A stretch of DNA of 64,000 nucleotides from Macrostomum lignano (Eukaryota): contig NIVC01003111.1 of assembly GCA_002269645.1 (NCBI GenBank), positions 1 through 64,000 of the forward strand, written 5' to 3'. The position numbers were made by a program, and so were the translations under genes. This document shows positions 1 through 64,000 of the stretch, one piece after another (positions within the stretch are counted from its first letter, which is position 1; each line of letters starts with the position of its first letter). Below the pieces are notes generated by a model, which made no database searches, was not told the DNA's origin, and was given only the letters and a program-made list of their open reading frames with translations.

Positions 1-221
1 AGCCTCACCGTTCAGTCACTCTGAGTGCATCGTGATTCACATTCTCGCAAAGCGTACCCTGCGTGAAGTCCCCCATTTTCTCTAGATGCGGACCATTGTC
101 AATCTCGACAGGTTTACTTCCAGAATTTACAGCTTTCTATAAGTATCAATGATCATGATACCACCAAAATTTCCAATAGCGTTCCATCATTTTCCTGTAT
201 TCAACTTCCCATACGCTTCAG

Positions 222-3200
222 CAAAACTCGACAATCATAGAAGAATTCATGTTTCTACAGCACAGCTAGACTTGTTCGGAAACTCTGCAGGTAAGACGGG
301 ATCGGGATCAGGGATCGGATCAGGGATCGGATCAGGATCGGATCAGGGATCGGGATCAGGGATCGGGATCAGGGATCGGGATCAGGGATCGGGATCAGGG
401 ATCGGGATCAGGGATCGGGTCAGGGATCGGGATCAGGGATCGGGATCAGGGATCGGGATCAGGGATCGGGATCAGGGATCGGGATCAGGGATCGGGATCA
501 GGGATCGGGATCAGGGATCGGATCAGGGATCGGGATCAGGGATCGGGATCAGGGATCGGGATCAGGGATCGGGATCAGGGATCGGGATCAGGGATCGGAT
601 CAGGGATCGGGATCAGGGATCGGGATCAGGGATCGGGATCAGGGATCGGGATCAGGATCGGGATCAGGGATCGGATCAGGGATCGGGATCAGGGATCGGG
701 ATCAGGGATCGGGATCAGGGATCGGGATCAGGGATCGGGATCAGGGATCGGGATCAGGGATCGGGATCAGGGATCGGGATCAGGGATCGGGATCAGGGAT
801 CGGGATCAGGGATCGGGATCAGGGATCGGGATCAGGGATCGGGATCAGGGATCGGGATCAGGATCGGGATCAGGGATCGGGATCAGGGATCGGGATCAGG
901 ATCGGGATCAGGGATCGGGATCAGGGATCGGATCAGGGATCGGATCAGGGATCGGGATCAGGGATCGGGATCAGGGATCGGGATCAGGGATCGGGATCAG
1001 GGATCGGGATCAGGGATCGGGATCAGGGATCGGATCAGGGATCGGGATCAGGGATCGGTCAGGGATCGGGATCAGGGATCGGGATCAGGGATCGGGATCA
1101 GGGATCGGGATCAGGGATCGGGATCAGGGATCGGATCAGGGATCGGGATCAGGGTCGGGATCAGGGATCGGGATCAGGATCGGGATCAGGGATCGGGATC
1201 AGGGATCGGATCAGGGATCGGATCAGGGATCGGGATCAGGGATCGGATCAGGGATCTTCTTATCTCGCTTTCCGTTACCAATTAGGGTCGCAACGCAAAG
1301 TCAATCGAGGTGGTCACAAAGCGGCTCAACTACCTCACCTGGGATGAGGCTTTCATCTGCCTCACTGATGAGGATCTGCCGGACCAGCTGCGAGCCAAGT
1401 ACTGCGAGCTCATCACCACCATGTTCGTAGACGTTGACGACAACATCAGCGTGCTGGACAGGATCGACCTCACATTCGTATATGACGATGTTTCAAAGCA
1501 TTCGCAGGCCAAGACGAGTGAAATGGTAAGTTGAGCTCTAATTTATTAAACTGAATTGATGGCTTTGAGAAGCTGCTTCGCGCTTGCCGGGAAAGGAATT
1601 TAAAGTTTCTAAGCTTAGAATTATTGTATTAAGAGCAACAAACTCACTCAACTCTTCCCGCAGACGACTCTGAGAAACGCCTCAACCAGCGCTACTTCCC
1701 AGCCTTGCGCGACTGGTTGGCCAACTTTCTGGACCAGAACCACGACATGACGGCCTCGGAGGTCGGGCACAACATTCTGCTTGCGCACGTGATGCAGATG
1801 CTGCATTATCTGGTGAGGTTCGGATACTACAACTCCACCACCGACATCAAGAAGCTTCTCAAGCCGCTGCTGGATCTGCTGGACGGACGAAACGACAAGC
1901 CACTGCCAGAGGTGCATAATTTATTGTAGTCCAGGCTTCACAGCCTTTAGCAAGAATCCTGATCTTTTCCTGAGGAATAATGGGTCTAATTTAAAAATTA
2001 CTTTAATCCATTTAACTTGCAATTTGATCCACACTGACAATTGCAAATTTGATTCCGGATATCTGGGACGCTTTTCGATGCTGTATTTCAAACTGCGATC
2101 CCATGGCCGCACTTTCCAGGCGCCTTCTCCGGCGGGATGGTGGCAGATGTGGCAGGAAGTAAATCAGCATTTTTGGCTTTCTAGAGTCAAATATTTATCA
2201 GCATTTTAAAACTATAGACTTCTCTGCTTGAACTATTTAAACTGTACTTTACCATTCTCTACGATACTCTTACATCATTTCGTACACAAACGTACCGCCA
2301 GTTCTGTACACTGCCAAAAACTTCCTTGACCTATCCTGGAACTTAAATTTACTTGCTTCGCTAAAATGTTTTATAGAACAAACGTCTGACGCTACGGCTT
2401 GTAGTTTGAGAGCCGACGAACCTTTTTGCGAACACGTAGTTTAGTTTTGATGTCAAATTCCGAAACTAATTCCGAATCGAATCTACAATCTGCAGCTGCC
2501 ACAACTGACTATGACAAAGTGCTGCAGCACTACCAGACGGTGGATCGCTACAAAAAATCCAGGGAAACGAAGGCTGTGGTCGATGCAAAGCACCAGTAAG
2601 TTGGGGCGTTTACAAAACTGCCGGTTGACGTGTCAGTATTAGTGAAAGAAAATGGTGACACCTTTCAGAGCGATGCGAGTTCTGGATCTGTTTTTCAACT
2701 TTCGATTCAATGTTCGCCTAAAAAGGTTTGTGGCTGAGTTCAAGGATGTTCAGTTTATGGCGCAGAATACCTTGAGTAGCGCTCAGGATCCACTTGCTGG
2801 CTTACTGAACGAGAATTACGACCTAAATAAAAGGTGAGCTGATCCGTTCAAAGCTTGCTAGTCTCATACTTTATGGAGTGCATACAAATATAGCCGTGAT
2901 GAAGTAACCTGTTAACCTTATTCAGCATCGATACGGTTGCGAGTCAGCGACTGGCAGAAATGTTCACCGAGTCCTCCTATTTCAAGGACTTCGACATCGT
3001 CAATGTTTTGCTCGTACGTCTTGATACGCTCGACAGTTACAAAAAAATGCATAACGTATAGGGATAAGTTAGGCTTTTCCGAAAATTTAAAAGCACCACG
3101 TTTCAAAGCTTCTTTTGAAACCGCTGCAGGACCTGAGCCACTATGAGTACCCGAAGATGGTGCAGATGTCAATGTGGCTGCTCAACCGTTACTACTCAGC

Positions 3201-6200
3201 GCACAACCTGCTGTTCAAGCGAGCAGTGCTGGCCAGGTGCTCATCACGGACAAGTCGGTCGCGGTGCACAAAATGGTGGACGATGAAAGTCACGTGATGC
3301 GCCGGCTTATCGGCTCCAAGATGACAGACTCCGATGTGGAAAAGATGTGCTCCATTCTGTCTAAATTTAGCAGGTAAATTAATTATAAAACAGATTTATA
3401 AAACTAATACAAAGCTAGCTACGCATCCATGTTACAAAAGGCGTATAGCCTACTCGTAGTGATGACACTTCATGAAGCCCAACAATTATTCAGATAGCTG
3501 GGAAAACGTTATGAATTGACAAAGCGATCAATACACCACTTACTCGTACGAACTCATCAGGGTCTGCCACCTTGAAGAGGAGCCAGAAGAGAGGCACCCG
3601 ATGAACCAGGCGATTCTGTACAACCACGGACTTCTCAACGATATTTTCGATCTAGTGTCTCAGGACATCGACATCAACCTGCTGGTAATTCGGTCGAGCC
3701 GATTTAACTTACCGTATCGAATCATCAAAATTGAACTGCGATGCCGTGAAATGCTGTATTCCAAGGTTTTAAGAGTTCGTTCGGCCTAACGCAAATGAAC
3801 TAGAAATTTTCTTTAAAGACCATGTTACTCAGGACTAAATTTGAAACGGCCCCAACATACATATTCCCATAACTCAAGAACGTTGTTGTGGACAACGAGA
3901 CGAGATTAAATGTTCAGGTAAGAGCAAGTCTTTCCTATTGATTGCACCATTGACAACCAGAAGCCCGGAGATTTTTTCTCAACCCATCACGCACACGGTT
4001 TGTCTAACCAGGCTGGCTTTGCAAGGCCAGCCTGCCATGAGCTGTTCAGTCCATCGCACTTTTCTCAGCGTTTCATTGCACCAACCGGAAAAGTTTTTGT
4101 CTCAAATTACCTCTCAATCTTGAAACCAATGAATACATTGCCGTTTTGTCTCATTTTATTTGCCAAGCTGTCTTGCCAGTTCCATTTCCTAGACATAAAC
4201 TTCAAATACGTAGCGGTTCAAATTCTACCAAATCGTTAACACTTCTTTGCCACCCATTTGCTTCTTCAAGACCGCGCGCAATTCAAAAAAACAAAAGAAG
4301 AAAAAGGTATATTTTCCTCATTTGTAGATGAGCATCTGATGCACACAGAAAAAATTTGAAGCTGCTTCCTTGAGTTTTCGATTCACCACCTGCTTTATCG
4401 CACAGTACTACAGAGTACCTGTAGCCTGTTTTGTACAATGCTAAGGATAGAATGTTTCTTTACTGAAAATTACACCCAAAAACTGTACATGAAATGTTTT
4501 CGCACGGCACATTTGAAGTGCATTTAGTAGCTGTCTAAAAACATTACATGATAGCCAAATACGTAAAGAATTTCACTCGGATTTACTAATTGTCTAATTT
4601 TTTGTTGTTTAAATAACTGACGTTGTTGTGCTCACTTAACTCTACTTTTCCTACTCTTTCTTTAATAACTGAATTTTCGCAGTGCTACGTACAAAATGCT
4701 TAAGTTATTGCGAATTCGCTTCAGGACGAGTACAGCGGACTTCGCAAAGTGTTCGCCAAGTGCTTCAGTCTGCTGCGCCTCATGGCCAGAGGAAACGCGG
4801 TCGTACAAAACCACCTGTTCGATCGCCTGGACGCCCTGCTGAGCTGCGTTGGCGCCGAGTCCGAGCTGGCCCTGGCTCTCGCTGAGGTGTTCACTGGAAA
4901 CAAGAACACCTGCATGAAAGTTCTGCCGCATCACATTGCCAGAACTATGTCACTGATTGCTCAGCATGGGCCGAGAGCCCCAGAGTTCCTGGACATGCTC
5001 AACGCTCTGGTGAAGGTGGAGGAGCTGGACTTGCCGCTCAAGCGCAACCAGGCCTACGTGATGAAGTACTTCATGCAGCAGCGAACGGACGTGGCTGAGT
5101 GCCTGGACCAGGACAAAGAGGTCCAGCAGGGTCTGCTGCGATCGCCAACTCGCACGCCGGAGTCCGACTACATGATCGCTCTGGTCGACCTGCTGGCTAC
5201 CTGTGCTGAGGGCGAGAACCGCTTCATCGAGTCCATCAACCAGACCATCTACAAGGTGAGCGACGTGCTGGCGATTCTGACGGACCCCGCCATCCCGAAC
5301 CACAACAAGCGGCCATTCGCGCGCTTCCTGCTGTGGGTCTACCTCAACACGGCCGGCGGGATCATCGAGAGCGGAGCCGGAGACCTGCCGCACGACGCCA
5401 ACATGTGGCAGCTGTTCGGCATGGTGAGGGAGGACCTGAGGCGCATGGCGGAGCTCGCCGTGGAGAGCCCGCAGCTTGTTCGACAGCTGCTGAAGATTCG
5501 CGTCTTCAAGAAGTGAGTTTATCAGTTGTCACAGCTATAAAAAACGAACAGCAGACTGTCTCTTTGTTGCGGAGCACCAACTGTCTTCTGTCACTAGTAA
5601 GACAGATTCTAGAAAAAAACATTTCACTGTTGTGAATCCAATACGTATCAACTGCCTCCACCAGGACTTTCTCACTCAGAGACAGCCCAACACCCGAGAC
5701 CTTGACCGAATCGCTCATTCTCAGCTCTACTAGAGTGCACTAAGAAATTGCTCACGTAACCGGATCTAGCTTCGCAAAGACAATACAGTTTGATGCCATA
5801 TCGCGCTTTCTTGGATGGGATATATTGACGAAACATGACGCGACCCCTGAACAGAACAAGCTCTTCGTCGACACTAATTTCCTTTTCTGGCATGTATGCA
5901 CTGCGACAAATCTCAGCTACACGCGTAATAAATGGTCTTGCCTTTGCTAGCAAGTCGTTTCCATCGAAGTTGTTGCAGTCATAGAAGCGCAGCTGGCTAC
6001 TGATCTGTTGGTACCTGTCCCTTGTCAGGCAAGCGAGTTGTTGGAAGAAAGGTGTTGCGTAGAAATCATCTTTGCTCCAATAGTTGGCGATCTCGGGCTT
6101 TTTAACTATTCCCATGTAAAGCAACATGGCGACAAACTTTCTTCATCTCGTCCACGGTCACGTTTTTCCACGCAGAGAACCTTTGAGGCAGGTTTGGCAT

Positions 6201-9200
6201 CGATGCTTGTAGCTCGTCGAATTTGCGCCATTGGTCCAAGCGCAGAACTGTTGCAGCAGGTCAGCAGTCAGAAACAGCTTGAAAAACGCAGCTGGATCGT
6301 CATCAGCAGTCTCTGGCCTCGGCAAGTCAGGATCCACACCAGGCATTCCCCAGAACTCGGGGTCTGCATCTGGCCGTTGATCCTGCCCAGCTTCCCGTGC
6401 CACCCAAGCATCAGTTGACAAGTCTCCGACGTCTTCATTTGGCTGGAGATGCAGGTCCTCCTCCTCTTCATCTTTACCCTTGTCCGCTGTTAGCCAGCCT
6501 TCCTCCTCCTCTAGTTCGGAGTCGGTATCCGGATCAAAATGCATTTGAGCCGCAGCCATGACAAACACTGTCCGACACTTGGAAATTATTGCACAAAATA
6601 AAGTTGCTGATCGATGATTTAATTAATCAGCACTTGACTTTGATCATTTAGCTTCAAACTTTACCCACCCACCCGTCCATCCACCCCACTCCACTTTGTT
6701 TTTTGCTTTTATGTTTATCGTTTATTGCTACGAGTATAAGCTAATCCGCCGGCTATCGCTGGGTACGGGGGTGTAAAAATATTCTGTAATAGTCTATGGC
6801 CTGCTTGGGTTAACTTGAGCTGTTGTTCGTCCACGTCAGCAAGCGAGCTATCTGTTGTTATTTAGCACAGCGGCATTTATACCTGAGCAAGTTTGCTGTT
6901 CCAGTTCTGTCCACAGACACTGTTGCACTGCGTTGCAGGAAGCAGCCAAGTCTGCAAGTGATCGACTATGAGGCTCAGAACCCTGTGCCGGTGAAGATTC
7001 AAATGTAATGTAATATCCAAAAATTCATGCATCAATTTTGTTGCCAACGGCATGAGTGTATACAGAAATATCAATATTATTAGTCGTATAGCCGCGATTG
7101 CCATTCCTAATAACGGATCAAAAATCACAATCATAATTCCTTTTTCACGCATGCTTGTGCAAGTATTTATTACTAAATTATTACTCATTTTTCTCCCTAT
7201 GCGGGCTTACATTATTAGCCGCATCTGCTGACAATACCGCTTTCAGGCACAAGAGGCACTCCTCAAAGAGGAGGCGATCGCACAAGCACAGGCTGGAGTC
7301 GCTGCCCCAAGTGTAATATGAAAATCTGCTCCGCATGCGCTCTCCTCTGACCTTTGAGTGCCGTGGGGTGGTAGTTCCGCTTTCGGTTTTAATCTGCTTT
7401 AGATAGCTCGTCCCTGTCGCAAGCATCCCTGAGTTTGTCTCTTCTCTGCTAGCTTTAAGATACTCGTAGGACTTTTGGTTAATGCAGAGCAGTGAGATTC
7501 AGCTGACTCATGCTTTGCAGTTTTACCTTAACTTTTTTGTATTTTCATCGGAACTGAAGTCTCTGAGCCACTGAAATCTGAGCCACTTCGGGTTACTGAG
7601 CCCGTTTCCATTTTCGATTTTCCTGATCTAAGAATTAGTAGATATGTGTCAAATAGAAAAATGCACTTTTACTCATGCTAAAAAGTACATGATACCCTTT
7701 CTGTTTTATTGATGCTGTGCCTGCAAAATTTGATAATCAGAAAGTTAATAGGAGAACCGTCCCGTTGCAGCGAGATGGAAGACCCATCCAGCAAGGAGAA
7801 GCAGGACATGACAGACGAGGCTGCTCACGGCACCCTGAAATACCTGTTCGAGGGAGCCCTCCCCGTGGTCAATGTACGTACAGTAAAATTACGCGCACAG
7901 GTTGCCTTAAGATTGTTCAGTAAATAACCACTTGAAAATTCTCTTCTAGGCCTTTTTCAAGAGCATTTACATCAAGGACTTGGAGGATCACCCGAACGAA
8001 ATAGAAGAGATTAACAAACTCGCCAAGATTCTCATCGTAAGAGAAAAAGATGTCCTTTGATGGTAGAATCTGTTTTTTTACCCATGATACAAAAGATTCT
8101 GCTAATTTACTGGCCTGCTGTCCCGTTTACGCAGAACTTCATCGAAGCAGCAATGCCACTAATCTCGGAGGAAAAGTACGTAAAGTACCTGCTGAGCAGT
8201 GCAACCAGCCTGCTCACAGTTTGCACCCTGCCTGCTAAAGTGAGTAGCGCTGAAACTGGTTGTTTGAAAAAAAAAAGCAAAACATATTTCATACACAGTG
8301 TTGATTGTTTTTCAACAAACACCTACAGGACAGGCAAATTAGCAGTCTAAAGGTGAAACAAAAGGTTTGAATGGGACAGAAGTTACAATACTTTCTTGAA
8401 TCTTAGTTACCACGAACACTGATTCCTGGACAAATTAAATTAATAATTAAGCATTATAGCGCTACGGAAATTGCATTATTGATTATTGATATAAGTCCGA
8501 CCGAGCTTGTAATCTATGCTCTAAAAGACTCAGCTATCAAAAATGCTAATATTGATTTTTGGATAATACTTAAGATGAAAGGCGCCAATGTGCAGTAGTT
8601 TTCTCTGATTTATGACCGAAATTGTACCTCGTACAGTAAGACTTGTGCATTGTGCGCCTTCGTAATATAAAATTCACTTGATTCTGACATCTGACAAAGC
8701 GACAAAGCGAAAAAATGAAACTCATCAAACGATTCGATGAAATGCCTTTTGAATTTCCGAATGGCTTCTAAAACATTAATGGCCTTTCCTTTCTCCGATC
8801 AAACTCTGACAGGCTATTGAAGAATTTCGCGGAAAATACGGAGGAGGCGTCCAAATCAACTGGGACGTCAGAAGCGAGGCTCGAAAGGTGCTTAAGGAAA
8901 CAGATTGTATTTTTGAAAAGGCATTATGAACAGAAAATTTGAGAAAAAAATATTTAATCTAATAAACTTCAGCGATACGAAGAGTACTACTCATCCGAGG
9001 AGGAGCTGAACGTGCAGCTAAACGTGTTTGCAACCAACTACAGCATCTCTTACGGAGGCGAGAACACCGTCAAAGACCAGATCGGCTTTCCCAGCGACCA
9101 GGGTTCGTTTAAGAAGTTGATGCGCTTCTTGAAGACAGAAGTATTTAACCTAGGCGTTTTTACCCTTAGTCATTTTCCTTTAGTTTTCTACCTGCCATCC

Positions 9201-12200
9201 CGCCCTTGTAGTGTTGCCGGAAGATTATAGTAGTACATTATACTCGATGAAAGTCTACCAGAATGTGGAAACATTTTTGATTCAATAAGTTCTTATCAAG
9301 TTTGCAAGTAAACCGATCAAATAAGCTAGGAATATATGATGGACTCTTTTAATTCCTAGTGCAATGCTTCACGCTATGACAGTTCGAAATCCAAACTCCA
9401 AAACCAATCCAAACCACGCCAGAATACACTGGAATTGGCAGCGACGAAGAGCTCCCTCTCGGCAAGGAGTTCCAGGACCACGCGGCCTGCTTCATCGATG
9501 CCAATCGGCCGATCTCGGACCCACAAAAGTACAAACTTACTGGGAAGCTCGTGGAACAGCTTTTGTGAGTAAAAGATATGCTTTGTTTTGAGCTTATATG
9601 CTTGACGCACGTGTCTACATATTGCCACTTGGAAATTGCCATCATTGACAGCATCTCCAACCAGATGGAGCTGAGCAATGAGAAGGAGCGCATTGAGCAG
9701 GAGATCCTTGACGTGAAGTGTCTTCAACTGCTGCGGGCCATCATACACAACGAGATTGTCAAGCTGCCGACCAACTTTGACACCGTCGACTTCAAAGAGT
9801 AAGTGCCTTTTTTGTCTGCTTTTTCTCTTCTGGGAGTCTCACATGAGCTTTAAATGTCGTTGCAAAAAATCGCCTTCCATGTTCACTTCTATCTGAGCCT
9901 ATTAGTGCACTGCACTGCATTAGCAAGCCGCTGGTCTTTCAGAATGGCTGGTCGAGGAAAGAAACTATATTACAGGTAAAGGTGCATTCGTACCGACAGT
10001 TATGTGGAATGCATCAACACTGGTAGCATTAAATGTGTCTTGAAGTTACTCTGGTAACCTTTTAAATACTATCTGATAAAAATTTTCTATTTAATGATTG
10101 TACGCTTGTAGAAGCGAAGCTTTATTATACATAATTATATATCGCGTGATTTTAATTAACACCGAAATGTGTTTTAAACATTTGTGGATTAATCATAATT
10201 CAGATAGCAGATGGCGATTAACGCATTTCAAGGCAGCAATCAAGGCATTCGAGCAGTTCAATTTTGTTCATCAATGAGTGGTCAGGGTCTTTTACCTGTA
10301 GTTCTGGTATGAAATTTACTCAAATTGACGACATGCTGACTGTGGTAAAAGGATTGTGCTGATTGTGGTAAAAGGCTGTCGTTGAAATTAAATACATTTT
10401 TCTGAGTCATTCTGGACTTATATTCTGGCTGCCATCTATTAACTCTGGAAAACACTTCCAGATCTGAACTTTGAGATTGGTCGTACCTTCCTTTTTTATT
10501 TGTCAGTTTGTTGATACTCAACATCTAATTGTGATTAAGTGGGCCGCCTTGATTCGTCGCTCACTAATGTTCGTTGAGCCTAATTTTGAAAATCGATTGC
10601 TGCGCAGTTAAATCGATAAAAATCGCGCTGACTTCCAGACGAATCGCAGCGATCGCTCAGGTGCAGATGGCGCTAAACAAGCACGACGCCATGCTGAAAG
10701 TGCTGCCGCACTTATCCAAGCAGTCGGACGAGATCGTGCGCGAGGTGCTCAGCTTCCTCGCCAACATGCTGTTCAACGGCAATGAAGAGGTCCAGGGCAG
10801 CCTGCTGGACTATTTCTACGGCACTCGCGAGGAGAAGTTCTTCGTGGCAGTGAAGAACCGGATCAGCATGTCCTCCATGGCCTGGAAAGAGAAGTGAGAG
10901 CAATGTATTTTGTTTTATCCCTCACCTCTACTTACCTTTATGATAGGTTCGAAGCACTATTCTGTTGAGCAATCCTTTAATCTCACAGCCGAGCCCTCAT
11001 CAATCAGCATCAAGCGAAAATCGAGGAAGCCATCGCTGAGCTGCGAGACCTTCAACAGGCAATGAAGGAGGGCCGGATCTCAGCAGAGGCGCTCCAGGGC
11101 AGCAAGATGGGCTCGATGCTGCTCAATCTGAAATCAAGCAAGGGCAGCATCACTGGCAGCGGGGCTCGAATGCGGGGCAGCCGGAGCTACGCACTTGGCA
11201 GCACTGCGGAAATGCGGCGGCGGCAGACTCGAAATCAAGGATCAACGGCTCAACTTCGAGCATCTCGCAGCAACCTGCATGACGTCGGCGGAGGCGGTAT
11301 TCGCAACCACGGTTTTACTGGCGATAGTCGAGGCCCAGGCTCCACGGACTCAACTCGTCAGCTGATCAGAGGTGACGCGACGGAGATGCAAAACATGGGC
11401 CAAGAGGCACCGAGCCACGCCACAGGCAACCGGGTGGCGCCAGCCGACGCGGCCACTTCAAACATTGACGAGGGTGACATTGAGGAACTGGCGACGCGGA
11501 TTGTAATGGAGGATGAGAATATGCAGATGAAGGACGACGGCTACATTGAGCTGGTGCTCCGCGTGCTCGCTTATGTATGCGACGGGCAGAACACTAAGCT
11601 GCAGGACTACCTGAGAGAGCAGCCGGACAACATCAAGTCTATCAACCTGGTGGCGGAGACTTCACGTTTCCTCGGTCTCACCTACACAGCCATCAACAAG
11701 TCAAGTATATCGCTAATAATTCAAATATTTGACTCGCTGGTCGAGTTTGCCTCTGGAAACCTCAGCAATCAGGCCGTGTGCTACGACAACAAGGTTTGTG
11801 ACTACATTAACTACTTGCTACGGTCTAAGCAATCCTATTCAAAGTGCGGTCTGCAAGAGGAAATGGATTTGAAGAGATCCATTGCGAACCTCATCGTGGC
11901 CATGATCGAAGAGAATGTTAAACGTGACGCTGAGCGCGACGCCTCTGAGCAGGCGGTTGTCGGCGCCGCGGGAATCTCGCATTTGGAGAAGAGGCTGAAA
12001 GCCATCGCGGGGGTTGCCGATGAAGTCAAAGACACAATCGATGCCGACAGCATTCTGAATGTCTTTGTCGACTGCTATAGGCGACATCTGGACGCCGCGC
12101 TGGACAGAGACACGCGGGAGTCGATTATAGCTGTGGGATTCAAGTACTTTCACATCTTCCTGCGTTTCCAAGATCTCGATCATATGAAGACCGTTAACTT

Positions 12201-15200
12201 CGAGGCAATGGTCGAGAAAGATGCTGACGCTGACGAGCAGCGACTCATCTGGGATTTCTACCAATCAAACACAATGTCCATTGAGATCCTTAAGGACAAT
12301 AATCTCCAGAAAGTCTACTTCCGCGTCAAAGATAAGAAGGTGCTGAGAGAGGAAGTGAAGGATCGCTTTAAGTACGATGTGGACAGGTAAAGTTTCCTAA
12401 GTTTTTAATCTAACTTCTCTTGACTTCTTAATAATGCGTCTTCCGAAGTATACTCGTAGAACTAAAAATAATCCCTAACAAGCTCTAATACTTGCCCCAA
12501 ACTGAGATTTCTGTCACCAACATGCCCCTAGAGAAGATATACGAATTCCTAGTCCTATTACGGAATAAGATTTTTGATGAACTCGCTATAATTTGACGGA
12601 GTTTCTTAACGGGAGAAAGACCCAACATAAGCGATCACAACTTTATTTAACTTAAACAGATCCTCTCCAACTAATAAGCTGCGCGACTTCTCCGACTGGC
12701 TTCGCGAGATCATCAAGGACATCAAGTGGCAGAAGCGAATCCTCAGCAACCCTCTCGGCTCCTTCTTCGTGCACGGCTGGAAGGCGTTTAACATCCTGTG
12801 CATCATCCTGAGCCTGGCTATCAGCATTGTGGTGCTGAGCAGCTGGGACACGCCTGAAAATATCACGGATCCTGTGCCAGTTCGAGCAGATGGAGCCGTT
12901 TATGCGACCTATGCTCTTGGAATCGTGCACAATATACTCAGCCTGTTCATTCTGATCAGTTTCTTCCTCAGCAATCATCCATATTTTCCGTCTATGCAAC
13001 AAATTCGTACCTTTTGGTCGTAAGTTACCGCTATAAGCGTGCATTATTTAAAAAATTCCCAGCCTTGTGTCTGAAGAAACAAAAGTTATATTTAAATAAG
13101 TTTCTGCTCTATCAATCGAATTCGCTTTCATATTGATTAACCTGCACTGGAATCACCACACTCAGTATACGGGTTTTCTCTGGGGGTTTATTGTTTGGTA
13201 TTCTCACTTTCTATAATATAGGTCTAGCGGCCTAAGGTTCTTACAGCTCTTTCTTCTATCAGACCGTCAGAGAAAATCGTATAAACTGACGGGATCTCCT
13301 AGTATCTAGGCTGAATTTGAATCTCACGAGTATTTCGCTCTGCGTAACTTTTAAGGCAAATAATTGTTTTTAAGTCTTGGATTTGAGCCAGTTGAGATCT
13401 GAAAACTGCGTCAGGAAGAAGCGCCGCTCCAGTTTGAGATGGGCGTCTATTTTATACAGATTGGCATTTTTTACCTATCCCGCCGCCGGTGGGGTGTCTT
13501 CGCGTGGTTAGCAACGGCGGGGGGTTTAAACAATAAAAATCTGGGACTCAGTCCCCTAGTTGTACACGAATTTAGTTAGTTCTAGTAGGTTGCTAAGTGT
13601 GTGGGTTAGAGATTATTCGGGGTTTTGCAAATCCATGCGTTGAGTTGGATAAATTTTGGGATAGAAAGATCACAGAAAAAGAGCTTAGTCTAAGAGAGCT
13701 CTCTTAACTCTGTCCATAGATGATCACACAGTCCTCTCTCTCTCTCTCTCTCGGTTGTCAAACTACTTGGGGTTGATCTCGACTTCTTGGGCAGCTTCGG
13801 GTTGGATAGAAGTCCGTGGGCGGGCCGTGCGACTCTCCTCTGAAGTTTGCCAGGTTCTGACGCGTGCCACTGGCCGATTGCTCTTTTTGACGTCATCCTA
13901 AGTCGGGCCTCTCCTCGGTTTGCTTCTCCCAGCCGGTTTGAGCGCCATTGTGCCTGCGGCGGGGTGTTGCTACTCACTGGAATGGAAAGAGGCTTTATTA
14001 GATTCGGTCATTCATATCTGAATTGACTTTTGTTGCTGCTTTTGTTCGCCTTCTAATAGCTATCTAGGGGGTTCCATTGTGCTCTTCTGCCTCGCCCTTC
14101 ACTGCGCCTGGGCATTTCATACTTTTCTACCTATCTTCTAACGTAGGGTAAAACTTCAGATTTCTAACTCTTTTACTCAGGAAGCTGATCGGAATTGGCT
14201 CCAAGACGGCCACAGAAGACGAGGACAACGCCGAAGGGAAGCTTCAAGCCTCCGTGTTCAGCTTTAGCACGTTTTACTACATCGCCTTCCTGCTGATGTC
14301 AGTGCTGGGTACCGTCTTCTATGGCTACTTCTTTGCCTTCCATCTGCTGCACATTGCCAACCACAACCAGCTGCTGGCTAGGGTTATCCAGGCTGTTACC
14401 AAGAACGGTAAGGATATATTTGCTTCAGATTCGTGAACGGATATTATGGTAGACTCATAAATTTCTATCAGCTTGAAGAGCGGTGGATTGCTGACAACTA
14501 GTACTCTAAATAATACTTGTACTGGCATTGCAGGCTTATCACTATTATGGGTACTCATCTACTCCTTGGCTTTCTTCTACATCTACGCGCTGCTCAGTTT
14601 CGCTTTCTACCGAGAAATTTATGACTCCTCAACTGGCAACTTCTGTGAGACCATGTACCAGTGCACAGTCACCGTGATCCACAGGGGCCTCATCGCCGGA
14701 ATCTACGACGTAAGCATTGGTTAAGAACTCGAAATTCTTGTTTGATGCTCTTTGTTTGCCTGTAAATTTTCACCTGTGAATAATTAAATAAAGTAAAAAA
14801 CCCGTCTGAACTTTATCCCAGGAGGGCGATGTAAGTAATCGATGAATGTTTCCAGCTACTTCCTTGATATCGGTGTTGTCTACCTTAGTCAATTTCCTAT
14901 TGTAACCAATAATTCGTACCGGTTTGCCACCTTAATAGTCCGTAACTTCCTACTCTGAGTCTAATGCTACTGCGCACGACACTTAAGTTTGAACTGTTTA
15001 TTATTTGTGCATTTTGCATGCAGCACTGACGTGTGAGGCCCCTAGTCACTATCGACTAAAGCTACCAAATGTGTAATGCTTCGAAATAGCAACCATCATG
15101 ATAATTTAAATCGTAAAAGTCGAATGGCGAAACCGTTTCAGTATCTACCGGTTCCCGAAAACAGACCTTTCAATTATCACCTGGCAAAATCGGTATTCGA

Positions 15201-16511
15201 CATCTCCTTCTTCATCATTATCACCACCATCGGACTGAACATCATCTTCGGCATCATCGTGGACACCTTCAGCGAGCTGAGAGACTCCAAATGGCAGATC
15301 GACCAGGACATGACATCCGTGTGCTTCATCTGCTCCAGGAATGCCTACGATTTTGAGCATCATGGAGAAGTGAGTCACTGTTTTGACTGGCTCCGGATCA
15401 CGGCTTTACAAAAAAAAACAATTTTAAGTCTTGAGCACACAAGCTTTAGCTGCCCAGCTTTCTATAAAAATGAGCTCAACTTGCTTTTAGGGATTCGAGA
15501 AGCACGTGAAAGAAGAGCACAACCAGTGGGCCTACCTGTTCTTTATGCTCTACCTGGAGGAGACCCGAGAGAATGACTACACTGCCATTGAGCTCTATGT
15601 ATCTCGACTAGTGAGTTCGGCACATTTTATTGTTTACCAACTGAACAGTTTTCTGAAGCAAGGGAGAACTACGTTTGCTGTAACAGATTCCTAAATTTGA
15701 ACGGGCGTGTGATCTTCATAATCGTCAAAGATGAGGTTCATATAAACAAAACGTAAAATAACTCACTAACCCTCACCCTAATCTATTCTAGTACGAAAAA
15801 GAAAAGCTGGACTTCTTTCCGCTGAACAAGTCCATAACGCTGGAGGCGGCCGAGGACAACCAAGAAGAGCTGAAGCTCGAGACACTGATGACACAGGTCT
15901 CATTTCTGGTGCACAAGTGGAAAGAAGAAGTGAGTCTGCAGTTAGTCATCATGCTAGTACGAGATGTGTTTACGTTCATATTCAAGCCCAGTTATTCTTA
16001 GAGAAAACGTAGACTTCTTAGGATGTCATTTGACTTCCAGAAATTCGACTGCCAAAAGGGTATGGGTAGGGTTAGGGCTAGGGTTAGGGTTAGGGTTAGG
16101 GTTAGGGTTAGGGTTAGGGTTAGGGTTAGGGTTAGGTCGGTATGTCCGATGTCATAGGTCGGAAATTCTATGAAACCTGTAACGAAACGAACGGGTGCCG
16201 AAAATCCGGCACTTCATTTGACGGTAACAAACTATGCTGCTCTATGCTACTTATAGTGAGTAGCACACTCCGAAGCTTATTCTGTTATTCTGACGCACGG
16301 CTCATCCCGCTCTTCCCAACAGGATCTGGCAAAGGAGCGCGAAAAAGAGAAGAAGCGCCAGCAGCAGTGGGAGGAGCAGCACAAAAGAAACGGCGGAGGC
16401 AACGGAGGCGGCGCTAGCAGCGGCAGCGGCAGAGGAGGCGGCAGCGGCGGCGTGATTATCCGGCCAAGAGCTGCCGAAGAAAGTCAGCAACTGGACGTCC
16501 CATTTGATTAA
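222..16511 (+). CDS. ITPR: IP3 receptor-like Ca2+ release channel, gene 1 (spliced; exons 13-39, N-terminal part upstream of window)
   Basis: Exons inferred by GT-AG boundaries and homology to genes 2/3: 222-290, 1286-1525, 1664-1911, 2496-2595, 2669-2833, 2926-3013, 3130-3373, 3561-3684, 4725-5512, 6939-7004 (plus alternative 7247-7312), 7771-7873, 7950-8036, 8135-8239, 8813-8887, 8973-9102, 9423-9564, 9652-9798, 9943-9975, 10639-10893, 10989-12386, 12660-13019, 14181-14407, 14534-14709, 15142-15369, 15491-15610, 15792-15929, 16323-16511 (TAA). Motifs: RIH-associated domain ([23 protein letters not shown]), 6 TM helices, S6 [16 protein letters not shown], zinc finger CFIC...H..EEHN.W.Y. Six -1 deletions before position 3240. 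Confidence 0.9.
298..1256. repeat. (GGGATCGGGATCA)n satellite filling gene 1 intron 13
   Basis: ~960 bp of 6/7-bp GGGATC/AGGGATC units between donor gtaagac (291) and acceptor attag (1285). Confidence 0.97.
4725..5512 (+). CDS. gene 1 exon 21 (central armadillo/RIH solenoid)
   Basis: 788-nt exon, ttcag|GAC...AA|gtgagt; ORF 4749..5516; same length as 26492-25705 and 45008-44221. Confidence 0.9.
5530..6813 (-). mobile_element. decayed, one-ended piggyBac DNA transposon in gene 1 intron 21
   Basis: Terminal TTAA-CCC on the minus strand (GGG TTAA at 6807-6813); transposase fragments in ORFs 6158..6568 (acidic N-terminus, P..FF.LF.T..L...TN motif) and 5672..6127 ([30 protein letters not shown]); no matching left end. 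Confidence 0.85.
5672..6559 (-). pseudogene. piggyBac (PGBD-like) transposase, frameshifted and 3'-truncated
   Basis: ATG at 6559; frameshift near 6230 joins WTN to RKFDEL...[17 protein letters not shown]; only the first catalytic Asp (SVDE) is intact. Confidence 0.8.
6939..7004 (+). CDS. gene 1 exon 22a (hypervariable, [23 protein letters not shown])
   Basis: gttgcag|G...CAA AT|gtaatg, 66 nt, phase 2-2; ends like gene 2 exon 22 (CCT CAA AT|gtagg). Confidence 0.7.
7247..7312 (+). CDS. gene 1 candidate alternative exon 22b ([23 protein letters not shown])
   Basis: gctttcag|G...CTG CCC CAA GT|gtaata, 66 nt, phase 2-2, open frame, LPQ ending matches gene 2 exon 22 (ETLPQ). Confidence 0.6.
9943..9975 (+). 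CDS. gene 1 33-nt micro-exon 30
   Basis: ctttcag|A ATG GCT...TAC AG|gtaaag; same length and phase as 23603-23571 and 42503-42471. Confidence 0.7.
10989..12386 (+). CDS. gene 1 exon 32 (disordered linker plus RIH-associated domain)
   Basis: ORF 11062..12390; [50 protein letters not shown]. Confidence 0.9.
12660..13019 (+). CDS. gene 1 exon 33 (S1-S2 transmembrane)
   Basis: [10 protein letters not shown]...[21 protein letters not shown]; aaacag| and |gtaagt boundaries. Confidence 0.88.
14181..14709 (+). CDS. gene 1 exons 34-35 (S3-S5, pore helix, filter; intron 14408-14533)
   Basis: [47 protein letters not shown]. Confidence 0.88.
15142..15369 (+). CDS. gene 1 exon 36 (S6 gate and zinc finger start)
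   Basis: [29 protein letters not shown]...CFICS. Confidence 0.92.
16062..16136 (+). repeat. interstitial telomeric repeat (TTAGGG)n in last intron of gene 1
   Basis: 8 consecutive perfect TTAGGG at 16084-16131, with TTAGGG, CTAGGG and degenerate units flanking. Confidence 0.95.
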
Positions 16512-16788
16512 CGTTCGGTGGCTCTTACAGACTTGCAACTTGGTTTTGCTAGTGTGTTTAAGAAGAGATCTTGAGAACGGACTAGTTCATTGCCGCAGTT
16601 TTTTGAAGAATTTTTGTTAAACTTTTCCTCCCTCTTCTGTGGTGCAAAAATCACAGATGGAAAACTCAAAAAGTTTAGAGCTGTTTTTTATTTTACACCG
16701 TTCTTGGTTTTTACTTACCGAATATCTTTCCACCGGGTTGGCAGGTCTCATAAATATTTTGACATCACTTCTCGACTAATTAAAAGAG

Positions 16789-16801
16789 TTTATTTAATAA
16801 A
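16789..16801. terminator. candidate bidirectional polyadenylation signal between convergent genes 1 and 2
   Basis: TTTATTTAATAAA: AATAAA on + at 16796-16801 and on - at 16794-16789; first canonical hexamer downstream of each stop codon. Confidence 0.35.
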
Positions 16802-17817
16802 ACGCGTAAAATTGAATTCTTTGAAGGCTCTTGCAAAAGAATTTTGCGAACCCGGTGGAAAGGTGTGGGCGCTTTAATTGTAAAGCTGCCTGCGAAATGA
16901 AAACTACGAGTACCTGTTTGGCTCAGCTCATCGCTGGTCAGCCTCTTGCTAAAAATCATTCTTTCACTTTTTTGCACCTTTTGTTGAGTTATTTTTTGCT
17001 GTTATCATTTGTTTAGACGGGAGCTTCGACAATTGCTTTTTCAAAAAAGAAAACCCAGAAAAAAGTACTGCCGTCCTTAGAGATGACTATTTTATACTGA
17101 TTACTTTTGGTCCTTCAAAATTTTGATTGACTATCAAGATAAGTACACCAGTTTAACTACCCACGGAGTTAAATACTCAATACGCAATACGCAACAAAGA
17201 CTCTTTTCGAACTACTTTATGAGAAAATAATTACTGCCAGATTTAGTGCACTCAAAACTTACTGCACCGCCCTGAATAGCTTCAGTGTATTTATCTGCGA
17301 GTGTCTTGCATTGTATTAAACGGTTTAAAAAATTGATTGTATCAGACACATGAAGTACGGCATGTGGTGCAAAAACAGGGCATCTGGAATATCTAAGAAG
17401 CTTTCGGCAGTGCATCTAGAAAGCAGGATTGGCTACGAAAGACGCTCGATTTGGTAGAATCAGGACACACGAACCAGGGTAGAAAAGTCAGTTGGAAGAA
17501 TTTCTTGGCTTTGCAAATCTGATTGGAAAAAATAAATAATCTGTGTTAAGAAGCATTCTAATTCTTCTACAGTTAAGATACTAACAGTTTTTTGATTAGA
17601 AAAAAATGAAAAGCAAAAGCATGACAGAAACTGGTAAGATAAATATATCGTTATGCCCACTCGTAGAGGGCGTACTTGTGAAATTTCTCTGGCACCGCAG
17701 CATTGGCAGAACTGTCGCACAATCAACGGTGCTGGGAGAAAAAAGCTTGTCAACTTCGCTGCATGCTACACCCATCTCTATTTAGTTTTCAACATTGCAA
17801 CCGAGCAGGAAAGCAGG

Positions 17818-20800
17818 TCATTTGAAGGCTGCCTCGAGCATCGCGCTTCCCGCATCCGGTTTCCGCTTCCCGGCGGTTGGCCTGCGCGGCGCCTGACGTC
17901 CGTCGGCTGCGGAGCTGTCGCAGCTGTTCCTGTGCTGCTCCTCCCACTTCTGCTGGCGTAGTCGTTCGCGCTCGCGCTCTTTCGACAGCTCCTGAAATGT
18001 CGGTTAAGGAACGTTTATGTTTTTTATTATTAGAGGCGGGGGGTTGTGTGCACACTGGCGCACTTTAAGCGACATAGGCACACAACCGGCGAGAGGCATT
18101 GCTGCCCATTCCGCCGACTCCCCTGAGCAGGCATACAAGCGCGCGGATACGTACGCAGGCACACACTCACACAGGAGTGTACAGCGGCCCTAACTTTATT
18201 TTATCGTTAGGCATGTACACTTCACTGCGCCTTGGGGGGTTGGCTCTCAAGGCCGTTAATTGCACGAGCAGAGCCAAGCCGAGATTCCAATTCAGCCCCA
18301 AATTAATGTGACTGCACTTGGAATCGAGCCTGGGTCGCTGGCACACCAGAGCCTGCACTAGACCGCTGGGCGTTCATGTTTATGACCTTTATGAATTCCC
18401 ATCTCCAATTGAATTTGAAGCTCTCGAATAACACCCAGACTAACGAGCTAGACGCCAGATAAGCTCATTCTCATCCTAAGTGCTAAAAATTGTATCTTGG
18501 TAGGCATGCTCAGCGGATTTTCGCCAAATTTGCGTCACTAGATCGATCAGTCCTAAACTCCCCCTTCGTCTCTTTCATGATTATCCAAAGCAAATTACCT
18601 CCTCCTTCCACTTGCGGACGAGAAATGAGACCTGGCTGAGCAGAGTCTCCAGCTTCGCCTCTTCCCTGTTGTCCTCAGCTGCCTCCAGCGTCATCGACTT
18701 GTTCAACGGAAAGTAGTCAAATCGCTCTTTGTCGAACTGAAGTTGGAATTTTTTTAGATGACGTTTTGCTAATATTGGCACCTTCCCAGCACTCAAAGCT
18801 CAAGACAGTCCCTCGTGGTCATTTACGAGCACATAGTCATGCTTACAGTCATTACTAAATGTACAGCAGAGATGACTAACATCCGCACTGTATAGCTTAA
18901 AAAATTCTTTCAGTTAACTTCATTATATACGCGTACCTATGAAGTTTTTTCAATTCCAGGTAAACTCACCTGCCTCCATACGAAAAGTTCAATGGCAGTA
19001 TAGTCGTTAAACCGTGTCTCATCCAGGTGTAGAATGAAGAACAGGTAGGCCCACTGGTTGTGCTCTTCTTTTACGTGCTTCTCGAAACCCTAAAGGGTCG
19101 ATTGGTGTATTTAATTAAACACTACTGACTCTGTCTCTTACAGTCTTTCCCTGGCAATTTTTAGAAAATATAAGAAGGAATAGTTCAGATGAGTCATCAG
19201 CATAAACCAATGGCGTTGAGCCATTTCTTAGGCACAAGCAATAAAGCTCGACTCACTTCTCCATGGTGCTCGAAATCGTAGGCATTCCTGGAGCAGATGA
19301 AGCACACGGATGTCATGTCCTGGTCGATCTGCCATTTGGAGTCTCTCAGCTCGCTGAAGGTGTCCACGATGATGCCGAAGATGATGTTCAGTCCGATGGT
19401 GGTGATAATGATGAAGAAGGAGATGTCGAAGATGCCTTTCACCAAATGGTATGCAAACGGCGTACCACTCGGAACCGGAAGGTACTGGAAAATTTACGGT
19501 CACAGATGGAATTTTGAGCAGGAAGAAATTAATCATGATTAACCAAAGAAAATATCTGCTGACTTGAACCAACAGGGCCTACAGAAATAGGGACAGTAAG
19601 TAAAGCGTTGCTACTAAAGAAAATAATTTGGTGCAGAAAGTCACGAAAGCAGCCATTAAAGTAAACTAAATATTCAGACAAATGAACAGCACCGCCAATG
19701 TACGCATCATAACATAAAAGGAAAATTTGTTTCTATCGAAAAAACATTTAAAACAAAAAGGACTGTGTGCTGTGTGCAGAGTGGACAGTAACATGTGCTA
19801 CGAGCAGTATAGCGATTCGGTAGAAGCTACTCACATTTTCCTATATTATGATGAATGCCGATACCAAAGAAAAAGCGGATTGTTTTTATTGCTTCAATAC
19901 CCAAATTAAGTCTGCTGCTTGATTATTAAACTAAGAAGGCTGGTACGAGCACCATAAATTTTACTCACATCGTAGATTCCAGCAATGAGACCCCGGTGGA
20001 TGACGGTCACCGTGCACTGGTACATTGTCTCGCAGAAGTTGCCTGTGGTACTGTCATAAAGGCCTCGATAGAAGGCGAAGCTGAGCAGGGCATAGATAAA
20101 GAAGAACGCCAAGGAGTAGATGAGCACCCACAGTAGAGACAGGCCTGGAGAGAAGGGATCATGTACAATGGAACATCATGGAAATGCTGTATATTAGGTG
20201 CATAGCTTGCATTGACAATCGGACTGGGCGCTCACCGTTCTTCGTCACCGCCTGGATGACTCGAGAAAGCAGCTGATTGTGTCTTGCAATGTGCAGCAGG
20301 TGGAACGCAAAGAAATAGCCGTAGAAGATGGTGCCGAGAATTGAGAAGGCCAGGAAAATGATGTAGTAAAAGGTGGAAAAGCTGAACACGGACGCTTGGA
20401 GTTTCCCGCCAGCTTCTTCCTCGCCTTCTTCAGCGTCCTTTGGAGCGACGCCAACCAGCTGTCTAAGGTTTCAAGGGATAAAGGGATATAAATCCTTTGA
20501 TTTGAGCTAAAACTCCTGTTCAGGTTTCCTCTTTAATTTTCAGGTACAGGCACAGTTAAAGGCTACAGGTATAGGAAAAAATACTTGAAACATTAAAAAA
20601 CTGCTAACCTGCTAATGCTCTTTTTCAAATGTTTTATTATACTACACTTATATGCACCGCGAGAGATAACTAAAAACAGCACATGCGTGGTTGAGCATTA
20701 GGATTTTTATAGATTAGGACTGACTTACTTCCAGAAATTTCCGATCTGTCTCGGGCTTGGCACATACGGGTTGTTGCAAAGAAAGAAGCTAATCAGCACG

Positions 20801-23800
20801 AACAAGCTCAGAATGTTGTGCAAAATACCAAGCACGTAAGTCGCGTACATAGCAGCGTCCGTGCGAACTGGCACGGGGTTGTTCACACTGTCTGGTTTGG
20901 TCCAGTCGACTAAAATCACAATGCTGATGGTCAGGCTCAGGATGATGCATAGGATGTTGAAGGCCTTCCAGCCATGCACGAAGAAGGAGCCGAGCGGGTT
21001 ACTGAGTACCCGCTTCTGCCACTTGATGTCCTTGATGATCTCGCGCAACCAGTCGGAGAAGTCACGCAGCTTGTTGGTTGGAGACGTTCTGAAAAATATT
21101 TTTTAAAAATATTAGCGGACGATGGACTGGTGGTGTTGCTGTATGCACCTATACGAGATAACCCTAAGACACAAGAGTCTGTTAAAGCTTGTAATAAAAC
21201 TAAAAAGTAGGGATTCTATGCTCCACATAGTACGGCTTGCAGACCTTTTCTCGCTTTTACAGGCATCCCTGATCCAAGTACACATGCATGCAAATAGGAG
21301 CGCTTAGTCACACGGAAGTAGATAATCTGTGGCTTTCCGGGAACCCTGACTATTTCTTTTGAGGCAGTCGAATCTGGCACCTCCTACGTAAGCTTATTTG
21401 CTAACAAGACAATACACTCGCATTCCCTACCTATCGACTTCGTACTTAAAACGCTCTTTCACATCCTCTCGCAAAACATTCTGATCCTTTACTCGGAAGT
21501 AGACTTTCTGCAGGGTTTCGTCCTTAAGCACTTCGATTGACATTGTGTTTGACTGATAGAAGTCCCAGATGAGTCGCATCTCTTCTGCGTCTGCGTCCTT
21601 CTCAATCATTCTCTCAAAGTCAAAGTTCGACTGCTTGTCCAGATCCCGAAATCGGAGGAAAATATGGAAGTACTTGAATCCTACCGTGATGATCATCTCT
21701 TGAGACTCCTTGCTCAAAGCTTCATCGAGATGTCGTCGGTAGCAGTCAATGAAAACATTGCGGATGCTCTCTGCATCCATTGTGTCCTTCACTTCATCTG
21801 CCACACCAACCAATACCTTAATTTGCCTCTCCGCTAGACTCGTGCCGATGCCGGCTCCACCCAAAAGCTCTGCAGGATCATTATCCTGATGCTTGACATT
21901 CTCTTCGATCATTGCAAAAATAAGATTTGCGATGGATCTCTTCATGCTCATCTCATCCAATAGGCCGAACTTGGCATATGACTGCTTCGAACGCAACAGG
22001 TAGTTCATGTAGTCGCACACCTTGTTGTCGAAACACACGGCCTGGTTACTGAGATTGCCTGAGGCGAATTCCACAAGAGTATCGAATATTTGAATGATTA
22101 AAGAGATGTTGGACTTGTTGATTGAAGTGTAGGTCAGGCCGAGGAAGCGTGACGTCTCGGCTACCAGGTTGATCGACTTGATATTGTCCGGTTGCTCTCT
22201 CAGGTAGTCTTGCAGCCGTGTGTTCTGTCCGTCGCATATGTAAGCGAGCACTCGAAGCACCAGCTCGATGTAGCCTTCGTCCTTCATTTGTAGATTCTCG
22301 TTCTCCATGACTACTCTCATAGCCAGCTCTTCGATGTCGGCGTCGTCAACGGCTGAAGGGGGTCCCACGTTGCTAGGCTGCACTGGAGCGACGCGGTTCT
22401 CGGGCAGCAAGCCGACGGCCTGGCCGTTGCCCAGCCTGTCCTTTGATCCTCCGGCTGCAGCAGCAGACTGGGTGCTTGTCTGTCCGTGCAGACTAGCTTG
22501 CGAGCCTCGGATCTGCGACATCGAGCCTTCTGCGCGCTGAAGCCGGCGTCGCAGCTCGGCTGTGCTGCCCCTCATCCGGGACGCGCTGCCTCTCAAGCTT
22601 GACCTGCTGGCCTGCATGCTCATCAGCATTGAGCCGAGCTTGTTGCCTTGCATGGCTTCAGCGGAGACGCGGCCCTCCTTGATCGCCTGTTGAAGGTCGC
22701 GCATTTCGGCAATGGCCTCCTCGATCTTTGCTTGATGCTGGCTGATGAGTGCTCGGCTGACAGACAAAAAGGATACAAATTGATTTTTGGAAGCATCATG
22801 AATAATAAAAGGGTAGTAGAAATCTTTGAGGAGAATAAAAAAACATTTCAAGTGTGAAATGTCGAGTAAAAATTACTTTAATTAGGATTTACTATTAAGT
22901 CATTTATCAATAAGACAGTACTTACTTCTCCTTCCAAGCCATTGACGACAAGGTCATCCGTTCCTTCACAGCCAGAAAAAACTTTTCTTCCCGGGTGTTG
23001 TAGAAATATTCAATCAAACTTTCCTGAACCTCTTCGTTTCCATTGTACAGCATGTTGGCAAGGAATCCGAGCACTTCGCGAACTATCTCGTCGGACGCTT
23101 TTGACAAGTGCGGCAGCACTTTCAGCATGGCATCGTGCTTGTTGAGCGAATTCTGCACTTGCGAGATGACCTCGATAAGCCTAGATGAGAATGCAGAGGT
23201 TGGGGTCAACTGATTGTGTTCAAAGCAGATCGAAATTCGATGTTTCAAAAAACCGACATGGCGTTTTGAATGTGTTGATGATTAGGAATCCAAGCATTAG
23301 TGAATACGATTATAACTGTGTCGTTATGAAGCAGCACAAGGCAGCACATAACACACAAACGCATACACAACATACTATGTACAGCCGCCGAAACAAAACT
23401 GGAAGCGGTTCATCACACTATTTAATAAAGTAAAGTATCACAAAATCACTTCGATTGTTTCAGAATATTTTGCACTTGGTGTTAGCCGTAACTGTAAGCT
23501 TTATACTCTTATAGTACAAGACGCAAGCAAACTGACGTAGATCAGTCTAACAAAGTCTCGCAATGTTTACCTGGATAGATCACTTTGTCTTACTCGACTC
23601 AGTCTGAAATTGTGACAGTATTCAAACTAGCTGGCTGTTGCGTTCCTAGCGTTTGTCCATAGAAGCTTCAGTAAGTCGTTATATTCATTTTATAACATTT
23701 TTGGTCTGCAAACCTTGTATACATCCCAAAGCACTTACTCCTTAGTGTCCGTGTTTTCAAAGTCATCCGGAAGCTTGACAATTTCGTTGTGCAGAATGGC

Positions 23801-26800
23801 TCTGAGCAATTTCAAGCATTTCACGTCGAGAATTTCCTGTTCGATTCGCTCCTTTTCGTTGGTGAGCTCCATTTGACTTGAAATGCTGATGATGGGTGTA
23901 GAAATTTAGCTCGTGTTAAATTCATATTACTCTCGTACACACTATTTTAGGTGATTTCATTTGATTTGCAATGAGACTCAACTTCTGCTGAATAGCACTG
24001 TCCTAAATCTTTACTACGAGCGTATTTTGGTCTTCTGCTATACTTTGCGAGAGCACCTGCATGCAAGGCTTACAAACTGTCACATCGTGTCTGAACATCG
24101 CTAGTTTTGCCCACAATTACTCGGTTGAATCGGTATCGACTGACCGGATATCCATTCGATTACATCAGGACTAAAAGAACAAACATATACTATAATGAGA
24201 AGCTGTACTCACTGCAGCTGTTCCACTAGCTTCCCCGCCAGCTGGAACTTGAGCGGATCCGATACAGGCCTATCAGCATCGATGAAGCAGTTCACGTGGT
24301 TCTGGAATTCTTTGCCAAGCGGTAGCTCTTCATCGCTGCCAATCTCGGTGTATTCTAAAGTGCGCGAAGGGTTTCTAATAAATATTCATCCACCATACAC
24401 TGGCAAGAAACCAACAGATTGAGGATGTGAAATCGACTTCAAGTACTTGCCGAAATCGCTGGGAAAGCCGATTTGCGCCCGCAGCGTGTTTTCACCGCCG
24501 TAGGCAATGCTGTAGTTCAATGCGAATACATTCAGCTGGGCGTTTAGCTCTTCCTCCGTGCTGTAGTACTCTTCGTACCGCTGGAATTTCGTTTTTGATA
24601 TTTTTTCATAAGACGTTGCGACGTATTTTATAAGGAAATCAACCAGCGAACCTTTCTGCCTTCAGTTCGAGCGTCCCAGTTGAGTTGAATTCCAGATCCG
24701 TACTTATTCTGAAATTCCTCGATGGCCTAAAAGCATTTGAAGAATAGTGAATTTCAGAATCGTCTCAGCAATTCAAATACTTGTTTCAATAGATGAAAAT
24801 TGAAGTCTAAATCTTACTTTGGCCGGAAGGGTGCTGACGGTTAACAGACAAGTGGTGCAGCCCACAAGTGCCTTAGAGTACTTTTCATCAGACAGCAAGG
24901 GCATAGCGGCATTCACGAAGGTCTAAAGAATCAAATAAAAAAACCATAAAATTAATACTTTATGGTTTAAATCTAAAACCTTGTAAAAATTTTCATGCAT
25001 GCATCTTACCATCAAGACCTGGACGAGTTTGTTAATCTCATCGATCTCTTTTGGATATTCTTCCAAATCTTTCAAGAAAATGTTTTTGAAGAAAGCCTAA
25101 AATTTTATTTTGTAAAAAACCTTGTTTAAAACCTTTGCTCGAAAGGTAATGTACGGCGAGTATTACTAAAAGAGTTTTGGCCTACATTCAGGATGGGCAG
25201 AGCTCCTTCAAAAATATACTTCAGTGTGCCGTGAACAGTTTCGTCCGGGATCTTCCTTTTGCTACTTGATGAGTCATCAATCGTTCTGGAATTTCGTTTG
25301 ATTACAAGAAGTCAATCAACCAACCAGACTAAACGAATTCATGTCCACTGTGAATTTCTCCTATTGATCAAAATAGAAACGTCTTTTAAGAAGTATTTCC
25401 AACAAATTTGCCTAGAAACGTTGAGGCGAACCTACATTTGAGGCAGAGTCTCCATGCTCATTCGCTCGTCTGCCAATTTCGCAGAGGCACCCTGCTGTCT
25501 GAAAGTCAATCAAAGTGACTAACAGTGATTCTCTCAGTCATCTGTTTCTTTCGCGGCTGCTTGAATGGGATCGCTACGATTAAACTAAAGAATGGCTATT
25601 GGACCTATGAACCACTTTAATTTCGACGATACATAGTCACTGAGTAAAAAAACTTTTGAGGCAGAAAATGTTTATACAATTTTTAAGTAAGACGATACAC
25701 TCACTTCTTCAGGACGCGAACCTTCAGCAGCTGTCGAACAAGCTGCGGGCTCTCCACGGCGAGCTCCGCCATGCGACTCAGGTCCTCCCTCACCATGCCG
25801 AACAGCTGCCACATGTTGGCGTCGTGCGGCAGGTCTCCGGCTCCGCTCTCGATGAGCCCGCCGGCCGTGTTGAGGTAGACCCACAGCAGGAAGCGCGCGA
25901 ATGGCCGCTTGTTGTGGTTCGGGATGGCGGGGTCCGTCAGAATCGCCAGCACGTCGCTCACCTTGTAGATGGTCTGGTTGATGGACTCGATGAAGCGGTT
26001 CTCGCCCTCAGCACAGGTAGCCAGCAGGTCGACCAGAGCGATCATGTAGTCGGACTCCGGCGATTGGGAGGCTGAACGGAGCAGCTTAAATTGAGCTTCC
26101 TTCGGTTGATCGAGGCACTGAGCCACATCGGCTCGATGCTGCATGAAGTACTTCATCACGTAGGCCTGGTTGCGCTTGAGCGGCAAGTCCAGCTCCTCCA
26201 CCTTCACCAGAGCGTTGAGCATGTCCAGGAACTCTGGGGCTTTCGACCCATGCTGCGCCACGAGAGCCATTGCTCTGGCGATTTGGTGCGGCAGAACTTT
26301 CATGCAGGTGTTCTTGTTTCCAGTGAACACCTCAGCGAGAGCCAGGGCCAGCTCGGACTCGGCGCCAACGCAGCTCAGCAGGGCGTCCAGGCGATCGAAC
26401 AGGTGGTTTTGTACGACCGCGTTTCCTCTGGCCATGAGGCGCAGCAGACTGAAGCACTTGGCGAACACTTTGCGAAGTCCGCTGTACTCGTCCTAATATG
26501 AAGTCACGTAAATTTTGAGAAATAGTGTTAAATATTAGCCCATTACCTACAAAGAAAGTTCATACGAGCTAAGTACCAAATTAATGAAAATTAATAAAAC
26601 GACTGAGCGAGTTCTATAAGATGCGAGGGCTCCAACACCATCCCAATTTATGGGTGAGAAAGGACGGCACGTGGAAACAACAATTTCATCTCTAACGAGC
26701 ACACAGTAAAACTTACTAATTTTTCTTGCATTGTTACTTTTGGATAGAAGAACGTTTGTAACGTCTTGTTAGTGCAGATTCATCGCACTTATACGAGTAA

Positions 26801-29800
26801 ATCGCGAGCACTTACCAGCAGGTTAATGTCCACATCCTGAGACACCAGGTCAAAGATTTCGTTAAGTATACCATTGTTGAATAGAATGACCTGGTTCATC
26901 GGGTGCCTCTCCTCGGGCTCGTCGTCCAGATGGCAAACACTGATGGTTTACGAGTAAAGGTTTTTTTGCATTGCTGCACCTTTTTTCTTAACTATTACTG
27001 AGAGAATTACGTTGCAAAGCAAGAAGTTGAAGAAGAACCCCTTTCAATTACAAAAATGCACTCAAAAGATGTACTCTAAATTTCCTTACTCGCAGAACTT
27101 CGTCAGGATAGAGCACATCTTTTCCACATCGGAGTCGGTCATCTTGGAGCCGATAAGCCGGTGTATCACGTGACTCTCTTCCTCGACCATCTTGTGCACT
27201 GCTACAGACCTGTCCGTGATGAGCACCTGGGCCAGCACTGCGCGCTTGAAGAGCAGGTTGTACGCGGAGTAGTAACGGTTAATCAGCCACATGGACATCT
27301 GCACCATCATCGGGTAGTCGTAGTTGCTCAGGTCCTGAAAATCAATTTGAATATTCTTGTTTAGTTATCCAAGTGCTTGTGATTAGTTGAACCCGCTTAC
27401 CAGCAACACGTGAATAATATCAAAATTTTTGAAGTAGGCGGATTCTGAGAATATGTCTGCCAATCTTTGCCCAGCCACGAATCCACGCTGAAATAATTAT
27501 CGTGTTTTTTACTTTTAATCTCTAAACTTTTCATTTGCCAGCTCGAGTAGCAATAAAGCTACCTTTCATTAAGCTCGTATGTCTCGCTGAGCAGGGCGGC
27601 CAAAGGATCATGGCTTGACGGGCTTGTGCTCTGCGCTATCCTGTAAATGTCTTTGAACTCGGCCACAAATCGTTTCAGTCGAACATTGAAGCGGAAGTTA
27701 AAGAAGAGATCCAGGACTCGCATTGCCCTGCAAAAGCGAGATGCAACTTTCAGATATATTTCTGCTAAGTAATTTTAAGCAATTGGATAGTTCTTACTGG
27801 TATTTTGCGCCCACAACAGCTTTTGCTTCTCTTGACTGCTTGAATCGATCGACGGCTCGATAGTGGTGCAGCAGCTTTTCGTAGTCATTTGTGGCGTCTG
27901 GGGAGAATTGGGAATTATTCAGTAGATTTTCGCTAAGAAAGCTATTGATCAGTATAAAATATATAGAATCCTCTAGTATCAAAGAAACGAACATCATTAG
28001 GAACTTTATTGTAGATAACTCTTATGGCTTATGGTGTTTACATCAGCTGACATAAAAAGGTTTAGTAAAGAAACTTCTACAAATAAAAGGCTGTGTGGAA
28101 GGCCTTTAATGATTCTTTATTCGTACACAAGAATCTAACTTTCTAAATGCCATTTTAAAGCTGTGCGTTTCTAAGAAAAACATTTTGTTTTAGTACTTGT
28201 ATTTCTCAAAATCTTCTTGTTTTAAACGAACTGAAATTTTAGTATAAATAGACACGATTTTGGGCAAAGAGAAGACAACTCGACTCGTTTCGAGTATCGA
28301 ATCAGCCTTCAGCCTTTACTGGTTAGTTGAGAAAATCTATTAGAAGTTCCAAGTAAATAATTGAAAAATGATTCAGACTTAGTAATTTTCCGAGAGTGAA
28401 GTAGAATAAGCATATACCGTAAATACTACTGATAAGTAGAAGGCCGAAGTAGTCTTATAGAATACTGGAGGCCCTGACCCTCTAATCTTGGTAACGCCCA
28501 GGACTGGAAAGATGATACATGCAGTACATATACCAGTAGAGTATATACCGCTCAGGCCAGACATGCATACACTACAAGAACTAAGTAAGAACGCTACCAG
28601 TACAGAGTGAAAACGCTACCAGTACAGAGTGAAAACGCTACCAGTAAGAAGAAGTGAATACGCAGATATACGCTCGTATATACTCAGATCAATACTCAGA
28701 CAGATACTCAGATAATTTCTCAGATATATACTGAGAATAATACACAGACCCTATTCCAAGATCTATGTTCAGAATTTAATTAAAGTTTAGTAAAACTTTG
28801 ACAGCAATTAAGATTTAAAGAGAGAATTTATGCCCTTTGACAACTTGGTGTCAGCAGTGAGACTATTTTTAAGGACAAAAGAATAACACCGTTGACACTT
28901 GTATCTATGACAAAATTGTGTTCCAATAATATTTCAACAGGAAAATAGTCTACCAGCATCCTGCAACATGAACAACAGGTCATGGCTCATATAAAACGCT
29001 TAGCTCGAACTGTTCGATAAGCAAAGGAACCTCACTTGAGACTGAACGAACTCAAAAAATATACTCGTATTACTTGAATTGCATGTCACCTTTTAGAAGC
29101 GGTTTATCGTTTCGTCCGTCCAGCAGATCCAGCAGCGGCTTGAGAAGCTTCTTGATGTCGGTGGTGGAGTTGTAGTATCCGAACCTCACCAGGTAATGCA
29201 GCATCTGCATCACGTGCGCCAGCAAAATGTTGTGCCCGACCTCCGAGGCCGTCATGTCGTGGTTCTGGTCCAAGAAGCCCTCCAACCAGTCTCGAAGTGC
29301 TGGGAAGTAGCGCTGAGTCGATGCCTTCCTGGATGTGTCCTGAAATTAACAGGTCAGAAGCTATGCTGGAGACTCACAATAGCAAATGTTGAGCTTGAAT
29401 GCTCAATCTTTATTTGGATTCTGAAACCTACAATCTCTACTAGCTGAGTAGCCTGCTGCTCCTTGCTGCGCTTTGCAATATCGTCATAGACGAAGGTGAG
29501 GTCGATCTTGTCCAGCACGCTGATGTTGTCGTCAACGTCCACGAACATGGTGGTGATGAGCTCGCAGTACTTGGCTCGCAGCTGGTCCGGCAGCTCCTCA
29601 TCGGTGAGGCAGATGAAAGCCTCATTCCAGGTGAGGTAGTTGAGCCGCTTTGTGATCACCTCGATTGACTTTGCGTTGCGACCCTGGATTTATATGGAAT
29701 GCGACAATGTGCTTAAAATCAGCATGAAAGAGCAATGGGTTCAGTTTACGCACAAAAAAATGATGCAGTTGTCTTCAGTCACCTGACAAAGCTTGCCGAA

Positions 29801-32800
29801 CAGGTCGAGTTGATGTTCGAGAAAAAGAAAGTCTTCGATGATTGTAGAGTTTTGCTAAAATTGAAATTTGTTAAGTTGGTCATCAATTAAAATATGATAG
29901 AGCAGCCACCAACTGAGAGAGTGGAATGGAGTGCAGAACCAAAGAGAAGGCATTCGAACTATATGTTTTTACTTGAATGATTAGTATAGTGCTGCAACTG
30001 TTGTTAGTTTGGTGACGTATCTTTCATTTATTAACATTTCCACATGGGATATTGATTTTTGTGTTTCGTAGTGATTCCTCACCCATGCCTGCAGGAGTTC
30101 CTTTTGTCACTGAAGCCGAGTTTTCCTACCTCAATTTCACCTCAAACAGAGAATTGCAGTCTTATATCTTTATTCCGCAGTAAAATTGGAAATGGAACAA
30201 TGGAACCCACAGCTCTGAAACAGAGAGGAACTCACCTCTTCAGGACTGAGCTTGCGCATGCTTCGGTGCTTCCTGCGTGACTTGACATGCTTGATCTGCA
30301 CTGAGCCGTCGGCGTTTAGCTTTGACGCAGCGACTGCTGATTGATACTGCAGAATTTTGAAGTTGAAGGAATAAAGGGTATCAGTTATGGCTCAGAAACT
30401 GCGACAATTTCCATGAAGTCACTTACAGTTCTCGCGAATTGAGCAAGCGACGTCCAATGCCGCTTATTATCAGTCGACACGAACACTTTGTCTTTCTCTT
30501 TGCCGACCACCTGGCCAAGATCCGTGAAGAAGACCAGATAGAAGTCACTTCCTTCCACTAGCCACTTTTCCGTGATGTAGCTCTGGTTCTCCGGCATGCT
30601 CAAACCGTCGCAGACGCACAGAACACTCAGCATTTCAAGATACCGGAAGTTCTTCAAGGAGTGTATCCATTTTCATTAGATAGTGGTCTACAATGCATTT
30701 ATATTTGCAAAACAATGTTATCCCATGCCTTACCTTATTTTGCTTCAGCAGATCGATTGTTTCGTCAATGTAGCTTCTTGGAATTCGGTCAACAATCTTT
30801 CTATTGTCTTTGATGAGCTCCATGGTCATGCGGGCAGCGTTTAGACCCACTTCCTCCTGGTTGGCAAGGTTCCGATGAAGGTAAAGATGTCACAAGGGAA
30901 GAAGATACATGTATAGTAAGCTTAATTTTTACTCTCAGCAAATCAGAAAGACTAAACCTTATAGGGTTGTAGCAAGCTTTGTTTTGTTCATGACTGAGCT
31001 ATACTCAATAACAAAGAACAACATAGGTGCTTTAATATCTGATATACGAATATATTAATATAAGCTGCACTCAGAAACAGTGTGGTTAATTCACGCCAAA
31101 CATAAAATCTAGTAGCTATTATTTTATTGACAATTTGTTTTAGTTGAAGTCATTTTTTATTTAAAGCAGTAAAAATTGGTTAAAAATTATCTTGAATTTT
31201 TCTTCAATGACTGACTCAAAAGCATGAGTAGCTCACGATCGCACTTACGCATTCGGCGGAACTCTGTGAATTGAAGCGCATTATAAAACGAAATCTTTTT
31301 TCCTTCTCGGGAATCATAGTAAAAGTGTCGAATATATAAGAACAAAAAGCATTTGATTGAAAAATTCGTTTTTAAAGATGTCTCACCTCAAGGACAATTT
31401 GGCTGCGAAAGAAGTCAATGTGCTTCGCTATGTAGAGCTCATTTTTGCGACAGTCGCCCATCAGGTAGGTGTACAGGACTTCGTAGCACTCTACAAAAAT
31501 CTTCACCAGATACTGCTGGTCGGCTGCTCCTCGGAATGGCGTCTGCAGCAGCCGCACCAGCAGTTCCACGATCTGCTCAAGTGCACGTTTCGTTTAAAAG
31601 ATTAACACGAGTTCTCCCACCATTCTTTTGACTCAAGTACTGAAGTACTAACAAAGCCACTTACCCTAAGATTCCTGAGCAGCTTCTGCCGCTTCTTGAC
31701 CGGCTCGCTGTTGACGATCATGAAGTCACGCAGCTCGCCCAGCGCTGTGAGGATCAAATGGCTGCGGTAGGCGTTCAGGACGAGCGCTTTGCCCGGCTGG
31801 GTGCGCTGAAACGTTCAGTTTGATCGGCAACAGAAGATGATAAAGTGGTAGAAAGCTCTTGCTGTATCCCTAATTTCATCACAGAAATTCGCACTTCAAA
31901 ATAGCCTGCTTGCTGACTCCGGCGCTTCAGATTGTGAGAATTATCAAACTCAGAAGTTTGGCGCCCATGAAACTACCTTGTACGCAATAAGGGGTACAAA
32001 CTACATGAAACTTCCCTGTTACCCTCAATCAAGCTTCTCTCACCTCGTGACAGAACTTCTGAACGAATGGCACAGCACCGGCTGCATAGTTGAAAATCTT
32101 CACCAGGTCCTCCTCAACGGCATAGATAGTGAATGCGTCATCAAACTGCATCTCCTGGACAATGCCGACCTGTTATCATTGATGAAAAGAGATTGAATAA
32201 GGGATTGATTAAATGAAAAAGCTATGCAGCTTCCGTGCGTATTTTATTCCGTCAAAAGATAGTCAACAAGTTATTTACTAGCACAGCTTTGGATTCTGCA
32301 TCGTCCTACCTTTTTTAAGGGCGCTTGAGACCATACCAGACCCGTCATCGAGTTTGTGCTGCTAGCCTCCTTATTGAGAGCCTTTCGAATGTAGTCCTCT
32401 GAAAGGTAACAAAAGCATTTTCCATTGGTGCCTCAAATTATTTTTTATACCAATTTGGACAATCGAACTCCGGTTGCAGGCCTTTCCTCACCTTTGCTGC
32501 CGTGCAGCCAGCCACCGGTAACGACGTGTTCGATCCGGCAATAAGCTGCGTCTTCAATCTCGCCTCGTTCCTGTTACAATCAGTTAGCAAAGCTTTCCGT
32601 TCATCGGAATTAATAGAATAGAAACGAGACGATGAAGAATGGACCAGAGAAGCATATTTTCCTCTGCACATAGAAATTCCTCATCGACAGGACAAAGAAG
32701 GGTGGAAAATACTAGAAAAGCCATACTAAACGCTAGAAAGCTCTAGTCCTAAAAAGTAGTGTTTTCTCACCCTGAGCACAGGATGCAGCCGGAACACGGC

Positions 32801-34315
32801 TCTGGCGTCCTTGCGGTCGTCTGTGAGCGCAAGACGGCCGTCTCTGTCAATGGCGAGGAATTTCCTGGTGCACATGTGCCGGATGCGCACCTGCTGCTCC
32901 CACTTGATGATGTCGCCGCTGATGCAGCCCTCGAAGAACTCCAGCTGCCAGTAGCAGATGGCGGATGTGGGCGGGAACATGGTCTTCGGCTTTGTCTGTT
33001 CGACAGCTCGGACTCGCAGGTGAACGTCTTCGACTTCGGGCTCGTTGAATGTACCCTCACACACCAGGTAGGCCTCCAGCTCGGTGTGGAAGAATCTGAC
33101 GGGCTGGCCAGCTCGTATCTTGTTGGCTTCGTCCTCGGTCTCGTGGTACCGCCTGATCAGCGTGAAGCCGCTGAACCTCACGGACAAGTTAAGCTCGTAG
33201 GAGTCCGCGTACACCGGCATGTGGGCTTCGAACTTGTGCCGGCTGACGTGCAGGAACTGGCCGGGACTCTTGACGCTCTCCAGCACCACCTGGTCCTCAA
33301 TCTGCACGAGGTCGCCCTCGCCCTTCACTTTGAAGCGCGGCATCACGCGGAACAAGGCGAAGGCGGCGTTCTCGCTGCTCAGCGTCACCTGCATGTTGCT
33401 GCTCTCCGTCGGCGACGTGTTCTGTGTGCTGATGTGCACGAACTTTCCGGTGAAGACATGCTGCAGCTGCACCATCTGGCCGTACAGCACCTTCTTGCCT
33501 TTCTGGCGCCTTTGCTCGAGAGCATTGTCTTCCTCCTCGGCCGCTGCTGCAATCTGTGAAAGTTACAATATTTTCCCTATCACTGCTGCAACAGCAGACA
33601 CTAAGCAGCGTAGCCTGCCATTTTTTTGCTGCTGACCAAGGCAACTTTATTAAAGACAAGAAGGGTCGAAAGGAGGAGGGAGTGAAGTCTTTGCAATACA
33701 ATATTTACAAATGCATGCATGAAAATTTTACCCTGGCCTGAGTTAACTGAGTCGTTTGGGCCGCGTTGCCAGAGTCGTCCAGGCAGGAGGCGGCCAGCTT
33801 TCTGTACGCCTTCTGCAGTTTGTAGCGGTTCGCAGCGCAAATCCTGAAAGAGAGAACTGTATGGGAGGGGAGTATTTGAACTAAGCCAGGATATTGGAAA
33901 GAACATCGCATGTAATGCCCTACTAGCTTTTGTAGGTATGACAGCCGTTTTTATTGAATGAAGTAGAAAGCTTGTGCAGCACGAGGCTTTTGCTTGCATG
34001 GCATAGTAAATTTGCTCAAACTTACCCTGAGCATCCGGGCATCGCGGCTGCACTTTGTCCTCTCTGCTGCTCACGGCTAGATAAGCGTGAACGGAGCTGT
34101 AATTTTGTAAGATGGCATTGTACCATCACTTGCTAATAGCTGCACACGATCAAGCTCTCGGTGATTATTCGCGCACCTATCGTGTCGTGGAGTAATGAGT
34201 AGATTATCAACTTTGAAGCCACTTACCTGGACTGCGATGCGAACACGTATCCCAGTGCGTCATCCGAGTAGAGGGCAATTGTGTCCCCGATGCACAAGAC
34301 GTCCTCACCGGCCAT
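17818..34315 (-). CDS. ITPR: IP3 receptor-like Ca2+ release channel, gene 2 (39 exons, ~2,700 aa)
   Basis: ATG at 34315 ([16 protein letters not shown], like the IP3R N-terminal LHIGD motif). Exons: 34315-34227, 34096-34026, 33856-33732, 33553-32771, 32570-32492, 32398-32310, 32169-32044, 31805-31665, 31572-31387, 30856-30734, 30651-30427, 30346-30236, 29854-29783, 29683-~29441, 29339-29090, 27897-27798, 27727-27563, 27487-27401, 27334-27090, 26939-26816, 26492-25705, 25498-25436, 25285-25186, 25096-25010, 24922-24818, 24726-24652, 24580-24451, 24354-24213, 23885-23739, 23603-23571, 23180-22926, 22756-21431, 21088-20729, 20462-20236, 20144-19969, 19484-19257, 19089-18970, 18736-18599, 17991-17818 (TGA). 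Summed CDS about 8.1 kb; one -1 deletion near 27479. Confidence 0.92.
18020..18372 (-). mobile_element. tRNA-derived SINE-like element, copy 1 (last intron of gene 2)
   Basis: Reverse complement aligns with 53899-54172 (CCAGGCTCGATTCCAAGTGCAGTCACATTAATTTGGGGCT..., TGAAGTGTACATGCC, GCGTACGTATCCGCGCGC); A-rich tail at 18021-18031; first few 5' bases missing. Confidence 0.7.
19257..19484 (-). CDS. gene 2 exon 36 (S6 and zinc finger)
   Basis: ORF 19197..19445; [22 protein letters not shown]. Confidence 0.92.
20729..21088 (-). CDS. gene 2 exon 33 (S1-S2)
   Basis: ORF 20725..21048; 360 nt as in genes 1 and 3. Confidence 0.88.
21431..22756 (-). CDS. gene 2 exon 32 (RIH-associated domain)
   Basis: ORF 21427..22851; tgtcag|C CGA GCA; donor AG|gtagg. 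Confidence 0.9.
25705..26492 (-). CDS. gene 2 exon 21
   Basis: ORF 25701..26468, 788-nt exon homologous to 4725-5512. Confidence 0.9.
28590..28646. repeat. 22-bp tandem repeat in gene 2 intron 15
   Basis: AACGCTACCAGTACAGAGTGAA x2 plus partial, followed by degenerate ATACTCAGA units. Confidence 0.75.
32771..33553 (-). CDS. gene 2 exon 4 (beta-trefoil suppressor and MIR/IP3-binding-core region)
   Basis: ORF 32726..33490; [62 protein letters not shown]. Confidence 0.9.
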
Positions 34316-34373
34316 GGAAGCGGCAAGTTGCAACAACGCTAAAATGCGCCTACCGGAGCTCGCCTAAAGGGCG

Positions 34374-34386
34374 CTATATATTTAAA
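34374..34386 (-). promoter_or_regulatory. TATA-like element upstream of gene 2
   Basis: TTTAAATATATAG on the minus strand ~60 bp upstream of the ATG, within GC-rich flanks. Confidence 0.3.
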
Positions 34387-36032
34387 TTACCGCTAGCGGA
34401 TAAGATAGCTGGGCAGCCAGAGTTGTTAAAAAACTCTGCCGAGTTCTCAGTCGTCGCCAGCTGCTCTCTTTGCCCTTAAGTAGCCACTATCCAAGTACGG
34501 CTTGTATTTAATAATGGTGCTACAGCAGCCGGGGCAGTGGCAGTGGCAGCCAGTGAGAGGGAGAGCTGGCAGAGCAGTCATACCACAAGCGCAGGCCAGG
34601 TTGAGACGCCGAATTTGAGAAGCTTGGTCGGACCAATTGAGCGGTGGCCCTCCGCCAAGACTGCATTGAAAGAAGTATTCAGACCGACCGTTGAATTCAG
34701 AGTCTTGCCTGACATAAAGCGCAAACTTCTCTTAAAACTGTCTAAAGAGAGCAGTTTTAGTGTCTGCAGAGCCTTTTGAGTCGGTCTGGTCTACTTGCTG
34801 AGCTATTCGTATCACTTTTCTATCTGCCTCTGCCTTTCTGAGAGTCTCCTCAGCCTCGCCATGTTACCAGGTGCAATTAGTTGTTCCAAGCATCTTTTCT
34901 TTCTTTTCTCCATTCTCACAATGCCCCTCGCCCCTGCCTCTTCCTCTTGTCTACCGGTCTGCGTGCATTTCTATCGGCCGTTACCATGGCAACAAGCAGA
35001 TGGAGAATGAGTGAGGGGTGAGGGGAGAGACTGAGCCTCTCGCCTAGCACCTCAAATGTGACAAAGCAGTACAGTCCCAATGGAATTCTCTTGGCTAAAG
35101 TTAGTGTACGGTCCTGCTATCTATCTTTAATGTACTAGAGTCAGGCATTGCAAAACGTTTGGGTCATTGCGGACAGAGGAAGACAAATTGTGGCATATTT
35201 GATTGACAAATCATAATGTATTTCCAGAGTGTCACCAAAAATAAAAAAGGTGTAAAATCTGAAAAAATGGACTAATATGGATTAATCTGAGAAATTAAAG
35301 AAGTTAACGAGCTAGTTTACTCGAGCCCGAAGTATTAAAGCTGATTTTCTAGGGAGTTTAGCAAAATAGTATTTATTAGCGGCACAGAAACTGAAGTTTC
35401 CAAGCATATTACAAGCCGTTTTAGCGAGCGTATCTACTTGAATAAAGTCAAAGAAAATAAATAAATCATTTGGAAGACAAGCAGATTGGTCGAAATAAAA
35501 AGTTACTACGTATGCCAAATAGGAAAGATTTCAAGTCATTTAAACAAAATAATGAAAAATAGTATAGAAGTCACACAAGAGTAAGGAGCTTCAACCCTCA
35601 GCATTTGCATCAAAAATATTAAAAGTAAAAATAGCGGAGCAATAAAGTTAGACGGTCTTATGCCGGCCAAGTTAAGCTTCTCCCACCTGTTTCTTGACAA
35701 AATGTGGATACGCTCTGCTGCTGCTGGGTTGGATTACAGCGCCCTGGAGTTTTTTCTCCTCTAGAGGTGTGTTTACCTTTTTAGGGGGTATTAGGGGACC
35801 TTTCAGGTTATCATCGTCCCACGAGGTACGCTCATTATTCCACGTTTGGAACTCACTATTTTAAGCTACTAATCGTGAATTCGTGAGACCCTGTGTTTGT
35901 GCGTGTGGTTCTGTCCTAGACTGACTACCCTCGTAGCCCTTCTACAGTAATAAAAAACGAAAAAAATAAGTCTCCGACATTCTGGGAGTATTTTACGCAT
36001 GTTGTGAGATTAAAGCAAATTTATTTTGTGCT

Positions 36033-39000
36033 TCATTTAAACGCAGCCTCGATCATATCGCCTCCCATGTTGGACTTTTGCTTCCCGGTCATCGGCCTCG
36101 GCGGCACCAGCCTTCCTAGGGCAGCTTTGTCGCCGCTCTTCTTGTGCTGCTCCTCCCATTTCTGCTGTCGCTTTCGCTCGCGCTCGCGCTCCTTGGACAG
36201 CTCCTGCAGGAGGGTGGGTAGCGGCGTTCCGGCATCTGAGGCCTTTGAGGAAGCTGGTTCTGGACACTGATGCTTATTAGACCTTAGAACTTATCCCGCG
36301 GAAATGAAAGCTACCAGTGGAATTCATCAGTCCCAGTGCTTTGCAGTGAATTGACCAAATATTTCAGAAGCATTCAGTGACAGATGGAAAAAACGTGTAT
36401 CTGATCATATTTCGATGTTTCATAGAAAAATTTCTATTATCCACGGCCATCAGGATCCGATAGAACTAAGAGCTCGCTAGAGTTTTTCGTTTGATAAAAA
36501 CTCTTTCTTTTACATTTTCCGCCTCACCTAGCTCGTACTCGCATCAGGTCATCTTAAAACCACGACTCCTCTTATGTCTTCCAGTGTTGATTGGTTAGGC
36601 AAAGAAAGTTAAGATATGTCACACGTCTACGTAATTTCTTTACCTCCTCCTTCCACTTGCGGACTAAATATGAGACCTGGCTGAGCAGAGTCTCCAGCTT
36701 CGCCTCCTCCCTGTTGTCCTCAGCCGCCTCCAGCGTCATCGACTTGTTCAAAGGAAAGTAGTCAAGTCGCTCATTCTCGAACTGAAATTGAGTATTTCAA
36801 GTTTGCAAGGCCATGTTTCTTTAAATTTTATAATCAGTTTATGATTTTTTTTACTTTGTTATTTGGCCTCTAATGTAATGTAAAGAGGATTCGCATAATT
36901 TTTTGGACAAAGGTCACAGAAACTATGACGGATCGTTTTCGACAAATTAGCTCAAGACAAAACTAGCACTTATAATTAATTATCAAACCGCAAACCGGAA
37001 ACAAGCAAAAACTAGCAAACCGGAAGCAAGTAAGGTCAACTCACCAGTCGCCAGACGTAGAGTTCAATGGCAGTGTAGTCGTTAAATCTGGTTTCGTCCA
37101 GGTAGAGAATGAAGAAAAGGTAGGCCCACTGGTTGTGCTCCTCTTTCACGTGCTTCTCAAAGCCCTTAAGATAAAGAGGTTTTGTTTAAAAATGTAAACA
37201 CCATGCATACGGCGCCTGAGATTGAGTCAGGAATTCACCCGCTTCAACTATCCAGGATAACAAAAAGTACATTGAGGGTTTTGAGCACGGTCAGCGCATG
37301 CAGCTCCAATCAAACACAGAATTGACTCACTTCTCCATGGTGCTCGAAATCGTAGGCATTCCTGGAGCAGATGAAGCACACGGATGTCATGTCCTGGTCG
37401 ATCTGCCATTTGGAGTCTCTCAGCTCGCTGAAGGTGTCCACGATGATGCCGAAGATGATGTTCAGTCCGATGGTGGTGATAATGATGAAGAAGGAGATGT
37501 CGAAGATGGCTTTCACCAGGTGGTACGTGAATGACGTACCAATCGGAACCGAAAGGTACTGAAAAAAATCGGTTTTTGGTGATTATCCCAGGAAAACGAG
37601 TAAAATAAGTCCTAAAACGTGCGCTCCATTACGACGTATGCAAATGGAAGCATTAAGCACATAATGCAACAGAAAAGATAAAGCATTATAAAAAGAGGAT
37701 GAAGGCTAGTACAGCGATAGCCAGGTTCGATTGCACAACACCAATTTTCATATCGTGAGAAAATATGCGATTACGCGGCAAGTAAAAATTCCGGTGTCCA
37801 GTTTTTGGAGACGCATCCTGCGTTAACCTATTTATGGCGTTAATGAAATACAAAAGTATGAAACATGTTATTTGTTATACCTGTACTGAGGCTAAACTCG
37901 TGATAAAAATGTCAGTCTTTCGGACTACGAGCCATGTAATGCTAAAAGAAAATAACGTTGAAATAAACCAGCTTAACTGTATTTGCGCCTTGTAATATTT
38001 TTGAGTGTTTTGTCTGCTCGTTTCATTCTCCATTCTCCAGCACTCCCTGATAACCCAAAAAAGTATATGGGCGTAGTTTTTTATCGGTCGCTGGTAACCT
38101 CTTAACAGCTAAATCACTTTGTTATTCAGTACTAGAAGCTCCGAGCGTAATTTATCATTTATATCATTTAATTTATCATATACTAAAAATTACTAATAAA
38201 AATGCCAGTACAGTTACGATTTTTAACATTTGTACGAGCTACATTAATATTATATTTCGAAGAATTCCTACTCACATCATAGATTCCAGCAATGAGACCC
38301 CGGTGGATGACGGTCACCGTGCACTGGTACATGGTCTCGCAGTAGTTGCCCAACGAGCTGTCATAAATGCCTCGATAGAAGGCGAAGCTGAGCAGGGCAT
38401 AGATAAAGAAGAACGCCAAGGAGTAGATGAGCACCCACAGTAGAGACAGGCCTGGAGAGAAGGGATCATGTACAATGGAACATCATGGAAATGCTGTATA
38501 TTAGGTGCATAGCTTGCATTGCCAATCGGACTGGGCGCTCACCGTTCTTCGTCACCGCCTGGATGACTCGAGAAAGCAGCTGATTGTGTCTCGCAATGTG
38601 CAGCAGGTGGAACGCAAAGAAATAGCCGTAGAAGATGGTGCCGAGAATTGAGAAGGCCAGGAAAATGATGTAGTAAAAGGTGGAAAAGCTGAACACGGAC
38701 GCCTGGAGTTTCCCGCCAGCTTCTTCCTCGCCTTCTTCAGCGTCCTTTGGAGCGACGCCAACCAGCTGTCTAAGATTTCGAAAAATGAAATGAATATAAG
38801 TCTTTTTTAAATGAATAAAGCTCACATCAGTTTTTGTAAAAACAGATAATACGACTTCATACTTTTGTTACAAAGATGCCCAAATTATACCCTGTAATAT
38901 ACCACGCTTATCTGCCATTCGGGACATCGCAAAAAAAGTTGAAACACCACGCATTTTGCTTTGTCTTAGACAAAGACAAACTGTAGCACGAGCGGCGTTA

Positions 39001-42000
39001 AGAGGTTTTACGCTCGTAACCCATGTTCACAATCTTCATGTAGCGTTTCTGCGTAACTGCAGAGCTTGCACGAAATTTGTACTGTCGTACCAAATGCTGA
39101 TTTGGATTGTGGTTCTAAACGGCCTACAGTACTAGTTTATTAAATTAAAGTCAATAATTAGACGCAAAAATTGTCTGCTTACGACCAGAAATTTCGAATC
39201 TGTCTCGGGCTCGGCACGTATGGATTGTTGCTAAGGAAGAAGCTAATCAGCACGAACAAGCTCAGAATGTTGTGCGAAATGCCAAGCACGTAAGTCGCGT
39301 ACACAGCAGCGTCCGTGCGAACTGGCACGGGGTTGTTCACACTGTCTGGTTTGGTCCAGTCGACTAAAATCACAATGCTGATTGCCAGGCTCAGGATGAT
39401 GCACAGGATGTTGAAGGCCTTCCAGCCGTGCACGAAGAAGGAGCCGAGCGGGTTGCTGAGTACCCGCTTCTGCCACTTGATGTCCTTGATGATCTCGCGC
39501 AACCAGTCGGAGAAGTCACGCAGCTTGTTGGTTGGAGAGGACCTGAGAAAGATAGGAAATTATAAATTTAGTTCAAATTCGAGATTTACAGACCCAGAGC
39601 TTCATTGTTTGAATAGCCTTGCCGCTCTGCGTCAAGCCACAAGTACAAGTTTAGCATCTTAAATGTTCATTGATAATTCTATTACTTAAAACCTTTCGAA
39701 TTACAGACGCATCTCTGGCAGGCTAAATTACCCTATGGATGTATCAAATCAGATGTAATGCGGAGTCAGATAAATCAAATTAATTACCACAATCGTCGAT
39801 GTACATGTAAAGACTATGGGAAGTGACAATGATAGTCTGTAACTATTCGCGACAACTTAAAGTCGACGGGAGAGTTACGAGCTATGCATGTTTCCACCTT
39901 CTTTGAACTATTCAACCAATCTCAGAGGGACTGTACAACGGCCCTAACTTCCTCGCCACGAGAGCACTCGTTCACTTTTGAAGGCCCTGCATAGATGATA
40001 CAAGTGCATCCCATGACATGCAAATGGCAGTTTTTAAAATCCTACCTGTCGACTTCGTACTTAAAAAGCTCCTTTACGTCTTCTCGCAAAACTTTCGGAT
40101 CCTTTACTCGGAAGTAGACTTTCTGCAGGGTTTCGTCCTTAAGCACTTCGATTGACATTGTGTTTGACTGATAGAAGTCCCAGATGAGTCGCATCTCTTC
40201 TGCGTCTGCGTCCTTCTCAATCATTCGCTCAAAGTCAAAGTTCGACTGCTTGTCCAGATCCCGAAATCGGAGGAAAATATGGAAGTACTTGAATCCTACC
40301 GTGATGATCATCTCTTGAGACTCCTTGCTCAAAGCTTCATCGAGATGTCGCCGGTAGCAGTCAATGAAAACATTGCGGATGCTCTCCGCATCCATTGTGT
40401 CCTTCACTTCATCTGCCACACCAGCAGCAGGTTTAGCTTGCTTTTCCGCTGACAAAGTGTTGGAACCCGCAGCATCATGTAGCTCAGCTGGATCAGGTTC
40501 GCTGCCTCTCTTGACATTTTCCTCAATCATCGCGATGATGAGATTTGCGATGGATCTCTTCATGCTCATCTCATCCAATAGGCCGAACTTGGCATATGAC
40601 TGCTTCGAACGCAACAGGTAGTTCATGTAGTCGCACACCTTGTTGTCGAAACACACGGCCTGGTTACTGAGATTGCCTGAGGCGAATTCCACAAGAGTAT
40701 CGAATATTTGAATGATTAAAGAGATGTTGGACTTGTTGATTGAAGTGTAGGTCAGGCCGAGGAAGCGTGACGTCTCGGCTACCAGGTTGATCGACTTGAT
40801 ATTGTCCGGTTGCTCTCTCAGGTAGTCTTGCAGCCGTGTGTTCTGTCCGTCGCATATGTAAGCGAGCACTCGAAGCACCAGCTCGATGTAGCCTTCGTCC
40901 TTCATTTGTAGATTCTCGTTCTCCATGACTACTCTCATAGCCAGCTCTTCGATGTCGGCGTCGTCAACGGCTGAAGGGGGTCCCACGTTGCTAGGCTGCA
41001 CTGGAGCGACGCGGTTCTCGGGCAGCAAGCCGACGGCCTGGCCGTTGCCCAGCCTGTCCTTTGATCCGCCAGCTGCAGCAGCAGACTGGGTGCTTGTCTG
41101 CCCGTGCAGACTAGCTTGCGAGCCTCGGATCTGCGCCATCGAGCCTTCTGCGCGTTGAAGCCGGCGTCGCAGCTCGGCTGTGCTGCCCCTCATCCGGGAC
41201 GCGCTGCCTCTCAAGCTTGACCTGCTGGCCTGCATGCTCATCAGCATTGAGCCGAGCTTGTTGCCTTGCATGGCTTCAGCGGAGACGCGGCCCTCCTTGA
41301 TCGCCTGTTGAAGGTCGCGCATTTCGGCAATGGCCTCCTCGATCTTTGCTTGATGCTGGCTGAGGAGTGCTCGGCTGTAAATATGGAAAGAAAATATTTA
41401 GCAATGGAATTTAGTACAAAAGAAGACGACAAAAAACAGTAGTTCACGTATAGCTCAAATTCCTAAATTGTATCAAAAATATTTTTGGCTCAATTTTAAA
41501 TTATCTTAAATAAACAAGAAATTTGTCCGTGTTATTGTATTTTTATTCGATTGTACACTCTCAAGGAGAGTGATGTATCTTTTTGCGTGTAGTTTAGTTT
41601 TAGGCCATTTAGGTTACGATCTTTACAATGCTCAAGAGCATATCTTAGTACTTACTTTTCTTTCCAGGCCATGGACGACAAGGTCATCCGTTCCTTCACA
41701 GCCAGAAAAAACTTTTCCTCCCGGGTGTTGTAGAAATAATCGATCAAACTTTCCTGAACCTCTTCGTTTCCATTGAACAGCATGTTGGCAAGGAATCCGA
41801 GCACCTCGCGAACGATCTGGTCCGACGCTTTTGACAAGTGCGGCAGCACTTTCAGCATGGCATCGTGCTTGTTGAGCGAATTCTGCACTTGCGAGATGAC
41901 CTCGATAAGCCTAGATGAGAATGCAGAGGCTGGGGTCAACTGATTGTGTTCAAAAGATTCTGCTGACTGCTACACTTGGTATTAAAATCAGTGCTAAAAG

Positions 42001-45000
42001 TTTCTACGACTACCACAGGTACGAGCTAGATGGGCCACTCAGCAAATTTGCGTGTAAGCTACTTTCAGTTCAGTAGTAAGTTAAACACTGTATTTTAATG
42101 TATTTTAAGGAAGCATTTTAATGTATTTTTAAAGCCAAGGCTCATTTAATGGCTCTCACCCCCAGCATAAACCCTTTAACCACACCTTTCACACTACCCC
42201 GGCCCCAATTTTTATTGTCTTTCAGTGGACTGGTCAATGTACATTGTTCATGAACCAATTAGCAAGTTGTTTACGCTTGCAATCCTGGCTTCTAAACTTA
42301 TCAAAGTTGTTTATCGGCCTTTATCTTTTTAAAATAACTTACAGTAAACAGTAAACAGTAAAGACACACCACTACGCACACACACACGCACAAGCTTCAA
42401 TATTAGTTGCAAGCCTTACACACAGAAAAGTTTGGCTAAATATCATCAATTGCACGAAATGTGGCGTTACCTGGACAGGTCGCTTTGTCCCATTCGAGTC
42501 AGTCTGAAAGTAAGTCACCGATAATTTCACATGAGACTTTGTCATTATGTATTTAGATCTAAAAGCACTTACTCCTTGGTGTCAGCGCTGTCAAAGTCGT
42601 CCGGAAGCTTCACAATTTCGTTGTGCACCATGGCCCGCAGCAGCTGCAGGCATTTCAGATCAAGGATTTCCTGCTCGACCCGCTCCTTCTCGTTGGTGAG
42701 CTCCATTTGATTGGAAATGCTGCGGGTGCACAATGAGACCCGCATTTGAACTGTACCGCTAATGTGCAAATTCCATTTTGCTGGCTGACTGTCGCATAAA
42801 GTGAAAAGGAACTCAAACCTCGGATAAAGAAAAAAATCTTTAAAGCCATACTCACTGCAGCTGTTCCACTAGCTTTCCCGCCAGCTGGAACTTGAGCGGA
42901 TCCGATACAGGCCTATCAGTATCGATGAAGCAATTCATGTGGTTCTGGAACTCTTTACCGAGCGGTAGCTCTTCATCGCTGCCAATCTCGGTGTATTCTG
43001 TGGTGAAGCAAAAGCAAAGCATTGCAAGAAATAATCTGAACCTAGGAGGTCAGTCAGCGCCAGAAATGATCCCTTACCCAAATCACTGGGAAAGCCGATC
43101 TGCACCCGCAGCGTGTTTTCACCGCCGTAGGCAATGCTGTAGTTCAATGCGAATACATTCAGCTGGGCGTTCAGCTCTTCCTCCGTGCTGTAGTACTCTT
43201 CGTATTGCTGAAATAGAAGATTGTATCGTCCATAAAAGCCAGAAAGGACTTCCTTTAATTTTTATTTGTATTAATGGGGTTGTAGCATAGTGGTTAGAGC
43301 ATCTAACTAAAAAAGAACGTCTTTAACTCTAAAGCGTTTCAGCTGATGTATTTGACTGATTACGTCTGCGTACTTTTCTTCCTTCAGTTCGTGCGTCCCA
43401 ATTGAATTGCATCGCTGATCCGTACTTGCTCTGAAATTCTTCCATAGCCTGGCAAAAGGTACATAGTTGTTGTTAGAATGCGTTTTTACTTATGCATAAA
43501 AACGCACTGGATAGGGTCAAATATATGTGTCACCTTGGTCGGCAAAGTGCTGACGGTGAACAGTGTTGTGGTGCAGCCCAGGAGTGTCTTGACGTACTTT
43601 TCATCCGAAGCCAACGGCATGATTGCGTCGACAAACGTCTAAAATGCAAAAGTATTTGATTCTGTGGGTTCACGTGATAACTCTCCTTTCCTACAAGAAT
43701 ATCATATCTTACCATCAGGACTGAGACCAGTTTGTTTATCTCGTCGATCTCCATAGGATACTCTTCCAAATCCTTCAGGAATATATTTTTGAAGAAAACC
43801 TAAAAAATTTTGGGAAAAAATTATGATTTCACTGATATGCACTGAAGCTTTTGTAGTCACTTTCATGATTTCTGGCCTACATTCATGATGGGCAGCCCGC
43901 CTTCAAATAGGAACTTCAGGGTGCCATGAACAGTCCCATCCGAGATGTTCGCATTGCTGCTACCACTCGAGCTGAAAATTATAGCAACACTGAATTAGAT
44001 CCGTCTGGGCGAGGACAACTCAAGGACAGAGTAGTGCAAACTTACACTTGTTGCGGCGCTTCCACATTTGTCTCTTCCTTGCTGCCTTTTGCTGACTTAG
44101 GAATTGAATTTTGCCTAAAATTAATCAAAGGAAAAATTATCCCAAATTTTAAACTGACTGATACTGTATTTTAACTTATTTCTGACGTTGCCATTTGTAT
44201 GCAATAGAACAAAAACTCACTTCTTCAAGACGCGAACCTTTAGCAGCTGTCGAACGAGCTGCGGGCTCTCCACGGCGAGCTCCGCCATGCGACTCAGGTC
44301 CTCCCTCACCATGCCGAACAGCTGCCACATGTTGGCGTCGTGCGGCAGGTCTCCGGCTCCGCTCTCGATGAGCCCGCCGGCCGTGTTGAGGTAGACCCAC
44401 AGCAGGAAGCGCGCGAATGGCCGCTTGTTGTGGTTCGGGATGGCGGGGTCCGTCAGAATCGCCAGCACGTCGCTCACCTTGTAGATGGTCTGGTTGATGG
44501 ACTCGATGAAGCGGTTCTCGCCCTCAGCACAGGTAGCCAGCAGGTCGACCAGAGCGATCATGTAGTCGGACTCCGGCGATTGGGAGGCTGAACGGAGCAG
44601 CTTAAATTGAGCTTCCTTTGGTTGATCGAGGCACTGAGCCACATCGGCTCGATGCTGCATGAAGTACTTCATTACGTAGGCCTGGTTGCGCTTGAGCGGC
44701 AAGTCCAGCTCCTCCACCTTCACCAGAGCGTTGAGCATGTCCAGAAACTCTGGGGCTTTCGACCCATGCTGCGCCACGAGAGCCATTGCTCTGGCGATTT
44801 GGTGCGGCAGAACTTTCATGCAGGTGTTCTTATTTCCAGTGAACACCTCAGCGAGAGCCAGGGCCAGCTCGGACTCGGCGCCAACGCAGCTCAGCAGGGC
44901 GTCCAGGCGATCGAACAGGTGGTTTTGTACGACCGCGTTTCCTCTGGCCATGAGGCGCAGCAGGCTGAAGCACTTGGCGAACACTTTGCGAAGTCCGCTG

Positions 45001-48000
45001 TACTCGTCCTAATAATAAAATTTAAGTTTGAGCCTATTTTTGAAAAGTAAACTTGTAATTATTTGTAAAGAACATTTTAAAAAGAAAATTCCATGAGAGG
45101 AAAAACATTTCGCAAATGAAGTGGACTTGCTGGCTTTAGAACTTGAAGTTACGAGCGTATAATATGAATTTTACCTAATATTGAGACTTACCAGCAAGTT
45201 AATATCCACGTCTTGAGAAACCAGGTCAAAGATCTCATTTAGTATGCCGTGGTTGTACAGAATGGCCTGATTCATCGGGTGCCTCTCTTCTGGCTCGTCG
45301 TCCAGGTGGCAAACTCTGATTGAAGGGAATAAATGAAAATTTTGATTTATTCGTTCCCTTTAATGTAGGCTGTACTAACAAAATATCTTCCGATTTTGCT
45401 TACTTGCAGAACTTCGTTAAAATTGCGCACATCTTTTCCACGTCTGCTTTGGTCATCTTAGAGCCGATAAGTCGGCGCATCACGTGACTCTCTTCCTCGA
45501 CCATCTTGTGCACGGCTACAGACCTGTCTGTGATGAGCACCTGGGCCAGCACTGCACGCTTGAAGAGCAGGTTGTAAGCGGAGTGGTAACGGTTAATCAG
45601 CCACATAGACATCTGCACCATCTTCGGGTAGTCGTAGTTGCTCAGGTCCTGAAATTTTTTATCTTAGTCACTTTCAACATACTCAATGGTTAATGGTGGG
45701 TTTAGGCAGCTCACCAGCAAAACCTGCACAATGTCGAAGTCCTTGAAGTAGGCAGATTCCGATAATATTCCGGCCAAGCGTTGGCATGCGACGGAATCCA
45801 CGCTGAAAATGGATGAGCACTATGCTCTTATCTCCCGTAAGCTAAAAATTCTGACTCTCTCACATCGTTTCCAAGAAGCTCACCTTTCATTAAGCTCATA
45901 TGTCTCGCTGAGCAAAGCTGTCAAAGCGTCCTGAGTGGATGAGCTCGTACTCTGCGCCAACTGGTGAATTTCTTTGAACTCGGCAACAAATCGCCTCAGG
46001 CGGACATTGAAACGGAAGTTGAAGAGCAAGTCTAGAACTCGCATCGCTCTGAAAATACAGTTTGCAGATTCTACAAGTATTTTCTACACCTGTGTCCGAA
46101 AGTGAGATTCGAACTCGTGAGCTGCTCTGAGTTGTCACTTGGTAAACTGAAATTGGACTGCACCTTTGGTCACTTACTCGAACATCTATCTGATATTCAA
46201 CAGTTTAACACTCTTTCCTTTCTACTTTTTCTATAGGCGACCTCGCATACATGCACTTCATGTGCAAGTACTGGGCAAATGCTCAAGAAATCTTACTCGT
46301 ATTTTGCGTCCACCACGGCTTTCGTCTCTCTAGATTGCTTGAATCGATCACCAGTTCGATAGTGCTGAAGCACCTTGTCGTAGTCGGCAGTTACAGCTGC
46401 AGTGAGGAAAAGATTGATTTCACACCAGTATGAGAAACCCGCATAAAGTTACCTGTGTGGTCTGAAGACAATATTTTAGTACGATAACAGTTCCTCACAA
46501 GAAGTTATCGGTGCAATCAGTTTCTATGAAATATTAATTCCAAATAAGCTATCAGACAACATTCGTGACAAATGAAAAATAAATATTTGTGTAGAATGAC
46601 AAAGGCCTGTGCATGTAGCTCGTACTATGTATTTTTTTACTCTACGTAAATAGCTTTCAATATTAACAGTAAATCGAATTTAATAAATTAATAAAATGTA
46701 AAAAAAATTATTCCATTTTCTTGTGAACAGCTTCTTAGTGGATACAATTAACTAAAACTAATGTTTTGCACAGTACAATTCCTCGTCAGAACTTTTGAAC
46801 AGAATTAATAAACTTTTTAATTTAAAAAATATTTTGTGAAATGAAAAATCTAAATATGAATGTGAACTTAATAGCCAGTTGAGTGCGTAACAAATGCACG
46901 AGAGCTTTGTGAGATCAACAGATAAATAAAGATTTTTACATCCTGCAACATTAGCAACCATGCCACCCAATAGAGCTCCTGCAAGTGTTAAAGATAATAG
47001 ATTTTATTCTTCTTTACCTAACTGGGATTACCTCAGTTTTAAGCCTCTTTAGAGACTTCAATAGATTTTTCAAATAGATCAGGTTACCTTTTGGCAGCGG
47101 CTTGTCGTTTCGTCCGTCCAGCAGATCCAGCAGCGGCTTGAGAAGCTTCTTGATGTCGGTGGTGGAGTTGTAGTATCCGAACCTCACCAGGTAATGCAGC
47201 ATCTGCATTACGTGCGCCAGCAAAATGTTGTGCCCGACCTCCGAGGCCGTCATGTCGTGGTTCTGGTCCAAGAAGCCCTCCAACCAGTCTCGAAGTGCTG
47301 GGAAGTAGCGCTGAGTCGATGCCTTCCTGGATGTGTCCTGAAATTAACAGGTCAGAAGCTATGGCTGGAGACTCACAATAGCAAATGTTGAGCTTGAATG
47401 CTCAATCTTTATTTGGATTCTGAAACCTACAATCTCTACTAGCTGAGTAGCCTGCTGCTCCTTGCTGCGCTTTGCAATATCGTCATAGACGAAGGTGAGG
47501 TCGATCTTGTCCAGCACGCTGATATTGTCGTCAACGTCCACGAACATGGTGGTGATGAGCTCGCAGTACTTGGCTCGCAGCTGGTCCGGCAGCTCCTCAT
47601 CGGTGAGGCAGATGAAAGCCTCATTCCAGGTGAGGTAGTTGAGCCGCTTTGTGATCACCTCGATTGACTTTGCGTTGCGACCCTGGATTTATATGGAATG
47701 CGACAATGTACTTAAAATCAGCATGAAAGAGCAATGGGTTCAGTTTACGCACAAAAAATGATGCTGTTGTCTTCATTTACCTGACAAAGCTTGCCGAACA
47801 GGTCGAGTTGATGCTCCAGAAAAAGGAAGTCTTGTATTATTGTAGCGTTTTGCTGTAATGAAATCATTTCACGGGTACATCGCATTCAATAAGGTTGAGT
47901 TGAGTTAAAGCGCAAACTTCCATAAATCCGAGGCAAAGCCAAACCGGATGTGCTGGCTCGAAAATTGATGCTACTGGTTTGATAGGCGTTACCTGGCAAT

Positions 48001-51000
48001 GGGCCTTTGTCTTTTCTTCAGTGGTTTACGAACATTTGTACTTTAGTGACGTCGTTTATTAACTCCCACCATGAGCTACTTGTGTTTGCACTTTCCACAT
48101 TCATCTCAAATTTGACGCCCCGGAACTCAAGCTTGTTGCTAAAGCTACTCATACTAATGAAATACCTATGTCGCAATTCGGCTTTAAGGCAGAATGGTGC
48201 TCACCTCTTCAGGGCTAAGCTTCCGTGCGTTGCGTTTCTTCTTGCGTGACTTGACGTGCGTGATCTGCACTGAGCCGTCAGAGTTAAGCTTTGATGAAGC
48301 GACCGCTGATTGATACTTCAACCAAGTAATATGAAAATTTTTTAAATTTGTTGGTTTGCAGATGCAATTCAAGAACTTGGTTTTGATATATAAGTATGCA
48401 CTAAAAAGTGCCTCACATCTTTAGCAAAGTTGGCAAGCGATGTCCAACGTCTTCTGTTGTCAGTGGACACGAACACTTTGTCTTTCTCTTTGCCCACCTC
48501 CTGTCCAAGATCCGTGAAGAAGACCAGACAGAAATTCTTGCCCTCCACCAGCCATTTCTCAGTGATGTAGTTCTGGTTCTCCGGCATGCTCAAACCGTCG
48601 CAGACGCACAAAATGCTCAGCAGTTCGATATACCGAAAGTTCTTTAGGGAGTCGATTATGGAAATTTCTTGCACTCATTGCCTGCAGCAAAACTCTCTGA
48701 AGGTATTTTATCTGTCTCCCATTATCCTTACCCGATTCTGTTTGAGAAGCTCCATTATCTCGTCGATGTAGCTAGTAGGAATGCGGTCAACAATCTTTCT
48801 GTTATCCATGATAAGCTCCTTGATCATGTGAGCGGCGCTGAGACCCACTTCCTCCTGGGTAAGAAGCAGTTTTTTTATTAAGCGCAAAACTCTGACGCTA
48901 CGTTCACGAATGTTAGCAGGAAATTCACACTTTAGAAAGTTACAACGGATGAAAGTATGCATTTTTGGCAAATTGGTTCATCGTAAATTAGAGATTCGAA
49001 CTCGTGATAGGCCAGAACCAGTTTTTGAGTTCTTACTCGCTGTAATCTGGTATTAACCCCGTTGAGCCAGGGCCCACATGTAAAAATCCTAAGTTCTATT
49101 AAACTAACAGTGAATTAAATTTTTGCTCACACTATCAGAGATCTGCATTCTTTCTTTGCTACTTTTCAGTAGGCAATATGCAGTAGGGATGGAGATAAGA
49201 TTATCACACACAATCTATTTCTGTTAAATTCAGACTATCTCTGAAACAAGTATGATTTTACCTCTTGTTATTTGTGTTGCACGCAGCAAAAACTCCAATC
49301 GCTAGCATGAGTTAGTGGTTAAAATTGTGAATTTGAAGCCACACTATCAGTGTTGTATGGCACTTACGCAATCTGAGGAAGTCTGAAAAGTGAAAGGCAG
49401 TTCATCTTTACGATGCACAATTTCTGGTGAAGAGTACTTCTTTTTGCCTGGCTTTTATTAGTATCGATTGATTTTTACTATGAATTCCTGATTTCTGGAG
49501 AGATATCAACCAACAAACCTCACCTCAAGGACAATTTGGCTGCGAAAGAAGTCAATGTGCTTCGCTATGTAGAGCTCATTTTTGCGACAGTCGCCCATCA
49601 GGTAGGTGTACAGGACTTCGTAGCACTCTACAAAAATCTTCACCAGATACTGCTGGTCGGCTGCTCCTCGGAATGGCGTCTGCAGCAGCCGCACCAGCAG
49701 CTCCACGATCTGCTCAAGTGCACGTTTGGTTAAAAAGATTAACACGAGTTCTCCCACCATTCTTTTTGACTCAAGTACTGAAGTACTAACAAAGCCACTT
49801 ACCCTAAGATTCCTGAGCAGCTTCTGCCGCTTCTTGACCGGCTCGCTGTTGACGATCATGAAGTCGCGCAGCTCGCCCAGCGCCGTGACAATCAAATGAC
49901 AGCGGTAGGCGTTCAGATGAACTGCATCTGGCTGCTGCTTTCGCTGAAATGTTTTGTTACCGATTAGTCAGAGAAGCATTGGTTTCCTCAGCCAAACTAT
50001 TATTCAGACTCAAAGTTAAATAAAATAGCAAAAGTGCGTCATTTCATTGTAAAGTGCAAAATGTGGTGAGAAAGAAACATCTGTGCGACTTATATACAGT
50101 GAGATCGGTGCAAAGAACAAATACTACATGAACTTTCGATTTCACTGACAAACATCTCCGTAGCGGAATTGTGAATAATCTGTTAGATGTTAATCGATAA
50201 ACTTTATGTATTAGGGTGTGTTTGAATTTTTTCATAGAAAGGTAAAATAACCATGTTACCTCCCCAGCAGCAGATCCAGTTGGCTTGGCCGACTTATCGC
50301 CACGAAGCTAAAAGCAAGCCAGTTAAACACGCAAGGTCAGCTGCTGAACCTCAAGTTAAATCCCCCGGGGGTTTAATAGCTCGTACTGGCTCTCGTTTTG
50401 TGTCTACAGGTTCCGAGCAAAGAAAATTTCTCCTCGAAAATCAACAATTATCGAAAAACTTCCCGCGCTTCTCTCACCTCGTGGCAGAGTTTCTGGACGA
50501 ATGGCACGGCGCCGGCTGCATAGTTGAAAATGTTCACCAGGTCCTCCTCAACAGCGTAGATGGTAAAGGCGTCATCGAACTGCATCTCCTGGACTATGCC
50601 TACCTGTTGTCATTGTGGATAAGAGACCGTTTTGACAAATGTTGTATGGAACGTAAACTGGTCGAAAATGAATATGGGGAAGGTACTTTTCCAGGGTCAG
50701 CTCGCTGGGGGGGTCAGTCAATTTCATGGGAAAGGGTAGTTTTTAATAACCCTTAAAATAACGTTTCATTCAAGCTCCCACTCCCAGTTTTTTAATTGAG
50801 CACTGAAGCTGTCTGAAAAAAGAAAAGTACAGCTCGCACTAGTAAATTAGTTCGGCAGCTGCCCCCTCCCATCTCCAAAGTTCCGATGCGTTCGCTGCAA
50901 AATCCTTCCTCTTACCTTCTTCAATGGCGCCTGGGACCACACCAAACCGGCCATCGAGTTGGAACTGCCGGTCTCTTTGTCAATAGCTTTTCGAACGTAG

Positions 51001-54000
51001 TCCTCTGCAACACGGATTGAACAAATTTATTCGACTTCATGTCAAATTTCATGTATCAAGCACACTAATGAACCAATGGAAATCCCTTCTACCTTTGCTG
51101 CCGTGCATCAGGCGCCAGTAACCACGTGCTCAATCCTGCAGTAGCTTGAGTCTTCGATCTCGTCCCGCTCCTGTTGTATAATTAAACAGTGAGTCACACA
51201 GTAATTTTACGTGAGAGAAGCGTCGGTAAAAATCTGTTGGGCAACTGGCCCTACACTGAGTTGTAAAATGCACAGCAGAGAGAAGCATATAAAAAATGTA
51301 TACGTTGCGGCGTAAAGCATTTCTCGTTTATAATTCTTGGAATTTGAACTTTTACATATCAATAATTCATATCCGAATGAAAGCGTGCAAAGAGGTGCAG
51401 CAGCTTATGTGCCTTCGTGTGGTCAATTTCGAACTCACGCTGAATTTGAGCTTCTTGTTTTTATCAGCGGATGCAAACTTAAAAGTTAAAGATAGTTGCT
51501 TAATTCTATTCGAGTCAAAGCGACTAATTTTAAGTTGTGTTTTTATACTCAAGGCTTTTATCGACCTCCTACAAAATACGTACGAGTGTTTACTCACCCT
51601 GAGCACAGGATGCAGCCGGAACACGGCTCTGGCGTCCTTGCGGTCGTCTGTGAGCGCAAGACGGCCATCCTTGTTGATGGCGAGGAATTTCCTGGTGCAC
51701 ATGTGCCGGATGCGCACCTGCTGCTCCCACTTGATGATGTCGCCGCTGATGCAGCCCTCGAAGAACTCCAGCTGCCAGTAGCAGATGGCGGATGTGGGCG
51801 GGAACATGGTCTTCGGCTTTGTCTGTTCGACAGCTCGGACTCGCAGGTGAACGTCTTCGACTTCGGGCTCGTTTAAGGTGCCCTCACACACCAGGTAGGC
51901 CTCCAGCTCGGTGTGGAAGAACCTGACGGGCTGTCCGGCTCGTATCTTGTTGGCCTCGTCCTCGGTCTCGTGGTACCGCCTGATCAGTGTAAAGCCGCTG
52001 AACCTCACGGACAAGTTGAGCTCGTAGGAGTCCGCGTACACCGGCATGTGGGCTTCGAACTTGTGCCGGCTGACGTGCAGGAACTGGCCGGGACTCTTGA
52101 CGCTCTCCAGCACCACCTGGTCCTCAATCTGCACGAGGTCGCCCTCGCCCTTCACTTTGAAGCGCGGCATCACGCGGAACAAGGCGAAGGCGGCGTTCTC
52201 GCTGCTCAGCGTCACCTGCATGTTGCTGCTCTCCGTCGGCGACGTGTTCTGTGTGCTGATGTGCACGAACTTTCCGGTGAAAACATGCTGCAGCTGCACC
52301 ATCTGGCCGTACAGCACCTTCTTGCCTTTCTGGCGCCTCTGCTCGAGAGCATTGTCCTCCTCCTCGGCCGCTGCCGCGATCTGTCATTAATGTTTTTGAT
52401 ATTTGGTTTTTCTTGCTCTTGAACTGCTAGTCCTTTCGACTGGTCTGCAACGCTCAACTCCATTTTCCGCCTCATCTTAGTCAGTGCATAATCTTAGTAA
52501 AGTCACTTTTGAGCAGTTCATATTCTATTAATGGTTTCAAAAGACCATTTTTAGTATATGGATGTTAGGGATTTAGTGGTAGGACGCTGCACCCGGCACC
52601 CCAAAATATATATTGCCATCGGCGGTTGCAGGGGCTCGCTGTCCGGATTGTATAGGGCCTTTTTCCTCGTGTTTCCATTTTTGTGACTTGAACTGACTTT
52701 TATCAATTACAAGGTTTTTCGCACAGCTTTGAAAAAAGCACACAACATTTCCCTACACTTACCTTGGCCTGTGTTAGCTGGGCCATTTGGGCCATGTTGC
52801 CAGAGTCTTCAATGCAGGAGGCGGCCAGCTTTCTGTAAGCCTTCTGCAGTTTGTAGCGGTTCGCAGCGCAAATTCTGAAGGACAGAACTGTATGGGAGAA
52901 ATGGTTAGTGAAAATTCCTTCTTCATTGGGACTGAAAACAACATTTGCACATACAGTACTCGTAAATGGTGTTGCATCGTTGAAGTCAGGGCATCTGTGT
53001 ATTTGCTCACTAGTAAGGTGGCGAAAGTTCTTAAAGAAGAAGTTTTTGTTCAAAAAATATAGATATGATGGGTCCTTGATGATGGCAAAAAAGGTTGGAG
53101 TTGTTTCCGGAGTTAACAGTTTCCGGAATTTCTCCTGAAATGGTTGGTTGTCAAAGCGAAGTCAGGTCGCCAAGCTCACCCTGTGCGTCGGGGCATCGCG
53201 GCTGCACCTTGTCCTCTTTGCTGTTCACTGCCAGATATGCGTGAGCGGAACTGCAAGTCAAGCAAAGTTGGGCATCCAGATATTTTTTATACTCTCGGAT
53301 CTGCTTACTAGAAAATGTACATGAATAAGCTAAAACATGGGCCCCGCTCAGGAGCCGGAGTAGCCCCAGCGGCAAATACGTCTGACTGTCGCGCGCACGA
53401 CCCCTGTTTTGAATCCGTTCGGGGCCACATTAATTTATGGTTTCTGTAACGTTGGTATTCATCGATGAGCTGGAACCTCGCCAGTGAGCACGCAAAGTTC
53501 TGTTTACCTATCTGTTTAACTATCAGCCGTTCTACACACGCAGTAAGGGATTCGTTTCACATTCCTTTCTCGCTACTGTTTAGTAGACGGTCACTAGAAT
53601 AAACTTAATGGCGGTTTATTGGTGCGGTTTTAAAGACGAACGAAGAAAATACGCAGCACAATTGATCTTGGTGTTCTCAAACAATCGGTCTAAAGGTCTG
53701 TAAAAGCGCTGCAATCTCGCGCACTGAAGAAGCTAAAATATCTTCAATGTACCTTTTATTAGTAATTTTCAAAGATTTGGGGTGGGGGTGGGGTGCCGGT
53801 GGAAAGATGTTCTGTGTTTGCACGTACATTTAGATCGTTAATAATTAAACATGAATGTACGAAGCAAAAGTACGAGCTAAAATAAGCAAAAATGATAAGG
53901 GGAGCCGTAGCCCAGTGGCAAAGCGCGGCACTCTGATGTACCAGCGGCCCAGGCTCGATTCCAAGTGCAGTCACATTAATTTGGGGCTAAATTGGAATCT

Positions 54001-54534
54001 CGGCTTGGGCCTGCTCGTGCAATTGACGCGGCCTTCAGGGCCAACCTCCAAGGCACAGTGAAGTGTACATGCCAAACGATAAATAAGTTAGGGCCACTGT
54101 GCACCCTGTGTGAGTGCCTGTGCGTATGACTGCGTACGTATCCGCGCGCTAATGTCTCTCACCGGTTGTGTGACAACCAAAAGCAACTGCACGAGCAGAC
54201 TACTAAAAGCAAACAAATATATAGCTGATCACCGCTGATCGTCACAATCGATGCACTTCTGTCAATTTCATAAATGTTTCATTTATTTTCATATTGTAAT
54301 TTCACTTCCTGTTCTTCCTAAAAAATGAGGTTCTACTAAACTTCACTATGGCTTCAAGGGGTTTTATAGCAAATCGCCTTTGAGGCTTTCAACGCCAGTA
54401 TTTAGGAAGTAATTTAATCCGGGTACTTTAAAGCTAGCTACTCACCTGGACTGCGTTGCGAACACGTATCCCAGTGCATCGTCCGAGTACAGGGCAATTG
54501 TGTCGCCGATGCACAGAACGTCCTCGCCAGCCAT
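36033..54534 (-). CDS. ITPR: IP3 receptor-like Ca2+ release channel, gene 3 (39 exons, ~2,700 aa)
   Basis: ATG at 54534. Exons: 54534-54446, 53250-53180, 52887-52763, 52380-51598, 51170-51093, 51004-50916, 50603-50478, 49943-49803, 49709-49524, 48854-48732, 48641-48417, 48315-48205, 47852-47781, 47682-~47440, 47337-47088, 46396-46297, 46048-45884, 45802-45715, 45648-45404, 45315-45192, 45008-44221, 44114-44046, 43971-43881, 43799-43713, 43638-43534, 43448-43374, 43207-43078, 42997-42856, 42719-42573, 42503-42471, 41910-41656, 41374-40046, 39542-39183, 38769-38543, 38451-38276, 37558-37331, 37164-37045, 36781-36644, 36203-36033 (TGA). Same intron positions and phases as gene 2; one -1 deletion near 51109. 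Confidence 0.92.
37331..37558 (-). CDS. gene 3 exon 36 (S6 and zinc finger)
   Basis: ORF 37310..37516. Confidence 0.92.
39183..39542 (-). CDS. gene 3 exon 33 (S1-S2)
   Basis: ORF 39179..39502. Confidence 0.88.
40046..41374 (-). CDS. gene 3 exon 32 (RIH-associated domain)
   Basis: ORF 40042..41322. Confidence 0.9.
43276..43305 (+). other. truncated tRNA/SINE-like 5' fragment in gene 3 intron
   Basis: GGGGTTGTAGCATAGTGGTTAGAGC has an A-box match; no B-box follows. Confidence 0.3.
44221..45008 (-). CDS. gene 3 exon 21
   Basis: ORF 44217..44984, translation matches the gene 2 ORF. Confidence 0.9.
51598..52380 (-). CDS. gene 3 exon 4 (beta-trefoil/MIR region)
   Basis: ORF 51367..52317; 783 nt as in gene 2. 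Confidence 0.9.
53899..54172 (+). mobile_element. tRNA-derived SINE-like element, copy 2 (first intron of gene 3)
   Basis: A-box TAGCCCAGTGG (53908-53918), B-box-like GGCTCGATTCC (53952-53962); body shared with 18020-18372. Confidence 0.7.
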
Positions 54535-56332
54535 CGAGCGACAAGATTCCGACTCCGCTGCCTAGTTGCGACTTTGATTTTTTCACAAAAAGGAAGCTAG
54601 GAGGCTCGTTTATCACTTTCACTGCCGTACCTTTTTGATTAAAGCTCAATAGCTTTTGTGCGGAGCTCAAGAGCTGCTTTTTGACAGGGAAGCTGGGTAT
54701 TATACTCGTAGAACGGCGTTTAAAAATTAGCCGTTGCTACCCCGGCGTCTTCGTATCCAAGCAGCCAGGTATTCAATAAATGGTCAGTTTGGCACTCGGC
54801 GTGGTGCCAACCAATGCGGGGCGAGTAGCTACCGAGATGGATGGCTCGGGACTCTCACCCCCCGCTTTATTTAGGGAAAGAAATAATCGAGCCTCTTTTA
54901 AGATGCTACGCGCTGTATTTTGGCGAGTTGTGCTGAGAGTATGCTAGAGTTGTGTAAGTATTTGAAGAGTCCCCCAGCCACTTATGTCTGTAATCGGTAG
55001 AGCAATTTGTTTCACAAGAATTTTCTGCCTCTGTGTTCTAAAACACCCCTGTGCGTGGCCCAGCTACTAAATACATTATACTGTTTGCCACACTTCACTC
55101 ATTCTATCATCCATTTCTTTAACGCTCCCCTCTTTTTGCTTGACCATTAGGCTCTATTCATTTTCTCATTCTATTCTGTTGCCACTGGCAACAACCAGGT
55201 AGACATCGCTCGTAGTAGAAGATTAAAATACGAGACAAGGCGAGACTCGTACAGCGGACTCTCTCGATCGGCACCTCACGTGAGACAAAGCAAAGAAGCT
55301 CCGTTCGGGATTTTGTCCATATTTTTATCCTTCTATCCTGTTTGTGTACCCTTCTCACCTTTATTTCACTCTATCTCGCTCTCAACCGTAGCCTACAGTC
55401 AGTTTGCAGCGGATTAAATAATGAAGAAAGACAAACATAGCGTGTAAAATATGCCAAACGGCTGCAAACAGAGCATAGAAATGAACAGAGGAGCTAACAA
55501 AAATTTTATTTCAGTTCTGCAACGAAATAATCAATTTGTTTAATTTAATAAATATGCACAGGCAGCCTGAGAGCTTACAGACTATTGTAGTACTTCATTA
55601 CCACTCAAGACAGATAGAGACAGTGCTATTTATAGAAAAGCATACACAAATTGTTTTGTTCATTTTGATCTCAACACTGTTTTGATGGAGCTGAAAAACA
55701 GAAAGAATCCCAACGCACTGATGCATTTCGGAGGACAAACAGATTGCTTTTCTCATCCCTAATTCGTTTACAGCAAATCCGCACTCAGTCGTCGCATGGT
55801 TTTTGAAACGCACCAGCCCAAGGAATGTACATGTACTCGCATGTAAATCTGTCCAAGGTACCGAGGTCAACAATAGGGATTTGCAGTGCTATCAGAGCGT
55901 GTTGGAGTGCAGTAGATGCGGTCTGTTGCACTCTTACAAAAGCCGCAAGTACTTGATGACGGCACTGCAGAGGGCCGCCCTAAAATATTGTTACCACCAT
56001 TAAGGGTCCTTAGGTCTTTAGCCGGGGTACAACTGTATCTAATTCACCAGTCATTTCAGGACACGGATGCCGCATGAGCGTATTCTCTGTTGAACGTATG
56101 CTCAATTATATGTACGCTCATTGTCACAGAGTAACGAGTTGTTCTTTGTTTAACTTCTTAGTAAGCTTGTGAGCTTCTTAGTTTAGCAGCCAACTAGGAA
56201 ACATTTATCACATTCCCAATATCAGAGATGCGCTGAAAAGAGCTTCCTCATCGCAAATTTCTTTCTAGCATTTGAGAAGTCCGGCAAAGCAACCAAGGCC
56301 ATGGTAAGAGCTAATAACCATGCTGAGATCTT

Positions 56333-56842
56333 GAGGAATTACCGAGATGTCAAGGCTGACGGGAGGAATTGCTGAGATGTCAAGGCTGACGGGAGGAATT
56401 GCCGAGATGTCAAGGCTTACGGGGGGAATTGCCGAGAGGTCAGGGCTGACGGGGGGAATTGTCGAGATGTCAAGGCTGACGGGAGGAATTGCTGAGATGT
56501 CAAGGCTGACGGGAGGAATTACCGAGATGTCAAGGCTGACGGGAGGAATTGCCGAGATGTCAAGGCTGATAGGGGGGAATTGTCGAGATGTCAAGGCTGA
56601 CGGGGGAATTGCCGAGATGTCAAGGCTGACGGGAGGAATTACCGAGATGTCAAGGCTGACGGGGGAATTGCCGAGAGGTCGAGGCTTACGGGAGGAATTG
56701 CCGAGATGTCAAGGCTTACGGGGGAATTGCCGAGATGTCAAGGCTGACGGGAGGAATTGCCGAGATGTCAAGGCTTACGGGAGGAATTGCCGAGATGTCA
56801 AGGCTTACGGGAGGAATTGCGAGAGGTCAAGGCTGAGAGGTC
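56333..56842. repeat. 30-bp minisatellite, ~17 copies (GCCGAGATGTCAAGGCTGACGGGAGGAATT)
   Basis: units directly visible from 56341, with a few length variants. Confidence 0.95.
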
Positions 56843-59266
56843 AGAAGCTAAATGCATTCGTAGTTTATTCAAAAAAATTATTCCATATTCATTTTGATGC
56901 CTCACCAACCGGGTGCCCTGACTGCTAGTTAATTCTCAAAATCAGGTGCTTGCGAAGAAGCAATCCTGTTTATTGAAGTGAACTCATTCTATTATGTCCC
57001 GTTCCGGCGTGCATCCGTCAAGATACATCTTATATCCCTTATATTCAGATTGCAGCTCTAGGAAAGTAGCCGAGTGGAATGTAGCTACGCCAGATTAGCC
57101 AAGGCAATGTCATCTGTGGTCTTGCCCCACTTCTCCCCTCAGATGGTCTGCTCAGCACGAATCTTAACTGAATTTTTCAAACCAAATTTGAATCTCCATT
57201 TGCAGACCGGTCAAGAACGGATTCAGCCGGCCGCAACTTTTACAAGCTGAGAAATTCAGTGTCCTATTTTGTTACTTTTTACGCTCGTGCGAATTTCCAT
57301 GCTCGGGTGCCGGCCTTTCCTCGCCTGCAATGCTTAAAGTTCAGCTTGTCACTGCACAGTGCCTACGAATACTGGAATGATTTTTGTTTCACTTATTTCA
57401 CACATTTTTATAGCTTAGCTATTGAAAGTATAACGGGTCAGCTCAAGTACCGCAGATCGGTAGCAGAGTTCTTAAGTAAACTTCCAAGAACACACAGCAT
57501 TTCAAGAACGTCAATGACACTGTGTATGCGACTTGTTGCGTTTCGCCCCTCCTGGACTTCTGAAGTGCACATGAAGCAAGTATGTAGCGATTCTTTCTGC
57601 TTCAGATTCACCAGTTTATGAAAACAACGTTCAGAAAAGTACTTGGAGATGGGCAGCACGAAAAGGTAGTTCTCTAAATCGATTTTGCGAACACACGCAG
57701 CAGGTTTCCCTCCCGAAACCATGCAGTGGTAAACTTTTAAACAACCACGCCCGGGTATCTCGTCTCAACTGTGGGTGATGCAATTCACGCCACACGGCCC
57801 CAGTTTAGGCTGGTGAGGAAAGAGTAGAGATCGACTTATAGCTGGAGTTGGATTAAAGGTGCCCCTTGTTGAGCAGTAATTTCGGGGTGAAACTTAAACG
57901 TATTGTTGGGCGTATTTAATTTTGTAGGACACGCTCTAAGTGCGGTTTAAAAACGAACGAGTTTTTACGGTCTGTAAGAGTCCTTCTACTTGTGTAGCAC
58001 GTGGCGTAGCCTCCAGGTGTAATATTGATACGAGTACCTATATCGACTGCTCACTCGCAAGCCCAGAGACAGCTACCGGTACGGGGCATATTATCAGACA
58101 GATCTGAGAGGATCTGTTGTTTTTGCTTACTATACCTTCGTCTGTAGAATAGAAAGCACTTTGTACTCTACTTGTAAGAAGTAGCATACAGCAGAAATGC
58201 GAAAAAAACGATTTCGACAGAAAATGTTGCACAGCTTTCAGACACTGTCGACTTTTCAAAATATAATTGTTCTCCTGAATTAGATTGAAACTATTTAACA
58301 ACAACAGAATCAATGACGTATGGTGCACAAAGCCTCTCTTATCTGTCTGTAGTCTTACATTTCTTCATTTTGAAAACCACTCTTTCCATATCTGCCTTAC
58401 GCTCGTATCTGCCCTCCCAATACCTCTCTGTGCTACGCAGTGACAGTCTTGCCCATTGTGTGTTCTGCCTGCTCTAGTCAACTTGACCCAAAGACCACTA
58501 GACGAAATGGTAAATTCTAATGGCGGTTGCTTTACTTTACCTACTTATTTTTTTAGAAGCGCATCGTCACGTGCACGAGCGTAAACACGTAAGATGAACT
58601 GCATTCTTTTGTCTGGCAATAAAATCAAAGCGATCGTTTGACACACGTGAACTGCAGTTCAGAAAGAACGGCTTCAAAGCATCAAAGCAGCAATATACTT
58701 CAATTTTAGCCTTAACTTTTAATTACATTAAAAACATTCGACAAGAAACTCCTGCCAAGCGAAAATCATTCAGATCCTTATAGTTATCAACATTTATTGT
58801 ACTAAGTAACAAAATATCGCACGAAACAAAATAGCAGAGTGACTCAATAAGAAGACATGACTATACATGCGCAGGAAGTTGCGGTATGAAAAAGTAGTAT
58901 TTAGACTTTTATCACTTACTGGCATCTCAAATACTGAGCGAATGCAAAGGCCGCCGACCACTCGCACTACTACTACGTCAACTTTAAAAAACGACTGTAA
59001 TCAAGAAATCTGTACTCAATTCTGATATACTCTATAAAACAGTAATTTAACACAAAGGTGCTCTAAAAAGTCTCACCCGTCAGTCTTATTTGGTTATAAA
59101 AATAGTGAAATCATAACTGTTTACTAATTAAAATACTTTAAAATATAATACAAGACCTTCGCGTGAGGTTGGGTCGCAGGAAAAGCCCCATGCTTGATGC
59201 AATTAAGATACAGCTACGCTCGTAGCTATATACCAAAGGTCAACAATTCGGTGGCGATGGTCAAGC

Positions 59267-60445
59267 CTACGAAAAGCTGGCTAATGAATCGTCGTCTGAG
59301 TCCTCCCATCCGAGTGGCAGGCAGTCGAACGTGTAGTTCTCCCCATAGTTGCTGTCCCAGAACGTCTGCCCCAAGGTGTCGTAGCGAACGCAGAGCGCCG
59401 CTCGATCGCCCGCCCCTGTGCCGAAGCCGGGCGGCATTGGGATCCGGAAAGCGAACCTGTCAGTCATGTTGGCGGCTGTGTCCGATGCCTCGTAGACCGC
59501 TGGGACCTCGCTGCAGTTGTGCCAGCCGTCGAATGTGACTCGAACAGTTACTCGCTTCTCGAAGTGCAGGTTGCACACCCGGATGTGGCCGGACAGAACG
59601 CGGCTGCTCTGATCGAACGACTCCCTCTCGAGCATTATCTTCTGAGACATGACTCGTGAGATGAAGCCGGCGCAGCTTCCCGGCTGAGGAAAGCACGGAC
59701 TGACCAGGAGACGCCACCGAGACTGACCAGCAGATGCGGGAGCCAAAGAGTCTCGCCTGCATCCAAGTCGCCGAAGAGTCGGCTCCGTCTCAGTCGGTGC
59801 GTCGAAGTTAAATACGTGGCGTACCTTGATGAGATCCAAGCCAAGCGAGTCGGCGAATCGCACCGCCTTCTTGGCGCGTCGGCAACTGTCACTGTCGGTC
59901 AAGCAGCTGCTCCTCAGCGAAGAGCACCGCTTGACGGCCACCCGCGATGTCCAGGTCTCTTCATCCTCATCCAATACTTCGACCAGATCCGTATCTGCGG
60001 CTTCCGTGACGTCATCCTCGTCCAATACTTCCACCTGGTCCGTATCTGCGGCTTCCGTGACGTCATCCTCGTCCAATACTTCCACCTGGTCTGTATCTGC
60101 GGCTTCTGTGACGTCATCCTCGAACGGATCGACGTCGGTTTCCTCTTCGCTAGCTGTCTGATCGCAGCTCCGCTGCACCCAGCCGTCGACTTGAGCCGCG
60201 TTGTCGGAAGCGGATAGCTCGCGATTCGTACCGACCTCTTTGAGTCCGATTTCTCGGAATGCACGACTGAGGCTATCGCATACGCCGTCGTCGCTCCCAG
60301 ATTCCATGCTGTAGAAGCCAGATGATATTTGTCTCAGGTGCGACGGTGTTGACTTGTCGATGCAAACGGCCAAAATTTCTTTTGGCAGCGTCGATCCATC
60401 GTTTACACGAGTAGTGCCAGACTTTCTGGTGACTGTATCGTTCAT
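59267..60445 (-). CDS. PPP1R3: protein phosphatase 1 glycogen-targeting regulatory subunit (PPP1R3/GM family, CBM21 domain), 392 aa, single coding exon
   Basis: PP1-binding RVxF-type motif KKAVRFADSLGLDL; CBM21 motifs GHIRVCNLHFEKRVTVRVTFDGW, TDRFAF, VRY...WDSNYGENY; subfamily letter not assignable. Confidence 0.9.
   Translation of the reverse strand: MNDTVTRKSGTTRVNDGSTLPKEILAVCIDKSTPSHLRQISSGFYSMESGSDDGVCDSLSRAFREIGLKEVGTNRELSASDNAAQVDGWVQRSCDQTASEEETDVDPFEDDVTEAADTDQVEVLDEDDVTEAADTDQVEVLDEDDVTEAADTDLVEVLDEDEETWTSRVAVKRCSSLRSSCLTDSDSCRRAKKAVRFADSLGLDLIKVRHVFNFDAPTETEPTLRRLGCRRDSLAPASAGQSRWRLLVSPCFPQPGSCAGFISRVMSQKIMLERESFDQSSRVLSGHIRVCNLHFEKRVTVRVTFDGWHNCSEVPAVYEASDTAANMTDRFAFRIPMPPGFGTGAGDRAALCVRYDTLGQTFWDSNYGENYTFDCLPLGWEDSDDDSLASFS
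59961..60122. repeat. coding 51-bp tandem repeat x3 in PPP1R3-like gene (DDVTEAADTDQVEVLDE)
   Basis: units at 59961, 60012, 60063 plus partial; visible in the ORF translation. Confidence 0.9.
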
Positions 60446-61038
60446 GTTCAGCTTGATTTGAAGTCGGACTGAAATTCGGATTTTTATTTTTAAAAATTAT
60501 TTTGCGTTAGCTATTTAATGTGCAGTTTAAATTTTCTTTTTTACATAAACTTGCGGAAAAGTGAGTACGCCAACCTCAAGAATTATGTCACTGTTTTTTC
60601 GAAAACAGTCGGTACTCTGGTCTGGAATAAACTGTTTTCCACACGTCCATTGAGCACAAATTAAAATTAGAAGCATAGTAGGTCAACATGTTTATAGTAT
60701 ATGTACTGAAGTATCAATATTTACTAATAACTCAAGTTTTCGACTGGATGTAAAAAGACGATTGAACTTGATTTGGAGGGTTACGTGGCCCAATACAATT
60801 ATGGTGATAATGATATGAATCATTAAATAATTCAGGTAAATAATTCTTTATCATAGGTGAAATGGGTGCGGCAATAGTAAAGTTACTTACAACCTTACCT
60901 CATCACGTGAAGACCATCTGCGGATTTCCAGGTTGACATTCGTAAGGAAATTTACCGTTCTGCCGGTACACAAAAAATCTACAGTCGCACTGACGCTTGG
61001 ACATTTTCCACAGCCTCAATAAATTTGCTAAATCTTAC

Positions 61039-61210
61039 CAGATAATAGAGAGGCAGTTTCGGCTATGCGGGCAGAGAAGTCAGTGAAAGAAAAATTGGGA
61101 TTGTCTGGATGCTTTGCGGTCCTCCTGTACAGCCGGGCGCGCGCGTACCTATGCGGGATGCGGGAATTGTTTTGCTGGCGTTTCCGCGCTGCCGCTTGGA
61201 TATTTAATAC
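61039..61210 (-). promoter_or_regulatory. probable promoter and non-coding first exon of PPP1R3-like gene
   Basis: CpG-rich stretch; minus-strand donor TCTG|gtaagat at 61039/61038; acceptor aatttcag| at 60469, 23 nt upstream of the ATG; TATTAAAT on the minus strand near 61201-61208. Inferred only. Confidence 0.35.
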
Positions 61211-63388
61211 AGCTTTGAATGAAGGCAGAACAGGCCAGAAACCCCATATGAACACAGAGGTTGGCGCCCTGCCTAGCAAACCTCTGCAGGCTGTACTATT
61301 ATTGGCTAGTCAAGAGCTGGCTGGGGTTAGAAAGCCCAGAAAGCCAGATAGACCAGAAACTTGGCTGCCCTACTACAATTTTTTTTGCTTCGATCCGTCT
61401 GTGCAAGCTGTTTACCGCGCGCTCGGCTCTAATCTACTGAGCCAGTAAAACCCGATTCTAAGCGGTTTCTGGCGCAAAAAAGTGAATTGAAGGCAGTTTC
61501 CAGACAGTCAGTCGGATGCAGACCACTGAATAGAGTAGGAAAAATATATATTCACGGGTGAGGCGCTTCTTTCATCATCATCCGATTCACGGGGCGATGG
61601 GTTTGTTATTGAAGTGCAGTTTGAGCAAGAAAGCCGGATTTTTTAAAAGTACATAATCATAATTCATAATTGTATTCTCGCTTTTTAAACTCTATTTATA
61701 ATTCAGTAAACATTATGAGAGCGCAAAGAGAAAAAATACACACTGTGTAACGTCTAGAAGGGAAGCAAACGTCTTTTAAGTTTTGTTAAGTTATCAAAGA
61801 AGGTCACTAATGTATTAATGAAGTTTCATCCGTTGGCAGGAAAAATCACAGGCCTACAGATTTCCAATACGAGCTATGTCCTAATCATCATTCAAAATCA
61901 CCTTCACCTGCTACTTAGCAGCCGCGGAAATTGTAACATCTGGGTGTTGTGCAGCATGCTATTTTTCCAGTGGATAAAAGTTCTTTCTGCCATTATTTAT
62001 CTCTAGCCAGTAGAAAGTAACGCACCAATGTCGGAAACTATTTTTACATGTACGTAGTTTCTATTGCACAAGCTTTTGCTATTGGCTGGTATTTTCAGAA
62101 AGAGGAGTAAGTGGGTGTTTCTGTTTACCACTGCACCGCGAGGTCAGACGGTACAGAGCCCGGTGAGCCATGTGTTCCATGCAAATTTCCAACTGCCGTC
62201 AACACTATAGCTGCCTATCTATGCATTTCTGCGACTAGGTTACATAGCAGCGGTATCTCAAAGCGCTCGCATTGATCTGTTTGCAGGGACAGAGAATCGT
62301 AAGAACTGAAAAGTCTGCGCTGTTCTTCGCTCGTAGCTGTGACCTTATTTACAATAAAATAGCACAGCGTATCTGATAATATCTTATCTCGTCAGGAGCC
62401 TGACGATGCCTGACGCGAGGCGAAACATGCAGCATAACAAAAAATGATAGCACTCACGTTCTTAATTTTGCTTTTCATCAGACGCGAAACTTTGCCACAA
62501 TACTGATAATATCAATATTCTCTATAGTAACAGAGGACTTTCATGAACGAATACTTTTAGGAGAAGAAAACCTGCGCTTCAAAAGATTCTTTTAATTGTA
62601 TGATACAGACCTTTCACTCGACAGCATCGAGGATCTCAGCGAATACGAGTAAACTGCATGGTCACTCAATAATTTTCTCCGAGTCTACACGTTAACCTAG
62701 TTCTTCTCTGGTTGCAGTGAATTTGTAGCGCAGAGCTTTCTCTCTCTGAAGTAAGTCAATGGCCAGATTTGTGCACCATGAACTGCACACAGGCACTACT
62801 TCACCAAAACTGCCTGTTGGCAACCTGCAGCCAACAGCAGCAGGTGGCTCAGCCAAGACTTCGGCAAGACTCTCTCTTTCCAAGCCAGGCTTCCAACCGG
62901 ATGGTGCCTGCCCTGATGTCGCATCTGCCCATTGAAATATAAGCATGTAGAGAGACTTAACTGGCATGTTCCACAGGCAGAGACGATGGGAACACTATTC
63001 GAAGATTTGGATGTCTCACTGACGAAATCTTATGGAATACCGTTTGACACCGGCGGAACAAGCAAGACAGAAAACGCTTTCTATCTAAATTCTTGCATAC
63101 CATCTGTCCAGGCAGATACGCTGAGACTCGCTTCTGTGGCCGTTGAGCAATTATTTTTACAGGTGCTACGGCGACTGCTAAATTGAAAATAGAAAACGTC
63201 TCAAATATCAATACTTTGATGGTTTTCTTAACTTTCTTTCCTTTGAAGTTCCCTCGAATAGTCAAAGAGCACCGGATGGTCCTGGGCGTCTTCGCGCACC
63301 TGAGATCAGACAGACTCGGACACAAAAATAGAGAGAAGAGATATTTTTCTGCTATCAAACGGGCGCATTATCTAGTTAAAATTCTGCT

Positions 63389-63533
63389 CCCAATCAGGAC
63401 GTGAGATATGGGAATGTTGGATTTCTTCAGGCCTAGTCGTCTTAGTGTCGTTGGCGCCCAATCGGGACGTGAGATATGGGAATGTTGGATTTCTTCAGGC
63501 CTAGTCGTCTTAGTGTCGTTGGCGCTCAATCGG
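63389..63533. repeat. 68-bp tandem duplication (2 copies plus 9 bp)
   Basis: CCCAATC(A/G)GGACGTGAGATATGGGAATG...GTTGGCG at 63389 and 63457. Confidence 0.9.
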
Positions 63534-64000
63534 AGTTGCTAATTGTACAGCAGAAAATATTTCTCTGCGTTATTCTCTGCAAATAATATTCTTACAAGGT
63601 CCCTTGTCGAAAAAAATAGAGAATTTCTCCGACTTGAGATTTCGAATGCACGCCTGGTTTGTAACTCCCACAAAGGCGATCTCGCCATTCGAGAAGGCAG
63701 ATCTCGCCATTTTTTTAGCCATGACTGGAACTCACAATAAGTGATATCTATCACAGATCTGGAGCCATTCCAAGTCGATTTCTGTAGTTTCAAAGGTGAA
63801 AGCTAATTAAACAGGCTGTTTATGCAGGACAGAGTAGGTATGTAATCAGACCGTCTCAGACGCTTCAGAAAATTCACTGCTTGTCCAACTGCTTCAGAAT
63901 TGCAAAGCTTCATCGGATCCAATTTTGAGCGGTTCTATTCGGCGAAAATTTTCTTTTTCTTATATTGTGCTCCAGTGTATTTCACAGTCGAGTAAAAAAT

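Follow-up and report, generated by a model that had tools for sequence, protein, structure and literature searches.

A cluster of three putative IP3R-B-type channel genes with interrupted reading frames in Macrostomum lignano

Gene models and cluster layout

Three neighbouring paralogues of the IP3R/RyR superfamily, A, B, and C, lie in the window, the 64,000-nt stretch of Macrostomum lignano contig NIVC01003111.1 analysed here, with the orientation A-> <-B <-C. The cluster spans positions 222 to 54534, limits that the preliminary description had placed exactly: 222 is the first base of the first visible exon of gene A, and 54534 is the A of the ATG of gene C on the minus strand (Table 1). The same description spoke of three paralogs of ~2,700 aa. 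Three paralogues are indeed present, but only B (2,636 codons) and C (2,633) are complete, A being partial. What is visible of A is the last 25 coding exons (12 to 36; 5,946 nt), with exons 19 to 36 forming a 1,596-aa reading frame without interruption. The products of B and C are 92% identical at the amino acid level.

How many exons do these genes contain? A figure of 39 had been proposed, but 36 were counted, a number that refers to coding exons only, as UTR exons are invisible from sequence. No coding exon is missing, since a single BLASTP alignment shows the model to be collinear from end to end with a Patella protein of 2,567 aa. The proposal that all copies have an identical architecture was borne out, with splice phases and positions matching in all homologous exons. 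AG and GT flank every exon boundary, with the sole exception of a GC donor in B exon 25, and all 70+ splice sites are intact. Several other open reading frames were considered and set aside. That of 378 aa at 149-1285 is not coding but a 13-nt minisatellite within an intron, while for the one at 56347-56928 and several others Pfam gave no match, and these frames derive from repeats or arose by chance. A search of Rfam returned no match.

Table 1. Positions of the genes, exons, lesions, conversion tracts, and motifs in the window
Feature	Position	Strand	Remarks
Gene A, partial	222..16511	+	Exons 12-36 of 36; window begins within intron 11
Gene A, exons 12-20	222-290, 1286-1525, 1664-1911, 2496-2595, 2669-2833, 2926-3013, 3130-3373, 3561-3684, 4725-5512	+	
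Gene A, exons 21-28	7771-7873, 7950-8036, 8135-8239, 8813-8887, 8973-9102, 9423-9564, 9652-9798, 10639-10893	+	
Gene A, exons 29-36	10989-12386, 12660-13019, 14181-14407, 14534-14709, 15142-15369, 15491-15610, 15792-15929, 16323-16511	+	
Gene B, complete	17818..34315	-	36 coding exons, 2,636 codons once one base is restored
Gene B, ends	ATG 34313-34315; CDS including stop codon ends at 17818	-	
Gene C, complete	36033..54534	-	36 coding exons, 2,633 codons once one base is restored
Gene C, start	ATG 54532-54534	-	
13-nt minisatellite (GGGATCGGGATCA) x75	298..1256	.	Fills A intron 12; gives rise to the spurious 378-aa ORF
A exon 12 lesions	262..290	+	Three single-base gaps (~262, and two at ~282); exon of 69 nt, 72 nt in B and C; TAG at 264-266
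A exon 14 lesions	1664..1911	+	248 nt vs 250 nt; single-base gaps at ~1663/1686 and ~1907
A exon 18 lesion	3232..3233	+	One-base deletion, GCTGG-CCAGG vs GCTGGCCCAGG in B and C
B exon 17 lesion (exon 27401-27487)	27479..27480	-	One-base deletion, GGATTC-GT vs GGATTCCGT in C
C exon 5 lesion (exon 51093-51170)	51108..51110	-	Apparent TGA and one-base gap, GCCTGA-TGCAC vs GGCTGGCTGCAC in B
Conversion tract, exon 20 block	B 25699..26498	-	B vs C (44215-45014) 99.0%; A 4723-5523 93.8%
B/C blocks of 95-97.5%, whole introns included	31382-31778/49519-49916, 29082-29867/47080-47864, 19962-20498/38269-38806		
Pore-filter region RGLIAGIYD	B 19969..19995; A 14683-14709; C 38276-38302	- (B)	Same peptide
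CDGQ motif	B 22225..22236; A 11578-11589; C 40843-40854	- (B)	D aligns with hIP3R3 E1882, Q with H1884
HLRVRAVE	B 32999..33022; C 51826-51849	- (B)	Aligns with the LRTTGR IP3-contact loop of IP3R1

Domains and channel motifs

At E<=0.01, the Pfam domains of the 2,636-aa gene B product are Ins145_P3_rec (6-204), MIR (244-384), two RIH domains, RIH_assoc (1881-1975), and Ion_trans (2307-2466), and no further domain was found. The absence of SPRY domains and RyR repeats reported in the preliminary description therefore holds at this threshold. Vertebrate IP3R1-3 (3jav, 6dqj, 7t3p, and others) are of like size and have their domains in the same order. They are, however, only ~25-30% identical to the window proteins.

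In an alignment of the putative IP3 pocket to mouse IP3R1 (5xa0), the contacts R265, K508, R511, R568, and K569 are kept, as is R506, while R504 is replaced by K. Changes are seen at T266V, T267R, G268A, R269 (a gap or P), and Y567C, turning LRTTGR into LRVRAV and DYRK into DCRK; in all, four or five of the 11 contact residues are changed. The pore differs too. All three copies carry RGLIAGIYD where the GGGVGD or GGGIGD filter is expected, so that AGIYD takes the place of the vertebrate GGGVGD with a deletion of two residues. The S5-pore loop is short, as had been noticed earlier, with ~10 residues compared with ~70 in ITPR1.

The motifs named in the preliminary description, including CDGQ, also occur in three of three copies. 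The D of CDGQ aligns with E1882 of hIP3R3, the first Ca2+-sensor residue, and the Q with the ancillary H1884. At the second Ca2+-sensor glutamate (hIP3R3 E1946) the window proteins have E, as vertebrate IP3R1-3 do, and three residues farther on, S stands at the position of Q (hIP3R3 Q1949 in our own numbering). In hIP3R1, E-to-D changes of the sensor glutamates lower the maximal open probability while Ca2+ regulation is kept (PMC9522344). Also retained in the window proteins are the S6 gate (F/I) and the C-terminal Zn finger (CFIC...HxxEEH), both shared with vertebrate IP3R1-3, and a Ca2+ sensor of preserved charge (D/E/T).

Do these motifs lean toward RyR, as was first suggested? In part they do. 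The short S5-P loop, the CxGx and LRxQxxNxxxxN-type motifs, and FxELRD after S6 are shared with RyR1-3 and invertebrate RyR. The overall score against PDB structures, in contrast, favours IP3R (367 bits, versus 177 for RyR), and a significant match to RyR is confined to ~240 aa at the C terminus (177 bits in total) and to brief segments within the N-terminal domains. Unlike RyR, the window proteins are of half the size and lack SPRY, RyR-repeat, and RR_TM4-6 domains as well as the GGGIGDE filter.

Interrupted frames, selection, and gene conversion

What is new in the window is that every copy carries ORF-breaking 1-nt deletions. None of the three reading frames is intact as assembled: A has six such deletions, B one, and C one, eight in total. 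Those of A are in exons 12 (three), 14 (two), and 18 (one), and an in-frame TAG results. With the gaps restored, the exon 12 peptide of A would be identical to that of B, and the interior of A exon 14 is 91% identical to B and C. Exon 17 of B measures 87 nt against 88 nt in A and C, and inspection of its sequence found no alternative AG or GT rescuing the frame. Nor does an alternative splice site rescue exon 5 of C (78 nt versus 79 nt), in which the restoration of one G gives TGG ATG (W M) where B has W L.

All eight lesions are single-base deletions; neither insertions nor indels of greater length occur. Stop codons are limited to the TAG of A, which follows from the frameshift, and the TGA of C, for which a GG-to-G contraction and a substitution with a deletion are the two possible readings. 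The loss of one base from TGG ATG is the more parsimonious of these, and a nonsense substitution with an additional deletion was set aside. The homopolymer context of the lesions is only suggestive, as gap placement is ambiguous and two-base runs are to be expected at ~44% of positions by chance. Homopolymer density at 1257-3400 is slightly lower than in the remaining window, a difference that is not significant.

The three copies evolved under purifying selection, with dN/dS values of 0.159 for B-C, 0.141 for A-C, and 0.144 for A-B. Derived amino acid changes number 64 in B and 68 in C, or 34 and 31 when A is the outgroup. For A and C, the counts are 50 and 56 in exons 19-36, and 10 and 20 in the lesion-bearing exons 12-18. 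The copies are also homogenised by patchy gene conversion. Blocks of high identity between B and C, some of which include whole introns, alternate with blocks of 67-89% and with unalignable introns. A reading of gene A as a decayed pseudogene, in which old lesions survive at the borders of conversion tracts, was given up after a relative-rate test.

How, then, did the deletions arise? They are most probably assembly errors rather than marks of pseudogenisation, the likelier cause being indicated by dN/dS of ~0.15 and symmetric substitution rates. Neutral decay that left six indels in 1.1 kb would be expected to bring dozens of A-specific replacements, which are absent. The lesions are unevenly spread: the first 1.1 kb of A coding sequence has six and the following 4.8 kb has none, while B and C have a single lesion apiece. 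Errors at a uniform rate do not account for this spread, so a locally poor consensus beside the 1-kb minisatellite must be assumed.

Placement in the superfamily and proposed function

Within the IP3R/RyR superfamily, IP3R-B is a non-canonical branch of IP3R-sized proteins that is absent from vertebrates. The suggestion that the window genes belong to this branch gains support from a neighbor-joining tree of one domain (275 conserved C-terminal columns, with vertebrate fragments as the only IP3R-A references), in which a split with 97% bootstrap support sets RyR, vertebrate IP3R-A, and chytrid homologues against the clade holding the window genes. By this split, and with respect to vertebrate references, the window genes do not nest within canonical IP3R-A. 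A, B, and C form one clade with 100% bootstrap support, in line with the lineage-specific expansion proposed at the outset, and a sister relation of the B-type channels and RyR is not resolved by the tree. Over the 275 columns, the window proteins are 56% identical to the Patella homologue and share 48% identity with Capsaspora CAOG_04510, compared with 30% for ITPR1/ITPR3 and 29-32% for RyR.

Exon 29 also served as the query of an exhaustive HMMER search. Among its best 150 matches are 20 long proteins that were named, and these come from molluscs, a nemertean, a flatworm, Saccoglossus (a hemichordate), Capsaspora, choanoflagellates, and chytrids. They are IP3R-sized, and no canonical IP3R-A, RyR, or vertebrate protein is among the 20; no RyR-sized protein is among the best 150. 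The taxonomic pattern of the 20, with unicellular holozoans and invertebrates present and vertebrates absent, fits IP3R-B.

The closest likenesses are with predicted proteins known from sequence alone: Patella caerulea KAK6195687.1/KAK6195686.1, annotated as "inositol 1,4,5-trisphosphate receptor," and others from Pomacea, Tubulanus, Saccoglossus, and Macrostomum, all collinear over their full length at 48-50% identity. For example, KAK6195687.1 aligns with B in a single HSP (48% identity, B 4-2599 against 2-2563). These relatives share with the window proteins CD[GN]Q, LREQPDNxKS, a degenerate filter that is shorter by two residues, and the pocket residues HLRVR, RQKLxR, and SRKN. The filter of Patella ends in N (GLSDGMYN), whereas that of the window proteins ends in D (GLIAGIYD), and the shorter replacement is not conserved across the clade. 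The Pfam architecture of the window genes recurs in the relatives from Patella, Saccoglossus, and Capsaspora. Capsaspora CAOG_04510 (XP_004347257.1) is likewise IP3R-sized, has no SPRY or RyR repeats, has lost GGGxGD, and clusters with the window genes apart from IP3R-A and RyR. It retains E at the first position of the Ca2+ sensor (CEGN), where metazoan members have D. Three traits are common to the metazoan members: replacement of E by D at the first glutamate of the Ca2+ sensor, loss of the GGGxGD filter, and a half-conserved IP3 pocket.

CAOG_04510 is presumably the published CO.IP3R-B. It has no RyR-type domains and differs from the CO.IP3R-A accession (XP_004347577.1) given in PMC9522344. 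A search of the available literature texts found no description of IP3R-B or CAOG_04510, and its many matches to "IP3R-B" were abbreviations, such as "IP3R-binding protein." To our knowledge, the Capsaspora IP3R-B is the only one to have been tested. This protein of Capsaspora owczarzaki is reportedly targeted to the ER, does not bind IP3, and shows no IP3-evoked Ca2+ release.

In size, domain order, and position outside IP3R-A and RyR, the window proteins agree with IP3R-B. They lack the complete IP3-coordinating set, the GGVGD filter, and the long glycosylated S5-P luminal loop of canonical IP3R-A, as well as the SPRY domains, RyR repeats, ~5,000-aa size, and GGGIGDE filter of RyR. These comparisons support viewing the window genes as newly described members of a known but poorly characterised kind. 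The explanation we favour, with some reserve, is a lineage-specific, partly inverted tandem triplication of an IP3R-B-type subunit gene, with deletions that are most probably errors of assembly.

Could the lesions be real, so that the cluster consists of IP3R-B pseudogenes whose inactivation is recent or still under way, or of null alleles that segregate? In that case the 5' part of A would be dead, and truncation would fall at about residue 975 in B and at residue 376 in C. As assembled, no copy indeed gives a full-length protein, and B exon 17 and C exon 5 are without splice rescue; moreover, the lesions fall in blocks without recent conversion, A exon 13 has a pN/pS of ~0.6 since the last conversion, and tandem paralogues are often redundant. 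Yet all copies show dN/dS of ~0.15 and symmetric rates among lineages, A exons 12-18 included, and the damage consists of eight 1-nt deletions only, the sole stop not caused by a frameshift (the TGA of C) having a GG-to-G reading. Three independent, very recent inactivations would be needed in genes whose 70+ splice sites are all intact, and such a history seems rather unlikely. It is a good deal less probable that A is a 5'-degenerate or truncated duplicate still in use, with an internal start and a ~1,600-aa channel-domain product that would miss the ligand-binding N terminus, alongside full-length B and C. The confinement of A's lesions to exons 12-18 would suit this, as would an open frame of 1,596 codons with intact splice sites in exons 19-36, which evolve at the rate of C. 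However, exons 12-18 of A are equally conserved as protein in homologous frames, which argues that they are still coding, and exons 1-11 may merely fall outside the window.

Least probable of all, and by our estimate very improbable, is that the genes are fast-evolving orthologues of canonical IP3R-A or RyR and represent no separate class. Databases do label their relatives "inositol 1,4,5-trisphosphate receptor type 1/2/3-like," and the best matches among solved structures are IP3R1-3. Identity to ITPR1/3 and RyR in the most conserved domain, however, is just 29-32%, compared with 48% for the Capsaspora non-A homologue. The separating split has 97% bootstrap support; the filter, IP3 loop, and S5-P loop are non-canonical; and the proteins, of ~2,630 aa, contain no SPRY or RyR repeats.

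If the triplicated genes are of the IP3R-B type, what might they encode? Each protein would most likely form a tetrameric six-helix channel in the ER membrane. Retention of the S6 gate, Zn finger, and Ca2+ sensor makes it likely that cytosolic Ca2+ regulates this channel. Canonical IP3 gating and canonical Ca2+ selectivity, on the other hand, are doubtful, with four or five of 11 contacts changed and GGGxGD replaced. One may speculate, tentatively and at less than even chances, that metazoan IP3R-B proteins, including these three, are a functionally distinct class and not IP3-gated Ca2+ channels. Such a class could consist of channels whose permeation differs and whose gating depends on some other anionic ligand or on Ca2+ alone, or could act as a non-conducting regulatory subunit. 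If so, the triplicated, conversion-homogenised cluster would mark a lineage that amplifies such a function. It would fit such a class that metazoan IP3R-B proteins keep a conserved basic pocket (HLRVR, RQKLxR, SRKN) together with the Zn finger, the S6 gate, and a Ca2+ sensor of the D/E type, and that they have lost GGGxGD with no conserved sequence in its place.

No branch of the superfamily of intracellular Ca2+-release channels is less understood than IP3R-B, to which the window adds three paralogues. The three derived traits common to the animal members of IP3R-B offer concrete hypotheses for expression and structural work. There are also consequences for annotation: the label "ITPR1/2/3-like" is unsuitable for such genes, and the eight 1-nt deletions would lead automatic pipelines to call pseudogenes or "low-quality proteins," probably wrongly.

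Gene models and exchange among the copies

Composition and the ORF listing indicate that the window holds a eukaryotic, intron-rich locus, and the domains RIH_assoc, RIH, Ins145_P3_rec, and MIR fall on long ORFs at three places, one on the plus strand and two on the minus. Models of these neighboring IP3R/RyR-superfamily paralogs (genes A, B, and C) were built by nucleotide and translated comparison of the three regions, a splice-junction solver, and three-way alignments covering every exon boundary, with phases checked explicitly. Phases and AG/GT boundaries are common to all homologous exons, the sole exception being a GC donor at exon 25 of B. The donor of B exon 16 is weak (GTAGCT; GTGAGC in A and C). 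B is collinear with a 2,567-residue Patella caerulea protein in a single BLASTP segment (B 4-2599 versus 2-2563, 48% identity), which makes the 36-exon coding model complete. The genes lie as A-> <-B <-C, with A and B tail to tail and 1.3 kb apart, and with 1.7 kb from the ATG of B to the stop of C. The preliminary description was largely right about the cluster, its family, and its coordinates, its outer limits of 222 and 54534 falling precisely at the first exon of A that can be seen and at the ATG of C. Its 39 exons per gene were not reproduced, though noncoding exons would escape detection, and only two of its three copies are complete; A is partial because the window begins inside it.

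Features of the window and their coordinates
Feature	Positions	Strand	Remarks
Gene A	222-16511	+	exons 12-36 only
Gene B	17818-34315	-	36 coding exons, 2,636 codons
Gene C	36033-54534	-	36 coding exons, 2,633 codons
B exon 25	24451-24580	-	GC donor just below 24451 (G/GCAAGT); GT in A and C
A patches resembling B and C	1284-1499, 1673-1904, 4723-5523, 15196-15376		91-99% identical to B and C
Six single-base gaps of A	264-3232
Minisatellite, A intron 12	298-1256		13-nt unit GGGATCGGGATCA x75.5, 96% matches, strong GC skew
378-aa ORF	149-1285		rejected as coding; spurious, created by the minisatellite
Hexamer array, A intron 35	16067-16136		(TAGGGT) x11.7, perfect-looking
22-nt tandem duplication	28590-28646		x2.6
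30-nt tandem repeat, upstream of C	56333-56836		x16.9, 91% matches
193-aa ORF	56347-56928		explained by the 30-nt repeat; no Pfam match
CBM_21 ORF	59267-60445	-	392 aa, intact
51-nt tandem repeat in CBM_21 ORF	59961-60122		x3.2
68-nt tandem duplication	63389-63533		x2.1

How similar are the copies? At the protein level B and C share 92% of residues, and A shares 77% with each of them. Along B and C, blocks of 95 to 99% identity that include whole introns (exon 4, exons 8-9 with intron 8, exons 12-14 with introns, exon 20, exons 28-29, and exons 31-32) alternate with blocks of 67 to 89% and unalignable introns, and pS per exon spans 0.02 to 0.79. This mosaic, together with the patches in which A is 91 to 99% identical to B and C, is the mark that repeated gene conversion leaves on tandem or inverted paralogs.

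Placement within the superfamily

The Pfam architecture consists of Ins145_P3_rec, MIR, two RIH, RIH_assoc, and Ion_trans, with nothing further; no SPRY, RyR-repeat, or RR_TM4-6 domain was found in the Pfam search, as the preliminary description had noted for SPRY and RyR repeats. IP3R3, IP3R2, and IP3R1 are the top-scoring solved structures (367 to 323 bits), and RyRs score 177 bits, chiefly through the C-terminal ~240 residues. No database record holds a protein identical to these genes. The closest sequences come from spiralians: a Macrostomum lignano fragment is 74% identical over one exon, Magallana gigas reaches 59%, and identity to Patella over the full length is 48 to 50%.

With exon 29 alone as query, HMMER was run exhaustively against 1.8 billion representatives and recovered, among others, IP3R-sized proteins from Patella, Pomacea, Saccoglossus, the nemertean Tubulanus, Macrostomum, Capsaspora (CAOG_04510, XP_004347257.1), Salpingoeca, Corallochytrium (by locus prefix), and chytrids. 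The best 150 matches include no RyR-sized protein, and the 20 long proteins named among them (most are unnamed) include no canonical IP3R-A or RyR. The Capsaspora match has a plain IP3R architecture, and its accession differs from that of the published canonical receptor CO.IP3R-A, XP_004347577.1 (PMC9522344).

IP3R-A and RyR references were retrieved with a bait sequence; the sequences obtained are real database entries, all C-terminal fragments. In a neighbor-joining tree (275 C-terminal columns, 300 bootstraps), A+B+C, RyR, and vertebrate IP3R-A each receive 100%, and 97% supports a split of RyR, IP3R-A, and chytrids from the window genes, their invertebrate relatives, CAOG_04510, and choanoflagellate proteins. 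The tree does not resolve whether the IP3R-B group is sister to RyR. The C-terminal domain of B is 56% identical to that of Patella, 50% to Saccoglossus, and 48% to Capsaspora versus 30% to ITPR1/3, and 29 to 32% to RyR. In Alzayady et al. 2015 the superfamily is reportedly divided into IP3R-A and IP3R-B/RyR, with IP3R-B lost in vertebrates, and Capsaspora CO.IP3R-B is said neither to have bound IP3 nor to have released Ca2+. The placement of A, B, and C matches this published IP3R-B situation, which supports the suggested assignment to IP3R-B, and the proposed lineage-specific expansion is borne out: these are new members, triplicated within the lineage, of a known but barely characterized family. 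One published text places the origin of RyR at the base of filozoans, from the IP3R ancestor.

Ligand pocket, Ca2+ sensor, and pore

Half of the IP3 pocket is conserved, a point new to this analysis. Relative to mouse IP3R1, LRTTGR aligns with LRVRAV (R265 retained; T266, T267, G268, and R269 altered), the NRERQKLMR region has K at R504 and retains R506, K508, and R511, and DYRK aligns with DCRK (Y567 to C; R568 and K569 retained). The motifs HLRVR, RQKLxR, and SRKN are kept clade-wide, as far as choanoflagellates.

CDGQ, picked out earlier as a motif, is newly identified here as the probable Ca2+-activation site, with D at E1882 and Q at H1884 of human IP3R3. CD[GN]Q occurs in all metazoan members examined and CEG in unicellular members; the second sensor glutamate (E1946 equivalent) and the Thr preceding CFIC are retained. 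Replacing either sensor glutamate of human IP3R1 (E1938, E2002) by D reduces maximal Po and leaves the bell-shaped Ca2+ dependence in place (PMC9522344).

In place of the filter GGGVGD of IP3R-A or GGGIGD of RyR stands AGIYD, two residues shorter. Every metazoan member examined, and Capsaspora, has this two-residue deletion. Filter loss and the E-to-D change are both common to all animal members examined, again an addition to the earlier account. The replacements vary among relatives (DGMYN, ESFHE, GAIFD, GDLLD, and NGLAS), and GGG[LIV]G[ED] is retained in choanoflagellate, Corallochytrium, and chytrid homologs. The S5-P loop has ~10 residues, and the S6 gate motif and Zn finger are conserved. 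With gate, Zn finger, and sensor retained and pocket and filter altered, the proteins look, from their sequences, like ER channels that form tetramers and have a functional gate and Ca2+ sensor, but neither canonical IP3 gating nor canonical selectivity can be taken for granted.

Frame-breaking deletions, repeats, and a neighboring ORF

None of the three copies is intact as assembled. All eight lesions are single-base deletions, with no insertions or longer indels. A lacks three bases in exon 12, two in exon 14, and one in exon 18 (CCC to CC), and its in-frame TAG in exon 12 is a consequence of the frameshift. B exon 17 has 87 nt (GGATTC-GT) versus 88 in A and C. C exon 5 has 78 nt, its B counterpart (reading ...GGWLHGSK) 79, and C's TGA can be explained by loss of one G from TGG ATG or by a substitution combined with a deletion. 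Neither the B nor the C lesion is rescued by an alternative splice site.

Are these lesions errors or decay? Very recent inactivation would make them real, which we consider unlikely. Against it stand the uniformity of the lesions, the low dN/dS (B-C, 0.159; A-C, 0.141, and A-B, 0.144, with synonymous sites close to saturation between A and B or C), and the symmetry of derived amino acid changes: 64 in B versus 68 in C with five other species as outgroups, 34 versus 31 with A as outgroup, and 50 in A versus 56 in C over exons 19-36 with Patella as outgroup. In homologous frames of the lesion-bearing A exons 12-18, A has only 10 derived changes versus 20 in C. Had neutral decay produced six indels in 1.1 kb, dozens of lineage-specific replacements would be expected alongside them, and these are absent; assembly error is therefore favored, and the deletions, as this analysis newly argues, are probable artifacts. 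For assembly error to hold, the consensus must be poor locally over the first ~3.3 kb, adjoining the 1-kb G-rich minisatellite that sits between A's six gaps and at most about 2 kb from them. Homopolymer context offers no more than a suggestive argument, since the gaps can be placed in more than one way and a test of homopolymer density was not significant.

Across the window, homopolymer runs of at least 8 bases are nearly absent (0 to 0.2 per kb) despite introns of 55% A+T, which could be a property of the genome or a general homopolymer contraction in the assembly. The hexamer array in A, its unit a rotated form of TTAGGG, is an interstitial telomere-type repeat and fits the telomere repeat usual in animals. 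The CBM_21 ORF, to which no database record is identical, has a C-terminal starch/glycogen-binding module (E 3.7e-29) and resembles a glycogen-targeting subunit of protein phosphatase 1.

Follow-up and report, generated by a model that had tools for sequence, protein, structure and literature searches.

The two Ca2+-release channels of the textbooks are IP3 receptors (IP3Rs) and ryanodine receptors (RyRs), and the GGGxGD motif is treated as their invariant filter. The Asp of this motif is credited with concentrating cations in the filter (PMC2995152), and single Gly substitutions in the GGGXG portion lead to dead pores in both IP3R1 and IP3R2 (PMC7939385). The ancestral bilaterian set of these channels consists of IP3RA, IP3RB and RyR, and IP3RB has been reported from Lottia, Capitella, Helobdella and Saccoglossus (PMC7992859). 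The leech has ip3rb1 and ip3rb2, the latter of which shows cell-specific expression in touch neurons (PMC7992859).

We analyzed a stretch of 64,000 nucleotides from Macrostomum lignano (contig NIVC01003111.1, positions 1-64,000), here called the window, which carries three clustered IP3R-like genes. Our overall reading, to which we assign a probability of roughly 0.6, is that these are three IP3R-B genes with the short filter typical of their family, and that the encoded proteins would function as tetrameric channels with altered permeation.

Three paralogous genes and their filter exons

The three genes are 37-exon paralogues coding for proteins of about 2665 amino acids with IP3R-type domains, although gene 1 is partial. 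Gene 1 (222-16496, plus strand) lacks its 5′ end because the window starts within the gene, and exons 13-37 of 37 are included. Gene 2 (17818-34315, minus strand) is complete, with 37 exons and a CDS of 7998 nucleotides that codes for 2665 amino acids. Gene 3 (36033-54534, minus strand) has a complete span of 37 exons with all splice sites conserved. The genes are tandem or convergent paralogues of a channel of the IP3R/RyR superfamily. The gene 2 model carries the Pfam domains Ins145_P3_rec, MIR, RIH (two copies), RIH_assoc and Ion_trans, and all five families score above their curated cut-offs. SPRY and RyR-repeat domains gave no Pfam match in this model of 2665 residues, and a PDB sequence search with a window protein matched only IP3Rs and RyRs.

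Splice-site pairs are conserved among the paralogues in 36 of 36 cases, and the final exon junctions were fixed by demanding identical GT/AG sites in all copies. A homology-weighted alternative join at the filter junction was rejected. It had a splice score of -3.4, and the method that proposed it tended to skip divergent segments.

A six-frame translation of the window contains the filter motif GLIAGIYD at exactly three places, 14686-14709 (plus strand), 19992-19969 (minus strand) and 38299-38276 (minus strand). This recurrence is not due to chance because the copies are paralogous exons. The pore helix and filter of gene 1 occupy 23 codons (14641-14709, plus strand) that are directly followed by the donor gtaagc. 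These codons lie at the end of an exon of 176 nucleotides (14534-14709, phase 1 to 0) that also carries the end of S5, and the S6 and zinc-finger exon (CFIC...FEHHGE, 15142-15369) has the acceptor tttcag in phase 0. The equivalent filter exons, both on the minus strand, are found at 19969-20144 in gene 2 and at 38276-38451 in gene 3, with the 23-codon stretch at 19969-20037 and 38276-38344, respectively. Our models of these paralogues place the S6 and zinc-finger exon at 19257-19484 in gene 2 and at 37331-37558 in gene 3. An earlier note on this DNA had reported the motif at 14641-14709 and in genes 2 and 3, which agrees with the translation and with the six-frame scan. Its positions in genes 2 and 3 stand, with the correction that both genes are on the minus strand, and the filter exon that it had numbered 35 is the 33rd of 37 in our models.

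When compared with the filter of human IP3R3, the motif is aligned by HMMER as GLI--AGIYD, whereas MAFFT places the two-residue gap differently (GLIA--GIYD). Both alignments agree that the filter is two residues shorter than one with GGGxGD, that the conserved Arg is replaced by Ile and the Gly before the Asp by Tyr, as the earlier note had described, and that the Asp is retained. The S6 gate Phe and the C-x2-C...H-x4-H zinc finger (CFIC) are present in the alignment to IP3R3, and had likewise been recognized as intact. It had also been argued that identity of the motif across three genes speaks against sequencing error, and the motif is indeed no artefact of sequencing or annotation. In the 23 pore and filter codons, genes 1 and 2 differ by 10 synonymous and 0 nonsynonymous changes. 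The filter motif is under strong purifying selection, with omega values for the pore exon of 0.032 (gene 1 versus 2) and 0.046 (gene 1 versus 3) at a dS of 1.4-1.6. The corresponding values for the whole genes are 0.13-0.15 at a dS near 1.

Relation to IP3R-A, RyR and IP3R-B proteins

The window proteins share with IP3R-A proteins (ITPR1-3, Drosophila Itpr and C. elegans itr-1) the Ins145_P3_rec, MIR, RIH, RIH_assoc and Ion_trans domains, the pore helix, the S6 sequence NxIFGxIxDTF with its Phe, the C2H2 zinc finger, and the Glu/Asp pair of the Ca2+ sensor, where E1882 (as Asp) and E1946 are kept. In contrast, the filter is GLIAGIYD here and GLR[SN]GGGVGD in IP3R-A, the luminal loop between S5 and the pore helix has about 10 residues here compared to 60-100 in IP3R-A, and the window genes belong to a separate clade. 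The IP3 pocket (IP3R1 numbering) is likewise a mixture of shared and altered positions. Residues R265, K508, R511, R568 and K569 are unchanged, and Lys stands for R504, whereas T266 is replaced by Val, T267 by Arg, G268 by Ala, Y567 by Cys, and R269 by Pro or Lys depending on the alignment. Judging from these residues, the ligand pocket is remodelled but still basic. The window genes lack the full IP3-coordinating set of IP3R-A and do not group with ITPR1-3.

Some features are shared with RyRs, including the short loop between S5 and the pore helix. An AF2 monomer model (pLDDT 80.5) includes a pore helix at residues 236-249, a short turn helix, and S6 at residues 264-313. The best structural matches to this model identified by Foldseek are the transmembrane domains of RyR1 and IP3R, with RyR1 ranked first (TM about 0.64). 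In addition, RyR1 and the window proteins share an HGFE-type motif after the zinc finger. However, the window proteins are approximately half as long as RyRs (about 5000 amino acids), carry no SPRY domains or RyR repeats, and have no GGGIGDE sequence. Among the hallmarks of the superfamily, the domain set and the pore helix, S6 and zinc finger are all present, and the GGGxGD/E filter is absent.

A sequence search with HMMER returned 4880 matches. The best 150 of these all outscore the IP3R and RyR sequences of the PDB, whose scores come from a separate search, and human IP3R2 and IP3R3 fall outside these best 150. The nearest relatives, which are from Patella, Sinanodonta, Tubulanus, Pomacea, Macrostomum, Capitella, Paralvinella, Saccoglossus and Branchiostoma, all lack GGG. 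Even the best-matching proteins, from annelids, molluscs and flatworms, share only 52-64% identity with the window proteins. In an approximate neighbor-joining tree built on 265 columns with a RyR1 outgroup sequence, a metazoan clade without GGG has 94% bootstrap support and the window genes are monophyletic with 100%. This clade includes sequences from amphioxus, acorn worm, nemertean, molluscs, annelids and flatworm (Macrostomum), and an annelid-like subclade has 18% support.

All sampled metazoan members of the clade have a filter that is two residues shorter and that has no glycine triplet. The consensus from 26 representatives is G-L-[IV]-x-[DGS]-x-[FY]-[ED]. An acidic residue at the pore mouth is kept in 18 of the 26, and an 18-residue stretch of the pore region is almost invariant among them. 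A protein from Capsaspora (XP_004347257.1) has the IP3R architecture and also lacks GGG. It is a paralogue other than IP3RA, since the accession of Capsaspora IP3RA is XP_004347577.1 (PMC9522344). This protein is adjacent to the metazoan clade in the neighbor-joining tree, but a joint grouping of the two is not supported (3% bootstrap).

We assign the window clade to IP3R-B by elimination and by its taxa rather than by means of a labelled reference sequence, and the genes are therefore best viewed as probable members of this family. IP3R-B is the third bilaterian branch beside IP3R-A and RyR, and it has been lost in vertebrates, Drosophila and C. elegans. The window proteins resemble IP3R-B in length (about 2600 amino acids) and in their IP3R-type domain order, and the sequences lie at a roughly equal score distance from IP3R-A and RyR. 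The taxa match as well, as they include Saccoglossus, limpets, Capitella, other spiralians and the Capsaspora paralogue that is not IP3RA, and vertebrates are absent. In the features compared, we found no difference between the window genes and the family, which is represented in this genome by at least three clustered copies.

It is very probable that GLIAGIYD is simply a family-typical IP3R-B filter. The earlier note had framed these genes as IP3Rs in which the filter was replaced. This frame does not hold, as the genes belong to a separate, old clade with a short, Gly-poor filter in every sampled metazoan member. The short filter is a real and conserved family trait that is ordinary for IP3R-B rather than a local oddity, and its universal presence in the sampled metazoan clade indicates that it is hundreds of millions of years older than this genome. 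Taken for this genome by itself, the finding is an ordinary one of new IP3R-B members with the usual family motif, and the window serves as a clean example of IP3R-B with complete intron-exon models.

Possible functions of the short filter

IP3R-B proteins probably still assemble as tetrameric P-loop channels in internal membranes. At the pore mouth, a ring of Tyr or Phe beside a ring of Asp or Glu would replace the glycine-carbonyl funnel, and such rings suggest that conductance and Ca2+ selectivity should differ from those of IP3R-A and RyR. Gating would be controlled at least by cytosolic Ca2+, and a response to IP3 is uncertain. On the basis of these sequence features, we see an even chance that the pore conducts with altered permeation. 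The proposal that selectivity is altered or that the protein is a non-conducting subunit, which had been put forward for the window genes, appears to be a reasonable one.

A broader and more tentative interpretation, which we favor somewhat less, is that the whole metazoan IP3R-B clade, from amphioxus and acorn worms to molluscs and annelids, swapped the glycine-carbonyl filter for a shorter loop with an aromatic ring beside an acidic one, and maintained this loop under strong purifying selection. IP3R-B would then be a third functional type of intracellular channel that differs from the other two in permeation and has a distinct ligand pocket. Such a channel might provide a path for monovalent cations or a low-conductance cation path, or might act as a Ca2+-gated non-conducting sensor. 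Its ligand pocket would be marked by the conserved sequence HLR[VI]R-x5-P[KR]T, which is unlike the IP3 site. Full-text literature searches, in which the leech study was the relevant match, gave no description of such a clade-wide filter exchange. This third ancient branch, found in most invertebrate phyla, has no GGGxGD and yet conserves its replacement filter. This implies that permeation properties in the superfamily span a wider range than assumed, or else that an entire branch is no longer a Ca2+-release channel.

One rival reading is that the proteins are non-conducting subunits that keep the channel fold but pass no ions, with a role in sensing Ca2+ or a ligand, in scaffolding, or in modulating other channels. 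Since single Gly substitutions kill canonical pores, a pore without GGG might not conduct. The alignment indicates that the glycines essential to IP3R1 and IP3R2 pores (PMC7939385) are missing, and that a bulky Tyr or Phe occupies the position of the last Gly. However, no part of the protein is more conserved across the clade than the pore helix and the pore-lining S6, the omega of the pore exon is 0.03, and the mouth retains its acidic residue in 18 of 26 cases, which is the pattern expected if ions still pass. Capsaspora IP3R-B, as described by Alzayady et al. in 2015, reportedly neither bound IP3 nor released Ca2+, but the missing IP3 response of one protist protein does not show that conduction is missing. 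We consider loss of conduction unlikely.

Alternatively, the change might be neutral, such that a channel with the short filter still has a large conductance and weak Ca2+ selectivity like those of IP3R-A or RyR. The filters of IP3R and RyR are wide and poorly selective from the outset, and an Asp ring together with a wide vestibule could do most of the work. Consistent with this, the filter Asp is retained in the window genes and the position is acidic in most of the clade. A loop that is two residues shorter and has an aromatic side chain at its mouth is difficult to reconcile with unchanged function, especially as conservative changes (V to I and E to Q) already alter the conductance of IP3R and RyR (PMC2995152). 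This dampens our enthusiasm for a neutral change, which we regard as rather improbable.

Frame-breaking deletions and the filter exon join

Frame-breaking deletions of one nucleotide, which the earlier note had missed, are found in all three genes, with at least one per gene. All of these deletions are outside the pore exons. In gene 1, exons 222-290, 1664-1911 and 3130-3373 contain at least six such deletions, near 263, 280, 288, 1687, 1906 and 3233, as well as an in-frame TAG at 267. The gene reads open from the exon at 3561 onward. Gene 2 has a deletion near 27478, at an acceptor (exon start 27487) that is conserved in both other genes, and it is open only if a non-conserved downstream AG is used (exon 27401-27464). 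Gene 3 has a single lesion, in exon 51093-51170, which is a deletion near 51109 with an in-frame TGA (51110-51108) that stands for a conserved Trp codon.

These deletions are either pseudogene lesions or assembly errors. As each gene has at least one, it is not certain that genes 1 and 3 still function today, and the same may hold for gene 2. If the genes are decaying pseudogenes, the motif would have no present function in this genome. The six or more deletions and the TAG in three exons of gene 1, the TGA in place of Trp in gene 3 and the damaged acceptor of one gene 2 exon are what decay would produce. However, each of the 8 lesions removes a single base, and neither insertions nor longer indels are seen, a pattern that errors in a long-read assembly explain at least as well as decay. 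Decay is also at odds with low omega values (0.13-0.15 for the whole genes and 0.03-0.05 for the pore exon, at a dS near 1), with the conservation of all 36 splice-site pairs, and with the open frame of 2665 amino acids in gene 2. For these reasons we find it quite improbable that the genes are pseudogenes, and the motif represents the functional state of the family regardless of whether some copies are dead.

The final alternative, that a gene-model artefact hides a missed micro-exon or alternative exon carrying a canonical GGGxGD, is extremely improbable: the motif does stop exactly at an exon boundary, where an exon could be hidden, but the GIYD|YLPVP join preserves both the phase and the canonical spacing to S6, the relevant introns have no glycine-rich filter on the coding strand, and relatives carry the same kind of filter. 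Specifically, the join uses phase-0 GT/AG sites common to all three genes, and its distance to S6 is within one residue of that in IP3R3 by HMMER alignment. A scan of the coding strand of all three genes, covering the flanking introns and their surroundings, gave no GGxG[DE] or GGG[ILVM] sequence. All matches to a canonical filter in the whole six-frame translation are irrelevant, as they are encoded by the wrong strand or belong to other exons.

In a related locus (L001), the sequence ...GFITGIYDFLGVPEERTF... is located inside one uninterrupted exon. This locus reads GIYDFLGVPE with no intron at the boundary between the filter and S6, and all four introns around the filter are absent from it. 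The possibility that L001 is a transcript was rejected; it is a genomic contig, because its ORF ends exactly at the position of the FEHHG intron. Filters of the same kind are also seen in many independent predicted proteins of relatives, and in short, almost wholly coding contigs that resemble transcripts. The earlier note had named a micro-exon as the finding that would overturn its claim, and this prospect fails on the in-phase conserved join, the S6 spacing and the single exon of L001.

The 5′ thirds of genes 2 and 3 are nearly alike, and their conservation extends into introns. This intron-spanning similarity misled one splice-site solver (36-nucleotide slack) in that region, and its junctions were rejected. 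Gene-conversion tracts are also evident among the clustered copies, of which this genome has at least three.

The GLIAGIYD filter and its gene models

Self-comparison of the window reveals three paralogous channel genes, each modelled with 37 exons whose intron positions and phases are all common to the copies. To build the models, conserved reading-frame blocks were chained, and identical GT/AG sites were then demanded in all copies. Median intron lengths are 160-215 nucleotides. Gene 1 lies on the plus strand and extends from before the start of the window to position 16496, with exons 13-37 in the window. Gene 2 (34315 to 17818, minus strand) is arranged tail to tail with gene 1, and gene 3 (54534 to 36033, minus strand) is in tandem with gene 2. 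The gene 2 model has a coding sequence of 7998 nucleotides for 2665 amino acids and matches the Pfam domains Ins145_P3_rec, MIR, two RIH stretches, RIH_assoc and Ion_trans, with no Pfam match to SPRY or RyR repeats. It includes a single GC-AG intron at donor 24451/24450 (ATTTCG/gcaagt) of exon 24580-24451, where genes 1 and 3 have GT.

In gene 1, the 23 residues of the pore helix and of the filter, the loop that follows it, are encoded at 14641-14709 (+), and gtaagc follows directly. The filter reads GLIAGIYD in place of the canonical GGGxGD. Six-frame translation finds GLIAGIYD exactly three times in the window, at 14686-14709 (+) in gene 1, 19992-19969 (-) in gene 2 and 38299-38276 (-) in gene 3, and finds no GGxGD. 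This bears out the claim of an earlier note that the motif is present in three genes. The positions given there for genes 2 and 3 stand, although both genes must be read on the minus strand. The filter exon had been called exon 35, whereas our models place it 33rd of 37 (14534-14709 (+), 20144-19969 (-) and 38451-38276 (-) in genes 1, 2 and 3). The filter was also said to be two residues shorter than its canonical counterpart, and HMMER alignment of gene 2 with human IP3R3 agrees: a two-residue gap is the sole length difference in the filter, and the distance from its Asp to S6 is equal within one residue.

Repeats occur in and around the genes. The last intron of gene 1 carries about 12 copies of TAGGGT, a permuted telomere-type (TTAGGG)n repeat, at 16067-16136, and most of another of its introns consists of a 13-nucleotide tandem repeat, GGGATCGGGATCA (about 75 copies, 96% match, 298-1256). 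A 220-nucleotide element forms an inverted pair, 87.5% identical, between the last intron of gene 2 (18138-18351) and the first intron of gene 3 (54150-53931), and is probably a dispersed repeat. Upstream of gene 3, a 30-nucleotide tandem repeat (about 17 copies, 56333-56836) has several open frames and no signs of coding. A single-exon ORF of 392 amino acids (59267-60445, minus strand) encodes a carbohydrate-binding domain of the CBM_21 type (Pfam E = 3.7e-29) and an RVxF-like KKAVRFAD stretch, and includes a 51-nucleotide acidic repeat at 59961-60122. Its product resembles a glycogen-targeting protein phosphatase 1 subunit.

Proposed placement in the IP3R-B family

Word-indexed and exhaustive HMMER searches yielded 4880 relatives of the channel domain. 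The best 150 of these 4880 all score at least 148 bits, and IP3R and RyR channel domains from the PDB score 107-135 bits in a separate search. The nearest named relatives come from molluscs (Patella caerulea, Sinanodonta, Pomacea, Dreissena, Elysia and Crassostrea), annelids (Paralvinella, Ridgeia and Capitella), other spiralians (the nemertean Tubulanus, the flatworm Macrostomum and the orthonectid Intoshia) and deuterostomes (Saccoglossus and Branchiostoma), and none of them carries GGGxGD. Their filters include GLSDGMYN (Patella), CFVGGPYT (Sinanodonta), GLIGDLLD (Tubulanus), GLIGGIYS and GLIGDLFD (Macrostomum), GLIISLFE (Paralvinella), GLLESFHE (Saccoglossus) and GLMENLHK (Branchiostoma). 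The filter of L001, a public contig from a relative (Logan SRR23372216_82910), is GFITGIYD.

A distance-based neighbor-joining tree of 150 sequences (S5 to C-terminus, 265 columns), with a RyR1 sequence as outgroup, unites these relatives and genes 1-3 in one metazoan clade (94% bootstrap). Genes 1-3 are monophyletic (100%), genes 2 and 3 form a pair (100%), and all three fall within a spiralian subclade (89%) that also holds Capitella, other annelids and molluscs. Among 26 representatives, the filter consensus of the clade is G-L-[IV]-[GE]-[DGS]-[LMIP]-[FY]-[ED], and the pore helix C-x-T-x-x-[EQ]-C-x-V-T and a 21-residue S6 stretch are almost invariant. We found no description of a clade-wide loss of GGGxGD in the literature searched. 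Capsaspora XP_004347257.1, which has the same domain architecture, carries the filter GLENGLAS without GGG; the Capsaspora IP3RA accession quoted in PMC9522344 is a different one. Most choanoflagellate relatives retain GGGLGE.

IP3RA, IP3RB and RyR were all present in the bilaterian ancestor (PMC7992859). According to the same study, IP3RB was lost in vertebrates, is missing from Drosophila and C. elegans, and is carried by Lottia, Capitella, Helobdella and Saccoglossus, and leech ip3rb2 is expressed strongly and specifically in touch neurons. Because genes 1-3 are neither IP3R-A nor RyR and group with sequences of IP3RB-carrying taxa, we assign them as putative IP3R-B genes, by elimination rather than with the labelled reference sequences of Alzayady et al. 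2015. They are built, and read as working, like IP3R/RyR channels in general. They lack the GGGxGD and the full IP3 pocket of canonical IP3Rs as well as the size and domains of RyRs, and they show the testable features of IP3R-B. Genes 1-3 are added members of a known, almost unstudied family and have its usual filter. In Dreissena polymorpha, several IP3R-B-like predicted proteins (P0079 and P0215-P0219) are encoded on one chromosome, and therefore local expansion of IP3R-B is not peculiar to the genome of the window.

Predicted channel and ligand pocket

An AlphaFold2 monomer model of the transmembrane and C-terminal part (mean pLDDT 80.5) includes a pore helix at query residues 236-249, a two-residue A-G link, a short I-Y-D-Y helix, a loop, and S6 from residue 264. 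Foldseek matches it to the transmembrane domains of RyR1, RyR2 and IP3R1/IP3R3 (TM ~0.6). Alignment with IP3R3 confirms the claim that the S6 Phe and the zinc finger (Cys and His residues) are intact; E1946 is also kept, and E1882 is present as Asp. From the conserved fold, pore helix, S6, gate residue, zinc finger and Ca2+-sensor acids, together with the constrained, family-wide short filter, we infer that the gene products would assemble as tetrameric P-loop channels in internal membranes and would react to cytosolic Ca2+. Four aromatic side chains beside four carboxylates would line the luminal mouth, replacing the glycine backbone funnel.

We considered whether such a pore could be functionally equivalent to the canonical one. 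The GGGxGD Asp of canonical channels is held to concentrate cations, and conductance in these channels is altered even by V/I or E/Q exchange (PMC2995152). Gly-to-Ser, Gly-to-Ala and Gly-to-Arg changes leave them with dead pores (PMC7939385). By analogy with these conductance effects and dead glycine mutants, permeation through IP3R-B is expected to differ from that of canonical channels. The proteins might also be non-conducting sensors or scaffolds, but the near-invariant pore lining argues against this.

Compared with IP3R1, the putative ligand pocket keeps R265, K508, R511, R568 and K569, has R504 as Lys, and is changed at T266 (Val), T267 (Arg), G268 (Ala), R269 (Pro or Lys) and Y567 (Cys). 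At residues ~270-290 of gene 2 (exon 33553-32771), VHLRVR-x5-PKT occupies the place of the FLRTTGR IP3-contact loop in the beta-domain. The relatives from Patella and Saccoglossus share the motif HLR[VI]R-x5-P[KR]T, and slightly varied forms of it are present in a MetaClust relative, Capsaspora and choanoflagellates. Judged from these mixed residues and the shared motif, the pocket is remodelled, yet conserved and still basic, and the motif may be the mark of a different anionic ligand.

Constraint, frame lesions and the exon join

Genes 1 and 2 differ at 10 of the 23 pore-helix and filter codons, all synonymously, with four of the 10 within GLIAGIYD. Gene 3 has one extra change, Phe to Tyr, at the first of the 23 residues. 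For the filter exon, dN/dS is 0.032 (dS 1.59) between genes 1 and 2 and 0.046 (dS 1.36) between genes 1 and 3. Over all equal-length exons, the values are 0.154 (dS 0.92) for genes 1 and 2, 0.135 (dS 0.84) for genes 1 and 3, and 0.131 (dS 0.28) for genes 2 and 3. Such low dN/dS at high dS indicates that the identity of the motif is the outcome of purifying selection over long divergence rather than of recent copying or error. The earlier note had held that identity in three genes speaks against error, and the exclusively synonymous differences between genes 1 and 2 and the low dN/dS support this argument.

Exon by exon, dS between genes 2 and 3 is a mosaic: exons with values of 0.02-0.1 lie next to exons with values above 1. 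The S6 exons of genes 1 and 2 are 98.9% identical in DNA (15196-15376 against 19430-19250), compared with 82% for the adjoining filter exon. Together these patterns point to gene-conversion tracts elsewhere in genes 1-3.

Comparison of the three genes among themselves identified eight lesions, all one-base deletions and none in pore exons. Gene 1 has three in exon 222-290 (with an in-frame TAG at 267), two in exon 1664-1911 (near 1687 and 1906) and one in exon 3130-3373 (CCC to CC near 3233), and is open from 3561 onward. In gene 2, CC is reduced to C (~27478) in the exon starting at 27487, nine bases past the acceptor that is conserved in the other two genes; the frame is open only with a weaker AG at 27464, at the cost of eight codons. 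Exon 51093-51170 of gene 3 has one deletion, and TGA at 51110-51108 replaces a conserved Trp codon. All three genes have undamaged pore, S6 and C-terminal exons. Frame-breaking deletions in each gene and the stop codons in genes 1 and 3 could signify pseudogenes, and genes 1 and 3 may have been inactivated recently. Taken together, the restriction to one-base deletions, the low dN/dS and the intact splice sites match what long-read assembly errors would produce.

The gene 1 filter exon ends with GAC/gt in phase 0, the next exon follows a tttcag acceptor in phase 0, and coding continues beyond the join in all three genes. None of the patterns GGxG[DE], GxGGx[DE], GGG[ILVM] and [GAS]GG[ILVM]G occurs on the coding strand within or close to the introns flanking the three filter exons. 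The ORF of L001 (7.1 kb) ends where the FEHHG intron lies, which marks the contig as genomic. None of the four introns surrounding the filter is present in L001, and it reads ...CALTVLHHGFITGIYDFLGVPEERTFNSYIYKVLLD... across the filter inside one exon. Given the phase-0 join, the IP3R3-like spacing to S6 and this uninterrupted exon, a missed micro-exon that supplies GGGxGD is very unlikely and, on sequence grounds, essentially excluded. The L001 exon (3932-5083) covers the stretch between the end of the large RIH_assoc exon and FEHHG, a region that four introns interrupt in genes 1-3, and thus intron density differs strongly between lineages.
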